This document shows, in pieces, positions 1-64,000 of a stretch of DNA of 64,000 bases (the first letter of the stretch is position 1; each line of letters opens with the position of its first letter). The notes below the pieces were generated by a model. That model was not told the DNA's origin and made no database searches. It saw only the letters and a program-made list of their open reading frames with translations. The position numbers and the translations under genes were made by a program. This DNA is from an uncultured Fidelibacterota bacterium (GTDB taxonomy: Bacteria; Fidelibacterota; Marinisomatia; Marinisomatales; UBA1611): NCBI GenBank assembly GCA_913040915.1, contig CAJWHW010000005.1, forward strand, positions 14,663 to 78,662, given 5' to 3'.

Positions 1-675
1 ATCTGCTGCTGGCATCCAGGGTAAAATATCATGTCCTTCAATGATTGTAGTATGATTGCGTAGCGCTGAAAAAAGTTCAACAGTCTCCCATTTTTCTAAA
101 TCATGAAATTTGATTACCCATTGCCAATTAACGTTTATTTGCTGAAGAGCAGATAGCATTGCAGGTGCTGAAGTATATTTAGGTGAAAATGTTGGTGCAT
201 ATAAAATAACCGGTTTCTCTGAATCTAATCCTAGCTTTGTTTTTGCTTTTTCAATTGGTATAGAATTGTCCACAGTATCCAATTTAGGCCAACCAGTTTC
301 CTTTACTAAAAATGATTGATGTTTCTTTTGAAGCATTTTGAATTTATCAGTCATCACAGGCCCGGCTGTACAATATAGATCAAAAAACCCAGTTATATCA
401 TAATGTCCTTTTTTTTCTTCACCCAGGCCATGGAATATTTGCACCTTCAATCCGGGCCAAAAATCAGGAACCACATTACCAGGAACTATCACAGCATCAG
501 GATTATAGTTTCTTACTTCATTTGAAGATGAAAGAATATTTCCAGTAAGATTTGCTGTAGAGGCGGAGCCTGCTTTATACCAAGCTATGTCTACATTTGT
601 ATTATTGCAGGCAATTTGGAGTGGTTTTAAAATTGCAATAGAATATAGTTTTGTTATGAAAAAAAGAAATTTCAA
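1..675 (-). CDS. CDP-glycerol glycerophosphotransferase (TagB/TagF-like) family protein, partial (runs off window start)
   Basis: Not in ORF track. Manual translation from TTG at 675 gives MKFLFFITKLYSIAILKPL...QIFHG...ETGWPKLD...ILYAPTFS...IKFH, with the same motifs as the neighbouring 375-aa paralog. Confidence 0.8.
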   Translation of the reverse strand, partial: MKFLFFITKLYSIAILKPLQIACNNTNVDIAWYKAGSASTANLTGNILSSSNEVRNYNPDAVIVPGNVVPDFWPGLKVQIFHGLGEEKKGHYDITGFFDLYCTAGPVMTDKFKMLQKKHQSFLVKETGWPKLDTVDNSIPIEKAKTKLGLDSEKPVILYAPTFSPKYTSAPAMLSALQQINVNWQWVIKFHDLEKWETVELFSALRNHTTIIEGHDILPWMPAAD

Positions 676-678
676 TGC

Positions 679-1806
679 TTACCGTTGTTGAAGTCTGCCA
701 AGGATTACATCTCTGACTCGTTCAGATGCTTTCCCATCTAATTTATACAACATTTTATGTTGGTATTCTTTCATAGCATCCATTTTTTTATGATTTTTAT
801 TTATAGCTGTGGTTAATACATATGGTAAATCTTTTGCCCTATGCATCTCAACACAAAAATCAGCTAAATCATTATTCATTTCCTTGCTCAATCTTTTACG
901 GAATAATCTATAGCGAAATAATTTATGTGATAATTTGAGTTTGTAAAAACGATTCACGATGACTGGTTTATTTAATGCTATCATTTCAAAAATGGTGCTG
1001 GAAGCTTCTGTTAACAATAAATCAGAAATTTTATAATAAGGTGTAATATTATATTCATTTGGGCCTAACAATTTGATATGGTCAAATTTTTCAGCCAATT
1101 TATATATCAATTCCCGCTGAGGTTTTAAGTTGTATTGGGAGAATTCATCCAAAAAATAAGTCCACATGTGTGGTTTTAAAATCACATTATAATCTTGTGT
1201 ATAATCACCAAATCTCATTCCGAATCGTTCGATTGAACTGGGATAAAATGTAGGGGCGAATAAAATGGTTTTTTTCGAAGAATCTAATCCTAATGATTTT
1301 TTCAAAGCTTGAAATTTATTATCGGTTCTTTGAAATAGCGGATCAAGTTTCGTAAAACCAGTTAAAGCTAAATCCGTTTTTATACCCTTTTGACGAAGCT
1401 GTTCTATTCGGTATTCACCTTCAACAAAACGAATATCCAGACGTTTTTTATTATCTTTCCAATAAGACGGCTTTACTCCAATCCCATGATAAATCATACC
1501 TACTAAAGTAGAATCAGGTACAAATTTACTTATCTCATAACGTGACCAACCGCAAATAAAGATATCAGGCGAAAGTGCTTTTATTTTTAATGCTCGAGTT
1601 TCTTCAGAATCTGCAAGAATTAATTCACCGGGTTTATTTTTTAAAATCGAGACGCATAATTCTAATTCTTGGGGTTTATTATGCGATGCGGTTGAAAAAT
1701 ATAGTTTGAACCTTTCGTCCTTACAAAGTAAATCAATTACAGGATCAAACTGTGGTAAATGATAAAGATGAAAACTATCAAAAACGATTTTATATGGATT
1801 GGCCAC
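679..1806 (-). CDS. CDP-glycerol glycerophosphotransferase family protein
   Basis: Motifs IYHGIG, TGFTKLD, ILFAPTF, KPH, LLTEASS, DGKASER; GTG start. Confidence 0.8.
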   Translation of the reverse strand: MANPYKIVFDSFHLYHLPQFDPVIDLLCKDERFKLYFSTASHNKPQELELCVSILKNKPGELILADSEETRALKIKALSPDIFICGWSRYEISKFVPDSTLVGMIYHGIGVKPSYWKDNKKRLDIRFVEGEYRIEQLRQKGIKTDLALTGFTKLDPLFQRTDNKFQALKKSLGLDSSKKTILFAPTFYPSSIERFGMRFGDYTQDYNVILKPHMWTYFLDEFSQYNLKPQRELIYKLAEKFDHIKLLGPNEYNITPYYKISDLLLTEASSTIFEMIALNKPVIVNRFYKLKLSHKLFRYRLFRKRLSKEMNNDLADFCVEMHRAKDLPYVLTTAINKNHKKMDAMKEYQHKMLYKLDGKASERVRDVILGRLQQR

Positions 1807-1808
1807 GC

Positions 1809-3641
1809 TTAATCAATTACCATATTTTCATATAATTGTTGATATAATCCACCTTCCCTAAGCAAGGATTCATGTGTCCCTTCCTCTATAACTTGTCCTT
1901 CATTTAAAACAATAATTTTATCCGCACGTTTGATAGTAGATAAACGATGAGCTATAACTAATGTCGTTCTCTCCTTCATTAAATTTTCTAGGGCTGCCTG
2001 AACTTTTCTTTCTGATTCAGTATCTAGAGATGATGTTGCCTCATCTAATATTAGGATTGGCGGATTTCTTAATATGGCTCTTGCTATCGCCAATCTTTGT
2101 CGCTGCCCACCAGATAATCTAATGCCTTTTTCTCCAATCACTGTTTTAAAACCATCAGGTTGTTCACAAATAAAGTCATATGCATTGGCTGCTTTGGCAG
2201 CTGCCACCAATTCTTGTTCTGAAACATTTTCTAATCCATAAGAAATATTGAATGCAATAGTTTGGTCAAATAAAATTGTTTCCTGGGTGACAATACCCAT
2301 TTTATTTCTTAGCGAATTCAAGGTAACACTTCGAATATCATTACCATCAATCTCAATTGAGCCGGACTGGATATCATAGAATCGTGGAATTAAATCTGCG
2401 ATAGTAGACTTTCCAGCCCCACTGGGCCCAACGAGAGCAACAATCTTTCCCTTAGGAATAGTAAAAGAAACATCACAAAGAACTTTATCACCAGAATCGT
2501 AATAAAACCCTATTTTATTAAGTTCAATTTGTGAATCAAAATTTTCTAACTTGATTGCATTTTCTTTATTTGAGATATCCGGTTGGGTATCTAAAATATT
2601 AAAAACTCGCTCTGCTGAAGCAATACCCTTTTGGAGATTCACACCTACATTAGATAGAAGTCTAACAGGCCCTAAAACACTGAACATTATCAATATAAAT
2701 CGAATAAAATCTTCCGAACTCATTGTACCATTTACTAAAACATCCATTCCACCAATCCATAAAAGTGAAACACCGATAATAGAACCAATAGTTTCAGTAA
2801 TGGGGGTAGTAGTTAATCTCAGTCTTGCCTGTCGAAATATCAAATGATAATATCGATCCTGTTCCTTTTTGAATCTGTTTCTTTCAAAATCTTCAGTGCC
2901 AAATGCTTTCACAACACGGATTGAATTAAGAATTTCTGTTATAATGCCCATGATACCTGCAATTTGCTGGGCTGTCCTTTTTGCTTTCCTTCGAATACTT
3001 CTGCCTATCCAAAAAATGATAGACGTAGTTAATGGTACAATTATAAGAGCAATCGTAGCTAATTTTATATTTATGATGAACAGGATTATAATGAACACCA
3101 AAATATTAATGGGCTCCACGAATACTCTATGAAAACTTGTCCCAAGCGCTACCCGCATGTTAGAGACATCTGTTACCACAATTGATGTGAGTTCTCCGCT
3201 CCGTGCTTTATCAAAAAAAGATAAAGATAAATTATGGAAGTGATAATAAAGCTTATTTCTTATTTTAGTGATAAGATTGAACTGAATATAAGTAAGACAA
3301 ATATTTTTCAAGTATAGAAATACATTTTTTATTAAGAAAACAATTAAAATAGTAAAACACAAAACCTTTAAAGTCTCTCTAGGAGATTCTCTTAAAATGA
3401 TTTCATTTGTCCAATATTTCAATTGATCATTTAAACTGGAAATATTTACTGTTAAAGTTTCGTGATCACTAATCAATTGATCGAAATCAGTTAAAATATT
3501 ATTTATTAGAGATGCAGTTAGCCATATGGATAAGCTATTAAAAATAACATAGATCAAAGCAGCAATAGTTGAAACTAGCAGCAGGAGCCAATATGGCAAA
3601 ATGAGTTTTCCCAAACGGGAATAAATATTTTGAGTCATCAT
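1809..3641 (-). CDS. msbA: MsbA-like lipid A/LPS ABC exporter (TMD+NBD)
   Basis: N-terminal TM domain; Walker A GPSGAGKST, signature LSGGQRQR, Walker B ILILDEATSSLD, IAHRLST. Confidence 0.8.
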   Translation of the reverse strand: MMTQNIYSRLGKLILPYWLLLLVSTIAALIYVIFNSLSIWLTASLINNILTDFDQLISDHETLTVNISSLNDQLKYWTNEIILRESPRETLKVLCFTILIVFLIKNVFLYLKNICLTYIQFNLITKIRNKLYYHFHNLSLSFFDKARSGELTSIVVTDVSNMRVALGTSFHRVFVEPINILVFIIILFIINIKLATIALIIVPLTTSIIFWIGRSIRRKAKRTAQQIAGIMGIITEILNSIRVVKAFGTEDFERNRFKKEQDRYYHLIFRQARLRLTTTPITETIGSIIGVSLLWIGGMDVLVNGTMSSEDFIRFILIMFSVLGPVRLLSNVGVNLQKGIASAERVFNILDTQPDISNKENAIKLENFDSQIELNKIGFYYDSGDKVLCDVSFTIPKGKIVALVGPSGAGKSTIADLIPRFYDIQSGSIEIDGNDIRSVTLNSLRNKMGIVTQETILFDQTIAFNISYGLENVSEQELVAAAKAANAYDFICEQPDGFKTVIGEKGIRLSGGQRQRLAIARAILRNPPILILDEATSSLDTESERKVQAALENLMKERTTLVIAHRLSTIKRADKIIVLNEGQVIEEGTHESLLREGGLYQQLYENMVID

Positions 3642-3647
3642 CTGAAG

Positions 3648-4097
3648 TTAACCTGAGTAAACCATTTTTTGGTGCGGAATTTCTGCTTCCATAAATCTAT
3701 CTCCTACTTGGGAAAATCCTAGCTTACCATAAAATTCAATTACAGATTCCTGAGCATTCAAATAAATTATTTTCTCATTTTTCAATATTTCTAGAGTAAA
3801 TAAAACCAATGACTTACCTACCCCAAGGTTCCGATATTCATTTAAAACAGCAAACCTCTCTAACTTAATACCAAGATCTGTTTTACGCCATCTAGCAGTT
3901 CCGACAGGCCTTTCTTTAAATATTGCCAAAATATGAGTTGCATCAATTTGACTATCATCTTCTTCTATTTCAATGGGTATGTTTTGTCCTAAAACAAAAA
4001 CCTGCCTTCTAATGAAGAGACAGGTTTGATGATCTTTTTCAGATTCAACAATTATAATCTTGATATCCACATATAAAATTTCGCTTTTTCTCTGCAT
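3648..4097 (-). CDS. GNAT N-acetyltransferase (ElaA/YjcF-like)
   Basis: IRRQVFV..Q, ERFAVL..YRNLGVG acetyl-CoA motif, LNAQ, FY.KLGF, EAEIPH. Confidence 0.85.
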   Translation of the reverse strand: MQRKSEILYVDIKIIIVESEKDHQTCLFIRRQVFVLGQNIPIEIEEDDSQIDATHILAIFKERPVGTARWRKTDLGIKLERFAVLNEYRNLGVGKSLVLFTLEILKNEKIIYLNAQESVIEFYGKLGFSQVGDRFMEAEIPHQKMVYSG

Positions 4098-4142
4098 CTA
4101 TTCACGAAAAAAGATTATATCTTAATTTTGTTAAATTGAACC

Positions 4143-5276
4143 ATGATTTATGCAGGTATCTATATCCATATCCCTTTTTGCGCCATAAAATGTATGTATT
4201 GTGATTTCTACTCCATAGCAGATGGTGAAGACAATATTCCTCAATTTGTTGATGCAGTTTCTTGGGAAATTAAAAACTGTTTAATAGATGTATCTGATTG
4301 GGAATTTGATACAATCTTTATAGGTGGCGGGACACCAAGTCTATTAAAAACAAGTCATATAGAAAATATCCTATCCTGTTTAAATAAAAAATTTGACCTT
4401 TCAAATGTAAAAGAATTCACAATAGAAGCAAATCCGGGAGAAATAACAAAAGACAAGTTAAAGGACTTCCGACAAATGGGAATCAATCGGTTATCCATTG
4501 GTGTACAATCGTTGGAGCCAGACTTATTGAAATTTTTAACACGAATACATTCAGTAGACCAAATATTTGAGACATATGAATTTGCTAGATCTGCAGGATT
4601 CAATAATGTCAATTGTGACTTAATTTATTCCATCCCTGGTCAAACTTGGGATATTTGGCAACGAGATCTTAATCAAATCATTGAATTAGAACCGAACCAT
4701 ATTTCTGCTTACACACTTACTTTAGAAAAAGGAACAGATCTTTTCAAATTAGTAAAAAATAAAAAAGTTACCATGCCAAAAGATGGGCAAACAGGCGATT
4801 GGATTTTACAAACACATGACATTTTAAAAAATGCAGGGTATCCCGCATATGAGATTTCCAATTTTTCAAAACCGGAATTTAAATGTATGCATAATCTTCA
4901 TTATTGGCGCATTCAACCCTACTTAGCGTTTGGTCCTTCAGCGCACGGATTTGATGGACAAAATCGATGGAACAATTCAAGATCGTTAGATAATTATTTC
5001 AAACAAATTGAATCTGAAAAATCTCCAATCTCTATGATAGAAATATTAAGTGAAAAAGATAAATTAAATGAAATGATCGGTTTTGGACTTCGTTTGAAAG
5101 AAGGGATTAATTATTCAAAAATTCCGGAGATTTTTTTAGATACTTTTAATCAAAATTTAGAAATTGCTCAACAAAAATGGAGTGGTTGTTTTATCTTAAA
5201 AGAAAAATCAATTTCACTAACTACCAAAGGCATGGCGTACTGTGATGGGATTGGAGTGGATCTAATGATGGATTAG
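4143..5276 (+). CDS. hemW: Radical SAM heme chaperone HemW
   Basis: YIHIPFC-x3-C-x2-CDF, GGGTPS, EANP, YEISN, HNxxYW. Confidence 0.9.
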   Translation: MIYAGIYIHIPFCAIKCMYCDFYSIADGEDNIPQFVDAVSWEIKNCLIDVSDWEFDTIFIGGGTPSLLKTSHIENILSCLNKKFDLSNVKEFTIEANPGEITKDKLKDFRQMGINRLSIGVQSLEPDLLKFLTRIHSVDQIFETYEFARSAGFNNVNCDLIYSIPGQTWDIWQRDLNQIIELEPNHISAYTLTLEKGTDLFKLVKNKKVTMPKDGQTGDWILQTHDILKNAGYPAYEISNFSKPEFKCMHNLHYWRIQPYLAFGPSAHGFDGQNRWNNSRSLDNYFKQIESEKSPISMIEILSEKDKLNEMIGFGLRLKEGINYSKIPEIFLDTFNQNLEIAQQKWSGCFILKEKSISLTTKGMAYCDGIGVDLMMD

Positions 5277-5353
5277 GGATTTTTAGGCAGAAGATTGTGT
5301 ATTTGAGTTCTATCTAACTCCCCAACACCTAATCACTTTTAAACTTAGAAACA

Positions 5354-6127
5354 CTAGTATGTGAAGTGTTTTATCTTCTCTCCTTCATCACCAATTCGCA
5401 TCATCGCTTCAATACCCATTTCTAAATGAAGGTCCACGTATTGATGAGTGACTTCTTTATCCGATTCTTCTGTCTTTACCCCTTCCGGTGTCATGGGTGT
5501 ATCAGAAACTAATAATAAAGCACCTCTGTTAATGCCATTGGCAAACCCTGTAATGAAAACAGTGGCAGTCTCCATATCAATTCCAATTGCACGCACTTTT
5601 CGAAGATATGCTTTGAATTCATTATCATGTTCCCACACACGACGATTAGTTGTATATATCACACCGGTACGATATTCCATTTCATGTTCAAATAATACTT
5701 GGGACACATGTTTGTGAAGTTTAAATGAAGGCATCGCGGGCACTTCTTTGGGAAAATAATCATCACTTGTACCCTCTCCACGGATGGCTGCAATGGGTAA
5801 AATAAAATGACCCAACTCTGTAGATTGTTTTAACCCTCCACATTTCCCAAGGAATAAAACACCCTTTGGAGAGATACTAGATATTAAATCCATAATTGTG
5901 GCTGCATTGGCACTGCCCATTCCATAATTGATAATAGATAACCCCTCGTTATTCGTGGCTGATGTCATAGCACCACTTTTGCCTTTCACATACACATCAA
6001 ATTTTTCCGCAAACTTGTCTACGTAGTTTTGAAAATTGGTAATGAGAATCCAATCACCAAAATCATCTGGATCTGTGCCCGTATAACGGCGGAGCCAATT
6101 TCTTGTGATTTTTTCTTTATTCATCAT
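5354..6127 (-). CDS. amn: AMP nucleosidase (short Bacteroidetes-type, PNP/UDP superfamily)
   Basis: NWLRRYTG, INYGMGSANAATIMDL, FLGKCGGL, IRGEGTSDDY, TTNRRVWE, DMETAT. Confidence 0.85.
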   Translation of the reverse strand: MMNKEKITRNWLRRYTGTDPDDFGDWILITNFQNYVDKFAEKFDVYVKGKSGAMTSATNNEGLSIINYGMGSANAATIMDLISSISPKGVLFLGKCGGLKQSTELGHFILPIAAIRGEGTSDDYFPKEVPAMPSFKLHKHVSQVLFEHEMEYRTGVIYTTNRRVWEHDNEFKAYLRKVRAIGIDMETATVFITGFANGINRGALLLVSDTPMTPEGVKTEESDKEVTHQYVDLHLEMGIEAMMRIGDEGEKIKHFTY

Positions 6128-6888
6128 TTATCTAAGATTAACGAAACAGGGCAATGGTCGGAACCAAAAATATCAGAATGAATATCCGCATCAATACAAA
6201 ATTTTACCATATCTTCATTCACAAAAAAGTAATCAATCCGCCAACCTACGTTTCGTTCTCTTGCACCAAAACGGTACGTCCACCAAGAATATCGTTCTCC
6301 TTCTTCATGAAATAATCGAAATGTATCTACCCACCCTTCTTCTACATATCGGTCTAATTTTTCACGTTCGATGGGCATAAAACCAGATGTATTTATATTA
6401 TCTTTTGGCCTGGCCAAATCTATGGGCTGGTGAGCTGTATTCCAATCCCCTGCAACAATAACATTATTTCCAGATTCAACCTGCTCATTGATTATTGGAA
6501 GTAAATCATCATAAAAATCTAATTTATATTTCAGACGTATATCATCTTTTTGCCCATTTGGGAAATAAATATTATAGATGAGAAAATTCTCATGCTCTGT
6601 CAATAGAACACGGCCTTCATCGTCATATTTTTGGATTCCCAATCCTTCTTGAACATAGAGCGGTTCTTCTCTACAGAAGGTTGCGACACCACTGTAACCT
6701 CTGCGTACACCAGAATGCCAATATGCATAATACCCATGGTCTTCTAAAATCTCCTTTGATAACTGATCAACATGTGCCTTTGTTTCTTGAATACATAAGA
6801 TATCAGGCTGTTCATGATCTAAATAATCTAAAAACCCTTTTTTTACCGCTGCCCTAATGCCATTTACATTCCAAGAGATAAGTTTCAT
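6124..6888 (-). CDS. xth: Exodeoxyribonuclease III (AP endonuclease)
   Basis: SWNVNGIRA, CIQETK, GYSGVA, EGR, YFPNG, GDWNTAH, GWRIDY, GSDHCP. Confidence 0.95.
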   Translation of the reverse strand: MKLISWNVNGIRAAVKKGFLDYLDHEQPDILCIQETKAHVDQLSKEILEDHGYYAYWHSGVRRGYSGVATFCREEPLYVQEGLGIQKYDDEGRVLLTEHENFLIYNIYFPNGQKDDIRLKYKLDFYDDLLPIINEQVESGNNVIVAGDWNTAHQPIDLARPKDNINTSGFMPIEREKLDRYVEEGWVDTFRLFHEEGERYSWWTYRFGARERNVGWRIDYFFVNEDMVKFCIDADIHSDIFGSDHCPVSLILDK

Positions 6889-7018
6889 GATTTTTTCCTA
6901 AAATTTAGTGATGAGTTTAATCCCACTTTTGATAGATCGCCAAATAGGGTAAATATGACTTAAATTTAGGTGAGTAGAATAGAATGTTTTAATTTCATGC
7001 ACCAATTTTCTGGAAAAA

Positions 7019-7492
7019 ATGTCTCAAAAACGTAAAGGAATTTCTAAACCTCGGCATAAGCCATTTTTCCAAGAATACAACTTCGAAATTACTGTTTTAT
7101 TGTTAATTAGTCTGGGCATTTTTCTATTAGTAGAGGAAATGGAGATTAAACATTATATCTATGTAATTATTAGAAGTATTTTATTCTCAATTGGAGATTT
7201 CATAAAAACTCTCCGAGACGGAACAATTTTTTTAATTGATAAGTTTGAAGTTTCGGATATAGTGGGCATTTCACTAATTATTTTTGCTCTCTTTCTTATT
7301 GCCAATCGCTGGCGGGAAAGAATGATTGAACGTTACTCTATTTTAAAAAAATGTCCTAAATGTTCCAGCGAATTAAAAAGGATCCGTAGGGAATTAAAAC
7401 ATAAAATAACCGGCTTTATTTATTTTGTTAATGTGAAAAATTATCACTGTAAAGAATGTGATTATAATGGCATAAAAATGATGAAAAATTAA
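7019..7492 (+). CDS. Hypothetical membrane protein with C-terminal zinc ribbon
   Basis: 2-3 hydrophobic segments followed by CPKC...CKEC. Confidence 0.65.
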   Translation: MSQKRKGISKPRHKPFFQEYNFEITVLLLISLGIFLLVEEMEIKHYIYVIIRSILFSIGDFIKTLRDGTIFLIDKFEVSDIVGISLIIFALFLIANRWRERMIERYSILKKCPKCSSELKRIRRELKHKITGFIYFVNVKNYHCKECDYNGIKMMKN

Positions 7493-7504
7493 AAAGGGAA
7501 AAAA

Positions 7505-7825
7505 ATGGAATTAAAAAAACAGATTATTCAGGATATTCAGTCAAATCCAATCATACTTTATTTAAAAGGGACTAAAGAAATGCCAGTTTGTGGATTCTCA
7601 AATCAAGTAGTGCAAATATTAAACCATTATGGAGTAGAGTACAAAGATATTAATGTATTGGAAGACCCCATGATTCGGATAAAATTAAGTGAACATTCCA
7701 ACTGGCCAACCATTCCCCAATTATTTGTGAATGGTGAACTAGTTGGTGGAGCAGATATTGCAATGGAGTTACATCAAAACGGTCAACTATTAGATATCCT
7801 TGATAAGGTAAATTCTAACGGGTAA
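7505..7825 (+). CDS. grxD: Monothiol glutaredoxin (Grx4 family)
   Basis: LKGT...P.CGFS, WPTIPQLFVNGELVGG.DI. Confidence 0.95.
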   Translation: MELKKQIIQDIQSNPIILYLKGTKEMPVCGFSNQVVQILNHYGVEYKDINVLEDPMIRIKLSEHSNWPTIPQLFVNGELVGGADIAMELHQNGQLLDILDKVNSNG

Positions 7826-7904
7826 ATCAAATAAAAAAGATTGGTGTAGCTTATCTACTTTAAATAAATTTTTCCCCAATTTTATTAATGAATCATCACT
7901 TTTT

Positions 7905-7976
7905 GGCCCGTTCGTCTAGTGGTTAGGACTCCAGGTTTTCATCCTGGCAACAGGAGTTCGATTCTCCTACGGGCTA
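7905..7976 (+). tRNA. tRNA-Glu (TTC); CCA not encoded
   Basis: Acceptor stem GGCCCGT/ACGGGCT, D-arm with TAGTGG, anticodon arm CCAGG-TT-TTC-AT-CCTGG, T-arm AGGAG-TTCGATT-CTCCT. Confidence 0.97.
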
Positions 7977-7982
7977 CAACTG

Positions 7983-8008
7983 AAACCCCGCAATTGCGGG
8001 GTTTTTTT
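7983..8008 (+). terminator. Intrinsic terminator after tRNA-Glu
   Basis: Perfect palindrome AAACCCCGCAATTGCGGGGTTT running into a T tract. Confidence 0.85.
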
Positions 8009-8028
8009 AATCCAATCTAATTTGGCTC

Positions 8029-8454
8029 ATGTATATTGAACTGCACCCAACTTTAGTACATTTTCCAATTGCTTTTATCACATTAGCATATTTTTTCCAA
8101 TGGGTTATTGTAATAAAACCAGGTTGGGTTCCAAAACATTTAAATTTATGGGTTTTAATCCCTGCTGCTCTATCCACTCTTCCTGCTGTTTTATCCGGTG
8201 AAAACGCCAAAGAATCTCTTAGTGACATTTGTCAGGAAGCACATGAAACATTAAAAAATCATGAGCTCTTTGCTAATATAACTACATGGGGAATTATTCT
8301 TTTAACCTTGGTATGGGTTTATATAACAATTAAAGGGAAAGCTGATGCCAAAGTTCAGCAACTTCTAACAGCATTTTTAACACTAGTATTTATAAGTGCT
8401 TGCATTACAGGCTACTTAGGTGGAGAATTAGTTCATAAATGGAATGTGAATTAA
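8029..8454 (+). CDS. DUF2231-like membrane protein
   Basis: LHPTLVHFPIA, four TM segments, H in loop, GYLGGELVH. Confidence 0.75.
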   Translation: MYIELHPTLVHFPIAFITLAYFFQWVIVIKPGWVPKHLNLWVLIPAALSTLPAVLSGENAKESLSDICQEAHETLKNHELFANITTWGIILLTLVWVYITIKGKADAKVQQLLTAFLTLVFISACITGYLGGELVHKWNVN

Positions 8455-8457
8455 TTT

Positions 8458-10869
8458 TTAATTTTTAAACCAATAATTTAATTTGAAATATAAAGCATTT
8501 GCATTTTCTGATGCCCACACTTTATCTATAGGAGAATAATATCGATTATCATTTAGATTATATACTAAAAAAATTGTACTTCCAGAACGATATTCCCAGC
8601 GTAAAACAAAAGTGCCCACCGTATTCTTCAAAATAAAATCAGGATTATTAGAATCATCTAGATAGTCATAGGATTCAAGGTCCATAGTCTCCGGTGCTAA
8701 AAGTCGATAGTAATTTTCATATTTCATTTCTGCAAGAAATGGTTGTACAAAACATTGAAGACTAAGGTTTGGTGAAAAAGTCCAATTAAGGCGCAAAGTA
8801 ACGTCCCTTTTCATGAGTATAGAGTTGGCATAAATCCTGGCAGTATCATCCAAAGTCTCCACAATATCAACCCATTGCATATATGTAGGAATACGGTCTT
8901 GCTTTGCTTTTATTTCAATATTTAGAGGCTCAATTGGTTTTATAACTACACCTAAATTTATTCCATGACCCCGTCCTCTATTTTTACCGTACCCAACTCC
9001 AATATTTGCTTCAAAAACCACTTTTTTTCGGCGGTCAGAGCTGATAACTGGACCTGCAAATCCCAAAAGTTCTGTTTTGTAAGCCCATGCATTATCAACC
9101 CTGAAAATATCATTATCATTGTAAGCAGGTAAAAATACTTTACTAAAAAATCCAACTCTCCAATAATTACTGAATAAATTTTCTTGTACAATATCTAATC
9201 CTTTTTGCAGTACCAAACCATCACCCCGCCATTCCTGCTTGTATTTAAACTCTATTTTATTATTTATGAAGTTTCCCCAAGGTTCCTGCTTTCTTAACTC
9301 AACTTTACCACCAATCCAGTTTATATCGTTACGGCGTAAATAGCCTAGATCATTCACATCAAACTTATCACCATAATTACCATACCAGAAATTAGCGCTC
9401 CACCATAATGGATCAATGTAACCAAGGTTAAAACGGATTGCATTACCAGTTATGTTATCAACATTAGAGCGAACCATTTGACCATTTGTAAATAATTTAT
9501 TATCTAGTAAACCTAGATTCCAGTCTAATCCCGTAACTGTTGCACCGGGATTACTTTTACGTTGAACATTTGTAACCATTAAACCTATTCTGGAAATGTT
9601 ATTGATCACTGGTAATTCAAAGCGGCCAATTGTATAGTTTGTCTTTGGCTCAATTACTATTTTTTGGTTTTTCTGAGCATCTGTCGAATCAGCTATCAAT
9701 ATGCCTATTTCTTCTGAAGTAATTGCACCAATTAATCCATAATTCACACCAGATGCTGTATTCCCAATAATTTTAGTGGCCCCTAAAATTGTTGTATAAT
9801 CAGGTACATTTTCTAGTTCACCTTCTTCTGGGAAATAATATCCTGGAGTTTTGCCAATCCGCCTTGAATGAAAAAGAGATAGTCGTTGACTGAAAAACTT
9901 GGATCCTTCCGAAAAGAATGGTCTTTTTTCTTCATAAAATGTTTCAAAAGCTGTAAGATTTAAAACTGAAGGATCTGCTTCTACCTGGCCAAAATCTGGA
10001 TTGAAAGTCATTTTCATTATTGAATTTGGTGTGAGTCTATATCTTAAATCGAGACCCATATCAATAAGTGTTTCAGAAGTACGTCCGAGTAAAGTATATG
10101 GGATTATCTCTAGCTGTTTTGGGTTAGGTATATCTTTTAAACCTAAAAGCACACCAAGTGGAAATACACTTCCACGAACTGCTTTAGTACGTCCCGGCCA
10201 CATAAGTGTTTCCTGGATTCGGTGCACACTTCTTAAAAATTCTATTCCCCATACTAAATCTGGTTTATTATCAAATTGGAATATCGCAAAAGGTAGCTTG
10301 AATTCTGCTGTCCACCCATCCTCGTTGATTGATACAGCAACATCCCAAACAGCATCCCAACTTGGATCGTAATTTTTATCTCCAGTTACTGCAACATCTA
10401 TTTTTACTCCAGATGCATTGACAGCAATAAAATAACCATTATAATTGTCATTTCTTGAATCAATGGTAAAACCAACCCAATCAGAATTATTGTTGAATCC
10501 ATCCATCCAATTATCCCTTCTAGCCAGAGCACGTTTAATCTGTTTTGCTTGGGAATCAAATGATTGAAAAGAAATGTATAGTGAATTATTATCGTATAAA
10601 ACTCTAGTTGTAGTTATTTCTGAAGGCTGGTCTAGCTCTAATGGATCGATCTGAAAAAATTCATCAACAGGAATCGCAGATTGCCATACAGCATCATCTA
10701 CTACACCATCAATCAATGGTGGCTCTGTGCATCTGATAGCTGTAGCTGTTTTGAATCTCAAAGAATCTGGATTAAAGTCTTTCAAATAATTTGAGTTACC
10801 AAAAGCTGTAGCTATATTAAACAATATGAAAATTATTGATATAATAAAGAGCCTATTTTTATTTGCCAT
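8458..10869 (-). CDS. CBM9-like/DUF5916 outer-membrane protein (likely start ATG 10869; ORF extends to 10917)
   Basis: Signal peptide, P.IDG..DD.VW, WDAVW, GWTAEF.LPF, NPDFGQVEAD, EEKRPFF.EG, C-terminal barrel end KLNYWF. Confidence 0.75.
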   Translation of the reverse strand: MANKNRLFIISIIFILFNIATAFGNSNYLKDFNPDSLRFKTATAIRCTEPPLIDGVVDDAVWQSAIPVDEFFQIDPLELDQPSEITTTRVLYDNNSLYISFQSFDSQAKQIKRALARRDNWMDGFNNNSDWVGFTIDSRNDNYNGYFIAVNASGVKIDVAVTGDKNYDPSWDAVWDVAVSINEDGWTAEFKLPFAIFQFDNKPDLVWGIEFLRSVHRIQETLMWPGRTKAVRGSVFPLGVLLGLKDIPNPKQLEIIPYTLLGRTSETLIDMGLDLRYRLTPNSIMKMTFNPDFGQVEADPSVLNLTAFETFYEEKRPFFSEGSKFFSQRLSLFHSRRIGKTPGYYFPEEGELENVPDYTTILGATKIIGNTASGVNYGLIGAITSEEIGILIADSTDAQKNQKIVIEPKTNYTIGRFELPVINNISRIGLMVTNVQRKSNPGATVTGLDWNLGLLDNKLFTNGQMVRSNVDNITGNAIRFNLGYIDPLWWSANFWYGNYGDKFDVNDLGYLRRNDINWIGGKVELRKQEPWGNFINNKIEFKYKQEWRGDGLVLQKGLDIVQENLFSNYWRVGFFSKVFLPAYNDNDIFRVDNAWAYKTELLGFAGPVISSDRRKKVVFEANIGVGYGKNRGRGHGINLGVVIKPIEPLNIEIKAKQDRIPTYMQWVDIVETLDDTARIYANSILMKRDVTLRLNWTFSPNLSLQCFVQPFLAEMKYENYYRLLAPETMDLESYDYLDDSNNPDFILKNTVGTFVLRWEYRSGSTIFLVYNLNDNRYYSPIDKVWASENANALYFKLNYWFKN

Positions 10870-10935
10870 TACAGTAACTCTAGTAGCACTTGATGGGTTA
10901 TTTGATTTTGAAATCAAATGATTATAATTATTATT

Positions 10936-11610
10936 TTAATGGGAATGGCCAAACCAATTATAACTCAAATAGATGAAACCGACTCCCATAATTAGAACTC
11001 CACTAACCAACTCAGAATTAATATTAAATTGAATTTTGTTCATTTTATTTATAAGAATATTTTTGGTATAATTAAATGTAACTACAATAAAGAATAAAAC
11101 CAGGCCGATTCCCAAAACATAAATAGATATAAAACGTAAAATGTCACTTATACTAGGAGTTAGTCCAGTCATCATTATAACCGCAAGCGAAGAAGCACAG
11201 GGCAGCATTCCAGTTAATAAGCCCACCGTAATTGGATTTCCCACTTTTGTTTCATTGTATTGGCCGTGTTTGTGGCTGCAATCATCAGAATGGATATGTT
11301 TTACTTTGTAAAGTGCCCTAACAAATATATAAATGCCAAAGACAAGGATGATAAATGGACCTAACCAATGAGAAATATCATGAATAAAATCACTTGCTAA
11401 TTCTGTCATAATTATATTAAAAACAATTGCGATCAAACTAAGTACCCCAAAATGGGAAAATAATAAACTTGCTGTTAGTAAAAGAATTTTATTGAAATCC
11501 AATTTTCCGCCAATTGTGTAGGCCAGTAGGAATGTTTTACCATGACCTGGCTCCAATGCATGAAGAGAGCCTAAAAGAAATATAGATGTAATAGTTAGGG
11601 AGTCTGTCAT
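10936..11610 (-). CDS. RcnA/NicO-family Ni/Co transporter (likely start ATG 11610; ORF track 11634)
   Basis: LHALEPGHGKT, His-rich loop HIHSDDCSHKHG, GMLPCASS, multiple TM helices. Confidence 0.8.
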   Translation of the reverse strand: MTDSLTITSIFLLGSLHALEPGHGKTFLLAYTIGGKLDFNKILLLTASLLFSHFGVLSLIAIVFNIIMTELASDFIHDISHWLGPFIILVFGIYIFVRALYKVKHIHSDDCSHKHGQYNETKVGNPITVGLLTGMLPCASSLAVIMMTGLTPSISDILRFISIYVLGIGLVLFFIVVTFNYTKNILINKMNKIQFNINSELVSGVLIMGVGFIYLSYNWFGHSH

Positions 11611-11618
11611 ATCTATCC

Positions 11619-11649
11619 AAAAAAATAGCCCCATAAATTGAGGCTATTT
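11619..11649 (-). terminator. Intrinsic terminator of the C25 peptidase gene
   Basis: AAATAGCC...GGCTATTT stem with a flanking A7 tract (U tract on the minus strand). It overlaps the ORF-track start at 11634, which supports the later start at 11610. Confidence 0.65.
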
Positions 11650-11671
11650 ATAGGTAAAATATTATTTAGAA

Positions 11672-14600
11672 TTATTCATTAAGCACTGCATCAACGATGA
11701 GTAAAACATCGTAGAGGTTAACTATGCCATCGAGATTCATATCAGCGTTCTGTACCTGTTCAAATGTAAAACCAACATTACCTACAACGTAATTAACAAG
11801 ATAGATTACATCAAAAATGCTTATCAAACCATCCAGATTAGTATCACCAAAATCAATATTTAAGGGTGGTACAGAACCAGCTGGGAATACTATACGGTCA
11901 ATCCAAGCACAATCTTGCCCAGCACTTTGAGCTCCGTCTTTCATATATACCCATCGCAATGTATGCATACCAACAGGTATGTTAATTGTATATTCTGTCC
12001 AGTCTGTCTCTCCACCAATAATTATATTGACCGGTTCATCATTAATAAAAAAAGTAAGATAATCATAAATACTACCACTGGCACCTTGCTCCGAAGATGA
12101 TTTAGCCCAGAATGAAATTTCACCTTCATATAGTATATTCATTTCAATAGCCAGCTCAGAAGTTTCACCATCATTTATATCCCCAGATTGTGCAGAATAA
12201 CTTCCCGAGTATGCATTGGAACTAATAGACCATTCATTATCTCCACTATGAATCCAATCAAATGCAGTAAAATTTTCTGACTCAAAATCTTCGATTAGCA
12301 GACCTAGAGTAATGGGTATAGGGAAGACATTTTCGTAATCCGTCCCTGAAGAACCTATCACCAGACCAACCAGTGCCGTATGACCAATTGGCGCATCGTT
12401 GCTGGCAGTCAAATCAACTGTCACGCTGAGATTCCCATTAATTTCCCAAAGGTATGCATTATCACTAGTCACAGTTCCCAATGTGATATTTGGATCACTG
12501 GTAGTGGCTATAAATGTTGGATAATTCAAAGGAGCATTACCTAGATTATTAAGGACTAATTGCATCGTTGTAGACTCACCTGGGTCTAGGGTCCCATTAC
12601 CCATATCCATAAATTCAACTGATAATAAATTGAATTCCGGAGCTTCCACAGGGATATTTGTTTCGTATTCCCAAGTTTCATTCCCATCTGTAACATTCAA
12701 AATAAAAGGTATGATTGACCCATTTTCAACGTTCCAACTTACCATAAATTCGAAAGGGCCTATGGTCACCTCTTCGCCTGCTGCAATTGAAGTATGTTCA
12801 AGAATAGTATTATTCATATCTACCATATCACCATCATGAGATAAGCTAAAGGTCAAATCTCCTGATGAATCCTGGCCGACATTTTCAAAAGTCACGTATA
12901 AATATCCCGTCTCACCAAAATCGAGTATTTGATCTGAACCTCCATTCACAGCAATATCGCCCATAAGCAGATATGCACCGTCTGGGGCAATAACATTTAC
13001 GGCTGTCTCATAAGGGATTTTATTATATCCGGTAACAACTAAATCTATGCTTCCAGGTACATCTAGAGGTGTATCAAAATTAATTGTTGCTGCCCCTGAA
13101 CCATCCGTATATGTAGAGCCTAATAATTCACCATCTCTAGATATCGCTACTAATGCACCGCTTTCTCCAGTTTCAATACTAAATTCGGTAGCACCTATAA
13201 TCATGACACCATTATGTGATGTATTCATATCTGTTGGGGTATCGGTCCGAACAACAACAGACGGATCACCGAAGCAAGTCCAATAATAGGTTTCATTGTA
13301 TCCTGCACTACCATAACTGTCATTCATTTGTAACATTCCATTAAAAGAGAGCCCCCCAAAAGTACGTTTAATATTATTCTCATAAGATTCAACCAAAATG
13401 GCATTCATTTCATCCTGACCTTCCATCGGAGGATTCCATCCCTGATTTACTGTGGACATGAGGGTAGCAACGGCCCCAATTGGTGTCCCATCACTTGCAG
13501 TTGCACGCAACCATGTTTCAGCAAAACAGGTACCAATATGGAATTCGCCATTTACGCATGCGACTGACCAAATAAATGGATACATACCTATATTGACTAA
13601 ACCGTTAACATCTGTTTGATTCATGGGACATCCGTTTCCCCAGGATCCATTGGAACCATGTCCTGTGTAATTAATGATAGAACGGCCTTCATTCAGAGCG
13701 GCTTCTCCATCCGCCACAGTTCCACTTGGGTCATAAATCTGGTCTATTTCCATATAAGTATAATTTAATAATTGATCACGTATATTGTTTAAGTGCTCAT
13801 CATCATATTCACCATCATCTCCAGGACCTTGGTCTGATGCAAACCCGGATCCTTTTTTATACCAGTCTGCCATTGGATCTGGCTCCATTTCATAAGCTAT
13901 TGTCCTATTAACCATTGTTTCAACATGTATACCTGTTTCTGCAGAAAAACGACCGATAAAAAGTTCAGGATATGCATCATTACCTGAAATAAAAGTTAAG
14001 GAATTATCAGAAGGACTATTTGAGCCATTACCATTTGAACGACGTATCGATTCAATTTGAGCAATATCTCCTACAAGCAAAACATATGCGATACCGTCTT
14101 CGTAATATTTATCCGCAATGAATTGCTCCATATCAGGAACACCACCAACATTTGCAACATCAACTATTTCTGTTGGGATACCTTTGTAATTTTTCCAATC
14201 AATAAATGCTTGCATCTCATCCATGAACTCGCCATGTGAAATAATTAGCATAGGACCATGTTCATCAAGGGGCTCATATCGGTCTGTTGTCTGATAGTTT
14301 AAAAAGTGTTCAGAGTATATATTTTCAAATTCCCTTGAACCACCTTTATTTGGTCGACGTGTTAAAGGGTTGATGTTACTGATGCCATTTTCCTTAATAA
14401 AAATTTTTATGTATTTAAATACCCTGAGTTTTCTTTGAATAGGATTAAATTGGATTGGTTGAAAAACAATAGATTGACCACGTGTATTTCGCATGACATA
14501 TGGCTCCCGCAGAAAAACAATTTCATCAGGATAAAATTTATCCGTCTGGTATGCTTTTCCATAGGTATAAAGTATACTGGACGGATCTACATTACGTAGA

Positions 14601-14965
14601 AGGTTCCCTTTGGAAGAGCTCAAGTCTTCAAAATCTATATCCATATACTCTGACTCTAGAATTGAAATCTCCATATGGGCTAAATCTGGAATTTTAATCG
14701 ATCTTGCCATTCGAGGTAAATCGGGTGCACCAGCTTCCAAAATAGGGATTCCACCAGGTAATGTAATTTTCTTTTTACCGTTTGGAAGAATCTCTACAAA
14801 ATATCCACCTAAGTCAAAAGAAACTTCTAACTGGCTATCAGAGATAATATTTACGTTCCATTCCGGTTCAGAAGGTTCAGCATTGCCTACATCTACCCAC
14901 TCTCTCCCAAAAAGATTACCCAATGCAAATATGCTAATAATATAAATTGTTTCGATTTGTCTCAT
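11672..14965 (-). CDS. C25 (gingipain-like) cysteine peptidase with propeptide, Ig-like domains and C-terminal dockerin (likely start 14965)
   Basis: Propeptide GAPDLP, WKNYKG, YVLLVGD, IGRFSA, catalytic NYTGHG and SVAC, FGDPS; two dockerin loops GDTNLDG..SIFD / ADMNLDG.VNLYD. Confidence 0.85.
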   Translation of the reverse strand: MRQIETIYIISIFALGNLFGREWVDVGNAEPSEPEWNVNIISDSQLEVSFDLGGYFVEILPNGKKKITLPGGIPILEAGAPDLPRMARSIKIPDLAHMEISILESEYMDIDFEDLSSSKGNLLRNVDPSSILYTYGKAYQTDKFYPDEIVFLREPYVMRNTRGQSIVFQPIQFNPIQRKLRVFKYIKIFIKENGISNINPLTRRPNKGGSREFENIYSEHFLNYQTTDRYEPLDEHGPMLIISHGEFMDEMQAFIDWKNYKGIPTEIVDVANVGGVPDMEQFIADKYYEDGIAYVLLVGDIAQIESIRRSNGNGSNSPSDNSLTFISGNDAYPELFIGRFSAETGIHVETMVNRTIAYEMEPDPMADWYKKGSGFASDQGPGDDGEYDDEHLNNIRDQLLNYTYMEIDQIYDPSGTVADGEAALNEGRSIINYTGHGSNGSWGNGCPMNQTDVNGLVNIGMYPFIWSVACVNGEFHIGTCFAETWLRATASDGTPIGAVATLMSTVNQGWNPPMEGQDEMNAILVESYENNIKRTFGGLSFNGMLQMNDSYGSAGYNETYYWTCFGDPSVVVRTDTPTDMNTSHNGVMIIGATEFSIETGESGALVAISRDGELLGSTYTDGSGAATINFDTPLDVPGSIDLVVTGYNKIPYETAVNVIAPDGAYLLMGDIAVNGGSDQILDFGETGYLYVTFENVGQDSSGDLTFSLSHDGDMVDMNNTILEHTSIAAGEEVTIGPFEFMVSWNVENGSIIPFILNVTDGNETWEYETNIPVEAPEFNLLSVEFMDMGNGTLDPGESTTMQLVLNNLGNAPLNYPTFIATTSDPNITLGTVTSDNAYLWEINGNLSVTVDLTASNDAPIGHTALVGLVIGSSGTDYENVFPIPITLGLLIEDFESENFTAFDWIHSGDNEWSISSNAYSGSYSAQSGDINDGETSELAIEMNILYEGEISFWAKSSSEQGASGSIYDYLTFFINDEPVNIIIGGETDWTEYTINIPVGMHTLRWVYMKDGAQSAGQDCAWIDRIVFPAGSVPPLNIDFGDTNLDGLISIFDVIYLVNYVVGNVGFTFEQVQNADMNLDGIVNLYDVLLIVDAVLNE

Positions 14966-15062
14966 AATTTGATTATCAATAAAATTTTGTACCCTTAAAA
15001 CGATTTCTCCAACAATAAAACTCATTGATTCTAGAATTAAACCATACCAGATAAATATACTT

Positions 15063-15893
15063 CTAATTGGACATAGCAGTCCAATCCTGAATCTTCTTTT
15101 CTACTATTTTTAATTCTTGCACTTTTTCTCGTTTTTTTAATCCATTTGCAAATATTTTTAATTTATTTAGCAGCATGTTTTTTACTGATTCGTATTGTTC
15201 TTCAGAAAGCGAATTGATCGCCAATATTTTTTCCAAGGATTGAATACGAAATTGTTCAATCCCATCGGGTAGTTTAGACAGTTGATCTGGATGCCCGCCA
15301 TATTTTTTGATTAACATTTCATCCAAAAATAAAACTGGATATTTCATTGCTATCCGTAGCCATAAATCATAATCTTCGCAAACTTTCAGATCTTCATCAA
15401 AAATTCCAATATCATTTAATATAGCTTTATGAAGCAATACCGATGATGGTGATATTCGGCAAATATCTAGACATTTTTCAAAGATATAACCGCCATATTT
15501 TTGATGTTTTTTCATTTGATTTACCCTAACACCATTTCGAATCCAAATTTCATTAGTATGGCAAAGTAAAAAATCAGAATTATTTTCTAACGCAATAACC
15601 TGCTGTTTTAATTTAGTAGATAACCACTCATCATCTGAATCTAGAAATGCGATCCAATCACCCCTAGCATGTTTGATGCCTGTATTTCTGGCAGAACTAA
15701 CTCCCCTATTTCTTTGCTTAATCAATTTAATGCTGGGATATTCAGATAGAATAAAATTTTTAGTACCATCAGTTGAGCCATCATCAATAACAATAATTTC
15801 TGATGGATGGTGAATTTGGTTTATTACAGAATCAATAGCACGGGACAGGGTATGTTTTCTATTATAAGTTGGAATAAGGACAGAAATATTCAT
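15063..15893 (-). CDS. Glycosyltransferase family 2
   Basis: SVLIPTYNR, IDDGSTD, GVSSARN, AFLDSDD, EDYDLWLR. Confidence 0.92.
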   Translation of the reverse strand: MNISVLIPTYNRKHTLSRAIDSVINQIHHPSEIIVIDDGSTDGTKNFILSEYPSIKLIKQRNRGVSSARNTGIKHARGDWIAFLDSDDEWLSTKLKQQVIALENNSDFLLCHTNEIWIRNGVRVNQMKKHQKYGGYIFEKCLDICRISPSSVLLHKAILNDIGIFDEDLKVCEDYDLWLRIAMKYPVLFLDEMLIKKYGGHPDQLSKLPDGIEQFRIQSLEKILAINSLSEEQYESVKNMLLNKLKIFANGLKKREKVQELKIVEKKIQDWTAMSN

Positions 15894-15906
15894 CAGTTAC
15901 TGGGTA

Positions 15907-16080
15907 TTAATTATTAATCTTTCCCATAATCAAATTAACTAAAGCTAAACCCTGGATAACAATTCCTACAGATTTGAAAAGAGTGAATTCACCATCAACC
16001 TACCTTATTGGATATCTTTTTGATATGAGCTTACCTAATTCACTTTGAACTTGATGAAATGCCCAAAATACTTCCCATAA
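15907..16080 (-). pseudogene. C-terminal remnant of an ornithine cyclodeaminase/mu-crystallin family gene
   Basis: Manual translation LWEVFWAFHQVQSELGKLISKRYPIR*VDGEFTLFKSVGIVIQGLALVNLIMGKINN*; resembles the ELG...GR...ITLFKSVG.A.QD family end; internal TAG at 16000-16002; N-terminus missing. Confidence 0.7.
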
Positions 16081-16138
16081 TTAAAATAATATACCAAATG
16101 GTTATTTTATTTAGGATTTTCTAACTCTCGTTTATAAT

Positions 16139-17020
16139 CTAAAACAATTGACTTGGATAAACGCCTTTTACTATTAGATCACTTATTTGCTGCATCACAT
16201 AAGGTCGATCTTGTTTGTAAGTTACTCCAAACCATCTAGAACCACTTCTTAAAACATGAACCGATTCTTTACCGTTTTGGATTAAATCGTTTACCACTGT
16301 TGGTATCAAAAATTCACTTTTCATTTTACCACCATCCTTTTTCAAAAATTCAATAAAATTTAGTTTAAGGTAGTCAAATAATTTTGGTGTAAAGCCCCAT
16401 ACATTCATAGAAACTGTTTCTGTACCATTTAATTTTATATCCCGATCGGAAGTGATCCCATCGAGACTTTCCCTTAACTCGCTCGTTTCGATAACTGTAT
16501 CCAATTCACTATTATTTACGGTGCAAAGTCCACGAGTTACACCACCATATTGTGATAAAGTGTTGTTCAATTGAAACCCAACCATAGAAAAATTATCGGC
16601 TCCTGAGCGATAGTATTCCGCCACTACATTAAAAGACTCACTACCATAAAAATCATCACCATTGATTGCCACAAAGGGTTCGTTGATTAATTCAGAAGCT
16701 GCTAAAATGGCATGACCTGTTCCCCAGGGCTTTTTCCTACCTGCAGGGCATTCAAACCCTTCCGGCAAATCATGAAGATCCTGAAAAGCAAATTCTACTT
16801 TTATTTTTCCTGCGTATTTATCTGTGATAACTGCTTTAAACTCTGTTTCAAAATCTCTACGAATAATAAAAACAACTTTGGTAAAGCTTGCCTTAATGGC
16901 ATCATGTACAGAATAATCTATAATGGTTTCACCATTCGGCCCTACTGTATCCAACTGCTTCAACCCACCATACCTCGAACCCATTCCGGCAGCCATGACA
17001 AGAAGAGTCAACTCATTCAT
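16139..17020 (-). CDS. Sugar-phosphate nucleotidyltransferase family protein
   Basis: LVMAAGMGSRYGGLKQ, KPWGTGHA, INGDDFYG, VSMN.WGF, WFGVTY. Confidence 0.85.
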   Translation of the reverse strand: MNELTLLVMAAGMGSRYGGLKQLDTVGPNGETIIDYSVHDAIKASFTKVVFIIRRDFETEFKAVITDKYAGKIKVEFAFQDLHDLPEGFECPAGRKKPWGTGHAILAASELINEPFVAINGDDFYGSESFNVVAEYYRSGADNFSMVGFQLNNTLSQYGGVTRGLCTVNNSELDTVIETSELRESLDGITSDRDIKLNGTETVSMNVWGFTPKLFDYLKLNFIEFLKKDGGKMKSEFLIPTVVNDLIQNGKESVHVLRSGSRWFGVTYKQDRPYVMQQISDLIVKGVYPSQLF

Positions 17021-17419
17021 TTAAAAACCCTTTATAATTTTATTCAACATTTGAAATTAATGTAAAAACTAAAGAGAAAATTACGCATTCATTATTTGGA
17101 ATAATGTATTAATATGAATAGAAAGTTGTCGGCCCCAATTTCTGCAATGCAAAAGGAAAATCAAATTGGTAACCCTAAAAGATAAAGAATTTCCAGAATT
17201 GTAGTAGCATCGGTAAGGAATGTTAGTACCACATGATCATAATGAGGAAATATCTGGTTTTTTTATAGTTAATATCTAAAACTATTTAATATAATACCTG
17301 TCAAATTGCAATTAGAAGAACTGAATAAATGAATCCGAACTAGATAGAAGACTAATTCTTCCTAATCCTACATAGAGAATGCACTAAGTGTATCTATAAG
17401 GATTATAGGATATAAGTTT

Positions 17420-18304
17420 TTAGATTATGATTTGTTTGAATTCGTTGTAAGTATAGAAGGTAAGATCAATAGACTCTTCTAAAATCGGAAGAGATTGCAG
17501 TCCCTGACCACCAAAAACAACTTTTATTCCTAAATCATGTGCCAAACTAACGATAGATTTTGTCTGCTTTTCTGTTTTCTGTAGGTTCTTTTTTACAGTT
17601 GCCATACAGCATTGCATGTTACAGAGATAAAAAACGATTATATCTATTTGCTTCTTTTTTAGAATGGCTTGTAGGTCTCCTAACTCAGCATGCGACCCGG
17701 TATTTAGTACGTTATATCCATAATGTCTTAAAATAATTTCAGACATTACGACCCCAAGATCCGGCAGATTATCCTCAAAATTAATACAGAGTGCAGTTTT
17801 ACCATTGAATTTACCGTTGGGCTTATTTTGGTTTAAATTTTCTGCTACCCTGGTTATTATCTTCCTACTGATAAATGTTTCAACCTGGGATAAGTAACCT
17901 TTTCTCAACGAATTTTCAACGATCATACTCGCTGGTTCAATGACTTCATCACAGATCTCTTCAACTTCGACTCCTTTTAGATAAATCCCATTGATAATCG
18001 TACTCACACTAAGATCATCAGATTCAAGGCTTGCATCTGCTAATATTACAGCTAATTCTTTGTAGCTCTTTTTGTTTATCAGGCTGTGAATCTTTTTATG
18101 ATCCCGATTATTGATACCAAGTTTTGTATTTTTCCCAGCTTTTTCTTGAGCTTTGTAAAAATCACGAATATTTTGCATTGTGAACTTTCTATGACCGCCT
18201 GCAGTTTTAGTACAACTTAGTTTATCATTATCTGTCCAGCGTTTTAGGGTAGAGATATTCACACCCAATATTTCTGCAACTGTTTTTGAATTAAGATATC
18301 TCAT
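17420..18304 (-). CDS. BldC/Xis-type (MerR-like) wHTH regulator fused to a degenerate cobalamin-binding-like sensor (CarH/LitR architecture)
   Basis: N-terminal LNSKTVAEILGVNISTLKRW...KTAGGHRKF; four-helix cap (EICDEVIEP); Rossmann part LG...ILRHYGYNVLNTG...VVFGGQG. Confidence 0.75.
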   Translation of the reverse strand: MRYLNSKTVAEILGVNISTLKRWTDNDKLSCTKTAGGHRKFTMQNIRDFYKAQEKAGKNTKLGINNRDHKKIHSLINKKSYKELAVILADASLESDDLSVSTIINGIYLKGVEVEEICDEVIEPASMIVENSLRKGYLSQVETFISRKIITRVAENLNQNKPNGKFNGKTALCINFEDNLPDLGVVMSEIILRHYGYNVLNTGSHAELGDLQAILKKKQIDIIVFYLCNMQCCMATVKKNLQKTEKQTKSIVSLAHDLGIKVVFGGQGLQSLPILEESIDLTFYTYNEFKQIII

Positions 18305-18345
18305 GAATAAATATACTTAAAATGGCCAATAAATTAAACTAGTTA

Positions 18346-18363
18346 ATGAGCGTTATGGGCTTT
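18346..18363 (-). promoter_or_regulatory. Tandem 9-bp direct repeat, site A (candidate operator, autoregulation)
   Basis: ATGAGCGTT-ATGGGCTTT on + strand, 42 bp upstream of the regulator start; -10-like TAATTT 9 nt downstream on the minus strand. Confidence 0.7.
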
Positions 18364-18444
18364 TTGATATAAAAATTAAATTATCTACTATATAGCATAA
18401 ACAAAAAAAATTAACTAATGTAAGACTTATTTATTATTTCAGTT

Positions 18445-19086
18445 TTACTTTGTCGATACAATTAAGACATCAACAGTGATATCATCATAAATCAATTTAT
18501 CACCTAAATTTTCAAAAAACTTCCCAGAGCGAAATCTCACATCATAAAGTGAACGGTTAAATATGACTTGAGCATTGGCAGTCAGCTTACCATCTGAATC
18601 TTTTATTTTTGATATGAAGGATATCGGGTGAGTAATATCTTTAATAGTTAATTGGCCATCAAATTTTAATTGTTCACTTGAAAACTTTTTTTCATCCCCC
18701 TGAAATTTTAAATAAGCATTAGGGTATTGGTTTACATCAAAAAAGTCAGGGCTTTTTAAGTGACCATCTAATTTCTGCTTTCCCCTACCCGTAAGATCAG
18801 TAGTATTTATAGTTGACATATCTATTTCAATATCACCACTAATCATTCCATTATCATTTATTGCTATTCTACCACTTTTAATGTTAATGGTCCCATAATG
18901 TTCTTTGGTAGATACTTCTTTTCCAGTCCAGATTAATTTTGATTCTACGACATTCACAATATAATCTCCGGTACTTAATGGAAAGTGTTTCACAGATTCG
19001 GGTGCTGCTTTATTATCTTTTTTCTGGCCACAGCCATTAATTATGAAAGATGAAATTGTTAATAACAGTAATAATTTTTTCTTCAT
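18445..19086 (-). CDS. YceI-family lipoprotein (polyisoprenoid/lipid-binding)
   Basis: Lipobox IINGC, S...W.G, H.GTI, IDM.TI, LDGHLKSPDFFDV..YP.A, GQLTIKDIT. Confidence 0.9.
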   Translation of the reverse strand: MKKKLLLLLTISSFIINGCGQKKDNKAAPESVKHFPLSTGDYIVNVVESKLIWTGKEVSTKEHYGTINIKSGRIAINDNGMISGDIEIDMSTINTTDLTGRGKQKLDGHLKSPDFFDVNQYPNAYLKFQGDEKKFSSEQLKFDGQLTIKDITHPISFISKIKDSDGKLTANAQVIFNRSLYDVRFRSGKFFENLGDKLIYDDITVDVLIVSTK

Positions 19087-19115
19087 TTTAGGTTTCTCTT
19101 AATTAGTATTTTTAG

Positions 19116-19430
19116 TTAAAAAAATTTATAAAGATTGGTCATTCTGTTGCAAGGGTGTTCACTAAGAATTGTCACCTTATCATTATAATTTCCAAGCCAC
19201 TCCCAATCAATTTCGTTCCAATACTCTGACCCTGTATATCCTTCTGTCTAATAATCTCTATATGTAAAAAATGAGCTTACCACTCCGTCACCAGCAGCAG
19301 ATTCCATTCTCACTTCATATCTACCATATAAATAACTATTTAATGTTCTTAGTTCTCCTCCACTATAAGGTTTTTGACTTAAACATATATTAATAAATAA
19401 AAGTATGATAATTAAAAATCTAGAAAGCAT
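19116..19430 (-). pseudogene. Truncated GH16 (lichenase-like) glucanase pseudogene
   Basis: Signal peptide, then KPYSGGELRT...YGRYEVRM...GVVSSFFTY; TAG at 19248-19250; the frame continues to catalytic WNEIDWEWLG, then similarity is lost near 19173. Confidence 0.8.
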
Positions 19431-19434
19431 GATC

Positions 19435-20412
19435 TTATTTTTTCTTAAACATACGTACATAATCAATTAAATATTTACTTGGGAATATAGAATTATCAAT
19501 CCCTTGTTGACCACCCCAGTCTCCACCAATTGCAAGATTGATAATTATAAAGAAAGGGTGGTCATATGGCCACTTTTCATAATCCATATTTTCATCTTTA
19601 CTATATTCAAAATATTGTTGATCATTAAAATAGCCTTTGATTTTTGTTGAATCCCAATCAACCGCGTAAGTATTATATTTGTTTTCAATTTCTTGAGAGT
19701 AATAAACACCTTGTTGTTCTGTACCAGATAAGTCACCCCAAAGATTGTTATTATGAAGACTAAAATATATGTGATTTGGATCGTACCCAACGTGTTCCAT
19801 AATATCAATTTCGCCACATTTTGGCCAACCAACTAAATCAATATTCCGACTCAACATCCAAATCGCTGGCCAAGTTCCTATGCCGGATGGTAATTTTGCT
19901 CGAATTTCAATATAACCATACTGAATTTCTAATTTATCTCTTGTATTAACTCTACCAGAATAATAGTTAGGGTCATCAGGGTTGAAAGGATTTTCCTTTT
20001 TTGCTTTAATATTCAAATTTCCATCACTTAGATATACATTTTCTGAACTTTTAGTATATGATTGAGCTTCATTATTTACTACTCCTGCAGACATTACTTC
20101 TATATTCCAATAGTCAAGGTTTAAAGAATTTCCATTAAACTCATCATTCCAATAATAATCGTATCCTTGAGGAATATCATCATCGCTAATACAATTCCCA
20201 TCATCAATTGTAGCTTTGGAATCATAGTTTCCGGCTGATGAATCAGTACATCCGAAATAATCACAATCCCCGTCATCAATTGAAGCTAATGAATCATAGT
20301 TTATTGCTAATGAATCGGTACACCCAATCAATGGTTGATCTTTTTTCAGGTTTTCAGGATCTTCACAAGAAAAAAAGAATATTGGTAATAATGTGAAAAG
20401 AAAATTAATCAT
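19435..20412 (-). CDS. GH16 laminarinase-type lipoprotein with two GCTD Cys repeats
   Basis: Lipobox FFSC, GCTD..A.NYD..A..DDG.C x2, WNDEF, NNE.Q.Y, WPAIWML, GEIDIME, NLAIGGDWGG, DYVR. Confidence 0.9.
   Translation of the reverse strand: MINFLFTLLPIFFFSCEDPENLKKDQPLIGCTDSLAINYDSLASIDDGDCDYFGCTDSSAGNYDSKATIDDGNCISDDDIPQGYDYYWNDEFNGNSLNLDYWNIEVMSAGVVNNEAQSYTKSSENVYLSDGNLNIKAKKENPFNPDDPNYYSGRVNTRDKLEIQYGYIEIRAKLPSGIGTWPAIWMLSRNIDLVGWPKCGEIDIMEHVGYDPNHIYFSLHNNNLWGDLSGTEQQGVYYSQEIENKYNTYAVDWDSTKIKGYFNDQQYFEYSKDENMDYEKWPYDHPFFIIINLAIGGDWGGQQGIDNSIFPSKYLIDYVRMFKKK
20191..20325 (-). repeat. Two tandem 24-aa GCTD..A.NY...A..DDG.C repeats (coding)
   Basis: GCTDSLAINYDSLASIDDGDC / GCTDSSAGNYDSKATIDDGNC; a third copy GCMDPNACNYNSDATVDDESC at about 31149-31212. 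Confidence 0.85.
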
Positions 20413-21895
20413 GAGATGTCATTTTTGATCCATAATCTAATAGGTGGTCATCTGTCAAAATTGGAAAAGGTGGCTCTAGAGAATGATATGCTTGATTTGA
20501 ATACATCGCAATTAAATCAATAGATGATAAGTGTATTGTTTCAAATTTTCCTGTGTTTATCTTAATCTTTTTTGAATATTTAACTTGAAGCGAGTCTATT
20601 TTATTAATCAATGAAGGATTAGGTAATTTATTTTCGGTCGTGTTTAAATCAATCTGCAGTCCCCCAGTATAATTCTCTTTAATGATTACGGCCTTAACAT
20701 AATCATGCCATTTCTGTGTTGTTTGTATAACATTGGCATCTTCATCAATCCCTAATTCATATCCTCTCTGGGTGATATGCATATCACGAATAAGATCTAC
20801 AATCGCTAGCTTTAATTCGTTTGTGAATTGATTTGGAATAATATTTTTTTTTCGAAAAACAAGAGGATGTTTTTTTATTAAAGCCATTAATTCATTAAGA
20901 GTCCAATATTTTCCATCATGATATAAAATATTATCATTTCCCATCTCATCGATTTGATTTAAAAATGTAAATTCCATTTTATTATCTAATTCCCAAATAT
21001 GGTTTTGAATTATATTTTCCTTTTTAGAACGTTCAATCATATAAACTTTAGCTACTTTTTCTGCGAAATTCTTATAATTAATTGTATTAAATATTATGTT
21101 TTTACCTCGCATTATATCAGAAACATACTCTGAATATTTATTTTTTGCTTTTTCATCAAGCATATCATTTTTCACTGATTCCCTAATTTCCTGCTTTTGT
21201 TTCTCTGTAATATTTACACGTTTAGTCCAACCCATAATCTCTAAATAAAAAACTGTAGAATCAGGTAACTTATAAGGTCCGTAGATTTTATTTAATTCTG
21301 GACCTAGTACATACAGAAGTTCTTTAACTTGATTTATCATTGGGTCGTTGAAAGTCAAGGTTTTATTGGTAAGTTTTTCTTCTATACCTAATAAATAGGC
21401 TGTCTCTCTTAAAGTATTTTCACCTGCAAAAGTCTCAAGGCTTTTTAGATCTCTTTCTTTACAAAGTATGAATTCTAATTCATATGTCCTGTTTCTTAAC
21501 TCGATACGATTCAAAAGGCTTTTTTTATTTATTTTAACATGATCATAACCATATTTCTTCAACATGGCATGCCTCATTGCCTGCTCCTTTTGGCCTATAA
21601 TGAAATATTTTTGGGTATCATTTATTTTCAAATCGGACCGATCAAATTCAAGAGCCAATAGCTTTTCAGCAATAAGAGAATTCAAAGCTATTTTTTTATG
21701 AACGTAATTGTCTCCTATACAATAGATCGGTCTCAAAGAATATTCACATCTCTTCAAAAAATCATTGACAGTAATAACTTTATCTTCAATTTTTGCTAAG
21801 ATTATTTCAGAATCAAGATTTACTTTAGGAGATTTATTGCATGAGATGTAGATTAAAAATAATAGACTATTAAATATATATAATTTTCTAATCAT
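20405..21895 (-). CDS. Hypothetical lipoprotein, PrsA/SurA-like chaperone scaffold
   Basis: Lipobox YISC; ILAKIEDKVITVNDF and LNSLIAEKLLA resemble SurA/PrsA N-domains; no clear intact PPIase motif. Confidence 0.55.
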   Translation of the reverse strand: MIRKLYIFNSLLFLIYISCNKSPKVNLDSEIILAKIEDKVITVNDFLKRCEYSLRPIYCIGDNYVHKKIALNSLIAEKLLALEFDRSDLKINDTQKYFIIGQKEQAMRHAMLKKYGYDHVKINKKSLLNRIELRNRTYELEFILCKERDLKSLETFAGENTLRETAYLLGIEEKLTNKTLTFNDPMINQVKELLYVLGPELNKIYGPYKLPDSTVFYLEIMGWTKRVNITEKQKQEIRESVKNDMLDEKAKNKYSEYVSDIMRGKNIIFNTINYKNFAEKVAKVYMIERSKKENIIQNHIWELDNKMEFTFLNQIDEMGNDNILYHDGKYWTLNELMALIKKHPLVFRKKNIIPNQFTNELKLAIVDLIRDMHITQRGYELGIDEDANVIQTTQKWHDYVKAVIIKENYTGGLQIDLNTTENKLPNPSLINKIDSLQVKYSKKIKINTGKFETIHLSSIDLIAMYSNQAYHSLEPPFPILTDDHLLDYGSKMTSHD

Positions 21896-21915
21896 CCAAT
21901 AAAATAGGTTGATAA

Positions 21916-22992
21916 TTAAAATAAATTAAAACGAATCGTTATCAGGGAAACATCACCTAAAAGGCCTACGGACTGATAAGAGTAATCAATTCCAACATTT
22001 TGATTATTAACAAATTTTCTATCAAAACCAACGCCATACGTTATTGTTGAAAAAGGTAATTCATAATCAAATATGGATTGATTTTCATTTGCTTGTGTAA
22101 TCCCTAAACCTTTTACGCCAGCTCTAAGGTGGAATGTATTTCCTCCCCCGATTGTATAACTGTATTGTAACCCTGAATTAATTGATTCACTATTATTATT
22201 TGGGTGCAAAACATCAACTGACATTATAAGAGATTGGTTATTTTTCGCAATCGGTTTAATTGAAGCACCTAATCTAAATATGAGTGGGAGCTCCCAAGAT
22301 TCTGTTCTGAATTGACCTATAACATTATCATAATTACCATTCTCATTTTCAAGTATATCTATAGGATTGATCAAATCGATACCATCATACTTCATTTTTG
22401 TACCGTAGTTTGATATACTCATACCAATTCTTATTCCATCATTTCTATTCTTTGTTCTAGAAAAATAATTGGTTTTAATAATTACTCCTATATCAACAGC
22501 GTTAGCTCTTGCTGATGAATGCCAAATATTAGAATTAATCATCTTTAAGGATACCCCAAAAGAGAACCAATTAACTAAACTCCTAGCATAGGCGATTGCT
22601 GCTGCTAATTCATTTGCCGAGTAATACTCTCCTGTACCATTTTGGTTTTGTACATTTGTCACTTCTATAGAACCATAATCAAAATCAGTAAACCAAGCAC
22701 TTATAACACCATAATTACCCATATTGAATGCTCCTGCTGTAGAAAAATGTTTTATGCCTGCAACCCAATTTTGAGATGAAATACCTATTTCTAATCCATT
22801 TACATTTGCCAAACCCGCAGGATTCCAATAAGCAGATATTGCATCTTCCGCTAAGCTGACATATGCTTCTCCCATTGCGACAGCATTACTGCTGATCCCA
22901 ATTTCTAAAAAATTTGCAGATGTCGTCCCATATCTATATTGTGAATAAATTATATTTCCAAGGAGAATAATAAAAACAAATATATTTTTCAT
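21916..22992 (-). CDS. PorV/PorQ-family (UPF0164) outer-membrane beta-barrel
   Basis: A.FLEIG...AVAMGEAY, AYWNPAGLA, A.DIG, IGMSISNYG, LP..FRLG, LRAG, terminal aromatic barrel strand. Confidence 0.85.
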   Translation of the reverse strand: MKNIFVFIILLGNIIYSQYRYGTTSANFLEIGISSNAVAMGEAYVSLAEDAISAYWNPAGLANVNGLEIGISSQNWVAGIKHFSTAGAFNMGNYGVISAWFTDFDYGSIEVTNVQNQNGTGEYYSANELAAAIAYARSLVNWFSFGVSLKMINSNIWHSSARANAVDIGVIIKTNYFSRTKNRNDGIRIGMSISNYGTKMKYDGIDLINPIDILENENGNYDNVIGQFRTESWELPLIFRLGASIKPIAKNNQSLIMSVDVLHPNNNSESINSGLQYSYTIGGGNTFHLRAGVKGLGITQANENQSIFDYELPFSTITYGVGFDRKFVNNQNVGIDYSYQSVGLLGDVSLITIRFNLF

Positions 22993-25900
22993 TTTATTAT
23001 TGCAAACTTTCCGATTATTTCTTCATTGTTCAGAGTATTATTGGGGTAATTTGGCTTAACGTGAAACAAATACATCCCTGCTGCAACTTCTAAGCCTTCT
23101 TCATTAAGTAGGTCCCAATGCACCATTCCGACGTCAGGTCCTGCATTATTGTTCGAAATAATAGTTTTAACTTTAACTCCACTTGGTGTAAAAATTGTGA
23201 TTTTGCATTCAGATGGTATATTTGTAAACATAATTTTTCTAGGTTGATTCAAATATGGATTGATGACTGCTTCTTCCATTGCATTCGTTCCAACATAAGG
23301 ATTAGGAACAACTCTTACTTTTTTTAAATCATTATTTAAATTATCTACGTTAATTGGTTTTAAAGAATCAATGGCAAACTCAAATGTATCAGTATTCCAA
23401 AAATTTCTATTCCAGCTTATTGCATATCGTGAATCTGTTTTGGGATAATCGATACTATCTATATTGAAGAAATCCATAATAAATAATGTTCCCTGCCAAC
23501 TGTTCATCGAATCAATTTGGCCAACAATTATACGATCATTTTTTAAATCAAATTCTTGATCGAGACTCCAGGATGATCCCTGATAGTCTTGCACAACCAA
23601 ATCCATCAAAGTGTAGTTACCATTATCATCTAAAATGGATTTATTTATCACATAAAAGGGAAAAGACTGATCTAGAATTATCCTATTTGGGAACCACAAC
23701 CGATTGTCAAATTCATCATAAATACCAACCGGACTTCCAACTTGGGATGTATAACTTATATCACTTGTAAAAACAATTTCGCAATCCCATGGTATAAGTT
23801 TTGACTCCCTCGATGATATGGTAATATTAAAATCACCAGAGTTAGTTGTTATCCAACCAGTATTAAGTGTATCTAATTGGGGGATGGTAGAATTTTGACC
23901 AATTTTGAGTTGCAGGCCTTCAAACACATCGGAGAAAACAATGTTATTAAGTGACCATGTCTCTGTTGATTCATTATATAACAAGTTTGTCCCTGAATAA
24001 TTAGTACGACCTGGATTTAATGCATCAATCGGACTTTCTTTATAGACTATTTGTCCTGTAGTTTTATTAAATACAGAATACCCCGGATTAGTAAAATAAA
24101 TTGGTAAACTTTCTTCATTATACGAAGTATCAAAGTCAAAAGTGACCATGTACTTATTTCCAGGTTTTAATTCACTTCGAGATGCAAGGTTAGGTTCGAT
24201 TTTACCCGTCCCAAGAATATTGTTATTTAATGAATCTATACTTATTGTCGGATCAACATAACCAGCAGCATTTGCTCTCGGTGTCACAATTGCAATGTTT
24301 TTTCCAATCCCACGAATGTTGTCAAATTCATCTATATCAATAACAGTGTTATTCTCTGATGGTGCAATTCCCGGGCCAATATCGGGGGCTCCATAATCAT
24401 AGGCAACTATAGCATAATAATAAGTCCTACCATTCTGAACATTATCATCTTTAAAGTAATGCTGGATTCCAGTATTATCACCAAGATTATAAGATGCACC
24501 ATTGACAAGACCATATTCAGTAAAACCACTGTATTCATTAATTATATCACACTGGAATATGGGTTTTAAAAACATGGGCGTACCGTATCCATCAGTGATA
24601 ACTTCAGAATCAGAAAAGTATTTATCTGTTGATCGAAATAATTTATATCCTTCAAAATCATTTACATTACCTAAAAATGGGTCACGCGTTAATTTATCGG
24701 CATCATCATCCCACGTTAGCATTACGAAGCCATCTCCCGCTGAAGCTGTAAGCGTTGGTGTTTTAGGTGGCTGTGCAAACCTATAGTCTTTTTCATATAT
24801 GGTTTGTACTATTTCTTTTAATTTGAATAATGCAGGTGCACTATGGCTTGATGAATTAAGTCCTTCCAATGGGTCATAGGAATGAATCTCAGCCATAGAG
24901 ATCCTTTCAGTTTTTCCTCGAAATAATGGAAAGGGACCTGATGCAAATAGTTCAACTAAATTTGAAATCGTTCCGTAAAACTCCATTAATGAATCAGCAG
25001 ATACTAAATCCCACATAACGTCATCATTACGAAACCATGGGCTACCAGGAGGGGCAGGATGTTGATCAAATATAGGAAAAAGCTGAAAGGATGTTAAACC
25101 AACCATATCAGATTCTGAAACATCTGTAACGGCAAAATTTGGTTCACATCCAATAGATTCAACATAATCTGGTCGATGATTTCCCTCGCCTTCATCAGGT
25201 CCTGTATAGTTGATTTCTAAAGGACCTACACCATCAAGACCAACATCATCACCAGGATTTTCACCTAAATCATATATACCATTTTCATTAATATCTTCTC
25301 CGTCTTGCCAATCCTGGTCTTCATCAGCATCCCAGTGTGGCTTTAGTTCAGCTGGACTTACTTTATAAAATTCTAAAAATTTATTTATATCATCAATACC
25401 ATCGTAAGGACCAACGAATGCATCTGCAATATTATCTCTTTTTTCATCGATGATACCATCATCATCGTTATCAATTCCATCATAGGCCAAGCCAGGACTC
25501 TCTAAATACGCAAATCCCATTATTCCTGGCACAAGCCCCGAGAGACCTATTCCATTTTCATCCCAAGAATAAGAAAGGTCAAGCAAATCATTGAAATAGC
25601 CTATCTCATCAGAGCCATCTCCACCTATTGCATTATCAACCCAATATCCAAAACAAACTTCAGGTAAATCATACTCCGAAATATTTGAAATATTATATTC
25701 CCAGAATATTGCATCTCTTGCCTGTGGATTATTCCATTGAAATCCTCTAGTTTCAACTCTTAGACCTAAACCACCCCACGGGCTTCCCCCTTGTATAGAT
25801 GTATTTTCATCAATTATTTTACTACTATATCTAGGAAAATATTTGACCATATCATCATTACCTAAATACTCTAGATCATGAGCATCATTAACGACAAAAT

Positions 25901-26492
25901 AAGTTTCTAAATCAGCATAAGTTATTCCTCGGCCAAACCGTCCATTCCATTCACCTGGCCAAATAGGTCCTTCAGCTGATGGCCATCCACCATTCGGCCA
26001 TGAATCTGGCAAATTACTTAAAGCTGGATATTCACTATTTTCATTGAAATATCCAAAAACTGGGTAGAAACCCCATTCAACCTGTCCGGTAGGATCTGTG
26101 TCCATTTCTTCCCGGTAGCTGGTTTGCAAGTAATAAAGAGTATGATAATTTTGATTTTGAAGATTAACTAAATTTGTAATTGGTAATGTATCAACTGTTG
26201 TTGAATCAAGATCGTCTTCTATATACACTTTAGCGCCAACAAGAAGACCTACTCCATCAAGCATTTTTGTACCATCTGGATTATTAGGCCATTTTGATAC
26301 GTTTGGCTTAGGCCAACTCGAAAGTTCAGTAGTATTTTGATAATATAGGTATACTCTATTACCATTCATATATCCTTCTCTTTCAGCTTCAATATCCCCT
26401 GCCGGATCATCGGGCCCAGCATAATCAGTACCCTGCCCAAACTGGAATGAATTTAAATAGGTAATTAATATTAAAAGTTTTAAATATTTCAA
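22989..26492 (-). CDS. Large secreted acidic protein of unknown function with T9SS-like C-terminal domain
   Basis: Signal peptide; DGIDNDDDG acidic loops; FEGYKLFRS, NGRTYYYAIVAYD (FN3-like); C-terminal VRVVPNPY...FTNIP...WDL...AAGMYLFHV...GKFAIIK. Confidence 0.7.
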   Translation of the reverse strand: MKYLKLLILITYLNSFQFGQGTDYAGPDDPAGDIEAEREGYMNGNRVYLYYQNTTELSSWPKPNVSKWPNNPDGTKMLDGVGLLVGAKVYIEDDLDSTTVDTLPITNLVNLQNQNYHTLYYLQTSYREEMDTDPTGQVEWGFYPVFGYFNENSEYPALSNLPDSWPNGGWPSAEGPIWPGEWNGRFGRGITYADLETYFVVNDAHDLEYLGNDDMVKYFPRYSSKIIDENTSIQGGSPWGGLGLRVETRGFQWNNPQARDAIFWEYNISNISEYDLPEVCFGYWVDNAIGGDGSDEIGYFNDLLDLSYSWDENGIGLSGLVPGIMGFAYLESPGLAYDGIDNDDDGIIDEKRDNIADAFVGPYDGIDDINKFLEFYKVSPAELKPHWDADEDQDWQDGEDINENGIYDLGENPGDDVGLDGVGPLEINYTGPDEGEGNHRPDYVESIGCEPNFAVTDVSESDMVGLTSFQLFPIFDQHPAPPGSPWFRNDDVMWDLVSADSLMEFYGTISNLVELFASGPFPLFRGKTERISMAEIHSYDPLEGLNSSSHSAPALFKLKEIVQTIYEKDYRFAQPPKTPTLTASAGDGFVMLTWDDDADKLTRDPFLGNVNDFEGYKLFRSTDKYFSDSEVITDGYGTPMFLKPIFQCDIINEYSGFTEYGLVNGASYNLGDNTGIQHYFKDDNVQNGRTYYYAIVAYDYGAPDIGPGIAPSENNTVIDIDEFDNIRGIGKNIAIVTPRANAAGYVDPTISIDSLNNNILGTGKIEPNLASRSELKPGNKYMVTFDFDTSYNEESLPIYFTNPGYSVFNKTTGQIVYKESPIDALNPGRTNYSGTNLLYNESTETWSLNNIVFSDVFEGLQLKIGQNSTIPQLDTLNTGWITTNSGDFNITISSRESKLIPWDCEIVFTSDISYTSQVGSPVGIYDEFDNRLWFPNRIILDQSFPFYVINKSILDDNGNYTLMDLVVQDYQGSSWSLDQEFDLKNDRIIVGQIDSMNSWQGTLFIMDFFNIDSIDYPKTDSRYAISWNRNFWNTDTFEFAIDSLKPINVDNLNNDLKKVRVVPNPYVGTNAMEEAVINPYLNQPRKIMFTNIPSECKITIFTPSGVKVKTIISNNNAGPDVGMVHWDLLNEEGLEVAAGMYLFHVKPNYPNNTLNNEEIIGKFAIIK

Positions 26493-29317
26493 AATGATAT
26501 CGTTAAACCCAGTTTAAATTGGCGAGGACCTGAAAACATGGAAGGATCTTTGTATCTATCATCGTAAGTATTGAAATTACTGCGGTGGCCCATCAGCTCT
26601 GTATTATCCACTACAGCTGTATAGGCCCGACCCGTTTCTGAACTTACACTATACTCATTATAACGATCTGTTAAATTATAAACTAGCAATTCCAGTTTAG
26701 GAGTTAAATTGAATATTGTAGGAAGAAAAATATATCCGGAAATATCAGCATGATAATTAAATGGTTTATAATCATTATTTGGATACAGGTTTAATAAGGC
26801 CAAATTACTTTCATCTTGTGGGCTAAATGTATAAGGAGTGCCGGAGTTGTAATAACCAGTTACAGAAATTCCATATCTTTCAGTGTTATAAGCGATTGTA
26901 ACATTAAAAGTATGTCGCTGGTCCCAACTCATTGGTATAAATCGAATAACCTTATCAATACTGGCGCCCTGTCTATTGAATGTTTGGGCTGGATTATCAG
27001 CATTCCCACGGGTGAACTGATAAGTATAGTTGGTCTGTAAAAATAAATTTTTTCCGCTATAATCTAATTTAAACTCAAGCCCTCTTACATTACCATAGTC
27101 CTTATTTGTATATATCCCATATTCAATTTGATTGTATGTGCTTACAGTTGCTAAGCTCAAAAGCTTATAGATATCTCTGTAATAAAGGTTGACGTCCAGT
27201 CCTAAATTTTTTGTTAATTCCTGCCAAAGTCCAATTTCATAGCTTATTGTTTTTTGTGGATTTAGACCAAGGCTATCTGAACCAAGGTTTGCATTGCCAA
27301 CCGTTGTAGAGTAATCGCTGGGTCCAATTATGGAAGAATGATTTGTGTAAATAGAATACATGGGAGGCATCTGTAAAAAATGTCCATAACTAAAATGAAG
27401 TACTGCAATACCGCCAAGTTCGTAAGCTAAACCAAATCTTGGACTCATTTGGTATGTTATTTTTGAATCTATTGGTACGGACATTTTTGTACCATCAATA
27501 ACTAAATTTCCATCCTGATCCAGCGAATCAGTACCTGATATATTTTCTAAATAATACGTAGATTTATTGGTTGGATTTCTTCTCTGACTTGGGAAAGTAG
27601 TGTTAGCATCAAAAGAATCATAGCGTAGTCCTATATTAATGACTATTTCATCCAATTCAAATTTATCTTGAATATATGCAGAAAATTCTTTCGGCTTTAC
27701 ATTATAAACATCGGCATATATTGTACTATCAGGATAAATAATTGGCCTATAAGATTGAGACTCATATGCAGTTCCACTGTAAGCATTTCTGATAGTATGA
27801 TATTTATTATTTAAAAAATAATCTGTTAGTGAAAATCCCATTTTTATACTGTGCGCATTATTTATCTGCCACGTTAAATCAGTACGTATGTTTTCTGTTA
27901 CAGTTTCTCGTTGCGTGTACCCTTTATCCTGGCCACCTGTAAAAAAACCGGGTCCATAAGTAGTATAATATTTATCATGGACATAATTATAAACCGTATC
28001 CCCTTTAGAATAATTTAAGCCATGGTAGATACCGTTATCAGATGCAATAAAATATGAATCAATATCCTTAAATACATAATTACCATAGTTATTTATGGTT
28101 CTAGAGTACTTGATATCATAAAACATTTTTTGGTTAATTAAATGATTTAATTGAAACATAGATAATACAGAATTAGTTGCTTCATGAGGCCTACCATCTG
28201 GATTATACTTGTAAAGATGGTTATAACTTTGTGATAAACCATTATTTATATTTGTCATAAAAGAAAATTTTATATTTCCATAATTAAATGTTAGTTTACC
28301 CATCAAAGATTCATATTCACCAGTGTTCATGGAGACGAATAAACTATCGCCTGTATTTTCACTAGTCCAGTTAGAAGAATCTTGATCGTAATAATTGCTT
28401 AAATCCCAAGTATTAAATCTCCTTAGACCATTCAAATGTCCATTGATATTTTGGAATCGGTAGTTTATAAAATAATTAACTCTATTTTTGATGATCGGGC
28501 CGCTCATATTTAGTTTAAAATCAGTATTTGAATTCATACCAAAAGGATCAAGACCAATAAATATTTCTTCACCATTTTTTTCATTTTTTGTTAGATAAGA
28601 TGATAAACCTGTATTTATGTTTGCTTCAAATTGATTACTACCATCCTTGGTAACGGCATTTACGACTCCACTCATGGCATTTCCGTATTCTGCATTAAAG
28701 GTACCAGTAATTACTTCCAAGTCCTTGACTGCTTCTACTTCAAGATTTGAAACTGCAGAGACACCGCCAAATGCATCATTAACGGGGACACCATCAATTA
28801 AATAACTGACTTCATCACTTCTTCCACCGCGAAAATGGCCAGCCACTACACCTGCCTGCATGTTTACAACCGCATCCAAGTTTTCTACAGGCAATATTTC
28901 AATTTCATCCGAAGAAATATTTTTAATTGTACCTGTTTGGTCCTTTTTTCTACTGAGTTTTGTGGCATAAATCACAACTTCATTCCCTTCAATCAAGCTC
29001 TGATTCATTTTGACATCTAAAGAAGTTGTTCGATTAACTGACACAATTACATTTTCTATGATAATTGTTTCAAATCCAATCATCATTACTTTTACTGTAT
29101 AGTCACCAGGACTGATATTAATCAGGTTAAAGTAACCATCTTCATCAGCACTAGTACCACTATAATCAGATAGTATGATTATATTTGCTCCTACTAAGGG
29201 AGTGTTATTATCCCTATTGAGGACTCTGCCTGATATTTTTCCTGTTGTCTGCGCGTTGATGCTTATAACAAAAAATAATATTCCAATAATAGCTTTAGCA
29301 ATTATTCTTATTCTCAT
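26489..29317 (-). CDS. TonB-dependent receptor (carboxypeptidase-regulatory-like N-domain, plug, barrel)
   Basis: AQTTGKISG.V, PLVGANI, HFRGGRSDEV.YLIDG, GTFNAEYG.AMSGVVN, SPRFG, FSYGHF.Q.P, YEIG, WDQRH, PRQFKLG..F. Confidence 0.92.
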   Translation of the reverse strand: MRIRIIAKAIIGILFFVISINAQTTGKISGRVLNRDNNTPLVGANIIILSDYSGTSADEDGYFNLINISPGDYTVKVMMIGFETIIIENVIVSVNRTTSLDVKMNQSLIEGNEVVIYATKLSRKKDQTGTIKNISSDEIEILPVENLDAVVNMQAGVVAGHFRGGRSDEVSYLIDGVPVNDAFGGVSAVSNLEVEAVKDLEVITGTFNAEYGNAMSGVVNAVTKDGSNQFEANINTGLSSYLTKNEKNGEEIFIGLDPFGMNSNTDFKLNMSGPIIKNRVNYFINYRFQNINGHLNGLRRFNTWDLSNYYDQDSSNWTSENTGDSLFVSMNTGEYESLMGKLTFNYGNIKFSFMTNINNGLSQSYNHLYKYNPDGRPHEATNSVLSMFQLNHLINQKMFYDIKYSRTINNYGNYVFKDIDSYFIASDNGIYHGLNYSKGDTVYNYVHDKYYTTYGPGFFTGGQDKGYTQRETVTENIRTDLTWQINNAHSIKMGFSLTDYFLNNKYHTIRNAYSGTAYESQSYRPIIYPDSTIYADVYNVKPKEFSAYIQDKFELDEIVINIGLRYDSFDANTTFPSQRRNPTNKSTYYLENISGTDSLDQDGNLVIDGTKMSVPIDSKITYQMSPRFGLAYELGGIAVLHFSYGHFLQMPPMYSIYTNHSSIIGPSDYSTTVGNANLGSDSLGLNPQKTISYEIGLWQELTKNLGLDVNLYYRDIYKLLSLATVSTYNQIEYGIYTNKDYGNVRGLEFKLDYSGKNLFLQTNYTYQFTRGNADNPAQTFNRQGASIDKVIRFIPMSWDQRHTFNVTIAYNTERYGISVTGYYNSGTPYTFSPQDESNLALLNLYPNNDYKPFNYHADISGYIFLPTIFNLTPKLELLVYNLTDRYNEYSVSSETGRAYTAVVDNTELMGHRSNFNTYDDRYKDPSMFSGPRQFKLGLTISF

Positions 29318-29363
29318 CGAACAAATTTTTCATATCAAATAATATACTATATTATAAAAAAAA

Positions 29364-29402
29364 CAAAAAAAAAGGGCAGATTTATTAGCCTGCCCATTTT
29401 TT
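29364..29402 (-). terminator. Hairpin/terminator between the 972-aa gene and the TBDR
   Basis: GGGCAG(10 nt)CTGCCC stem with an A tract before and a T tract after. Confidence 0.65.
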
Positions 29403-29409
29403 CTAGAGT

Positions 29410-32328
29410 TTACTTCAGAAAGGTTATTTTTGAAATATCACGGCCAGTCTTACGGTCAATCACCGCAAAGTAAATACCTGACTGGAGCACTTGTCCAAAA
29501 CTATCTTTCCCATCCCAACGATATAGATAATGACCAGGTTCGTGGATTTTGTTAACTATTGTTTTTACTTCTTGTCCTAAAATGTTCAAGATAGTAATAG
29601 TTATCTGTTCACTCTCCGGTAATTCGTAATATATATTAATATATGGATTAAACGGATTCGGATAGGTTTTGTAAGAAAATGTAGATGGTAGCATCTCATC
29701 TAAGTTTTCTTCATTGCTCAATTGATCACACGTGACACATGCACCCCAACAAACTTCAGCCAATTCCAAGAGACCTTCTATTGCCGTAAATCCATAGTTG
29801 GCATGCTCATCAGTAGGATTAAAGTCACATGCAGAACCTAAAGGAGCTCCAGCTTGTATCCCTGAATCCCAACCATTGATGACAAATAAATATTCATAAT
29901 CTGAGCCAGCCATTAAATTAGATACTGTTCCTGTATAAACCATATCTCCATCTTCATCTGTAAGTACAGCACCCCAACCACTCCAACCATCAAAACTTCC
30001 TGTTACACAAACTTGATAACCTTCTGGAAATGTAGAAGCAACTGTTGATACATCAACAGCAAACTGAGCCGATGAACCAAGAGGCTCTGTTGGGCAACCA
30101 CCATATGAAATTGCATCCAAGACCAGGACACCACTCCCGCCAGCATCTTGGATAGGTAAAAGCCTCACATACATATCATAATCAGAGTCAAATATACCGC
30201 ACTCTTCCGGCACTGTCTCGTAATTATCGCCATAACCAAATAGTAAGGTATGCTCTTGGTCAGACATTAAATCATTTACTGTGCCAGTATAAACCATGTC
30301 CCCATCTTCATCTACAAGTATAGTTTGACCACCAAAGCTATCCCAATCGTTAAAAGAGCCAAAGACATATGGTGCATCAGTACCATCAAAGTCCTCTACA
30401 CCACTCATATCTAAGTTAAAGGTAACATCGACCGGACCTGCAGGTGCGCAATCTAAACATCCACCAAAACAAATAGGTCCAATTGTAGTATTAGTTTCAG
30501 GGAGAGTATACATTCTGTTAATTCCCCCGCCCCAATTATTGATATTATCACAATCTGCAGGAACATCTTCAACAAGATCACCATTCATAAACTTAAACTC
30601 AATAATAGAGCCAGATGTCATATCTGGAATGGTTATTTCATATACACCATTAGCGTCATCATCTGTCATTGGCAGAGTACCCCATGAAAACCAGCTACCA
30701 TGTAGAAACACACCTGTTTCATCTACATCTTCATACTGCATATTTACAGAAAAAGTAACATCAATCAGATCAAATGCTGGGCAAAATTCATTATCCGTGC
30801 ATGTACCATAGCATGCATTAATTATTGTATCATTAGTCGACGTAATCAATTCCCTATCAGACCATGTCCCTACGGCACAATCCTGGCCAGCAATATTTTC
30901 TTTCCCTGACCAGTTTGTATTTCCATCTTTGGTGTATGAATATGCAAAAGTTGTATTTTCTTGCAACTGAACCGTTTTACTAAATACTAAGTGACCATCA
31001 ACACTTAGTTCAGAATTGTAAGAAAGAGCATAGTTTTCATTACCCGGTGCCCCAAAGAAAGCGCCACCAGCCAGATAAGGTGTATCTGATTCGGTGTATG
31101 TAGGTATACCGCTCATATCTAGATTGAAAGTAACTTCAACACACTCATGACAACTTTCATCATCGACAGTTGCATCAGAATTGTAATTACAAGCATTTGG
31201 ATCCATACAGCCTGGTACAACTGCCGAGTATATGGCCTGTATATCTTCCAGCAAAAACTCACCGTAATTAGTTCCAGTTCCACTTTGTATTACTTCAATC
31301 GATAAGCCTCCAATTTGATCTAAATCAAGAACTCCATTACCTTCGATCCCGACTGTCCAACTTGCATACGTTAAGACAAAACCTTCATTGTAAGGGCCCA
31401 TAGCGGTTCCGCCAACGAGTGGAATTCTATATTCAATCCAACCATCATCCGCTACGTTGTAAAACGGACTGTTTGCTTCTCCCTCAAAGAATGAAAACCA
31501 AACTTCGGTATCATCTCTGGTCTCCCAAGTGCTTGCATCACTGACGTCAAACAGATTAACCCTAAAGGACATAGCGTCAAGATCACTTGGTTGCGCTAGA
31601 TTACGAAACTTAAATGAAAGATAGTTGAAGTCAGATATATCAACTGCAGCATCATAGATATGATAAACACTAGTATAACCACCCCATGCTAAATCACCAA
31701 CTGTGCCCCAAGACCAGGACATAACAGGAGAATCCGAATCCGGCGCCTGGTCAGCTGGAATTTGAACAAGTGTGCTATAATTCTGTGCACTCTCAGATTC
31801 ATCTGCTTCTACCCAAAATGCGCCATCCCCTTCATCAGTCGCACTTTCAAGGGTATTAAAATCACTAAATATAAAAGATGTAACAGCATTTTCTACAACA
31901 GTCACGTTAGTTAATGTAACTGGAGCATCTAGAGTTGTTACATATAATAAAAATGAACTATATGTATTCGCTGCATCTTGTGCAGGAATTGCTACCGAGT
32001 AGGCTGTTTCTGCTGTTCCACTAACCGTTACAGTCGCAGTTTCAAATTCTGGAACATTGTTTGGATGTGGCTGATACTGAAACATGAACTTCACATCTAC
32101 GTCTGTTCCAGCAGTTGCACCTGTAAAGGTAATTTCACCACCATTCGGGAAGCTGAATGGATAGATAGTTGCATCTTCATTGGCGAAGCCTGCCCATGAT
32201 TCAGATCCTGTTGGGTTTGTATATGTATTGCCATCAACAACTGCACCACCAAATGCACCTGAAAATACGATATCTTGTCCAATCGCGAGTGTAGCCATAA
32301 TTAAGAATGAAATCATATTTTTTTTCAT
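29410..32328 (-). CDS. Secreted multi-module, apparently non-catalytic glycan-binding protein with T9SS-type/FlgD C-terminal domain
   Basis: Signal peptide; two CBM-like beta-sandwich regions; one GCMD repeat; four VTF.(L/V)(D/N)M...G.F..W...D.DGD.VY-type Ig/CBM-like repeats; CTD YPNPFNP...ILGQEV...WDGKD..G....SGIYF...KITFLK; RBS GGAGA. Confidence 0.7.
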   Translation of the reverse strand: MKKNMISFLIMATLAIGQDIVFSGAFGGAVVDGNTYTNPTGSESWAGFANEDATIYPFSFPNGGEITFTGATAGTDVDVKFMFQYQPHPNNVPEFETATVTVSGTAETAYSVAIPAQDAANTYSSFLLYVTTLDAPVTLTNVTVVENAVTSFIFSDFNTLESATDEGDGAFWVEADESESAQNYSTLVQIPADQAPDSDSPVMSWSWGTVGDLAWGGYTSVYHIYDAAVDISDFNYLSFKFRNLAQPSDLDAMSFRVNLFDVSDASTWETRDDTEVWFSFFEGEANSPFYNVADDGWIEYRIPLVGGTAMGPYNEGFVLTYASWTVGIEGNGVLDLDQIGGLSIEVIQSGTGTNYGEFLLEDIQAIYSAVVPGCMDPNACNYNSDATVDDESCHECVEVTFNLDMSGIPTYTESDTPYLAGGAFFGAPGNENYALSYNSELSVDGHLVFSKTVQLQENTTFAYSYTKDGNTNWSGKENIAGQDCAVGTWSDRELITSTNDTIINACYGTCTDNEFCPAFDLIDVTFSVNMQYEDVDETGVFLHGSWFSWGTLPMTDDDANGVYEITIPDMTSGSIIEFKFMNGDLVEDVPADCDNINNWGGGINRMYTLPETNTTIGPICFGGCLDCAPAGPVDVTFNLDMSGVEDFDGTDAPYVFGSFNDWDSFGGQTILVDEDGDMVYTGTVNDLMSDQEHTLLFGYGDNYETVPEECGIFDSDYDMYVRLLPIQDAGGSGVLVLDAISYGGCPTEPLGSSAQFAVDVSTVASTFPEGYQVCVTGSFDGWSGWGAVLTDEDGDMVYTGTVSNLMAGSDYEYLFVINGWDSGIQAGAPLGSACDFNPTDEHANYGFTAIEGLLELAEVCWGACVTCDQLSNEENLDEMLPSTFSYKTYPNPFNPYINIYYELPESEQITITILNILGQEVKTIVNKIHEPGHYLYRWDGKDSFGQVLQSGIYFAVIDRKTGRDISKITFLK

Positions 32329-32521
32329 TTTGACATCTCCTTATTATTTATTCTTTATATTTGCTTTTTTATCTTAATTGCATCATCTCTCATGAAAAAT
32401 AGCCTGCGGTGTAGAACATACTGTATCATAGCTCAAAATGGATACCATTACGAAAATTTCGATACAATTATAAACAAATGTACCAGTATTCAAAAAAAAT
32501 ATAAGACATAATGTAAAAATA

Positions 32522-32578
32522 TGCAAATTATTTACTAATTATTGTAAAATTATGAAAATAATTTGCAAATTATTTGCA
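32522..32578. promoter_or_regulatory. Cluster of three 15-bp palindromes TG(C/A)AAAT-W-ATTT(GCA/ACT), candidate LacI operators in the divergent promoter
   Basis: TGCAAATTATTTACT 32522-32536, TGAAAATAATTTGCA 32553-32567, TGCAAATTATTTGCA 32564-32578. Confidence 0.6.
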
Positions 32579-32635
32579 TTTAGTGGGGATAATATTTACT
32601 TTTTGGGCAATCAGTAGTAATAATAAATTTAGATT

Positions 32636-33634
32636 ATGAAAGTAACTTTAAAACATATAGCTGAAGATACAGGATTATCAATCGCGACAGTCTCTCGCGC
32701 ATTAAGTCGCGAAAAAAGAACTCATAGTTCTAATGAAGAACAAATTTTTTCATCAGCAAGAAAACTTGGATACCCTATTTTTATAAATTTACATACACCT
32801 TCCAAATTGCCTATATCGTTGGTAATAAAACTTTTTGAAGGTGAATTTTATGCATACTTATTAAATGGATTCTATCAAGCTGCTCATGAATACAATACAA
32901 AAATCAATTTACATGTTATAAAAGATGATGTTGACCCTGTCGATGATATTATTCAACTCAGTAAAAATCATAGTGGTATTTGTTTATTTCTACCTTCAAT
33001 GACTGATGATGAATATGTCAATATAAAAGAAGGCGTTGGGCAATATCCTATTATATCTCTTTTACCATCAAAAAACCCTAAAATCGATACTGTATGTTTT
33101 GATTCCTATCGTGGTGGTTATATGATGGCTAAACATTTTGAAGAAAAAGGTTTTAAAAAGTTCGGTTATATTTCTGGGCCATCTAAGCGAGCAGATGCGT
33201 TATTTAGAAAAAATGGATTTTTAGACCATATAAATGAAAATGATGATTTGGAATTGGTATGGACTTATGAAGGTGATTTTACCACAACTTCAGGGAAAAA
33301 AGCTTTTAAAGCATTTAAAGAATTTGGTTTAAAAAATGTGGCTGTATTTGGCGGCAATGATTATGCCTGCTTTGGATTTATAAAAGCTGCAAATGACAAT
33401 GGCTACAAAACCCCGGATGATTACATTATCGGCGGTTTTGACAATGTTTCTTTTTGTGAAAATTCCAATCCAGAATTAACATCAATTGCTACAGATTTTC
33501 ATGAACTGGGTAAAAAATCAATTAAGACTATTGAAAATATTATAACAGAAAATGCTGATAGTATTGGACAAATATCTATGATCCCTGTTAAGATTATAAT
33601 GAGAAACAGTTCCAATCCCATAAGCCAAACCTAA
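32636..33634 (+). CDS. LacI-family transcriptional regulator of the glucan locus
   Basis: VTLKHIA..TGLSIATVSRAL HTH; periplasmic-binding-like domain with D...GG, GGNDY.., P.D..I.GFDN, P.LTSI. Confidence 0.92.
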   Translation: MKVTLKHIAEDTGLSIATVSRALSREKRTHSSNEEQIFSSARKLGYPIFINLHTPSKLPISLVIKLFEGEFYAYLLNGFYQAAHEYNTKINLHVIKDDVDPVDDIIQLSKNHSGICLFLPSMTDDEYVNIKEGVGQYPIISLLPSKNPKIDTVCFDSYRGGYMMAKHFEEKGFKKFGYISGPSKRADALFRKNGFLDHINENDDLELVWTYEGDFTTTSGKKAFKAFKEFGLKNVAVFGGNDYACFGFIKAANDNGYKTPDDYIIGGFDNVSFCENSNPELTSIATDFHELGKKSIKTIENIITENADSIGQISMIPVKIIMRNSSNPISQT

Positions 33635-33646
33635 TTCTTTATTATA

Positions 33647-34930
33647 GTGTTTATTAAGCCCAAGTATATATCAGTTCTGGGTTACTTTTTTATCTTTTTT
33701 ATTTTACATGCTGATTCTGGAAACAATACTGCTTTAGATGACTGGAGTTTGATTTGGCAGGATGAATTTAATGACTCTACCATTAATACCGCTGATTGGG
33801 AATTTGATATAGGCACGGGTGCACCGGTTTTTGAAGCCTTTGGGGCCAGTTCTTCTGAGTTTTCACCGGAAGGTTTTCCCAAAGATAATTTTTCAGTACA
33901 ATGGGATGGATATTTAAAAGTAAATAAGATAGGAAATTATAAATTTTATATTATTGCTGACGATGGTGTCAGATTCTATTTGAATGACAGTCTCATAATT
34001 GATGAATGGCAACCCCAACCCGCAACAGAATTTACTAGTAAACTAAAACTCCGAGCGAATCAAGAATATAAAATTCGCATTGAATACTTTGAAGAAGGTG
34101 GAGGCGAAGCAATAATATTTGGGTGGGAATCTAATTCATTTCCTAAAAGTCTTATTACTAGTAACAATCTGGTGACAAGCACCGGAGAGCCAGGACTAAA
34201 AGGAACATATTACCCAAATAAATCACTAAAACTTGCAAAAAACCAGAAACCCTTTATCCGAATAGATAAAGAATTAAACTGGGTAACAACAAGCGGTGGT
34301 TGGGGAAACAATGAATCACAATACTATACAGATAACCCAAATAATGTAAGAATTGAAGATGGCAAATTAATTATCGAAGCAAAAAATGAATATTATAAAG
34401 GTTCGAATTATACTTCAGCTAGAATCAAAACAAAAAAAAGTTGGAAGTATGGACGCGTTGAGATTAGAGCGAAGCTACCTTCAGGCATAGGCACCTGGTG
34501 TGCACTGTGGGCTCTTCCTACGGATTGGACTTACGGACCTTGGCCTCATAGTGGTGAAATTGATATATTAGAACATGTGGGATTTAATGAGGGAGAAATT
34601 ATTGGTTCGGTGCATACTTCAGCAAACTCCGGCGACTTATATGGGACCGATCAGCAAGGTAAAATCAAAATTCCAAATGCTTGTAAAGAATTCAATAATT
34701 ATATCTTAGAATGGCAAGATGATGAAATAGCTGTTTCAGTAAATAATAAGAAGTTTTTCAAATACTCTAAACAGAATCGTCCATGGAAAAAATGGCCTTT
34801 TGACCAAAATTTTCATTTAATACTTAATATTGCGATTGGTGGCTCGTGGGGCGGCGCTAAAGGTATTGATGATAATGCCTTTCCCACAAAGATGGAAGTC
34901 GATTACGTGAGAGTTTATACTCACAATTAA
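33647..34930 (+). CDS. GH16 laminarinase with inserted PA14 domain
   Basis: WQDEFN, GWGNNESQYYT, YTSARI, GEIDILE, NIAIGGSWGG, VDYVRVY; PA14 motifs DNFSVQW, ADDGVR, IEYFE.GG. Confidence 0.9.
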   Translation: MFIKPKYISVLGYFFIFFILHADSGNNTALDDWSLIWQDEFNDSTINTADWEFDIGTGAPVFEAFGASSSEFSPEGFPKDNFSVQWDGYLKVNKIGNYKFYIIADDGVRFYLNDSLIIDEWQPQPATEFTSKLKLRANQEYKIRIEYFEEGGGEAIIFGWESNSFPKSLITSNNLVTSTGEPGLKGTYYPNKSLKLAKNQKPFIRIDKELNWVTTSGGWGNNESQYYTDNPNNVRIEDGKLIIEAKNEYYKGSNYTSARIKTKKSWKYGRVEIRAKLPSGIGTWCALWALPTDWTYGPWPHSGEIDILEHVGFNEGEIIGSVHTSANSGDLYGTDQQGKIKIPNACKEFNNYILEWQDDEIAVSVNNKKFFKYSKQNRPWKKWPFDQNFHLILNIAIGGSWGGAKGIDDNAFPTKMEVDYVRVYTHN

Positions 34931-34945
34931 TTTTACATTATAGAT

Positions 34946-36598
34946 ATGGAATTTATAAAAACACCTTTTCTTATCATTCTAAGTTTTTTTCTAATTAATG
35001 GGTGCGGTGATAAACAAGGAATAAATAATCGAGACGGACTTATAATATATCAGGAGCCTCAAATATCTTGGGTACGGAACTTTAATCCATTAAGCCCTGC
35101 AGGTTCCGCCCGTTGGCCAACATCAGGTGGTATTTATGAACCACTATTTATTTACAACTCCATGTCTGGAGAATTTGTACCCTGGCTTGCACTCAATTAT
35201 GAATGGGAAAAAGAGAATAAAGTTTTAAAGATGTCAATCCGTAGAGAAGTAAAATGGTCTGATGGAAAACCGTTCTCTGCACAAGATGTGGCCTTCACGT
35301 TTAATATTAAACGGAAACATCGTGCTCTGGATACCAGGGACTCTTGGGGTTATTTGGAGGAAGTGGTAGCAAAATCAGATACAAGTGTGAGTTTTGAATT
35401 CAAACGTGTTTATGTACCTGGGTTTGACGCAATTGCGACACAATCAATTATTCCAAAGCATATCTGGAATAAAATTGAAGACCCTGTAAAGTTTACCAAT
35501 CCAGATCCGATTGGGACTGGACCCTTCACGGAAATTATTCGATTTGATAATCAATTATGGGAACTTGGAAAAAATCCAAATTACTGGCAAAAAGGAAAGC
35601 CTCATATAGAGAAACTCATTTTTCCAGCCTTCCCCAACAACGAACAGGTCACCCTTGCATTACTCAGCGGTAAATTGGATTGGGCAGGTGCCTTTATTCC
35701 CGCTATTGAGCGTGTCTTTGTCTCAAAAGATACTGAGCATCACAAATATTGGTTTCCATTGACGGGCCATACAACTTTTCTTCATACCAATACAAAAGAT
35801 CCCATACTTAATGATGTAAGAGTACGAAAAGCAATCAGTCACTCTATAGACCGTAATCTTGTTGTTAAGGTTGGGATGTACAATTATACAAAGCCAGCAC
35901 ATGTTTCAGGTATATCGGGCCCAATGTCTAAATGGCGTTCACCGCATATAAATCAAAAAGAAGACTGGACTATCTATTCCCCTGAAAAGGCAAATCAACT
36001 TTTGAATGATTCTGGTTTTTATCAAAAGAAATCTGGGTTTAGATATAATCAGAGCGGGCAGGCTCTGGAATTGGATATTATCATTGTATCAGGTTGGAGT
36101 GATTGGATTAGATCTGCACAAGTCATAAGTCAGAATCTTAAGAATATCGGAATAAAAGCGAATGTGAAAACTTATGATTTTGGCACCTGGATAAGCCGTA
36201 TGCAAAAAGGCGAATTCCAATTAGCAATCGGGTGGGGCGAAAAAGGAGCAACACCATATCCAATGTATAAAGGGATGATGGCTTCCGAATATTTACAGCC
36301 TATTGGAGAAATTGCCGATGTAAATTGGCACCGATTTAGTCTGGCTGCTGCAGATTCACTGTTTAGAAAATATGAAACGACATCCGATCCAACGGAAATA
36401 AAAGAAATCATATACGAATTACAAAATTTATTTGTAGAGCAAGCACCATCAATCCCGCTTTTTGCTGAACCATCTTGGGCTGAGTGTAATACAAAATTTT
36501 TCAAAAATTTTCCTAGTGCTGAAAATCCATATGCCACCTTATCCCCAAATTATTCCCCTGAACAGCTTTTCGTTTTGGTAAACGTAGAAAATCGATGA
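34946..36598 (+). CDS. ABC transporter substrate-binding lipoprotein, family 5 (oligosaccharide-binding type)
   Basis: Lipobox INGC, RNFNP, IYEPL, VKWSDG.PFSA.DV.FTF, PIGTGPF, GWSDW (seen in sugar-binding family-5 SBPs). Confidence 0.88.
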   Translation: MEFIKTPFLIILSFFLINGCGDKQGINNRDGLIIYQEPQISWVRNFNPLSPAGSARWPTSGGIYEPLFIYNSMSGEFVPWLALNYEWEKENKVLKMSIRREVKWSDGKPFSAQDVAFTFNIKRKHRALDTRDSWGYLEEVVAKSDTSVSFEFKRVYVPGFDAIATQSIIPKHIWNKIEDPVKFTNPDPIGTGPFTEIIRFDNQLWELGKNPNYWQKGKPHIEKLIFPAFPNNEQVTLALLSGKLDWAGAFIPAIERVFVSKDTEHHKYWFPLTGHTTFLHTNTKDPILNDVRVRKAISHSIDRNLVVKVGMYNYTKPAHVSGISGPMSKWRSPHINQKEDWTIYSPEKANQLLNDSGFYQKKSGFRYNQSGQALELDIIIVSGWSDWIRSAQVISQNLKNIGIKANVKTYDFGTWISRMQKGEFQLAIGWGEKGATPYPMYKGMMASEYLQPIGEIADVNWHRFSLAAADSLFRKYETTSDPTEIKEIIYELQNLFVEQAPSIPLFAEPSWAECNTKFFKNFPSAENPYATLSPNYSPEQLFVLVNVENR

Positions 36599-37581
36599 AT
36601 CAATCATTAAATTACCTGCTACGGCGATTAGGGTTTTATCTCGTGGCAGCATGGGCAGCTTTAACACTTAATTTTTTTATTCCTAGGTTAATGCCAGGCG
36701 ATCCAGCTGCGATCATTTTTGCCAGATTTCGAGGAAAACTTAAACCAGAAGCAATAGACGCTCTTCGCGAAACCTTTGGCTTAACGAATGAGCCTTTGCT
36801 GGGGCAATATTGGTCCTATTTGAAAAGTATGCTAATTGGAGATTTAGGCATTTCTATCGCTTATTTCCCTGAGCCGGTAACGAATATAATCTCTAATGCA
36901 CTTCTATGGACAATTTTCCTCGCGGGAGTTTCCCTTATCATATCTTTTTCCATAGGAACCCTTTTAGGAACTTTTATTGCGTGGAATAGAAGTAGGAAAT
37001 TAGACTCCGCACTCCCGCCTATTCTTGCATTTATAGGCGCATTTCCATATTTCTGGCTAGCAATGCTTACATTGTATGTTTTTGGTTTTGAACTGAATTG
37101 GTTCCCTCTCGGACATGCATATGGGGAAAATGTAACTCCAGGGTTTAACGTACCATTTATTTTAAGTGTTCTGCATCATGCCGCACTTCCCGCTCTAACT
37201 ATGATACTGGTTAGCCTTGGTGGTTGGATGCTTTCAATGCGAAATATTATGATTACTACTTTAGGAGCAGATTATATTTCTTTTGCACATGCAAAGGGGC
37301 TCCCCTCTTTACAAATAATGCTGTGCTATGCAGCAAGAAATGCAATCTTACCAAATTTAACTGGTTTTGGAATGGCATTAGGATTCGTTCTTAGTGGAGC
37401 CTTATTAACAGAAATTATTTTTTCTTATCCGGGGCAGGGATATTTGCTGCTGCAGGCAGTCAGAGCTCAGGATTTCCCGCTTATGCAAGGACTGTTCATG
37501 ACAATTACATTTGCAGTCTTGGCTGCAAACTGGATGGTTGATATTGCTATCCTGATATTTGATCCAAGGACAAGGAAATAG
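36595..37581 (+). CDS. ABC transporter permease (OppB/DppB-like)
   Basis: NFFIPRLMPGDP, GDLGIS, DYI..A.AKGL, EIIFSYPG.G. Confidence 0.92.
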   Translation: MNQSLNYLLRRLGFYLVAAWAALTLNFFIPRLMPGDPAAIIFARFRGKLKPEAIDALRETFGLTNEPLLGQYWSYLKSMLIGDLGISIAYFPEPVTNIISNALLWTIFLAGVSLIISFSIGTLLGTFIAWNRSRKLDSALPPILAFIGAFPYFWLAMLTLYVFGFELNWFPLGHAYGENVTPGFNVPFILSVLHHAALPALTMILVSLGGWMLSMRNIMITTLGADYISFAHAKGLPSLQIMLCYAARNAILPNLTGFGMALGFVLSGALLTEIIFSYPGQGYLLLQAVRAQDFPLMQGLFMTITFAVLAANWMVDIAILIFDPRTRK

Positions 37582-37588
37582 ACAAAGT

Positions 37589-38518
37589 ATGAATTATTCA
37601 CAAGATAGTATTTTTGTCCGTTGGATCATAGGCATTATTCAAAACCAAAAAGCAAAAACAGGTGCAATTATTATTTTTACTTTTATTTTTCTAGCAATAT
37701 TGGGGCCTATTTTCTCTAAGGACTCCAGCGCATTTTTAAGTACACCACTATCTCCTCCATCATGGGAGCACCTACTTGGAACCAATGGTCAAGGTCAAGA
37801 TGTTTTGGCCCAGACAATTTCCGGATCACGACAAACTTTACTTGTTGGTTTCTCCACAGGGTTTCTGGTTGTTTTAATCGGTGCACTGATTGGTGGTATA
37901 TCTGGATACTATGGAGGGCGAATAGATGATTTTTTATCTCTTCTGATTAATGTTTTTCTTGTTATGCCCGGTTTACCACTTATGGTAATCCTCGCAAGTT
38001 GGCTCCCGCCAGGTCCTGCAACATTAACCGGTGTTTTGGTGCTTACAGGATGGGCTTGGAACGCACGTATCATTCGTTCTCAAATGATGACATTTCGAAG
38101 TCGTGATTTCGTTTCATCAGCAATTATTAGCGGAGAAAGAAATATCAGAATTATTATTGTTGAAATTATGCCGAGGATGCTATCTCTGCTTGCATCTTCC
38201 TTTATAGGTGCATCTATTTATGCCATAGGCGCACAAGTAGGATTGGAATTTTTGGGATTGGGTGATGTAAGTACAGTTACATGGGGAACAAACTTATACT
38301 GGGCAAGTAACGATATGGCTTTACTTACCGGTTCATGGTGGACTTTTGTACCGACTGGGTTGAGCATTGCCATCGTTAGTTTTGCTCTGACTTTAATCAA
38401 TTTTGGGATTGATGAAGTAACCAATCCTCGCTTGATTGCGGAGCGTGTATGGCGTGAAAATATTCCAATAAATAAAATTGTTAATGGAATAACTCCTGTT
38501 TTGAAAGAACATGAATAA
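37589..38518 (+). CDS. ABC transporter permease (OppC/DppC-like); likely start 37589
   Basis: PPSWEHLLGT..GQDV, W.W.AR.IR.Q, L.FLGLG, WW...P.G, DE..NPRL. Confidence 0.92.
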   Translation: MNYSQDSIFVRWIIGIIQNQKAKTGAIIIFTFIFLAILGPIFSKDSSAFLSTPLSPPSWEHLLGTNGQGQDVLAQTISGSRQTLLVGFSTGFLVVLIGALIGGISGYYGGRIDDFLSLLINVFLVMPGLPLMVILASWLPPGPATLTGVLVLTGWAWNARIIRSQMMTFRSRDFVSSAIISGERNIRIIIVEIMPRMLSLLASSFIGASIYAIGAQVGLEFLGLGDVSTVTWGTNLYWASNDMALLTGSWWTFVPTGLSIAIVSFALTLINFGIDEVTNPRLIAERVWRENIPINKIVNGITPVLKEHE

Positions 38519-40175
38519 ATCTCTGCTCACTGTAGACAATCTTTCTGTGAACTATATCACTACTGATAAGCCGGTAAAAGCAGTGAATGATGTCTCTTTT
38601 GCAATAAACCAGGGTGAAATTTTTGGTCTGGTAGGAGAATCCGGAAGTGGAAAGAGCACTGTAATTCAGGCAATACTCCGTACTCTTCCCCCTCCTGCAG
38701 TGATTACGGACGGTAAGGTTATTTTCAATGGTAAGGACATCCTTTCTATTTCAAATACTGAAGTATTAAAATATCGTTGGAAAGAAATTTCTATCGTTAT
38801 GCAGAGTGCTCTTAATGCCTTAAACCCTGTTTTAACAATAAGCGAACAAATCAAAGATATATTAAAAGAACATAGTAATCTAAAAGGGGACGCGGCGCAG
38901 GACCGTACAAAGGAATTATTGTCTTTAATTGATATTGACAAAAGTCGATTAGATAGTTACCCACATCAATTATCCGGAGGGATGAGACAAAGAGTCGTCA
39001 TTGCCATTGCCCTAGCGCTCATGCCGCCACTCATTGTCATGGATGAGCCAACAACTGCACTTGATGTGATAGTAGAACGTGAAATTCTCACAAAAATCAT
39101 TCAGTTGCAGAAAGAGCTTGGTTTTACAATCCTATTTATTACCCATGACCTCAACCTATTATTGGAATTTGCTAATAGGGTTGCAATTATGAAAAATGGG
39201 GAATTAGTGGAAATGGATGAAGCACAAATGATACGTAACGGTGGTAAACATAAATACACCCAAAAATTAATTGGATCCCTACCGTCTGCGTCAGGACCGC
39301 GACAGCCAGGACTACTTTCAAAACCAGAAAATCTTTCTTTTGGAAAACAACCCATTTTGGAGGTTCAAAACCTTTATAAGAGCTTCAGTGAATCTGGAAT
39401 CTTTACTTCAAGATCGATTGATGTTGTTAAAAATGTATCATTCAAAATTTATCGTGGCGAAATCATTGGTCTGGTAGGTGAATCTGGAAGTGGCAAAAGC
39501 ACAATCGCAAAGCTAATTGCCCGGTTAATTCGACCAACATCGGGTAACATCATTTTAAACGGCTCAAATAAAAAAGTTACTGAAGCCCAAAAAGTATCCT
39601 TGGAATATAGAAAACAAGTACAGATGGTATTTCAGGATCCATTTGGATCATTGAACTCTGTTCATACAGTATTTCATCATCTAGCTAGACCTTTAATAAG
39701 ACATCGCTTAGTATCTAAACAAAATCTTATTCAGTCAATTATAGAAATTCTTGAGACCGTAGGTTTAAAACCTGGCGCAGCATTTGCAAGTAGATTCCCT
39801 CACGAGATGTCTGGCGGCGAACGTCAACGTGTAGCAATAGCACGAGCACTCAGTCTAAACCCTGAATTGATCATAGCAGACGAACCTACATCTATGTTGG
39901 ATGTATCCATCCGTATGGAAATTTTAGAAATTTTTGCTCGTATGCGTATTGAAAAAAATCTTACAATTATATTTATCACACATGACCTAGCTTCAGCCAG
40001 ATACCTTGCTGACAGAGTTATTGTCCTTCATAAAGGATCAATTGTTGAAGAAAATATAGCAGAAGAACTGATACAATCACCGAAGGAAGAATACACAAAA
40101 CAGTTAATTAAAGCAGCCTCACCAGGCTGGTTAGAGAATTTATCATTAAATGATGGAGATATGAGTGATGTATAA
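38511..40175 (+). CDS. ABC transporter ATP-binding protein with two fused NBDs (OppD/F-like)
   Basis: Two GESGSGKST, YPHQLSGGMRQR / FPHEMSGGERQR, two DEPT. Confidence 0.95.
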   Translation: MNKSLLTVDNLSVNYITTDKPVKAVNDVSFAINQGEIFGLVGESGSGKSTVIQAILRTLPPPAVITDGKVIFNGKDILSISNTEVLKYRWKEISIVMQSALNALNPVLTISEQIKDILKEHSNLKGDAAQDRTKELLSLIDIDKSRLDSYPHQLSGGMRQRVVIAIALALMPPLIVMDEPTTALDVIVEREILTKIIQLQKELGFTILFITHDLNLLLEFANRVAIMKNGELVEMDEAQMIRNGGKHKYTQKLIGSLPSASGPRQPGLLSKPENLSFGKQPILEVQNLYKSFSESGIFTSRSIDVVKNVSFKIYRGEIIGLVGESGSGKSTIAKLIARLIRPTSGNIILNGSNKKVTEAQKVSLEYRKQVQMVFQDPFGSLNSVHTVFHHLARPLIRHRLVSKQNLIQSIIEILETVGLKPGAAFASRFPHEMSGGERQRVAIARALSLNPELIIADEPTSMLDVSIRMEILEIFARMRIEKNLTIIFITHDLASARYLADRVIVLHKGSIVEENIAEELIQSPKEEYTKQLIKAASPGWLENLSLNDGDMSDV

Positions 40176-41541
40176 AGAAAATACATTTCCGAAAAATTTT
40201 ATATGGGGAGTAGCCACATCAAGCTATCAAATTGAAGGTGCGCCTACAGTTGGCGGTAAGGGCCCTTCTGTTTGGGATACTTTCAGTCACAGTCCGGGAA
40301 AGATTAAAAATAACGATAATGGTGATATCGCCTGCAATCATTATGAGCTATGGCCGGAAGATATAGCTATAATGAAGGAATTGGGTATCAATGCGTATCG
40401 CTTTTCTATAAGCTGGCCAAGAATATTTCCTACGGGAAGTGAAAGTAAACCGAATCAGTCTGGATTGGATTTTTATAGCAAATTAGTTGATGCACTTCTT
40501 GAGAATAATATCACCCCTTTTATTACTTTAAACCACTGGGATATTCCTCAAGGGCTGGAAGATAACGGTGGCTGGCCAAATAGAGAGATTGTAAATGAAT
40601 TTGTTAAGTACAGTTACCACACAAGTAAACATTTAGGAGATAGGGTAAAATTTTGGATTACCCATAATGAGCCTTGGTGTGTAAGTTATCTAGGATATGT
40701 AATAGGTCGTAAACCACCTGGACAAATTCAAAATTGGTCAAAAAGTCTGGCTGCCGCACATCATTTAATACTTTCCCACGGAATGGCTATCCCTGAGATA
40801 AGAAAGAACTCGAATAACTCACAAGTGGGTATCACTCTTAATTTGAATACAGCAATTCCTGCTTCGACCAGCAAATACGATGAAGATGCATGCAGATTTT
40901 ACGATGGTCAATTTAACCGTCTATATCTTGACCCGCTTTATAAGAAAGAATACCCCGGCGATGTATTTGAATATCTCCATTCCCGGAATTTAATCTCTGA
41001 ATCAGACCTTAATTATATCCAAGATGGTGATTTGAACGTCATTTCAACTAAAACAGATTTTTTAGGAGTTAACTACTATAGCAGAGCAGTTATTCGAAAT
41101 GAAGAAATTGACGAAAAAAAGAACTATCCAAGAAATGTGAAAATCAAGGAAAAAACAGAATTCGGCTGGGAAATTTATCCTGCAGGTATTTACGACTTAC
41201 TTATGAGACTGAAAAATGAATACAATATAAATAATATTTATATTACTGAGAATGGATGCTCCTATGGAGACGGCCCAAACGCAGAAGGTAAAATAAATGA
41301 TGTTAAACGAATTGAGTACTATGATTCACACCTTAAAGAACTCAACAGAGCAATTATAGATGGTGCCCAATGCAACGGCTACTTTGCATGGTCACTTATG
41401 GATAATTTTGAATGGGCAGAAGGATTCAGTCAAAGATTTGGTTTGGTTTGGGTTGACTTTGACACATTGGAACGAATCCCAAAAGACAGCTATTATTGGT
41501 ATCAAAAGTTCATTTCATCAAATGGAATGGAAGTAAAATAA
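40165..41541 (+). CDS. GH1 beta-glucosidase (cytoplasmic)
   Basis: FIWGVATSSYQIEG, YRFSISWPR, THNEP (acid/base), YITENG (nucleophile), WSLMDNFEW. Confidence 0.95.
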   Translation: MMYKENTFPKNFIWGVATSSYQIEGAPTVGGKGPSVWDTFSHSPGKIKNNDNGDIACNHYELWPEDIAIMKELGINAYRFSISWPRIFPTGSESKPNQSGLDFYSKLVDALLENNITPFITLNHWDIPQGLEDNGGWPNREIVNEFVKYSYHTSKHLGDRVKFWITHNEPWCVSYLGYVIGRKPPGQIQNWSKSLAAAHHLILSHGMAIPEIRKNSNNSQVGITLNLNTAIPASTSKYDEDACRFYDGQFNRLYLDPLYKKEYPGDVFEYLHSRNLISESDLNYIQDGDLNVISTKTDFLGVNYYSRAVIRNEEIDEKKNYPRNVKIKEKTEFGWEIYPAGIYDLLMRLKNEYNINNIYITENGCSYGDGPNAEGKINDVKRIEYYDSHLKELNRAIIDGAQCNGYFAWSLMDNFEWAEGFSQRFGLVWVDFDTLERIPKDSYYWYQKFISSNGMEVK

Positions 41542-42894
41542 ATGTCAGAAAAACCAAAAGAAGCAATATCTGTTTTTATCACGATAAAGGATACTGGGGA
41601 AAAAATTGAGCAAATTGATCTGTCCCGCTTAATTACGGAGAAAAATGAAGATTTTGGCACCATCCTAATAAATAAACATCAGGCCAAACAAAAAATTCTG
41701 GGCTTTGGCGGAGCTTTCACTGAAGCGGCTGCAAGTGTTTACGACAAACTAGATGATGAAAAAAAAGATGAAATTATTCAAGCATATTTCGGGGTAGATG
41801 GAAATGGCTATACCATGGGAAGGACCCATATTAACAGCTGTGATTTTTCACTTGGAAATTATTCATATTGCGATACTCCCCGAGATATAGAATTGCAAAG
41901 TTTTTCAATATCGAGAGATAGAAAACTATTAATCCCCTTTATAAAAGATGCCCTAGAAGTAACAAAAATACCACTAAAACTACTGGCATCTCCCTGGAGC
42001 CCGCCACCATGGATGAAAACGAATGGAGAAATGAACCACGGAGGAAAGTTAAAAAAAGAATACCGTGATGTATGGGCCCAATACTACTGTAAATATATCA
42101 ATGCATATGAAAAAGAAGAAATTCCGATTTGGGGTATCTCTATCCAGAACGAACCAGAAGCAAAACAAATTTGGGATTCCTGCCTCTATACCGGCGATGA
42201 AGAGCGTGATTTTATTCGTGATTCTTTAGGACCTGCATTAGAAAAGAATAAACTACTGCATAAAAACATTATCATATGGGATCATAACCGTGATGTTATG
42301 GTAGAGAGAGCCCGAGCTATATTAAATGATCATGAAGCAGCAAAATATGTCTGGGGAACCGGCTTCCACTGGTATAATGGTGATAATTTTGACGAAGTGC
42401 AAAAGGTTCATGATGAATTTCCAGGTAAAAAGCTAATATTTACTGAAGGCTGCCAGGAAAATGGGCCACATCTTGGTTCCTGGGATTTAGGAGAACGTTA
42501 TGCCACTTCAATTATAAATGATTTAAACCGTTGGACAGTGGCTTGGATTGATTGGAATCTGATTTTAAATGAAAACGGAGGCCCGAATCATGTCGGGAAT
42601 TACTGCAGTGCTCCAATTATTGTAGATACAAAAACACAGGATATAATGTACCAAAGTTCTTTCTATTATATGGGCCATTTTTCACGGTTCATAAAACGAG
42701 GGCACAGAATTATTGTATCGGAAAATAAGACAGAAAATCTGTTGGTACTGGCTGCAATTAATGATACAGGAAGTACAACCCTAATCCTTATGAATAAAAA
42801 TAGTGCCACTGAGAATTGTAATTATAAAGATGGAAATATTGATATCAGTTTATCCATCCCTGCCAGATCTATCGTGACTATGGTAAGTAATTAG
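41542..42894 (+). CDS. GH30 glycoside hydrolase (glucosylceramidase-like, probable beta-1,6-glucosidase)
   Basis: GFGGAFTEA, SCDFS, ASPWSPP.WMKTN, QNEP, WDHNR, FHWY, FTEGC, DWNL.L...GGPNH; no signal peptide. Confidence 0.9.
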   Translation: MSEKPKEAISVFITIKDTGEKIEQIDLSRLITEKNEDFGTILINKHQAKQKILGFGGAFTEAAASVYDKLDDEKKDEIIQAYFGVDGNGYTMGRTHINSCDFSLGNYSYCDTPRDIELQSFSISRDRKLLIPFIKDALEVTKIPLKLLASPWSPPPWMKTNGEMNHGGKLKKEYRDVWAQYYCKYINAYEKEEIPIWGISIQNEPEAKQIWDSCLYTGDEERDFIRDSLGPALEKNKLLHKNIIIWDHNRDVMVERARAILNDHEAAKYVWGTGFHWYNGDNFDEVQKVHDEFPGKKLIFTEGCQENGPHLGSWDLGERYATSIINDLNRWTVAWIDWNLILNENGGPNHVGNYCSAPIIVDTKTQDIMYQSSFYYMGHFSRFIKRGHRIIVSENKTENLLVLAAINDTGSTTLILMNKNSATENCNYKDGNIDISLSIPARSIVTMVSN

Positions 42895-42895
42895 A

Positions 42896-45800
42896 TTGAA
42901 AAATAAATTTATAGATCAATCACTATTTAAGATTGCTAATGTAGATCATATTGATCCATTCCTAATGAGTATTACGAGTAGTGCTGATCATTGGATGTAT
43001 CTTTCCAGTACAGGATGTCTTACCGCTGGTAGGAAAAAAGCAGAACAGGCTTTATTCCCTTATGTTACAGATGATCTCCTACACCGTAATGCTCATTTTA
43101 CCGGTCCTGTAACTGTCATACGAATTAGAAAAGGAAAAAATGATTTAGTTTGGCGTCCCTTCTATGATGCTGGACAGAATTATAAAATTGAAGTAAATCT
43201 TTACAAAAACAGTTTAGGAAATACTGTACTTTTCGAAGAAAAGAACCATTCTCTGGGATTGACTTTCTTTTATAAATGGCAATCAAGTATTGAGTACGGA
43301 TTTGTTAGAAAATCGACATTAGTCAATCACAGTGGTAAATTGATTGATATAGAGTTGATAGATGGGCTGAGAAATATAATGCCTGCTGGTATTGAATTAC
43401 GTACTCAGCAAGAAATGAGTAATCTGGCAAATGCTTATAAAGTATCTGAATATACTCCAGAAACTGAATGCGCCCTGTTTTATATGAATGCACTAGTGAT
43501 GGATCGACCTGAACCAGGGGAATCACTATATGCTAACCTTATTTGGTCATATTATCGTGAAAATAAGATTATTACTTTGAACGAAAAGAGTATCAATGAA
43601 TTTGTAGAAAGTGGAAAAATAAAAGAAGACCACTTCATAAAGGGGAAGCCTGGATGCTATTTAACAAAAATTAGCAAAGAACTGGAACCTAAAAATGAAA
43701 TATATTGGTACACCATTGCTGATGTATCTAAAACACAATCTGAAATAACCTATCTTATCTCCCATCTAAAAGATCCATTAAAAATTGAAAAAAAACTGGA
43801 AAAAAGTATCTTGGAGAATCACTTACTTCTTGAAAGTGCAGTTGGAGCTGCTGATGGCTTTCAATGTACCAGTGAAACAATCAATGATTACCACCATACT
43901 GCAAATTCCATGTATAACTTTTTTCGAGGTGGTATCTTTGCAAAAAATTATGATGTCCAGAAAAATGATTTTCTCAGATTTTTAGAAATCAGAAATAAAT
44001 TAATTTTTGAAAAATACTTCGATGAAATAAATGCCCTTCCAAGCCAAATCAGGATGAAAGAATTGATTGAATTCGGAGATAGAATTAAAGACTCTAGTCT
44101 TAGAAGACTTTGCAGAGAATACTTACCACTTACTTTAGGTAGAAGACATGGCGACCCAAGTCGCCCTTGGAACCATTTTGAAATCCGTACTAAGGATAAC
44201 CAGGGTAACCAACTTTTCTATTATGAAGGAAATTGGCGGGATATATTCCAAAATTGGGAAGCTTTAGGATATAGCTATCCTGATGCTTGGGAGTCTATGG
44301 TTGCAAAATTTCTAAATGCGACCACAGTAGATGGGTTTAATCCCTACCGTCTTACCACTGAAGGTATAGATTGGGAAGTAAGCAACCCTGAAGATCCTTG
44401 GAGTTTTATTGGCTATTGGAATGATCATCAAATCATTTATTTATTGAAATTGCTTGAGCACCTAAAAAATAATAATCCAGACTCGATAAATAGGCTATTC
44501 AATGATTCCATATTTAGCTATGCCAATATACCCTATCGAATCAGAAACTTTAATCAAATTGTAGCCAACCCGAAAGAAACCATTGACTTTGATTTTGATA
44601 AAAATGAATCTATAAATAATAAAGTAGCTCAGTTAGGTAGTGATGGCAAACTTGTTTTATGTGAAAATGATCAGGTTTATCATGTCAATCTGATTGAAAA
44701 AATTCTAGTTCTTCTTTTAGCAAAAGTTTGCAATCTTGTACCTGGTGCTGGCATTTGGCTCAATACACAAAGGCCAGAATGGAATGATGCAAATAATGCA
44801 TTGGTTGGCTCCGGTACATCTATGGTTACAGTATATTATATGAAAAGATTCCTGTCTTTTTTTCGTTCTGTTTTGAAAAAAGTAGATTCCAAAAATATTG
44901 ATATTTCAATTGAAGTAAGATACTGGTTTAATAGTGTTCATGAAGTTATTTCAGATTTCCAGAGTATAAGTGGAAACCATGAAAAAAATAACCAAAACAA
45001 AATGGAATATATCTCAAGGTTGGGCAATGCATTTTCAGAATACCGGATTATCATTTATGATAATGGTTTTAGCGGTAAACAAAAAATAGCAATTGAAGTA
45101 ATCCGTGATTTCATTAATAAAATGATGGCTGAGTTAGACCATAGCATTATGCTAAATAAGGATAGTCGTGGATCTTACCAAGCTTACAATACGATCAATA
45201 TTGATAAGAAAGAAAACTCAATCAACATAAATCAATTGGGACTTATGCTGGAAGGACAGGTAGCAGCCCTGAGTTCCGGATTACCAAACATTGATGATTC
45301 GATTAAACTACTGGAATTACTATTTAATAGTGACTTGTACCGTAAAGATATGAATAGCTTCATACTATATCCTGAAAAAGATGTGACACCATTTCTAGAT
45401 AAAAATATTATTCCAACAAAAAGTATTTCAAAAAGCAGATTACTGACAAAAATGCTACAGAATAATGATTGTTCTTTAATTGAGAAAGATATGCAAGGTT
45501 TAGTTCGATTCAACCCTGATTTAAGAAATTTGTTTGATCTTCAGGCCAGACTTGTAAAATTGAAAACTATTGAGAATTATGAAAGCCTATTGACACAAGA
45601 GAATGACCTAATTTTGGAAATTTATGAAAATGTATTTGAACATAGAAATTATACTGGCAGATCAGGAACCATGTTTTCATACGAAGGGATTGGGTCTATT
45701 TACTGGCATATGGTTTCTAAACTTCTCCTTGCAGTACAAGAAATATATTTTACAGCGGTAAAACTAGATGAACCTGAAGAAAAAGTAAAAAGAATAGGAC

Positions 45801-46312
45801 ACCTGTATTACGATATTCGAGGTGGATTAAGTGCAGCAAAATCACCTGAAGAGTATGGCGCATTCCCATTTGATCCTTATTCCCACACACCTAACCACTC
45901 AGGTGCGCAACAACCGGGAATGACAGGACAAGTTAAGGAAGAAATACTTACACGATTTGGTGAACTGGGCTGTTTTGTACGTAATGGAAAAATACATTTT
46001 GATACTAGTTTGCTTAGACGATCTGAATTTCTTAATGGATCAAAATTATTTTCTTTTTATAATATAAATGCAGTCAAAGAAAAGCTGAAAATCAATAAAA
46101 ACCAGCTGGCATATACTTATTGTCAGGTACCAATAATGTATACTATTACCTCTGAAGATCCAAATATAGAACTCATAATGCAAGATGGAGCGAAAACTCA
46201 ATACAATAAAAATAAAATCGATTCACATATGAGTAACTTAATCTTTCAAAGAAGTGGAAAAGTTGCACAGATTGATGTGCAAATTAATGCGGGAGATTTG
46301 TTCAAAGATTAA
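42896..46312 (+). CDS. GH149-type beta-1,3-glucan phosphorylase
   Basis: LTAGR...ALFPY.TDD, RRHGDPSRPWN, YEGNWRDIFQNWEAL, WLNTQRPEWNDANNALVG, MLEGQVA, YEGIGSIYWHMVSKL, DPYSHTP..GAQQPGMTGQVKE; TTG start. Confidence 0.85.
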   Translation: MKNKFIDQSLFKIANVDHIDPFLMSITSSADHWMYLSSTGCLTAGRKKAEQALFPYVTDDLLHRNAHFTGPVTVIRIRKGKNDLVWRPFYDAGQNYKIEVNLYKNSLGNTVLFEEKNHSLGLTFFYKWQSSIEYGFVRKSTLVNHSGKLIDIELIDGLRNIMPAGIELRTQQEMSNLANAYKVSEYTPETECALFYMNALVMDRPEPGESLYANLIWSYYRENKIITLNEKSINEFVESGKIKEDHFIKGKPGCYLTKISKELEPKNEIYWYTIADVSKTQSEITYLISHLKDPLKIEKKLEKSILENHLLLESAVGAADGFQCTSETINDYHHTANSMYNFFRGGIFAKNYDVQKNDFLRFLEIRNKLIFEKYFDEINALPSQIRMKELIEFGDRIKDSSLRRLCREYLPLTLGRRHGDPSRPWNHFEIRTKDNQGNQLFYYEGNWRDIFQNWEALGYSYPDAWESMVAKFLNATTVDGFNPYRLTTEGIDWEVSNPEDPWSFIGYWNDHQIIYLLKLLEHLKNNNPDSINRLFNDSIFSYANIPYRIRNFNQIVANPKETIDFDFDKNESINNKVAQLGSDGKLVLCENDQVYHVNLIEKILVLLLAKVCNLVPGAGIWLNTQRPEWNDANNALVGSGTSMVTVYYMKRFLSFFRSVLKKVDSKNIDISIEVRYWFNSVHEVISDFQSISGNHEKNNQNKMEYISRLGNAFSEYRIIIYDNGFSGKQKIAIEVIRDFINKMMAELDHSIMLNKDSRGSYQAYNTINIDKKENSININQLGLMLEGQVAALSSGLPNIDDSIKLLELLFNSDLYRKDMNSFILYPEKDVTPFLDKNIIPTKSISKSRLLTKMLQNNDCSLIEKDMQGLVRFNPDLRNLFDLQARLVKLKTIENYESLLTQENDLILEIYENVFEHRNYTGRSGTMFSYEGIGSIYWHMVSKLLLAVQEIYFTAVKLDEPEEKVKRIGHLYYDIRGGLSAAKSPEEYGAFPFDPYSHTPNHSGAQQPGMTGQVKEEILTRFGELGCFVRNGKIHFDTSLLRRSEFLNGSKLFSFYNINAVKEKLKINKNQLAYTYCQVPIMYTITSEDPNIELIMQDGAKTQYNKNKIDSHMSNLIFQRSGKVAQIDVQINAGDLFKD

Positions 46313-46331
46313 TTCAATGAAAAGAATATAA

Positions 46332-48119
46332 ATGAAAAATAAATACATAATCTTATTAACAGTTTATATGAGCTTAGGCCATGCTCAGATTGGGGATACC
46401 ATTTGGGAAGAGAATTTTGATAATCTAGATAACTGGATGAAGATTACGGGTAATGGATCGTGGGGCTGGGGAAATGGAGAACTGGAGTTTTATAAGGAAG
46501 AAAATGTCCAGATATCTGAAATTCCTAATGAAGATGGCAATAATGCTTTACACATCACAGCTAAGGAGGAATCCGGCCCTGGGGTTGTTGACCAATGGGG
46601 GAACCCATTAAACTATACATCCGGAAGAGTCACCACGAAATCAAAAGTTTCAGTTCAGTACGGAGTGATTGAAACAAGAGTGAGAGTTCCAGACTTACAC
46701 CTTGGAGGATGGCCTGCAGTATGGTTGCTTGGAACATCAAATCTCAATTGGCCACGTAGCGGTGAACTTGATATGATGGAAATGGGATCTAGACAAGATT
46801 TCAGAGATTTACATGATGAACATAATGGGGGAAATGGATTAGATAATTCAACTGTTAACCAAGTAGTAGGTGCGAATGCTATTTTTTATACAGAAGAAGC
46901 TGTAACCCCAGAGAATCCATCTGGTGCCGCTAGTATCTCTTGGGATCCTGATGATAATTATTGCAGACCATACTATAATTATGATAACCTTAATGACAGA
47001 TTTCTAATATATAGAATATACTGGGATCCTGATAGTATTCGATTTACTGTGATTGATGGTAGCGTTGAGTATGATCTATATACTGATCCATTTCCAATAG
47101 ATAGTGTTAGTGCAGAATTCCAAGATCCATTTTATTTAATAGCAAATCTAGCTATAGGGGGCACATTTACAGATACAGATTATATTGGTGGTAGCGGCCT
47201 TCCAATTTCTATGATATTCCCTGCACACATGTATGTTGACTACATTAAAGTGATGGAATGGAACGGACAGGGTAAAGTTCATTTTGGACCGCCTACTTTT
47301 CAAGAAGGTACCTTCGGCATATTTACAGATACAACTCCAGTTGACAATCGTTTGATAGCCGGAGACGATGCAGAAATCTATGTCTGGGAAGGCACATTAA
47401 CTGGAGGTAGTATTCCCCCCTACGAAGGTGAGAATGGAATATCATGGCAAACCACTGGATTAGGCTGGTTTGGTGCAGGTATCATGTCCATGCAACCAGT
47501 CAATCTATTAAACTTTAGTGAAGGGAGTTTAAAGTTCATGATCAAAATCCCCGCAAATGTTTCCTTCAAGATCGGAATTATTGACGCATGGGGGAACCAG
47601 TCTTATGTTGATTTTCCATCCAATCAAACTACATATGGGCTCGTTAGGGACGGAAATTGGGGACAGGCATCTATCCCGGTGATTGATATCCGAGGAGAAT
47701 TTATTGATTTAAGAATGTTGAGCTATGAATTTGTCATTTTGGAAGTAAATGGTTCGGGATGTGAATTTGGGTTAGATGATATTTACTGGGAAGGCGGTGA
47801 AACCGTAAGCATTACTAAAAGCAAACTAGATAGGTCCCCAATTAAATATAGCTTAAATAATAACTATCCTAATCCTTTTAATCCATTGACAACTATCAGC
47901 TATGATTTACCGGATGATGGATTCGTAAATGTCACTATCTACAATATGATGGGTGAAATAGTGAAAATTTTAGTGAACGAAAAACAAATCGCTGGTTTTA
48001 AATCCGTACAATGGGATGCTAATAATAGTTTTGGTAAACCAGTGAGTGCGGGTATTTACCTATACCAAATAAAGGTTGGTGAGTATCTGCAGAATAAAAA
48101 AATGGTATTATTAAAATAA
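46332..48119 (+). CDS. Secreted GH16 beta-1,3-glucanase with CBM-like module and T9SS-type/FlgD CTD
   Basis: Signal peptide, GWGNGELEFY, YTSGR, WPAVWLLG, GELDMME, NLAIGG, DYIKV; CTD NYPNPFNP...SAGIYLY...KMVLLK. Confidence 0.9.
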   Translation: MKNKYIILLTVYMSLGHAQIGDTIWEENFDNLDNWMKITGNGSWGWGNGELEFYKEENVQISEIPNEDGNNALHITAKEESGPGVVDQWGNPLNYTSGRVTTKSKVSVQYGVIETRVRVPDLHLGGWPAVWLLGTSNLNWPRSGELDMMEMGSRQDFRDLHDEHNGGNGLDNSTVNQVVGANAIFYTEEAVTPENPSGAASISWDPDDNYCRPYYNYDNLNDRFLIYRIYWDPDSIRFTVIDGSVEYDLYTDPFPIDSVSAEFQDPFYLIANLAIGGTFTDTDYIGGSGLPISMIFPAHMYVDYIKVMEWNGQGKVHFGPPTFQEGTFGIFTDTTPVDNRLIAGDDAEIYVWEGTLTGGSIPPYEGENGISWQTTGLGWFGAGIMSMQPVNLLNFSEGSLKFMIKIPANVSFKIGIIDAWGNQSYVDFPSNQTTYGLVRDGNWGQASIPVIDIRGEFIDLRMLSYEFVILEVNGSGCEFGLDDIYWEGGETVSITKSKLDRSPIKYSLNNNYPNPFNPLTTISYDLPDDGFVNVTIYNMMGEIVKILVNEKQIAGFKSVQWDANNSFGKPVSAGIYLYQIKVGEYLQNKKMVLLK

Positions 48120-48270
48120 AATTAGCCACTGTAATTGGGCCGTAAATAATAAAGAAGAAGAATGGTCTATTTTAGATTCTGGTGCTATTACAACTGGTGA
48201 ATGGTCTGATGATGGACTTATAAAAGAGGGAAAGTTAGCAAAGAATATTATTCGTAATTGGCCAAAATAA
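48115..48270 (+). pseudogene. C-terminal remnant of a GH5 (subfamily 2-like) endoglucanase
   Basis: Manual translation NKISHCNWAVNNKEEEWSILDSGAITTGEWSDDGLIKEGKLAKNIIRNWPK*; no start codon; overlaps the stop of the upstream gene. Confidence 0.72.
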
Positions 48271-48346
48271 ATGGATAAAATCCAACTCAACTTTAATAGT
48301 CATTATTTCAAATAGTTTTACAAAATAATATTAATCTTAAGAAAAT

Positions 48347-51300
48347 ATGAAAAATATATTATACATTATATTTTTATTTGAATTTATTCTAGGGCAAAAT
48401 ATTCAGATTAATGAAATAGTATCTTCTAATGGTATAATGTTATATGATGAAGATGGAGATACACCGGATTGGATTGAATTATATAATATTGGTGATCAAG
48501 AAATAAATTTAAATGGTTATGGTATCACGGATGATCCTGAAAATTTATCCAAATGGATCTTCCCCTCAATAGTTATTGAGCCGAATAATTTTCTGTTAAT
48601 ATTTGCTTCTAATAAAAATAGAAAGGAAATTGTAACTCAATGGGATGCAGTCATAGACTGGGGAGATTCATGGCACTATTGGGTTGGTTTAAGTGAACCT
48701 GTAAATAATTGGGAATTGCCAGAAACTGATATTTCATTCTGGAATGTAGGTAACAGTGGCTTTGGCTTCGGAGATGACGATGATAACACAACTATAACTC
48801 AAACGATTAGCATTTATATAAAAAAAGAGTTTACTATTGATGATCCTTCAATTGTTAATAAACTAATATTTCATCTGGATTATGATGATGGATATGTAGC
48901 TTATTTGAACGGCATTGAATTCTCAAGAAGGAATTTAGGTCCAGCAGGATCACCAGTATATTATAATACAACAACCACTGGCCTCCACGAAGCAGAAATT
49001 TATTCTGGAGGGTCCCCCGAAACAGTGGAAATTGATCTCGCTTTATTTCCCCTTCATGAGAATACAAATACCTTAGCAATCGAAGTTCACAATTATTCTT
49101 TTAACTCTTCTGATCTAACCTGTATACCATTCCTTACATTAGGTTATAATACAGAATTACAGAATATATCAGGACCTGATCCACTACTTAATCTTCCATC
49201 TGTACATCTTCATAGTAATTTCAAATTAAATTCGACTGGAGAGACTCTTGTAATTAGCGATTTAAATGAAGTTATTTTAGATTCAATCTCATTTGACAGC
49301 ATTAAGACAAATATGTCCTTCGGCCGAAATCTTGAAGGTAGCTCTTGGGTTTTATTTCCTAATCCTACACCTGGTTCTTCAAACTCAACACCATCCTATG
49401 CCGGTGTGTTAGCACCAATTGAGTTTTCAATGGCTTCAGGTTTTATTAATGAGCCTCAGATTACAGTAGAATTAAGTACGCCTGATGAATCTGCTGAGAT
49501 ATATTTTACTACTGATGGTACTACGCCTAGCATGGATGATTTTAATTATGAGTATTCTATCCCACTCACTAATACAACAGTGATCAGAGCAAGGGCATTT
49601 TTGAATGATTGGCTGCCGTCAGAAACGGAAACTAAAACATATATTTTTGGCGAAAACGAACCGATTGGAGTTCCAGTAATTTTCTTGTCAACAGACCCTA
49701 TCAATTTTTTTGGAGAAGATTCCGGAATTTATGTCATGGGTTCTAATGCCAGTCCAGATTTTCCTCACTTTGGTGCAAATTTCTGGGAAGATTGGGAACG
49801 CCCCTTACATTTTGAAATAATGGAACAAGATGGTAGTAGTTATTCTACAAATGCAGGAGTGAAAATTTTTGGTGGATGGAGCCGTGGTTTTCCTCAGAAG
49901 TCATTATCTATTTATTCTCGTAATTACTTCGGGCCAAGCGAGTTTAATTATAATTTTTTCCCAGATCATATTACTAATTCTTTTGAATCTTTTGTTCTAA
50001 GAAACTCTGGGAATGATTGGACACATACAATGTTCCGGGATGGATTTACTACTAGCTTAACTCACGGATTGGGAATAGACCATCAAGAATACCGGCCCAC
50101 TATAACATATCTTAATGGGGAATATTGGGGGATCCATAATATTCGCGAAAAAGTAAGCGAACATTTTTTAGCATCCCATTATTCTCTAAATACAGAAAAT
50201 ATTAATCTTCTTGGGTCAGAGCCCGGACAAGAAACATATATAGTCCATGGAACAGATACAGATTACTTGAATCTTTTAGATTATATTTCAAATAATGATT
50301 TAAATGACTTACTCGTTCAAAATGCTTTGGAAAACTGGATTGATATTGAATCCTACATGAAATATCAAGCATTTCAAATTTTAATTGATAATCGTGATTG
50401 GCCGGGAAATAACATTAAATTTTGGCGGGATAATAGGATCGGTGGTAAATGGCGATGGATTCTCTATGATACTGACTTTGGATTTGGGATATGGGATCCG
50501 TGGTCTTTCACCTTTAATACTCTAGATTTTGCTTTGGAACCAAATGGTCCTGATTGGCCAAATCCGCCCTGGAGTACCTATTTATTTAGAAAACTAATAG
50601 AAAATAATAATTTTAAATATATATTTATAAATACATATTGTGACCTCTTAAATACAACTTTTGAACCTGAAAATCTTTTAAATCATCTTGATTCAATAAC
50701 AAATAACATTATCAATTTGATACCACTACATCAAGAACGATGGAATATTCAATGGGGTGGAGGATGTTGTTGGGGGGCAGGTTCAGCATTGAATTTCGAA
50801 GATAATATCAATGTAATTCAAAATTTCAGTATTAATCGGCAATTATATGCTAGAAATCATATTCAGGATCAATTTTCTCTACCAAATATTGCCTTGGTTA
50901 AATTATATCTTGAACCAGAAGGAAGCGGTTCCATTCAATTGAATTCCTTGAACATTAATGAAGATGGTTGGTCCGGATATTACTTTCCTAATATTCCTAT
51001 CAATGCAACTGCAGTGCCAAACAATGGATTTATTTTTTCAGGTTGGTCGGAATTTCCAGATTCAAGCTCATCTTTAACCATGAGTGTCACAGATCCTTTT
51101 ATATTAACTGCAATTTTTGAGCCTACAAATCTTTCTGAAGGAAGTATAATTATTAATGAAATTAATTATAACTCGAGCGATGATCATGATTCTGGTGATT
51201 GGATTGAACTTTTTAATCCAGGTGAATCAGAGCTTGATTTAAGTAATTGGGTTTTCAAAGATGAAAATAATGATCATAATTATATTATACCAAATGAAAC

Positions 51301-51925
51301 AATATTAAATAGTGAGGCTTATTTAATAATTTCAAATGACCTATTAAAATTTCAAGAATTTTATTCCACAGATATCCCAATTTTTGGTCCATTTGAATTT
51401 GGTTTGAGTGGCGGTGGTGATGAAGTACGTATTTTCAATAATATAGGCGAACTTATTGATTCAGTTCAATATGATGATAATGAACCATGGCCAACTGAAC
51501 CCGATGGGGATGGGCCTACGTTAGAATTGTTAAATCCTAATATGGATAATAGCACATCACAATCATGGGCATCTTCCAATTACTATGGAACTCCAGGTCA
51601 ACAAAATAGCACATATCAATATCTTGATATAGATAAACAATTATACTTACCAAATGAATTTCATTTTTATCCTTCATATCCAAACCCATTTAACCCAAGT
51701 ACAACAATTACATTTGATATACCCAAAATAACCAATGAACAAGAAACACAAATAAATGTTTACAATTTAAGAGGACAGAAAATTAAAACTATTTTGAATA
51801 ATCGATTAAGATCTGGAAAACATGAAATGCAATGGCACCCAACCCATATTTCATCCGGAGTTTATTTTCTACAATTAAAAATAGGAGAGAAAACTTTGAA
51901 TCAAAAGATCACGTATTTAAAATAA
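48347..51925 (+). CDS. Secreted CotH-kinase-family protein with lamin-tail domains, FN3-associated domain and T9SS-type CTD
   Basis: INEI...DWIELYN (LTD) twice, IYFTTDGT.P, PQKSL, LRNSGND, YLNGEYWG...REK, DWPGNN, WRWILYDTD, CTD YPNPFNP. Confidence 0.85.
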   Translation: MKNILYIIFLFEFILGQNIQINEIVSSNGIMLYDEDGDTPDWIELYNIGDQEINLNGYGITDDPENLSKWIFPSIVIEPNNFLLIFASNKNRKEIVTQWDAVIDWGDSWHYWVGLSEPVNNWELPETDISFWNVGNSGFGFGDDDDNTTITQTISIYIKKEFTIDDPSIVNKLIFHLDYDDGYVAYLNGIEFSRRNLGPAGSPVYYNTTTTGLHEAEIYSGGSPETVEIDLALFPLHENTNTLAIEVHNYSFNSSDLTCIPFLTLGYNTELQNISGPDPLLNLPSVHLHSNFKLNSTGETLVISDLNEVILDSISFDSIKTNMSFGRNLEGSSWVLFPNPTPGSSNSTPSYAGVLAPIEFSMASGFINEPQITVELSTPDESAEIYFTTDGTTPSMDDFNYEYSIPLTNTTVIRARAFLNDWLPSETETKTYIFGENEPIGVPVIFLSTDPINFFGEDSGIYVMGSNASPDFPHFGANFWEDWERPLHFEIMEQDGSSYSTNAGVKIFGGWSRGFPQKSLSIYSRNYFGPSEFNYNFFPDHITNSFESFVLRNSGNDWTHTMFRDGFTTSLTHGLGIDHQEYRPTITYLNGEYWGIHNIREKVSEHFLASHYSLNTENINLLGSEPGQETYIVHGTDTDYLNLLDYISNNDLNDLLVQNALENWIDIESYMKYQAFQILIDNRDWPGNNIKFWRDNRIGGKWRWILYDTDFGFGIWDPWSFTFNTLDFALEPNGPDWPNPPWSTYLFRKLIENNNFKYIFINTYCDLLNTTFEPENLLNHLDSITNNIINLIPLHQERWNIQWGGGCCWGAGSALNFEDNINVIQNFSINRQLYARNHIQDQFSLPNIALVKLYLEPEGSGSIQLNSLNINEDGWSGYYFPNIPINATAVPNNGFIFSGWSEFPDSSSSLTMSVTDPFILTAIFEPTNLSEGSIIINEINYNSSDDHDSGDWIELFNPGESELDLSNWVFKDENNDHNYIIPNETILNSEAYLIISNDLLKFQEFYSTDIPIFGPFEFGLSGGGDEVRIFNNIGELIDSVQYDDNEPWPTEPDGDGPTLELLNPNMDNSTSQSWASSNYYGTPGQQNSTYQYLDIDKQLYLPNEFHFYPSYPNPFNPSTTITFDIPKITNEQETQINVYNLRGQKIKTILNNRLRSGKHEMQWHPTHISSGVYFLQLKIGEKTLNQKITYLK

Positions 51926-51934
51926 ACGAAATAA

Positions 51935-52984
51935 TTATTTTATTTTTGTCCCATCACTCATTTGAATAATATAGGCTTTTCCCCCAGTCGACTCTATGGC
52001 TTCTAGTACTTTTCTCGAATTTTCTGGCGCATAGGCAAACATGGTTCCGCCGCCACCGGAACCATTGATCTTTCCTCCAATAGCTCCTGCGTTTAATGCA
52101 GCATCCATCATGGACTCAATTTTAGATGTACTGATCTTCAAAATATCTCTCAACACTTGGTGATGTTCGATTAACAGTTTACCGATTATTTGATGATCCA
52201 AAACATCTTTTTCTAATTCTGAAAGAGCTTTTTTTAAAATGTTTCGGTTTCGTACAGTTCCATGATAGAGCAGCAGTTCATCTTCATCTAAACCTGAAAG
52301 ATCTATATTATCATCGTAGGAATGAACAGTAGCACTTGGATTATTTATTTTTATCTTTTTTATAAGTGCTAATCTTGAATCGCGACATCGGCTTAAGATA
52401 CCTATGGTATCTTTGGGCTCACAGGAATCACCTAAAACAAAGGTCCCAAGATTTGAATTTATTGATCGAATCTTTGTATCTGGTTCTGATTCTAAATAGA
52501 TCAATTGCCCCATGGCAGTAGAATATTGATCCATCATTCCACCAGGTTCATTGAATTCCTGCACTTCTGCTGCGTATGCAAATTCCCCCATCTTTTTCTG
52601 ACTCAAATTAGTAGGTTCATCAGCCATTTGTGATAAAAAATGAATCCAGCTGACCATTAAAGCAGATGAACTACTGCATCCGGCTTTGATGGGTATTTCA
52701 CTAGTAATTTCACAATCAAATCCTGTTGAAAATGTAAGTCCTGCACTCCTGCAGATATTAATTCCGCTTTTAAAATAATCCCGTTGCTTAGTGTAAGTCA
52801 AATCATCTAGTGAAAAGGATTCTGTTTCGCTTAGATCAGATTTATTTATAACAACCTTTTGATCGTTCCTCTTTGCACCCTTTAGTGTAGCCCGTAGGGA
52901 TATGGCCATTGCAATTACAGGCATTCCAAGATAATCCTGATGTTCTCCAAAAAGGCAGATTCGTCCTGGTGTATTTATTTCCAA
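51935..52984 (-). CDS. GHMP kinase, galactokinase-like
   Basis: PGRICLFGEHQDY, IPIKAGCSSSSA, GMMDQ, GKINGSGGGG. Confidence 0.85.
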   Translation of the reverse strand: MEINTPGRICLFGEHQDYLGMPVIAMAISLRATLKGAKRNDQKVVINKSDLSETESFSLDDLTYTKQRDYFKSGINICRSAGLTFSTGFDCEITSEIPIKAGCSSSSALMVSWIHFLSQMADEPTNLSQKKMGEFAYAAEVQEFNEPGGMMDQYSTAMGQLIYLESEPDTKIRSINSNLGTFVLGDSCEPKDTIGILSRCRDSRLALIKKIKINNPSATVHSYDDNIDLSGLDEDELLLYHGTVRNRNILKKALSELEKDVLDHQIIGKLLIEHHQVLRDILKISTSKIESMMDAALNAGAIGGKINGSGGGGTMFAYAPENSRKVLEAIESTGGKAYIIQMSDGTKIK

Positions 52985-54708
52985 ATTTTAATTAATCCTA
53001 TTGAAGAGATTATAGAAATAATAAAAATAAATAGACCAGATAAATTATGACCGTAGATTAATTGCCCCACACCAAATAATATTCCATAGACAGTCGTACA
53101 TCCTAAGAGCATGGATAAAATCCCTTTTGGCACAGGCCATTCTCCTGATAAAATGCCATCAGAATATTTTGCCCATCCAGGTCCGCCCGGTTTTATTTTT
53201 TTCACAAAATTTCGTAATGTTTGATCATTCTCTGGCGGTGTGAAATATGTTGCTGATATCCATATAACTGTTGTCAATAAAGCACCGACCACTATCTTCT
53301 GCCACCCCTCAAATCCAGAATTGCCAAAATTGAAATATCCAGCAATGAACAATGAACTGATCATGGCTACAATTTCTGTATATGCATTGATGCGCCACCA
53401 AAACCAGCGCAGAATGTATATGAGTCCAGTCCCAGTGCCAATCATCAACACTAGTGTAAATGCCTGTCCGGCACTGGTAAGTAGTAACCCCAAACTTCCA
53501 CCAAGAATAATTGATAAAATAGTAAACAAACGTCCAACTGTAACAAGATGTTTTTCTGATGCATCAGGTTTTATGAACCTGTGATAAAAATCATTTACAA
53601 GGTAGCTGGCTCCCAGATTCAGCTGGGTTGACATGGTACTCATAAATGCGGCAATCAGCGATGCTGAAACAAGGCCCAGTAATCCAGAAGGTAAGCGTGT
53701 GAGCATGGCTGGATACGCTACATCATGACCTAATTTATCGGCAGGCAAATTCGGAAAGGCAAATTGAATATCTTTTAAGTCCGGGAATATGATTAAAGAA
53801 GAAAGCGCTATAATGATCCATGGCCAAGGTCGTAATGCATAATGAGTAATATTAAATAATAATGTAGCACTTACGGCATTAGTTTCATCTTTTGCAGAAA
53901 ACATTCTTTGGGCAATGTAGCCACCACCACCAGGCTCTGCGCCTGGATAATAACTGGCCCACCATTGTACCGCAAGCGGTACCAGTAATACTGGGACCCA
54001 TAGGTTTGGATCGGACATATCTGGGATAAGCGCTAGTTTACCTTTTACATTTTCATGATTAAGCAGATTCGAAAGACCTCCAATTTCCGGTAAATCTAAT
54101 ATGTAAATCATACCCCATATGGATCCAATCATAGCTAAAGTAAATTGAATAAAATCAGTAATGATTACCGCTTTAAGACCGCCCAACGTTGAATAAGCCA
54201 AGGTAATGGAACAGGCAGTTAATAATGTGACCCACCCCGGTACTCCAAGTACAATTTCACCAAACTTCACTGCCGCTAGGCTTACAGTGCCCATTACAAG
54301 TATATTGAAAACTAAGCCCAGATATATTGCACGGAAGCCACGCAGAAAAGCTGCTGGTTTTCCACTGTACCGTAATTCGTAGAATTCAATATCGGTAAGT
54401 ACACCAGATCTCCGCCAGAGTCTGGCGTATACAAAAACAGTCAGCATTCCAGTAAGTAAAAAAGCCCACCAGGCCCAATTGCCTGAGACGCCATTCTGGC
54501 GTACGAGATCAGTAACCAGATTGGGAGTATCCGTTGAAAAGGTCGTGGCCACCATACTCACTCCCAAAAGCCACCAGGGCATACTGCGCCCAGCTAAAAA
54601 GAATGATCTTGTATCTTTACCGGCTCGCTTCGAAGCCCATAGTCCCACTATGATAGAAAGAGTGAAATATGATCCTATAATGACCCAATCTATAGTTGAA
54701 AGTATCAT
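52975..54708 (-). CDS. Sodium:solute symporter (SSF), probable sugar substrate
   Basis: FFLAGR.MPWWL.G.SMVATTFS.DTP, GGL.AV..TD..QF, QR..SAKDE, AAFMST. Confidence 0.9.
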   Translation of the reverse strand: MILSTIDWVIIGSYFTLSIIVGLWASKRAGKDTRSFFLAGRSMPWWLLGVSMVATTFSTDTPNLVTDLVRQNGVSGNWAWWAFLLTGMLTVFVYARLWRRSGVLTDIEFYELRYSGKPAAFLRGFRAIYLGLVFNILVMGTVSLAAVKFGEIVLGVPGWVTLLTACSITLAYSTLGGLKAVIITDFIQFTLAMIGSIWGMIYILDLPEIGGLSNLLNHENVKGKLALIPDMSDPNLWVPVLLVPLAVQWWASYYPGAEPGGGGYIAQRMFSAKDETNAVSATLLFNITHYALRPWPWIIIALSSLIIFPDLKDIQFAFPNLPADKLGHDVAYPAMLTRLPSGLLGLVSASLIAAFMSTMSTQLNLGASYLVNDFYHRFIKPDASEKHLVTVGRLFTILSIILGGSLGLLLTSAGQAFTLVLMIGTGTGLIYILRWFWWRINAYTEIVAMISSLFIAGYFNFGNSGFEGWQKIVVGALLTTVIWISATYFTPPENDQTLRNFVKKIKPGGPGWAKYSDGILSGEWPVPKGILSMLLGCTTVYGILFGVGQLIYGHNLSGLFIFIISIISSIGLIKIWK

Positions 54709-54810
54709 ATAGATAAATTTTAAATTAATCTAAGAGAATCTTAGGCATATGAATTAGAATTGATTCATATACATAGAGTCATAAAATTTGTTATATAAAA
54801 AAAGTGAATA

Positions 54811-55950
54811 CTAACTATTTCTTTTTACATATATCATAAAGGATGAAGAATAATTACTGTAAAAAACACCAAGTCCATCACCAAAATTTGAGTCTGGCAA
54901 TATATAGATATTTTGGCCAACGGGATCTCCGCTAAAATAATTAAAATAAGATTCACTAGTTGCCTTGAAGGTCATAATATGGTAACCATAATAATCAAAA
55001 TATAGCCACATGATTTGTGTAGGAGTTTCTTCTACGTTCCATTGCCATGGATTTATACGATATGGTGTATTATTCTCATCACGAAGGTAATTACCCTTCC
55101 AGATACGAAATCCAAGTGTGGTGTCATAGATCAGATTGACAAAAGCACTATCTCTTATGCTATTATAATTATAATCAAAAAATGCTCCACTATCAGGATC
55201 AATGGTTGAGCTTAACGTATCTAATGGTTCCAGACCTCTCACATTTGATTCGAGAGCATAACTTAGAATTTTAATTGTTTGAAAATTATCTGAATCAAAA
55301 TCAACTCCAAAGTAAGGGTAACTGGCAAAACTCTGTGTAAAGCAATCTCCAAACCTGAATTCAACAGAATCTACATTTATATTGTTCTGGAGTACAAAAT
55401 CTTCAGGATTATCAATCAACTGGCTTAGTTGTTCAATCGAGTAGCCTTCTAGATTTTTTACGTCAACCATTTTAGTAGGAATTACTTCACCATCTGAACA
55501 TTGATAATCACCTAAATCTGCTGAAGTAAGATTTAAGATACTTGGCACTGTAGTTATTGCAATAATAGAATCTTGTTCATGAATTACGGAGAGTTGGTAG
55601 GTCTGGCCTGATTGAATGATAAAATTCATCCAAGCAGTTAATTCTTCATCTGTTGAGGTTTGTGAGAGTGGGAAATATTTACCCGTTCCAACATTATTAA
55701 ATGTCAATTTTTCCATTGTTGAGTCATTGATAAGTTCGACAATTGCACCATCTACCCAGAGTGAATCCGATAAAATATCTTCATCTATTGTGGCAGTTCT
55801 TGAAACTAAAACTGTATCTAATACTGGTAAACCTGCAGTAATTGATGCAAAAACAACGAGTTTTTGCTCATATTTTTCAATGCTATCGTTTAAATCACAG
55901 GATTGAATAATTATGCTAAACATTATTAAAGTCAATAATTTTAACCTCAT
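54811..55950 (-). CDS. DUF4249-like lipoprotein, TBDR partner (likely start 55950)
   Basis: Lipobox IQSC, EQKLVV.A.I, A.TTVP, C-terminal SN..DGLGVF; directly downstream of the TBDR. Confidence 0.65.
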   Translation of the reverse strand: MRLKLLTLIMFSIIIQSCDLNDSIEKYEQKLVVFASITAGLPVLDTVLVSRTATIDEDILSDSLWVDGAIVELINDSTMEKLTFNNVGTGKYFPLSQTSTDEELTAWMNFIIQSGQTYQLSVIHEQDSIIAITTVPSILNLTSADLGDYQCSDGEVIPTKMVDVKNLEGYSIEQLSQLIDNPEDFVLQNNINVDSVEFRFGDCFTQSFASYPYFGVDFDSDNFQTIKILSYALESNVRGLEPLDTLSSTIDPDSGAFFDYNYNSIRDSAFVNLIYDTTLGFRIWKGNYLRDENNTPYRINPWQWNVEETPTQIMWLYFDYYGYHIMTFKATSESYFNYFSGDPVGQNIYILPDSNFGDGLGVFYSNYSSSFMIYVKRNS

Positions 55951-55952
55951 GA

Positions 55953-58325
55953 TCAAAACTCCCAAGTAAAACCAATGGTCGGAATAATTGGAAATAGGCT
56001 GATTATTTCTTCCCTTATTTTTCCTTCATCGGGTTCATCAACATTTGGCTCACCTGGGTCAGGCTTACCATTACCTGCCCCTATTTTATCTTCTCCAACA
56101 CCAATATCATGCTGGTTTATATCCCAATCATCATCGTCATCCAAACCATTATATGTATTACCTAACCTGTACACCTTTCTAAATGGATTCTTACGATTGA
56201 ATGTGTTAATTATTTGGAAGTAAATATCAACGTTCGTTTTACCAAATTTAGCATGATACACTGCACCAATATCTAATCTGCTATAGGGTTCATATCTAGC
56301 TGAGTTTCTAGACCCAGGTATTGTACGAAAGATTTCTTCCGGACTTTCAGGAAATTTTTGAATATAATACCCTAATATTGGTGTGTAAGCCTGACCTGAT
56401 TGCAGAGCCAATCGCCAGTTCACTTCCCACTTATCATTAAACTGATAATTTCCGAGCGCACTGAAAGCATGCGTCCTATCCCAATTAGTAAAATATTCTT
56501 TTTCACCATCGTCATAAATGCTATTCATTATTTTTCTTGATACAGAGAAAGTATAAGCTAGCCAGCCACTGAGTTTACCCGCCATTTTTTGTCCAAAAAT
56601 TTCTAATCCATATGCGTAACCGTTAGCAGGTGTAACGATAGATGCCAAACTTTCATCATCTACCTGGGCATCTGTTGATGACCTTGTTTCTTCATAGGTT
56701 AATAAGTTTTTTAAATCTTTATAATAGCCTTCAATCTGAAGCTTGTATGTACTTCTAAAATATTCTTCATATCCCAGAACAACCTGTATAGACTTACCTG
56801 GATTCACAGAGTTGTCCACAGCGATCCAGTTATCAAGTATTGGAGCATTGAAATCATCCTGGAATGTGCTGATAAATTGATGGTAGTTACCTACAGAAAA
56901 GTTGATATACCTGTCATCTGTAAGTAAATATTTAATCCCAAGACGCAAGTCAGGGTACAAAGAATCTGGATAAACACTGTATCTATTTATTCTGATTCCC
57001 GGTTCAATGATAAATACATCATTTTTTTCATTCTTGGCTTTAAAGTAAAAAGCAGACTCACTAGGAGATGTTATAATTTCAAACTGCGTTGAATCTTGAA
57101 ATTTATTAGTGTATTCAAATCCTAAATTTTTAAATTGATAACCAAATTTGAATTTCGTTTCAGATGATACAAACCAAGAGAAATCTCCTGAAAGAGTTTT
57201 ATCATCAATTTCATTATAACTTACTAATCCTCCGGAACCACCTAGACCAAAGCTTGTAAAGAACATACTGTTCGCAGCAAGAAAGTTTCCAATAAATTTT
57301 TCATTGAATACACGTCTATAATGCCCACTTATCGTATTATTACCCCATCTACCATCAAGGCCAAAGGTATCGAAAATAATATCATCGATTCCTGAATAAT
57401 AACTAACAGAGATCCTGTCTTTAGGTGAAAGATCAGAAAAAATATGTCCTTGGATATCGTAAAAGTAATACGGGGGAATATTATCGGCTGTACTGGCAGG
57501 TAGAACCTTGGGAAGTAGTATATCAAAATATGTTCTACGGCCTGACAAAATCCAGGCTCCTTTGTAAGAGGGGCCCTCGAGGGTAGTCTGTGCCGAGAGC
57601 AAAGATAAATTTGCTTTACCGTTAAACTTATTTCTATTTCCTTCTCGACTGATGACATTTAGAACTGCTGATAGTCGTCCACCGTACTCTGCATTGTAAG
57701 CCCCCTTAATCAATTCTGCTTCTTTTACACCGTCAACAATAAAGTTAGAAAATACACCACCCAAGTGAGATGGATTATAAACAGTAATACCATCAAGCAT
57801 AATCAGATTTTGGTCAGTATTACCCCCTCTTATAACAAGACCGGTGCTGTATTCTGAAGTTGTTAGAACACCAGGCAGGGCTTGGATAGTACGGAATAAG
57901 TCTGGCTCAGCGAGTGCAGGAGCAGATTTCATCATCCTAGGGCTTAAATTTATTTTACTTGGCTGTATATTATATTTTCTCTGGATTTTTTCGGCTGTAA
58001 CATCGACTTCATTCAACTCAAGAAGTTCTTGTTTAAGTTGGATATCCAGATTAAGAGATTCACTTCGGCCTATTATGATTGATTGTTTAGAGAGCTCGAA
58101 TCCTACATATGAAACAATGATATCATATTCTCCTGATGCTATATCTTGTAAAATGTAGTATCCATTGTAATCTGTAGCCATTCCTTGACCTGTCTGCTGA
58201 ATAAATACATTAGCACCTATTAAAGCTTCTCCGGATGAAGAGTCAGTTACAAAACCTGTGATAATTCCACCTTGAGCTAATAAAATTGATATATGTAATA
58301 AAAATGATAGAAAAATTCTTGACAT
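55953..58325 (-). CDS. TonB-dependent receptor
   Basis: ITGFVTD..SGE.LIGANV, EPDLFRTIQALPGV, IRGG..DQNL..LDG..VYNP.HLGG.FS, AEYGGRLS.VL, GWLAYT, WDRTH, IPTIGFTWEF. Confidence 0.92.
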   Translation of the reverse strand: MSRIFLSFLLHISILLAQGGIITGFVTDSSSGEALIGANVFIQQTGQGMATDYNGYYILQDIASGEYDIIVSYVGFELSKQSIIIGRSESLNLDIQLKQELLELNEVDVTAEKIQRKYNIQPSKINLSPRMMKSAPALAEPDLFRTIQALPGVLTTSEYSTGLVIRGGNTDQNLIMLDGITVYNPSHLGGVFSNFIVDGVKEAELIKGAYNAEYGGRLSAVLNVISREGNRNKFNGKANLSLLSAQTTLEGPSYKGAWILSGRRTYFDILLPKVLPASTADNIPPYYFYDIQGHIFSDLSPKDRISVSYYSGIDDIIFDTFGLDGRWGNNTISGHYRRVFNEKFIGNFLAANSMFFTSFGLGGSGGLVSYNEIDDKTLSGDFSWFVSSETKFKFGYQFKNLGFEYTNKFQDSTQFEIITSPSESAFYFKAKNEKNDVFIIEPGIRINRYSVYPDSLYPDLRLGIKYLLTDDRYINFSVGNYHQFISTFQDDFNAPILDNWIAVDNSVNPGKSIQVVLGYEEYFRSTYKLQIEGYYKDLKNLLTYEETRSSTDAQVDDESLASIVTPANGYAYGLEIFGQKMAGKLSGWLAYTFSVSRKIMNSIYDDGEKEYFTNWDRTHAFSALGNYQFNDKWEVNWRLALQSGQAYTPILGYYIQKFPESPEEIFRTIPGSRNSARYEPYSRLDIGAVYHAKFGKTNVDIYFQIINTFNRKNPFRKVYRLGNTYNGLDDDDDWDINQHDIGVGEDKIGAGNGKPDPGEPNVDEPDEGKIREEIISLFPIIPTIGFTWEF

Positions 58326-58331
58326 AAATGA

Positions 58332-59288
58332 TTATTTCCCTAAATAATTTAAATTTTCAATATTAAATGGGGTTGGTTCTATTTCATATTTTTCGAAAAT
58401 TTCTTTTGAATCACATATACTACCCTTCACAAGGTCATTTAATTGGTCTTTACCTGCAGGGAACCACTCAAATCCATCAAGTAATCCAGCTATGGTAGTT
58501 ATTAGAGAAATTGGAGTTGGTAACATGAAAACTCTTTGCCCCGTTGCACTTGCTATTGATTTGACAATTTCATTCCACGTAACATCGCGCAAACCACCAA
58601 GTAATATTGTTTGGCCAATAGTACTTTCATCAAATAGAACTTTAACAAAGATCTTAGCTACATCCTTTACATGTATCATACTTAAAGCGTAATTGCCAGA
58701 ATCTAGCGGATTTAATCCAGTGAAAAATGAAGGAGCGGGAAAGGGTAGAAACTTTGGGTATGGTACTAGATTTAGCATTAGCTTATCAAGCATCATGCAA
58801 AATTCAGGTCTATCTTCACCACGAGGATCACCAAATAATGATGACGGACGCATGATTGTCCATTGAAGTTCTGTATTTTTAATTACTTGTTCTGATAAAA
58901 ATTTTGCCTGCATATAATTCGAACCATTTGGATCAGGGCTTGCTCCAAGTGCACTCATTAATAGAAAGCGTTTTACACCTAATTCTTGGGCAATTTCTGC
59001 AATTCTTTGACTTCCTCTAAATTGTAGTTTGTCATTTGTTAAGTCTCTTTTTGGGAATTCTCTGATTAAAGCAATCAGATAAATGACCGCTTCACATCCA
59101 TTAAGTGTCTCTCTAATCGCGTTATCATCTTTTATGCTGCCCTTTACCGTTTCACATTTTTCTTGTTGGATTACCTTACTTTCAGAACCGCCTCTTACAA
59201 GTAATCTTGGGATATGTTCATTATGAATCAATTCATCAACGATGTAAGAGCCGACATAGCCGGTGCCACCAAAAATAGCCACTTTCAT
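58332..59288 (-). CDS. Atypical SDR, NAD(P)H-binding (complex I NDUFA9-like)
   Basis: FGGTGYVG, RFLLMSALGA, Y..AK..SE, IMRPS..FG, IHVKDVA. Confidence 0.85.
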   Translation of the reverse strand: MKVAIFGGTGYVGSYIVDELIHNEHIPRLLVRGGSESKVIQQEKCETVKGSIKDDNAIRETLNGCEAVIYLIALIREFPKRDLTNDKLQFRGSQRIAEIAQELGVKRFLLMSALGASPDPNGSNYMQAKFLSEQVIKNTELQWTIMRPSSLFGDPRGEDRPEFCMMLDKLMLNLVPYPKFLPFPAPSFFTGLNPLDSGNYALSMIHVKDVAKIFVKVLFDESTIGQTILLGGLRDVTWNEIVKSIASATGQRVFMLPTPISLITTIAGLLDGFEWFPAGKDQLNDLVKGSICDSKEIFEKYEIEPTPFNIENLNYLGK

Positions 59289-59479
59289 GAAAGATCAACC
59301 TCAACAAAATCATTTAAATTTCTATTAAAAATATTTTTTGAGAAAAATTCATTGATTATATTTTTAAGATCTTCAGACTTGTATATCTTCGTAAGATTCT
59401 CCTGAAGTGAAAAAAAATCAAATCCTTTCGTGAAAGGGGGCTTTATAACTTGACTAGCTTTTATTTTATAAATATTCAT
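59285..59479 (-). pseudogene. Internally deleted SRPBCC-family gene (64-aa ORF)
   Basis: N-terminus MNIYKIKASQVIKPP..KGFDFFS.QENLTKI resembles the SRPBCC start (Q.i..p..evfdFF..P.NL..ITP), joined to a C-terminal-helix-like DLKNI segment; far shorter than a full domain. Confidence 0.55.
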
Positions 59480-59521
59480 TAAGAAAAATTAAAGTTACTA
59501 TAATGTATAAACAATAATGTT

Positions 59522-59539
59522 ATGAGCGTTATGAGCGTT
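59522..59539 (-). promoter_or_regulatory. Tandem 9-bp direct repeat, site B (candidate operator)
   Basis: ATGAGCGTT-ATGAGCGTT, 43 bp upstream of ATG 59479; a degenerate third unit AATAATGTT at 59513-59521. Confidence 0.78.
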
Positions 59540-59702
59540 TAATATTATTTATCAATTTTATATTATATTGATCAAATACTGAATCTTATTCACTCCGTAC
59601 TGACTTTAGTGATATAAATTATCAACTGCTTCGGTTTAACTTCTTAGTATTTGAAAAATTACATATCTTGGTACTGAATTTAGTGTAATTGTTTAGTTTG
59701 TA

Positions 59703-61061
59703 CTAAAGTGATTTGAGTAAGTTCATATTCGCAATATACTCACTTATATCAAATTTATTTTTACAACCATTATAACTCATATATCTTATTTTCCCATATA
59801 CAGGACGTTCAAACCAGGGACGGTCATGTACTCCTCCCAGACTCCAAGCGATACCTGTATAGCCATTTGCATCACGACCATCTAGCTCATACTTATCATT
59901 CAAATCTATTGCCGTTTGTAACGCTATTTCGGGAGAAGGGCTCCACTCTAAAATCTTTTTAGCCCAATACATTCTCATGTAAGTATGCATTTTCCCTGTA
60001 TACACCATTTGCAATTGGGCAGCATTCCATAGGTCATCATGAGTTTCTGCAGTTTCAAAAGCTTCTGGAGGATATAGATATTCCCGTTTATCATTCCTGT
60101 GATAATAGAGACTTTCCTTTGCCCAATTAGGAAACCCATCGAAGGAATCATAATTATTATTATAAAAACAAAAATTAGCAGCCAATTCCCGCCGCACTAT
60201 AAGCTGCTCTAAAATACTTTTGTTTTCAATTGTATCAATTTGACTGAGGTTTAACGCCACGCGCTGTGAAGAGATGTGACCAAAGTGCAAAAATGGACTC
60301 ATATTAGAAAGAACATCTTGGTTTGGGTTATTGCGATGATTGGTATAATTTTCAATCGGGAGCTTAGAAAAATATTCTAATTGTTTCTGAGCCGCTTTTT
60401 CTCCTGGTAACAACCAGTCCACCGGTACAACACTATTATCAACATTCAGCTTCTTGTAAATATTTGGCCAATCAATATCCCAACCGGGTGAATTAATATT
60501 CACAGAGTGCCGTTTCAATTTAGGAATCTCTGTTAAAAATTCACCTAGGTGTTTTTGTATTTTTGGCCTGATGGTGTATGCTCCCCACTCCTGCTTTTCG
60601 CTTGTCACCCAAATAGGTACAATATTATTGGAATCAACTATATAAAATGGAATATTAATGGAGTTTGAAATTTTCTTGGTCCTCCGGCGATGGAAACGAA
60701 GCGGTGAAAAATCTGTGACCAAAATGGCAATCTCTTCTTTTAATATTAGCTTTGGAAGCTCATTTTTTGGCGTACCATTTAGTAGACGAAAACTTATATT
60801 GAGTTTTTTTAATGATTTTTCTGTTTCATATAGCCCCTGAAATAAAAAATCATATTGTCGGATATTTGAACTGGGAAAGTCACCGATATAATTAAAACAT
60901 ACCATGAGAGAATATCCATTTTGCAATGCTAAGTCCTGTGCATGTAACAAAGCCCAATTATCATAAACTCTTTTGTCACGCTGCATCCAGTATAGTACAG
61001 TTTTACCTTTCAGAGAACCAGATTGTAATTGTTTTATTCGATTTGGATGGACAACCGACAT
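59703..61061 (-). CDS. phrB: Class II CPD DNA photolyase
   Basis: VLYWMQRD.R..DNWAL, LVTDFSPLR, GAYTIRPKI, SPFLHFG, EQLIVRRELA.NF, MHTYMRMYWAKKILEW, DGRDANGYTG. Confidence 0.93.
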   Translation of the reverse strand: MSVVHPNRIKQLQSGSLKGKTVLYWMQRDKRVYDNWALLHAQDLALQNGYSLMVCFNYIGDFPSSNIRQYDFLFQGLYETEKSLKKLNISFRLLNGTPKNELPKLILKEEIAILVTDFSPLRFHRRRTKKISNSINIPFYIVDSNNIVPIWVTSEKQEWGAYTIRPKIQKHLGEFLTEIPKLKRHSVNINSPGWDIDWPNIYKKLNVDNSVVPVDWLLPGEKAAQKQLEYFSKLPIENYTNHRNNPNQDVLSNMSPFLHFGHISSQRVALNLSQIDTIENKSILEQLIVRRELAANFCFYNNNYDSFDGFPNWAKESLYYHRNDKREYLYPPEAFETAETHDDLWNAAQLQMVYTGKMHTYMRMYWAKKILEWSPSPEIALQTAIDLNDKYELDGRDANGYTGIAWSLGGVHDRPWFERPVYGKIRYMSYNGCKNKFDISEYIANMNLLKSL

Positions 61062-61073
61062 GATGGAATTAAG

Positions 61074-61787
61074 TTACTTTTTAGCTATTGAAAGACCGCC
61101 ATCAACTGGAAAAGTTTGTCCCGTAATCCAATTATTATTTGGATCAAGCAGAAACTGCAGCATACTGCTTATGTCTTTTGGTTTTCCAACAGAACTAGTT
61201 ACGTGAAGATTTTTACTGTATTCGAGACTGGATGGATTATTCATGATAGCAGAAGATAGCGGTGTATCAACAAGCCCTGGTGCTACAGCATTGAAACGGA
61301 TTGATTTTCTCGCATAGGTTATTGATGCAGATCTGACTATTGCTTCAATACCTGCCTTGGCCGCAACAATTGCTTCATGGTTAGGTAAACCAATACGCAC
61401 TGCCGCAGTCGACATTAATATAACAGATGCATTGCTTAAAACTTTACCTGCAGCACGGACAACTGCGTAGGCACTTTTTAGGTTTGTAGAAATAATATTA
61501 TCAAATTCTTTTTCTGTTATGCGATGTGGTGACTTTAATAAAATACTACCTGCTAGATTAACGATACCATCTACATTACCTAATATTTTTTTGCCATCAG
61601 AAATAAAGTCCAAGGTATTATTAAACGATGTTGCATCAACTGAAGCGGACTGCAGATTTCCTTGACGAGGATATGCCAAAAGGTTTTTATGATAACCAAG
61701 AAAGAGCTTGTTTCCCTTGGCTTGCAGATCCGCTACCAGTTGAACACCGATACCACCGGCGGCACCAATTATAATGTAGTTATTCAT
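61074..61787 (-). CDS. SDR oxidoreductase (photolyase-associated type, lacking catalytic Tyr)
   Basis: GAAGGIG, NLAGSI.LK, STAA...GLPNHEAIVAAKA, NAVAPGLVDTPL, WITGQ..PVDGG. Confidence 0.88.
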   Translation of the reverse strand: MNNYIIIGAAGGIGVQLVADLQAKGNKLFLGYHKNLLAYPRQGNLQSASVDATSFNNTLDFISDGKKILGNVDGIVNLAGSILLKSPHRITEKEFDNIISTNLKSAYAVVRAAGKVLSNASVILMSTAAVRIGLPNHEAIVAAKAGIEAIVRSASITYARKSIRFNAVAPGLVDTPLSSAIMNNPSSLEYSKNLHVTSSVGKPKDISSMLQFLLDPNNNWITGQTFPVDGGLSIAKK

Positions 61788-61959
61788 TTATATGGTATAA
61801 AGCTTGATAAATAACACTGCTTGAAGAGGCCACACCACCCGCTAATTTCCAGCCTTCACTGAGCAAAAACCCTACGGCTTCTACGAGATCTATTTTATCT
61901 TCGTTGAAAGCAGATACGATACAATAATTTTTGTGTTTTATAACATTAACTTTTGGCAT
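61780..61959 (-). CDS. 59-aa small protein, DUF1737-like
   Basis: Not in ORF track. MPKVNVIKHKNYCIVSAFNEDKIDLVEAVGFLLSEGWKLAGGVASSSSVIYQALYHINE*; V...L.EGW.L.G...YQAL pattern; its stop overlaps the SDR start. Confidence 0.7.
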   Translation of the reverse strand: MPKVNVIKHKNYCIVSAFNEDKIDLVEAVGFLLSEGWKLAGGVASSSSVIYQALYHINE

Positions 61960-61961
61960 AC

Positions 61962-62265
61962 TTAATACGATTTTTTATCTAATATTTCAATAAAGTTCAC
62001 ATCCAGATCTTTTGTATAAATATACCCGGTTATATCATGATAGTATTGGAATTTTGGATGCATTTTTATCCACAATAGCAAAATAATTAGGATGCTGATC
62101 TAGTGTAACTAAGTCCAGATTTATATTATTAAACATCAGGACGGAACATATTTGATTTTCGAGAAGTACATCACAATCAAAACGCTTTTTGTAATACTCA
62201 AGTAAACTTGAAATATTTTCCACTTGGATAGAAACATGATCAATAATTGAAAGAATATTTCTCAT
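61962..62265 (-). pseudogene. Frameshifted VOC/glyoxalase-family gene
   Basis: IDHVSIQVENI...YY N-terminus ends at TGA 62035; the VOC C-terminus GYIYTKDLDVNFIEILD (cf. Y..DPDGN.IE) continues in another frame to TAA 61962. Confidence 0.7.
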
Positions 62266-62304
62266 AACATATTTATTATTTTCAAATTAATTATAACAAA
62301 ATAT

Positions 62305-62322
62305 ATGAGCGTTATGAGCGTT
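62305..62322 (-). promoter_or_regulatory. Tandem 9-bp direct repeat, site C (candidate operator) next to an extended -10
   Basis: ATGAGCGTT-ATGAGCGTT, 40 bp upstream of ATG 62265; minus-strand TGTTATAAT at 62298-62290. Confidence 0.8.
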
Positions 62323-62430
62323 ATACAATATATTTAATAAACTTTTTTTAGAATTTATCTAAATGAGAATCAAGTCCAATTGCAATCATATAGATAACAA
62401 TTTATAATTCAAATATTTTGAATACTTTTC

Positions 62431-62994
62431 CTAATCTATTTGGATAAGAATTTCATTTTTTCTAAACGGTGGGAGTGCCCATGGTGAGTTATATTGAGCT
62501 ACCATTGATTTTCCATTAATCTGTAAACCCAGTTCTGACATTCTTTTTTCCAACCTATCTTGAAAATATTTCACCCGTTCTTCTGTGGCCCAACCCCCAA
62601 ATGTAATAGCAGCTACTTTCGATAATTTTCGTTCTTCTAATTTTACATTTTTAAGATTTGGGCTGGGTAGATTTTCAAATTGGTGCTCCCTCGGCATTAT
62701 AAAAAGTACTTCGTGTGTTTCCTCTTCCCCATCAAGTTCGGTAGAAATCACCGGTGCTGTCATAGCAATTTCCATTTGGCTCTCATTCCCGCCAAAAATA
62801 TAATTGGCGATTCTTCGAAAACCCTCGTTTTGTGCTGACCTATAGGGTAAACTAACCTGAGTAACCGCGATAATCATAGATTGATATTCTCGAATTTCAA
62901 AATTACCCCTTTTGTCTATTAATTTATAGATAGGGTTTTCAATAGCCATAAGTGAACCAATTCCTAAAAATAACATTAATATTTTCTGCTTCAT
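62431..62994 (-). CDS. SOUL heme-binding protein
   Basis: E.P.Y, FEIREY, GFRRIANYIFGGN, IAMTAPV, F.MP, F.GWA, AQYNSPW..P.FR.NEI. Confidence 0.92.
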   Translation of the reverse strand: MKQKILMLFLGIGSLMAIENPIYKLIDKRGNFEIREYQSMIIAVTQVSLPYRSAQNEGFRRIANYIFGGNESQMEIAMTAPVISTELDGEEETHEVLFIMPREHQFENLPSPNLKNVKLEERKLSKVAAITFGGWATEERVKYFQDRLEKRMSELGLQINGKSMVAQYNSPWALPPFRKNEILIQID

Positions 62995-63009
62995 TAATAA
63001 TTCCTTTCT

Positions 63010-63867
63010 TCATTTTATGAATGGTATTAATACAGGAGTTTTCTGTTTATACTCGTTATACGATTCTAAATGGCCCCATTTTTGATCGGAATTAGCCTCC
63101 AGCAAATTAATTCCACTTACTCTGGTTAATAAAGTGGTTACGAATACCGGTGAAATGAGTGTTACATATTGCCAGCCTGATAAAACTGGAAAAGATATAA
63201 CTGCCATTCCAACCCAAACCATGATTTCACCAAAATAATTAGGATGACGAGAAATAGACCAGAGTCCGGTGGTAATAAATTGACCTTTATTTTTATGATT
63301 ATTTCGAAAATGCCGCTTTTGTTCATCAGCCAATACTTCAAAAGAAAATCCGAATAACCAAATAATTAAGCCAATGATAAAATAAAGATCATTTTTCAAA
63401 TCAGCATTATTTAATATAAGCGTAAGGCCATTTGCAGTTGTTAAAAACACCCACAATGCAGACATATTGAACCAAAGTAAAAATCTATAAAAGGAAGTTT
63501 TTACATCATGAAATCTTTTGTCTTCACCAACCTGAGACACTCGAATAAATAAAAAGAGTCCAAGACGCAGTGCCCATATTAAAATAAGAATAGCAACAAC
63601 CTGTGAACGGAAGTTCAATTCATCTACACTATAAATAGCAATTCCTATCATTACTAAATAGGCAAATGTTCCTGTGATATCATAGTACTTTTCAGTTTTG
63701 AATAGATAAGAAGGAATAAAAATTAGCCAATGAATGAAAAATCCAATTGCGGCAATATACATAAGACCAGGATAACCATAAATATTTGGCCCACCCTGAG
63801 CTCCTGCATATCCAAATAAAAGTGCAACCATAAATAAAAACATAGATTTGAAAATATTAATCATCAT
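63010..63867 (-). CDS. DUF1295 (steroid 5-alpha-reductase-like) membrane protein
   Basis: EKYYD.TG, WALRLG..LF.R, GEDKRF, E..AD.QK..F, FITTGLW..SRHPNYFGE, SG...LE. Confidence 0.9.
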   Translation of the reverse strand: MMINIFKSMFLFMVALLFGYAGAQGGPNIYGYPGLMYIAAIGFFIHWLIFIPSYLFKTEKYYDITGTFAYLVMIGIAIYSVDELNFRSQVVAILILIWALRLGLFLFIRVSQVGEDKRFHDVKTSFYRFLLWFNMSALWVFLTTANGLTLILNNADLKNDLYFIIGLIIWLFGFSFEVLADEQKRHFRNNHKNKGQFITTGLWSISRHPNYFGEIMVWVGMAVISFPVLSGWQYVTLISPVFVTTLLTRVSGINLLEANSDQKWGHLESYNEYKQKTPVLIPFIK

Positions 63868-64000
63868 TTCACCTTCTTTAGTTCAATAATATTAAACTTA
63901 AACAGTAAGACTGAAAATAAATAACCTAGATCTATTTCGAACCACCGTACTGCAAAATTTCTTTCTTGAGGCGACTTATGGTGATTGTTTTGATACAATT
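63864..64000 (-). CDS. Acyl-CoA/fatty-acid (delta-9-type) desaturase, C-terminal part (runs off window end)
   Basis: Manual translation LYQNNHHKSPQERNFAVRWFEIDLGY...; third His box (QNNHH) and W.E.D motif; ATGA overlap with the DUF1295 start. Confidence 0.75.
   Translation of the reverse strand, partial: LYQNNHHKSPQERNFAVRWFEIDLGYLFSVLLFKFNIIELKKVK

Follow-up and report, generated by a model that had tools for sequence, protein, structure and literature searches.

The regulator gene and its fold

The stretch of DNA analyzed here (the window, 64,000 nucleotides) carries on its minus strand a gene whose product has the architecture of CarH and LitR, namely a MerR-type winged helix-turn-helix (HTH) followed by a bundle of four helices and by a Rossmann fold, as judged by Pfam, an AF2 model and Foldseek. 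The gene and the parts of its product are as follows.

17420..18304, minus strand: regulator gene, 294 aa, ATG start; CtMerR/CarH-type transcription factor of the Cys-triad clade (basis: ORF, Pfam, 8jbs_A, AF2, Foldseek)
18149..18298, minus strand: N-terminal winged HTH, residues 3-52, BldC/excisionase-like MerR type (basis: Pfam, NCBIfam, PDB chains)
17831..18106, minus strand: four-helix cap, residues ~67-158 (basis: DSSP helices 67-158 in the model and the CtMerR alignment)
17753..17776, minus strand: former His loop (E177-D-N-L-P181-D182-L-G184) following strand beta1, with Pro in place of the axial His (basis: alignments)
17597..17629, minus strand: Cys-triad loop, Y226-L-C228-N-M-Q231-C232-C233-M-A-T236, with 8 residues inserted at the SxT position behind strand beta3
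17507..17512, minus strand: G265-G266, the GG of the B12-domain motif, retained (156/156 in the window's subfamily, and kept in subfamily B)

At the N terminus, Pfam assigns HTH_17 to residues 3-52 (28.8 bits, cut-off 27) and MerR_1 to residues 6-50 (28.1 bits, cut-off 21.6), and the PDB chains that match this domain are RacA and BldC (6ama/6amk). The NCBIfam model HTH_BldC (NF033787) matches with an E value of 3.3e-8 and 33.2 bits, under its cut-off of 77. BldC of Streptomyces has a similar DNA-binding domain, but is a protein of 68 residues with no sensor domain. Further along the protein, the Pfam B12-binding domain (PF02310) reaches 24.0 bits, under the gathering threshold of 32.1, and the NCBIfam equivalog for CarH (NF052513, TransRegCarH) 29.9 bits against a cut-off of 400.

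The best match in both sequence and structure is CtMerR from Chloracidobacterium thermophilum (PDB 8JBS/8JBT), an AdoCbl-dependent photoreceptor of the MerR family. HMMER aligns residues 7-270 to this protein, the nearest solved relative (8jbs_A), with an E value of 1.7e-20, and both proteins join a divergent HTH_17/BldC-like DNA-binding domain to a four-helix cap and a Rossmann domain. Foldseek with the AF2 model (mean pLDDT 86.4) returned the CBD of CtMerR first (TM 0.84, rmsd 2.6) and TtCarH next; photocobilin, AerR and the SCHIC domain of AppA were further matches, and 8jbs, 5c8d/e/f and 8c31 were among the chains. The CarH-type fold that the first-pass annotation had read from the letters alone is thus kept. 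In an ESM Atlas feature search all leads scored below 0.9, every one of them a B12-binding_2/HTH_17 cluster. Judged by its sequence, the regulator shares descent and domain order with the CtMerR-type subfamily (HTH_17 plus cobalamin-binding domain).

Lost cobalamin ligands and a conserved cysteine triad

CarH is defined by the motifs Wx9EH and ExHxxG...SxT/V...GG, and CarH and the class I LitR proteins of Thermus thermophilus, Myxococcus xanthus and Bacillus megaterium resemble the regulator in joining a MerR-type DNA-binding domain to a B12-type domain (PMC8156234). The regulator differs from them in missing both His-containing motifs, Wx9EH as well as E/DxHxxG with its lower axial His. The first-pass annotation had proposed this loss, and the four strings that it quoted, ENSLRKGYLSQVETF, FEDNLPDLG, FYLCNMQCCMAT and VFGGQG, are all present in the translation. 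The alignment to CtMerR agrees with the loss: the Trp position is L133, the EH pair is T143-F144, and the axial His of DLHEIA is P181. CtMerR binds AdoCbl through the light-sensing signatures GxxW, EH, GxxH and GxxxP, as given in PMC11796333. In the regulator these read ENSL, TF, DNLP and GSHAE, so that each key residue is replaced, with L, TF, P and E in the place of W, EH, H and P.

The cysteine cluster had also been pointed out, at the SxT position. The CISAT of CtMerR aligns to the CCMAT/YLC region of the regulator; the SxT position falls on either YLC or MAT, with the 8-residue Cys insertion interrupting, and a multiple alignment against His-bearing relatives gives YLCNMQCC as an 8-residue insertion that follows strand beta3. 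The terminal GG, reported earlier as retained, is indeed there. In the AF2 model the Cys loop is coil at residues 227-233 and has lower pLDDT (68 for the block 231-240).

Conservation of the cysteines among homologs had been named as a check on the earlier reading, and it is complete. C228, Q231, C232 and C233 occur in 156/156 sequences of the window's subfamily, a motif-defined set that equals all sequences at least 52% identical to the query except L009 (ambiguous bases), and in all 120 matches of a second subfamily (subfamily B), which was not selected by motif. At the sequence level, such conservation is far beyond chance. E177, P181 and D182 are each found in 155/155 sequences of the window's subfamily, and are also kept in subfamily B, as are T236 and the GG. 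L133 is likewise invariant in the window's subfamily (155/155), where position 144 is F in 136 sequences and Y in 18 (F/Y in 154/155); position 140 is His in 150 of 155 relatives and Gln in the window protein. Subfamily B still has EEH in the cap. Residues invariant across both subfamilies in a 28-row alignment include L133, R147, C173, N175, E177, P181, D182, N201, G203, C228, Q231, C232, C233, K243, T244 and the GG, and the cap residues R147 and K148 are invariant.

Both subfamilies belong to Marinimicrobia. Among 104 full-length representatives of the wider family, the His is present in 76, the Trp in 82 and the EH in 77, with all three in 70; C..QCC is found in only 3. In a FastTree tree of 111 rows, from which 18 of the 30 Cys-type rows were left out, a branch with SH-like support of 97 has the Cys-type rows on one side, beside His-type sequences of Marinimicrobia and other FCB phyla. 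The Cys-triad clade therefore has a single origin and is nested among His-bearing relatives. Our literature search found no paper joining CarH with Marinimicrobia, and none joining Marinimicrobia, photolyase, transcriptional regulator and light.

Tandem repeats and the photoprotection island

Three tandem 9-bp direct repeats lie in the window, one of them before the regulator gene and the others in a photoprotection island at its far end.

18347..18364, minus strand: AAAAGCCCA TAACGCTCA, tandem 9-bp direct repeat 42 nt before the regulator ATG; presumed autoregulatory operator
62306..62323, minus strand: TAACGCTCA TAACGCTCA, tandem repeat 40 nt ahead of the ORF that opens the c2-SDR-photolyase operon
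59523..59540, minus strand: AAACGCTCA TAACGCTCA, tandem repeat 43 nt before a 64-aa ORF heading the NmrA-TonB-receptor operon
62431..63867, minus strand: genes of the island for a SOUL heme-binding protein and for DUF1295, situated upstream of the photolyase operon
61074..61787, minus strand: short-chain dehydrogenase (SDR) of the island, cluster 4, in 20/33 related loci
59703..61061, minus strand: class II CPD photolyase (Pfam DNA_photolyase; TIGR00591 phr2, 577.8 bits, cut-off 550; 59% identity to cluster 1)
54811..59288, minus strand: NmrA/TonB-receptor operon behind the third repeat site, clusters 11, 10 and 16
58332-59288, minus strand: NmrA-like reductase of this operon
55953-58325, minus strand: TonB-dependent receptor of this operon
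54811-55965, minus strand: 384-aa protein of this operon

In 30 of 33 related loci the regulator stands directly upstream of a class II photolyase (ortholog). Among the other island genes of these loci are SDR, glutathione peroxidase, SOUL, DUF1295 and fatty-acid desaturase genes, together with crtI, crtB and rhodopsin in 5-6 loci, and His-type paralogs of the regulator sit at the same island position. In the window the regulator has been displaced and lies 41 kb from the photoprotection island. The earlier assumption of a tie to light is borne out by this synteny, the gene lying in the photolyase/photoprotection island of related loci or, through the putative operators, apparently controlling it. 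A photolyase acting as signaling partner was set aside, because the protein in the window passes the TIGR00591 cut-off as a true class II CPD photolyase and operons of a regulator and a photolyase are usual for LitR-type regulators.

The local neighborhood of the displaced gene (YceI, NTP-transferase, GT2, GH16 and C25 peptidase) was dropped as a functional clue, as none of these genes adjoins the regulator in the 33 loci. The 400-bp spacer downstream of the regulator holds no family RNA and no terminator-like site, nor is anything left there of the photolyase, DPRP and MarR genes found behind the regulator in other loci, and Rfam found one tRNA and nothing else in the whole window.

The repeats follow the consensus wAwCGCTCA twice over, giving the 18-bp site TAACGCTCATAACGCTCA. 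A repeat (TAACGCTCA twice) lies 42-45 nt before the regulator start codon in 32/32 related loci; across 33 loci there are 50 repeat sites, 49 of them on the gene strand, and in 8 loci the repeat precedes c12-NmrA. The window contains three exact sites, and 2.6 are expected for a looser one-mismatch pattern; the genome contains six, against none for a reversed control, and four of the six lie 40-43 nt before an ATG. In other phyla the same repeat directly precedes family genes of the His type (L037, L046, L047). In a sample of the phylum, a strict 13-mer occurs in 53 of 201 genomes, mostly once each, with about 19 control matches in total. Since the Cys type is present in only 2 of the 201, testing the co-occurrence of motif and regulator has little power in this sample.

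Tandem sites of this kind have precedents, as BldC protomers occupy 9-bp direct repeats head to tail (PMC5859096), and CarH and class I LitR proteins are described as using direct-repeat sites and controlling photoprotection from within or beside their own cluster (PMC8156234). The repeats of CarH are 11 bp long, compared with 9 bp for the putative sites of the regulator. Alternatively, the repeat could belong to a promoter read by a sigma factor instead of being the operator of the regulator.

Two marine RNA libraries, from two studies, have contigs with sequence identical to the regulator gene. Contig cover of the locus spans 17532 to 18375, and the uncovered stretches below and above carry no information; these are contigs only, and hence give no transcript start, end or strand. 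One short piece (18235-18375) crosses the presumed operator, and could be read-through or DNA carry-over.

What the cysteine triad may sense

We consider it somewhat better than an even chance that the regulator is a B12-His-independent repressor of a light-stress regulon which senses through its Cys triad. The protein appears to control DNA-photorepair genes, and probably senses light damage by chemistry not yet described. Its ancestor would have been an AdoCbl-dependent photoreceptor of the CarH/CtMerR type, from which the BldC-like winged HTH, the cap and the Rossmann domain were kept while the residues that hold and cap AdoCbl were lost (W to L, EH to TF, axial His to Pro, and the Pro of GxxxP to Glu). 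The triad (C-x3-CC) would have been gained where the lower face of the corrin sat, flanked by the invariant Glu177 and Asp182, a predicted placement taken from topology only. Protomers may then bind head to tail on the tandem 9-bp repeats, which lie 40-45 nt before the start codons of the regulator gene itself, the photolyase operon, the NmrA/TonB-receptor operon and one further operon, and which probably overlap promoters. In the dark, oligomers joined via the C-terminal domain would repress these operons. Light, or more likely the oxidative by-products of light, would alter the Cys-triad site and release repression. The thiols may become oxidized or form a disulfide, or a bound Fe-S cluster or metal may be oxidized or lost.

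Several observations count against this reading. The clade-specific cysteines number only three, and a CC pair is rarely used to ligate a single Fe-S cluster. The EEH of subfamily B, together with the GG and T236 of both subfamilies, would fit residual corrinoid binding, and the window protein has Gln at position 140.

It is possible, though on balance doubtful, that the triad in the old cobalamin cleft holds a light- or oxygen-reactive center that no photoregulator is known to use. It might be a corrinoid or heme with a thiolate ligand, a flavin forming a Cys adduct, or an Fe-S cluster housed in a B12-type Rossmann domain. If the triad holds such a center, the clade would form a new class among direct sensors of light or photo-oxidation, running a photoprotection regulon of SAR406 that takes in photolyases, rhodopsin and carotenoid genes and lipid-protection genes.

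The regulator may instead still be a cobalamin sensor whose corrinoid is bound non-canonically, with a Cys thiolate on the cobalt, in an AerR-like manner with photolysed hydroxocobalamin, or base-off/His-off. Thiols react readily with aquacobalamin, and in corrinoid Fe-S proteins the cobalamin sits in a Rossmann domain with no His as its ligand. The entire CarH-type cobalamin-binding fold is retained, GG and T236 included, subfamily B keeps its EEH, AerR is among the structural matches, and the genome uses B12 enzymes. Nevertheless, we regard this as unlikely, as the key residue is replaced in all four CtMerR signatures (PMC11796333), the 8-residue insertion sits where SxT contacts the nucleotide tail, and the B12-binding and CarH family models score below their cut-offs.

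The use of B12 enzymes does bear on one earlier proposal, that a B12-independent sensor would suit B12-poor surface water. This rationale fails: the genome depends on B12 in any case, since it encodes a MetH-like protein together with two enzymes of the methylmalonyl-CoA-mutase type and a separate B12-binding subunit. Of the first-pass annotation as a whole, the fold, the invariance of the cysteines, the clade without His ligand and the tie to light stand.

Just as unlikely is a direct photoreceptor in which a different chromophore, be it heme, flavin or bilin, fills the former corrin cleft and one Cys acts as ligand or forms an adduct. AppA SCHIC is a precedent for a B12-type domain switched to heme, in a protein whose redox-active cysteines tune signaling (PMC3760249), and SCHIC and AerR, both structural matches, show that such domains can be adapted to a different ligand or way of binding. 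In the regulator the Rossmann part resembles flavodoxin, the island includes a heme-binding protein of the SOUL type, and the invariant R147 and K148 of the cap could bind propionates or phosphate. Set against this, SCHIC is described as carrying its heme His two residues past the B12 His position and its Cys-rich region as a separate C-terminal tail (PMC3760249), whereas the regulator has no His between E177 and G184 and places its triad inside the Rossmann domain. The loop is moreover acidic (E177, D178, D182), which is unfavorable to phosphate or propionate, no similarity to LOV or phytochrome Cys motifs was seen in the sequence, and the genome, 85% complete, yielded no heme oxygenase of the HO type.

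It is quite unlikely that the C-terminal domain is a ligand-free scaffold for oligomerization that takes its signal from a partner protein, such as the neighboring DPRP, in the way that short LOV acts on class II LitR, CarS on CarA and CryB on AppA-SCHIC. CarA, the B12-independent CarH paralog of Myxococcus xanthus, is known to keep the B12-domain His motif, to be relieved by the antirepressor CarS and, compared by description, to have no Cys-triad insertion. Like the regulator it is without Wx9EH; it is a CarH-derived repressor that acts B12-free according to PMC8156234. The class II LitR proteins PplR1/PmlR2 of Pseudomonas are likewise B12-free LitR-family regulators of photolyase and other light-induced genes, but are described as having the four-helix-bundle subdomain only and as effectors of a separate short LOV protein (PMC9758184), whereas the regulator has both subdomains. 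The SCHIC domain of AppA is bound by CryB (PMC3401432), and a DPRP cryptochrome/photolyase gene is directly upstream of the regulator in 21 of 33 loci. In the other 12 loci, which include the four closest relatives (L004, L005, L007, L009), DPRP is not adjacent. Within the 85%-complete genome of the window no DPRP, rhodopsin or BLUF was found, and its two PAS proteins are without the NCRFL motif of LOV. A scaffold would also leave unexplained an invariant C-x3-CC/E/D site across proteins that are ~30% identical. A complex prediction for DPRP and the regulator's C-terminal domain (residues 66-293; score 0.00, mark 0.32) speaks neither for nor against binding.

That the gene is a degenerating CarH-type copy without sensing function is scarcely credible: it has moved out of the island, two neighboring island genes are broken or truncated, and Q140 departs from its relatives, but the reading frame is unbroken, the altered positions do not vary in 156 and 120 sequences (P181 in both subfamilies, so not merely one decaying copy lacks the His ligand), the putative operator is kept at its conserved distance, and identical sequence occurs in the two RNA libraries.

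CarH-type proteins are the model of B12-based light sensing and widely used optogenetic parts, and SAR406 is among the most abundant uncultured ocean lineages. On the favored reading, of a repressor sensing through its Cys triad, the CarH scaffold, DNA-binding mode and regulon would run in this clade on a different, strictly conserved Cys-based site, in an uncultured, globally abundant marine phylum and in a genome in whose 85% no other recognizable photoreceptor was found. A defined 18-bp putative operator, a short list of target operons and three cysteines to mutate make a direct test possible. The axial His is missing in 28 of the 104 family representatives, so that re-tooling of the CarH-type sensor domain, largely unexplored, seems to be frequent.

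Architecture and loss of the adenosylcobalamin-holding residues

The gene at 17420-18304 (-) is an intact ORF with an ATG start, encoding a 294-residue protein (the regulator), and its translation contains every string quoted in the first-pass annotation (ENSLRKGYLSQVETF, FEDNLPDLG, FYLCNMQCCMAT and VFGGQG), whose observation is confirmed. By Pfam the N-terminus carries a helix-turn-helix (HTH) domain (HTH_17, 28.8 bits; MerR_1, 28.1 bits; both above cut-off), and residues 171-271 match the B12-binding model below threshold (24.0 bits; cut-off 32.1). The regulator also falls short of the NCBIfam CarH equivalog (29.9 bits, cut-off 400) and BldC-type HTH model (33.2 bits, cut-off 77). By sequence, the nearest solved structure is 8jbs_A (E 1.7e-20 over residues 7-270), CtMerR of Chloracidobacterium thermophilum, described as an AdoCbl photoreceptor whose DNA-binding domain differs from the TtCarH one and whose light-sensing signatures are GxxW, EH, GxxH and GxxxP (PMC11796333). 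HMMER and multiple sequence alignments place L133 at the Trp, T143-F144 at EH, P181 at the axial His and E207 at the GxxxP Pro, bearing out the earlier claim that the B12 His ligands have been lost.

An AlphaFold2 model of the regulator, built from a 115-row alignment, comprises a winged HTH, helices spanning residues 67-158 and a five-stranded Rossmann domain. Because this model is confident (mean pLDDT 86.4, pTM 0.79) and Foldseek ranks the cobalamin-binding domain of CtMerR first (TM 0.84 on target, rmsd 2.6 Å, 222 columns), followed by TtCarH, photocobilin, AerR and the AppA SCHIC domain, the proposed retention of a CarH-type fold holds. The Cys segment (227-233) is modelled as coil immediately after strand β3 (222-226), where confidence within the Rossmann domain is lowest (pLDDT 68 for the block 231-240). 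In B12 domains such as those of MetH and CarH, the loops after strands β1, β2 and β3 meet under the corrin. On this basis, E177/P181/D182, N201/G203 and C228/C232/C233 are predicted to make one site.

By descent the regulator belongs to the CtMerR/CarH lineage, but since both defining His-containing motifs of CarH photoreceptors are absent, classifying it as a CarH would be wrong. It shares independence of the B12 His ligands with CarA and class II LitR, and re-use of a B12 domain with SCHIC, but differs from all three in the Cys-triad insertion inside its Rossmann domain. Our literature search found no paper tying CarH-type regulators to Marinimicrobia, although proteins of this kind may be present in the sequence-similarity network of PMC11796333.

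Conservation and single origin of the cysteine triad

A word-indexed search returned 458 relatives, the best 120 of which are all marine, at least 59% identical and assigned to Marinimicrobia/Neomarinimicrobiota wherever named. Exhaustive search of 50%-identity cluster representatives gave 972 proteins at E <= 0.001. Among the 104 full-length representatives within the best 150 of these hits, the axial His is kept in 76, the Trp in 82, EH in 77 and all three in 70; the 28 without the axial His vary (Tyr in 7, Pro in 5, among others), and C..QCC occurs in only three. The segment YLC[DN]xQCC is an eight-residue insertion that His-bearing relatives lack.

We aligned the query with 123 database proteins and 50 locus ORFs (174 sequences in all). 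C..QCC is carried by 156 of these, which are all the sequences sharing 52% or more identity with the query, apart from L009 (ambiguous bases). Within this Cys type, C228, Q231, C232 and C233 are present in 156/156 and P181, D182 and E177 in 155/155 each, forming an invariant new Cys3/Glu/Asp site; H205 is kept in 154/156, and position 140 is His in 150/155 (Gln in the regulator). Another Marinimicrobia subfamily (P0130, used as query, and P0271-P0389), with about 30% identity to the regulator, has C..QCC in 120 of the 120 matches listed, shares L133 and P181, and retains EEH in its cap helix. Invariant positions in a 28-row alignment over both subfamilies include L133, R147, C173, N175, E177, P181, D182, N201, G203, C228, Q231, C232, C233, K243, T244 and G265-G266. 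As C173 and C31 are also conserved in relatives with the axial His (His type), the clade-specific cysteines number three.

In a midpoint-rooted FastTree phylogeny of 111 rows, including 12 of 30 Cys-type rows, a branch with SH-like support of 97 separates the Cys type from the rest; its neighbours are His-type proteins from Marinimicrobia, KSB1/Zhuqueibacterota and Bacteroidota. The invariant residues and this branch suggest that the Cys type arose once from a B12-type ancestor and has since been under strong purifying selection instead of decaying. The degenerating copy that the first-pass annotation had allowed for is practically excluded, given cysteines invariant across the clade and P181 fixed with them.

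Further HTH_17 plus B12-domain clades lack the axial His (P0231, P0234, P0254, P0260, P0261, P0265, P0270; P0178/P0220/P0233/P0248; P0172/P0187/P0202/P0226), one with Tyr in its place and the Trp kept. As 28 of the 104 representatives lack this His, re-tooling of such sensors seems recurrent.

Photoprotection island and shared promoter-proximal repeat

The genes flanking the regulator in the window (YceI, NTP-transferase, GT2, GH16) adjoin it in none of 33 related Marinimicrobia loci, where it sits in a co-directional island. There a DNA photolyase lies directly 3' in 30 loci (gaps 9-75 bp) and a DPRP (PF04244) cryptochrome/photolyase 5' in 21, with SDR in 20, glutathione peroxidase in 14, and crtI, crtB and rhodopsin in 5-6; SOUL, DUF1295 and fatty-acid desaturase genes also occur. 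The window's own island lies at 54.8-63.9 kb, 41 kb away, so that the regulator has moved out of its island in this genome; it retains its candidate operator (below). This island comprises DUF1295, SOUL, c2, SDR, a class II CPD photolyase (TIGR00591, 577.8 bits, above cut-off), c12, an NmrA-like reductase and a TonB-dependent receptor, with the c2 gene split and the c12 gene truncated.

Broken island genes
61962-62265 (-), c2: split into two frames; about 100 aa in relatives, weakly glyoxalase/VOC-like
59285-59479 (-), c12: heads the NmrA/TonB-receptor operon; 64-aa ORF, only its first 42 residues match

Residues 1-73 of c2 match 62047-62265 and residues 73-102 match 61968-62057, reflecting either a frameshift or an assembly error; c12 in relatives is about 162 aa and weakly SRPBCC/polyketide-cyclase-like. 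His-type Marinimicrobia paralogs (L037, L041, L042) take the corresponding place in the island, flanked by DUF1295/SOUL and c12-NmrA-TonB receptor and beside CFA-synthase-like genes; both types occur together in one organism, TCS55 (L031 and L042). Downstream of the displaced regulator is a 400-bp non-coding spacer (17021-17419) with no Rfam match, terminator-like site or remnant of the genes trailing the regulator in other genomes.

Regions upstream of the regulator have in common a tandem 9-bp direct repeat (consensus wAwCGCTCA x2), ending 42-45 nt 5' of its ATG in 32/32 loci with upstream sequence, truncated locus L035 being left out. The exact 12-mer has three sites in the window, all (-).

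Repeat sites
Site 1 (-), exact 12-mer: 42 nt before the regulator ATG
Site 2 (-), exact 12-mer: 40 nt before the first ORF of the c2-SDR-photolyase operon
Site 3 (-), exact 12-mer: 43 nt before the ORF heading the NmrA/TonB-receptor operon
Contig C12, ~6788-6800 (-), outside the window: fourth perfect tandem repeat, CTCATAACGCTCA; a 173-aa multi-pass membrane ORF begins 43 nt beyond it

Genome-wide, the 13-mer has six sites against none for the reversed control; four lie 40-43 nt 5' of an ATG and two inside genes. The 173-aa membrane ORF is probably a further regulon member. The 33 loci hold 50 repeat sites, 49 on the gene strand, preceding the regulator, c12-NmrA, genes of clusters c9 and c8, SDR and, in two loci, rhodopsin. 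It lies about 113 nt before the rhodopsin gene in L020 and L022. A rhodopsin gene beside crtI and crtB is seen in L019-L022 and L029; where the repeat precedes such a gene, the regulon would extend to light harvesting.

The repeat also occurs just 5' of His-type genes in Marinimicrobia, Ignavibacteria and a deltaproteobacterial MAG (L037, L046, L047), and elsewhere in two further loci; in four genomes of a phylum sample it lies 0.13-4.6 kb from His-type genes. Since the motif accompanies the protein family in different phyla, we read it as the family's putative operator, not a sigma-factor element. This fits BldC, whose protomers bind one 9-bp direct repeat each, head to tail (PMC5859096).

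Possible signal and genomic setting

We propose that the BldC-like domain binds the repeats head to tail and that the protein acts as a repressor, in the manner of CarH on its 11-bp repeats (PMC8156234); the C-terminal domain would provide oligomerisation, and a light-derived signal at the Cys triad would lift repression. The earlier interpretation is partly supported: fold, His loss and conserved Cys cluster agree with it, and the cluster may serve another cofactor or a thiol switch. We tentatively favour a redox-sensitive thiol or metal-thiolate (Fe-S) centre reporting photo-oxidative stress, because the genes of the putative regulon are those typical of photo-oxidative stress (photolyases, glutathione peroxidase, lipid-protection genes) and the sequence shows no motif specific to a chromophore.

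With the AdoCbl-holding residues gone, cobalamin bound through a Cys ligand or otherwise non-canonically seems unlikely; the organism itself depends on B12, because it encodes a MetH-like protein (1191 aa), a separate B12-binding-domain ORF (159 aa) and two MM_CoA_mutase proteins. Another chromophore, such as heme or flavin, is just as doubtful. Somewhat less probable again is a ligand-free scaffold controlled by a partner, for which class II LitR with LOV (PMC9758184) and CryB with AppA-SCHIC (PMC3401432) offer precedents; the assembly (1.86 Mb, 71 contigs, 85% complete, which limits all absences accordingly) yielded no photoreceptor besides the regulator. DPRP, BLUF, HO-type heme oxygenase and rhodopsin (whose control gave no match) were not found in it, and its two PAS_9 proteins lack the LOV NCRFL motif.

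The regulator is present in one copy in this assembly. Two marine RNA libraries, each from a different study, contain contigs identical to the gene (e.g. 500 nt, 0 differences), which shows presence in RNA preparations but does not prove transcription. The two acyl-CoA mutases are of AdoCbl type, and searches for PduO-type and CobA-type adenosyltransferases found none in the 85%-complete assembly. Between regulator and island, 19435-51925 forms a large beta-glucan (laminarin-type) utilisation region with three GH16 proteins, GH30, GH1, a PA14 domain, a TonB-dependent receptor, a LacI-type regulator, an ABC oligosaccharide importer and PorV; several of its proteins end in T9SS sorting tails. 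The sole Rfam match in the window is a tRNA gene at 7905-7976 (+).

Follow-up and report, generated by a model that had tools for sequence, protein, structure and literature searches.

A tandem repeat stands before the gene for a CarH-like regulator and again, about 41 kb away, before operons that include a photolyase, in a 64,000-nucleotide stretch of DNA (the window) from a member of Marinimicrobia/SAR406. Does the repeat belong to that regulator, which genes does it mark, and what might the regulator sense? The initial annotation of the window took the arrangement for an autoregulated operator-regulon for photoprotection. The genome assembly of the window (G000) is 1.86 Mb in size and 85% complete. 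A literature search, mostly of open-access main text, returned no paper on either the regulator or the motif.

Repeat Sites in the Window and Beyond

The motif consists of 18 bases, formed by a 9-mer in tandem. Three copies were found again in the window, all of them intergenic, on the minus strand, and in the same orientation. Site A (18346–18363) is an imperfect tandem with 2 mismatches, located 41 nt upstream of the ATG of the regulator as a putative autoregulatory site. Sites B (59522–59539) and C (62305–62322) are perfect and are located 42 and 39 nt upstream of the ATG of an SRPBCC remnant and a VOC remnant, respectively. The gaps of 42, 43, and 40 nt given earlier for A, B, and C had been counted inclusively. 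A fourth site, overlooked in the initial annotation together with its operon, is just beyond the window on the adjoining contig. This site D (G000:C12:6787–6804) is perfect, and it is found 42 nt upstream of an ATG at the head of a furan-fatty-acid-type operon that extends from contig C12 into the window.

The window contains 3 matches with no more than 3 mismatches where 0.01 are expected, and 0 of 100 shuffled windows reached 3 matches. Only 4 sites in the whole assembly have at most 3 mismatches or a score above 13 bits. A chance repeat was rejected, with 66 matches found in 24 of 61 relatives versus 1 control match; about 6 of the 66 are in coding DNA or otherwise unlinked and are chance-like. 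The column counts from 174 sites read AWAA-CGCT-C twice, and there is little information outside the two 9-bp units except for an A/T flank. A third repeat unit over the −35 element was considered, and its sequence signal was absent.

Genes Downstream of the Sites

The genes downstream of sites B, C, and D in the window are all encoded on the minus strand. Site B is followed by an SRPBCC remnant of 64 aa (59285–59479), recognized by tblastn against intact relatives with 167-aa orthologs, an NAD(P)-binding atypical SDR (58332–59288; Pfam NAD_binding_10) that had been labeled "NDUFA9-like", a TonB-dependent receptor with a plug domain match (55953–58325), and a DUF4249-like lipoprotein (54811–55965) with a weak match below the Pfam cutoff. 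In several relatives, a TonB-dependent receptor follows the SDR or the regulator. Site C is followed by a VOC/glyoxalase remnant (62035–62265), identified by tblastn against intact relatives and frameshifted near its 3′ third, a conserved small protein of 59 aa (61780–61959), a short-chain dehydrogenase/reductase (61074–61787), and a class II CPD photolyase (59703–61061; TIGR00591, 577.8 bits versus a cutoff of 550). The earlier labels for the photolyase, SDR, TonB-dependent receptor, VOC, and SRPBCC genes are correct, and that for DUF4249 is so weakly, but the 59-aa protein that had been called DUF1737 has no match in Pfam or NCBIfam. Similar small ORFs are found after VOC in relatives.

The portion of the site-D operon in the window consists of the 3′ end of a fatty-acid desaturase (63864–64000), which continues on contig C12 with a 55-bp overlap, a DUF1295 membrane protein (63010–63867), and a SOUL heme-binding protein as the final gene (62431–62994). 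Upstream of the desaturase, contig C12 contains the genes for DUF2878, an unnamed 232-aa protein, a lipocalin, an FAD oxidoreductase, DUF1365, and two CMAS/cfa methyltransferases, and site D. Three RNA runs from three studies, with small shares, provided contigs that match portions of the B and C operons with high identity and have no indel at the VOC frameshift; these contigs cover no repeat site and reveal neither strand nor start. No match to rhodopsin, cryB, DUF2256, GPx, crt, or the 93-aa Cys-protein was obtained in the 85%-complete G000. The lack of rhodopsin, cryB, and crt matches in this assembly and the two broken target genes are observations that run against the model presented below.

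Conservation in Relatives

The motif or a variant was found in 65 of 301 genomes of the class, and the regulator in 52 of these 65 and in 21 of the 236 motif-free genomes, counts that overstate the association because kin are not independent. The other 13 motif-positive genomes have no regulator match. In 9 of these 13, a second search at E values up to 1 was also empty; in several of those traced, the cluster is cut off by the end of a contig at the expected position of the regulator. The reversed-pattern control gave 0 matches for the main motif across the 301 genomes and is not independent for the variant because the variant reads identically backwards. In the streamlined genus g26, rhodopsin is found in 22 of 38 genomes and photolyase in 18 of 38, and the regulator and motif in none.

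Conservation upstream of orthologs, proposed in the initial annotation as a check, was confirmed at a nearly fixed distance. A forward site was found 40–43 nt from the ATG of the regulator at all 30 of the distinct Cys-clade loci with a KRW helix that were examined (35 were found), and 16 of these 30 are outside of the PWM training set. In a held-out test on 79 metagenome homologs chosen solely by their protein, 53 had the motif nearby with a score of at least 16 bits, as did 0 of 237 shuffles. Of 34 other orthologous loci, 27 have a class II photolyase immediately after the regulator, and thus the 41-kb link between regulator and photolyase observed in the window corresponds to an operon link in relatives.

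The motif precedes genes for photolyase, cryptochrome, cfa/ufa, crt, peroxidase, and rhodopsin, although in G003 and G017, which have the regulator, no site accompanies the rhodopsin genes. A GTDB-wide exact scan gave 50 loci. After 17 loci of the Marinimicrobia cluster were set aside, 33 were read: 19 are in coding DNA, 11 are intergenic without an evident link, and 3 (L220, L221, and L259) fit the regulon. The recognition helix and the motif covary in 57 of 61 classifiable rows, with 4 exceptions, but the independent pairs number only 2 (sign test, p 0.5), and the covariation is suggestive of cognate binding rather than proof of it. The fixed-distance site before the regulator, the co-occurrence, and the photoprotection targets agree with the autoregulated photoprotection regulon as originally proposed, and the repeat is very likely the operator of the regulator at 17420–18304.

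Promoter Geometry

The predicted σ70 promoter of the regulator (minus strand) has a weak −35 at 18333–18338, a 17-bp spacer, and a −10 of TATATT at 18310–18315, which is 5 nt before the ATG; the transcript would be leaderless. This −10 position is conserved in 34 of 36 regulator-type sites. The promoter predicted for site B (minus strand) has a −35 of TTGTTT (59509–59514) and a −10 of TAATTT (59486–59491), separated by 17 bp. For site C (minus strand), there are two readings, TTGTTA (62294–62299) or an extended −10, TGTTATAAT (62290–62298), which is perfect. One RNA contig extends to 62277, upstream of the start expected at site C by the usual geometry, which weakly favors the extended −10 or read-through. 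The elements TAATTT and TGTTATAAT, reported 9 nt downstream of the repeat, are indeed present, but the placement of the repeat over the −35 is unsupported at sites A and B and possible only at C.

Among 90 forward sites from 7 target families, TAnnnT was found at +29 to +31 in 84 and at +8 to +10 in only 10, and TTG was found at +5 to +7 in 56. The best σ70 −35 was located at +5 to +8 in 44 of 108 sites (shuffle mean of 5.8, maximum of 12). In the usual geometry, the repeat ends 5–8 bp upstream of the −35, and the elements downstream of it are σ70-like. On these −35 and −10 positions, overlap of the repeat with the −35 was rejected as the general arrangement. The fixed gap, the single orientation, and the weak −35 of the regulator's own promoter are typical of class II activators and speak against a repressor.

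Other sites cover the +1 or the 5′UTR, and these include proteorhodopsin promoters. The rhodopsin promoters of genus g13 read TTGACT-18-TATAAT, and their site follows about 31 nt downstream; at the DUF4397, DUF6370, and PsiE-like promoters, the site directly follows the −10. The rhodopsin sites, in a reading that covers 20 of 32 loci, are downstream in family f1, upstream in G156 and G201/G243, on both sides in G117/G112/G175, and within photoprotection operons in family f9. Among homologs with the B12 signature, divergent genes (ECF sigma, crt) have near-consensus TTGACA promoters, and in 12 of 17 cases such a promoter is flanked by a pair of sites 62–66 bp apart. The upstream member of the pair is reversed and is still about 7 bp from the −35, and thus the gap is independent of orientation.

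Architecture and Sensor Residues of the Regulator

The regulator (17420–18304, minus strand) contains 294 aa, with a BldC/HTH_17-type wHTH (residues 3–52), a four-helix bundle, and a Rossmann domain in the CtMerR/CarH fold. The N-terminal winged helix was matched by Pfam MerR_1 (28.1 bits, cutoff 21.6) and HTH_17 (28.8 bits, cutoff 27). The predicted structure (pLDDT 82) has the four-helix bundle and a Rossmann cobalamin-binding fold, and this model matches 8JBS/8JBT, photocobilins, AppA SCHIC, and CarH; the ESM Atlas gave only leads below 0.9. Across 69 rows, T19, R22, W23, G36, and R39 are invariant, whereas H38 is found in 65.

The AdoCbl ligand positions (G-x-x-W, E-H, and the lower His) are occupied in the regulator by E130/L133, T143-F144, and P181. 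The signature W is replaced by L in 44 of 45 rows of the clade and by V in 1, and the lower axial His is replaced by P in 45 of 45. The full AdoCbl signature is retained in 24 sister rows, with one His unread. The Pfam B12-binding model gave 24 bits versus a cutoff of 32.1. Because the B12-binding residues are gone, the regulator is not predicted to be a B12 photoreceptor of the CarH type. The earlier description as BldC/CarH-like is thus appropriate for the wHTH and the fold but not for CarH-type B12 sensing, where the loss of the ligand residues had been overlooked. Adaptation to a B12-free life is unsupported; genes for MetH-sized and mutase-type B12 proteins are still present in G000.

An insertion of 8 residues with C228-x-x-Q-C232-C233 is near-invariant in the SAR406 clade of the window, and the E177/P181/D182 loop is invariant. 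This clade would most likely sense through the insertion, as an Fe-S cluster, a heme thiolate, or a thiol switch. A more elaborate reading is offered tentatively, as a possibility short of an even chance. An Fe-S cluster or heme would occupy the empty cobalamin pocket (C-x-x-Q-C-C with E177/P181/D182) for B12-free sensing of light or singlet oxygen, with BldC-type head-to-tail DNA binding and two-sided bracketing of promoters. Proteorhodopsin, photorepair, and furan lipids would be controlled together across the surface-ocean SAR406, and operators of this repeat type would also serve the AdoCbl-dependent CtMerR-like family.

Proposed Mechanism and Alternatives

We propose that two BldC-type winged-helix domains would bind head to tail on the two 9-bp units (phased AWAA-CGCT-C) and that the full-length protein would oligomerize via its CarH/CtMerR-fold domain. 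In the dark or reduced state, the oligomer would repress housekeeping-sigma promoters from a position immediately before the −35 (the UP-element/αCTD zone, about −60 to −43) or, alternatively, from over the +1 and 5′UTR, with some promoters held simultaneously on either side. The repressor would be released by light or photo-oxidative stress, which would induce its own gene, photolyases, cryptochrome, the cfa/ufa furan-fatty-acid-type operon, peroxidases, and carotenoid genes, and likewise proteorhodopsin in several relatives. The sister clade has retained the AdoCbl photoreceptor signature, with the same putative operator; the SAR406 clade to which the window belongs has lost the B12 ligands and gained the C-x-x-Q-C-C insertion. 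It is reasonably probable that the regulator is such a repressor, released by light or oxidation. The sign is favored because sites follow the −10 or bracket near-consensus promoters, and because CarH and class II LitR are repressors.

The near-invariant forward orientation and fixed 5–8 bp gap of the upstream sites, together with the weakness of the −35 in the leaderless promoter of the regulator itself, would also fit a dual regulator that binds in the light or oxidized state. It would activate its own gene and the photolyase, ufa, VOC, and SRPBCC promoters, where the site lies just upstream of the −35, and repress where the +1 is covered (f1 rhodopsin, DUF4397, and DUF6370); BldC both activates and represses (PMC6428758). 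However, dual control would give rhodopsin opposite signs across lineages, the gap to the −35 is no different for reversed sites, and many upstream-site promoters already read TTGACA or TTGACT. Furthermore, homologs with the AdoCbl signature share the geometry and would be expected to bind DNA in the dark. We consider this alternative rather unlikely. It is improbable that a regulon that is real in relatives is decaying or rewired here, with the sites as relics or reduced to an oxidative-stress-only role. The VOC frameshift, the SRPBCC truncation, the displacement of the regulator from the photolyase, and the missing matches to rhodopsin, cryB, DUF2256, GPx, crt, and the 93-aa Cys-protein are compatible with decay, but three sites are perfect and the fourth keeps the exact spacing, the regulator, photolyase, and whole ufa operon are intact, and the assembly is only 85% complete.

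The 13 motif-positive genomes without a regulator match, and the ECF sigma and MarR genes among the targets, leave a very small probability that a different transcription factor or an alternative sigma binds the repeat and that the CarH-like gene is merely one target. Against this, the motif tracks the regulator family into other lineages and gene contexts, the downstream elements are σ70-like, and the repeat fits the binding design of this wHTH type. BLUF and the ChrR cupin (Cupin_7; control positive in 5 of 14) were found in 0 of 5 genomes searched, and a LOV motif was absent from the 85%-complete G000, where the best PAS_9 match is a PAS-UbiA-like fusion; an upstream BLUF, LOV, or ChrR sensor was set aside within the scope of these searches.

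The motif is very likely the DNA docking site of a light-sensor-like regulator of DNA-repair and membrane-protection genes and, in relatives, of proteorhodopsin. For an abundant uncultured marine lineage, the pair provides candidates for the master regulator of the light response, proteorhodopsin included, and for its operator. The repeat is also a candidate operator for the widespread CtMerR-like photoreceptor family, whose DNA site was left open in the literature. The residue changes point to a natural swap of the B12 chromophore for a cysteine-based sensor in the same fold, which is relevant to photoreceptor evolution and to light-controlled gene switches.

Comparison with Known Systems

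CtMerR from Chloracidobacterium thermophilum (PDB 8JBS/8JBT; PMC11796333) is the best sequence match among solved structures (E 1.8e-20, residues 5–268) and the best fold match to the modeled regulator (Z 20.4, rmsd 2.6 Å, 220 residues). Both have the same wHTH, four-helix, and Rossmann layout, and the recognition helix is ESSVKRW in CtMerR versus NISTLKRW in the regulator. CtMerR binds AdoCbl via G-x-x-W, E-H, and the lower His204, whereas the regulator has the substitutions given above and the 8-residue Cys insertion. CtMerR is converted from tetramer to monomer in the light, and its DNA site was left open ("alternative DNA-binding site"; PMC11796333). AdoCbl binding and a green-light response of the CtMerR type would not be expected of the regulator, from which the ligand residues are absent. 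CarH/class I LitR (Thermus, Bacillus, and Myxococcus) has the same sensor fold as the model (Z ~14) and shares tandem direct-repeat operators and carotenoid and photolyase targets. The CarH operator overlaps the promoter and is built from three or four repeats of 11 bp, nAnnTnnACAn (PMC8156234), versus two 9-bp units here; the regulator reached 29.9 bits with the whole-protein CarH model NF052513 (NCBIfam; cutoff 400) and, unlike CarH, is without the B12 signature.

The RpoE-ChrR singlet-oxygen regulon of Rhodobacter sphaeroides (PMC7074977) has overlapping targets (phrA, cfaS, and RSP_1090/1091-type) but is under ECF sigma/anti-sigma control, whereas the promoters here are σ70-like and the ChrR cupin was found in 0 of 5 genomes searched. 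Class II LitR (PplR/PmlR, Pseudomonas; PMC9758184) is, like the regulator, a B12-independent LitR relative, and it represses phrB, ufaM, FAD oxidoreductase, SDR, and cryB genes; PmlR2 has one site at the −35 and one after the +1 (PMC9758184). In class II LitR, no more than the four-helix bundle is kept, the recognized site is TGTACA-N12-TGTACA, and a short LOV protein brings about release (PMC9758184), whereas the regulator has a complete Rossmann domain and a direct-repeat site, with no LOV motif found in G000.

BldC from Streptomyces (PDB 6AMA/6AMK; PMC5859096) is similar to the wHTH of the regulator (E 3e-4 to 5e-4), and the BldC family model NF033787 gave E 3.3e-8 and 33.2 bits versus a cutoff of 77. 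BldC, whose regulon is developmental, consists of a single stand-alone domain of 68 aa, whereas the regulator is a two-module protein of 294 aa. The E16-R22 dimer salt bridge of BldC is lost in the regulator, where R22 aligns to G14 and K26 to S18, and the hydrophobic interface residues L13, V15, and W23 are retained. BldC binds 9-bp repeats, AATT-XXXX-C, via T27, R30, W31, G44, H46, and R47 (PMC5859096), which correspond to T19, R22, W23, G36, H38, and R39 of the regulator. BldC represses whiI from −50 to −80, and the two proteins would share a position of action upstream of the promoter and 9-bp direct repeats in which four AT-rich bases are followed by N4 and C.

Results

The tandem 9-mer repeat (18 bp) was found three times in the window with up to three mismatches, against 0.01 expected, at 18346-18363 (site A), 59522-59539 (site B), and 62305-62322 (site C), and the positions reported in the initial annotation are thereby borne out. 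In the whole assembly (G000; 1.86 Mb, 85% complete), only four sites were found at this threshold, and a PWM scan gave only four sites above 13 bits. The fourth, site D (G000:C12:6787-6804), is a perfect repeat that precedes genes for DUF2878, an unnamed 232-aa protein, a lipocalin, an FAD oxidoreductase, DUF1365, two CMAS/cfa methyltransferases, and a desaturase. The first 55 bases of contig C12 overlap the end of contig C5 (the right edge of the window); past the desaturase, the operon runs on from C12 into genes for DUF1295 and SOUL, and then comes site C. Because this overlap joins operon D to the window, the operons behind sites D, C, and B follow one another in a single island, 41 kb from site A and the gene for the 294-aa regulator (17420..18304, minus strand). 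No match for rhodopsin, cryB, or crt was found in this 85% complete assembly. The VOC gene is frameshifted (61959-62265) and the SRPBCC gene truncated (59285-59479); since RNA contigs from three studies align to the VOC region without indels, the frameshift seems to be real in the population. Elsewhere in the window, a glycan-uptake cassette (19435-32328) encodes GH16, SurA-like, and PorV-like proteins, an unannotated protein of 1167 aa, a TonB-dependent receptor, and a CBM48/T9SS-tail protein.

The motif is rare in the genome, enriched over its reversed control, and conserved before regulator orthologs. With at most two mismatches, 66 matches were found in 24 of 61 relatives, versus 1 for the control. 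Across 301 class genomes, 48 had the strict degenerate pattern (control, 0), 18 a CGTGC variant, and 73 a match to the regulator profile. Of the 65 genomes that have at least one of the two motifs, 52 also have the regulator, compared with 21 of the 236 that have neither; these genome counts, like the locus counts below, are descriptive since the kin are not independent. The profile search gave no match in the other 13 motif-positive genomes, and in 9 of these a search at E ≤ 1 was likewise empty. For G026, G193, G274, G001, G260, G218, and G139, which have the motif and no regulator match, the sites or the cluster are located at contig ends, and contig breaks offer an explanation, not a proof, for the absent regulator in several genomes. 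In genus g26, rhodopsin (22/38) and photolyase (18/38) were found, and neither regulator nor motif in any of the 38 genomes.

Close homologs of the regulator carry the name Neomarinimicrobiota. Close orthologs numbered 35; at each of the 30 distinct loci examined among them, a forward site precedes the start codon by 40-43 nt. Outside the window, the regulator gene has class II photolyase as its immediate downstream neighbor in 27 of 34 loci. In a held-out set of 79 metagenome loci chosen by the regulator protein alone, the motif was found at 16 bits or more in 53 (shuffles, 0/237). At L220, from a record titled Bacteroidetes bacterium, the exact repeat stands between a regulator homolog and a DUF4397-like gene.

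Pfam assigned HTH_17/MerR and a sub-threshold B12-binding match to the regulator. The closest solved structure by sequence is CtMerR (E 1.8e-20), followed by BldC, and the AlphaFold model (pLDDT 82) best matches the fold of CtMerR (Z 20.4, rmsd 2.6 Å), then photocobilins, the AppA SCHIC domain, and CarH. In a midpoint-rooted tree of 69 homologs, 45 rows group together (support 100/99), apart from the 24 that have the full AdoCbl signature. In the clade of 45, the signature Trp is replaced by Leu in 44 and the lower axial His by Pro in all; E177 and D182 never vary. C228 (45/45), C232 (44/45), and C233 (43/45) sit in an insertion of about 8 residues. Judging by the alignment and by what is generally known of this fold, the insertion would follow strand 3 of the Rossmann domain, beside the loop that bore the cobalt His. 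Of the best 150 matches among 50%-identity representatives, 95 were full-length; 64 of these show the W..EH signature, and Cys-type proteins lacking it number only 3, so the B12 form is the widespread one. We infer that the Cys clade lost the B12 ligands, rather than that its sister gained them. G000 retains B12 enzymes. Four genomes (G110, G112, G137, and G180) encode two regulator paralogs each, every paralog with its own upstream repeat variant; three of the four pair a B12-signature with a Cys-clade paralog.

Of 90 forward sites, 84 have a -10 element 29-31 nt past the repeat and 56 a TTG 5-7 nt past it; the -10 position proposed initially (+8..10) is used in 10, approximately background. 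In an unconstrained sigma70 scan with weights of our own, 44 of 108 sites had their -35 at +5..8 (shuffles: mean 5.8, maximum 12), and in 15 the -35 lay over the repeat. From these placements the repeat spans about -60 to -43, and the earlier proposal that it covers the -35 region does not hold generally. It is weakly consistent with site C, where the extended -10 at +6 is perfect and one RNA contig extends to 62277; the geometry of this promoter is ambiguous. Promoters A, B, and D look leaderless.

Sites of a second class, reversed, begin at or after the -10 and leave about 19-29 nt to the start codon of rhodopsin (family f1), DUF4397, and DUF6370 genes. For B12-signature homologs, two sites 62-66 bp apart flank strong divergent promoters in 12 of 17 cases (2 more rows being selection artefacts); the upstream site is reversed, and its distance to TTGACA remains about 7 bp. 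The rhodopsin promoters of family f20 are flanked likewise, with the two sites 68 bp apart. In four metagenome loci (L324, L338, L340, and L352), B12-signature homologs form a divergent pair with an ECF-sigma-like gene, behind which a TonB-dependent receptor is encoded; the arrangement is like a LitR-LitS cascade.

Genes adjoining 175 sites of at least 20 bits, 1 of them inside a long ORF, were clustered; the sites are not a random sample, as loci were collected around sites or regulators. The candidate targets include the regulator (38), a 93-aa Cys protein (13), DUF2878-ufa (12), rhodopsin (12), two SRPBCC-like families, DUF4397 and related secreted proteins, DoxX, crtI-like, DUF2237, DUF6370, AhpC, photolyases, and MarR (the MarR and PsiE-like labels are our own sequence reading). 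Genes for cryB, DUF2256, glutathione peroxidase, pyrimidine-dimer glycosylase, and DUF523-DUF1722 were found within the same clusters; the glycosylase and DUF523-DUF1722 (RudS-like) genes recur in the regulator cluster in L186, L187, L185, and L078. The 93-aa protein, with two CxxC motifs, is the first gene behind the strongest site-bearing promoters and heads a VOC-SDR operon (L069:12278-12559 in G003, with 12 similar genes in other loci). It has no Pfam or NCBIfam match, was absent from the search of G000, and is a candidate partner or effector.

In family f9, the rhodopsin and regulator genes are no more than about 4 kb apart. Among 20 rhodopsin loci examined, 8 have a site of at least 20 bits within 300 bp, 5 more have variant repeats seen by eye, and those of G003, G017, G047, and G227 have no site. 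In two loci of genus g49 (L179:4772-5341 and L192), a perfect reversed site is located 37 nt before an AhpC peroxiredoxin gene; these genomes also have sites before crt-rhodopsin and a photolyase, and no regulator match. In a record titled Ignavibacteriales (L221), a four-unit repeat array precedes a secreted lipoprotein without an NCBIfam match that looks fasciclin-like.

Discussion

The signal is best guessed to act at the Cys insertion, where an Fe-S cluster, a heme thiolate, or a thiol switch is the candidate sensor. Alternatively, the signal could arrive via a partner anti-repressor, as with CarS or a LOV protein; BLUF and ChrR cupin domains were not found in 5 genomes searched, nor a LOV motif in G000 (85% complete). 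A PAS domain is fused to a membrane protein that by our own reading resembles UbiA/MenA prenyltransferase (L390, contig C35 of G000), and a PAS match in an open frame of similar length was found in all 5 genomes.

The bound regulator would probably switch promoters off at all site classes. Reversed sites at or after the -10 could, from their position, serve only repression, and a single logic in which bound means off would fit every site class and known precedents. BldC is described as repressing from -50 to -80 (PMC5859096), and PmlR2 as having one site at -35 and one past +1 (PMC9758184). A dual activator and repressor is possible, as BldC is reported to do both (PMC6428758).

We conclude that the repeat and the regulator form a real operator-regulon, a variant of the CarH/LitR type, with binding predicted. 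No literature on this regulator or motif was found, subscription papers and supplements aside. Re-phased, the repeat reads AWAA-CGCT-C twice; each BldC protomer binds one 9-bp repeat, AATT-XXXX-C, via R30 and the H46 wing (PMC5859096), and the regulator keeps the residues matching these contacts. RRW-helix regulators are accompanied by the CGTGC variant in 12 of 13 classifiable cases and KRW-helix regulators by the CGCTC form in 45 of 48, an agreement that amounts to only 2 independent pairs on the tree (p 0.5); the paralog pairs of G137 and G110 differ in helix and motif accordingly. The regulator is predicted to read DNA like BldC and to work like CarH, without being a member of either group. 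CarH operators are 11-bp repeats (PMC8156234), whereas the units here are of 9 bp. CtMerR binds AdoCbl, and its tetramers come apart into monomers under green light, with the DNA site described as unknown (PMC11796333). The candidate target set shares members with two described regulons, that of class II LitR in Pseudomonas (PMC9758184) and that of RpoE-ChrR (PMC7074977).
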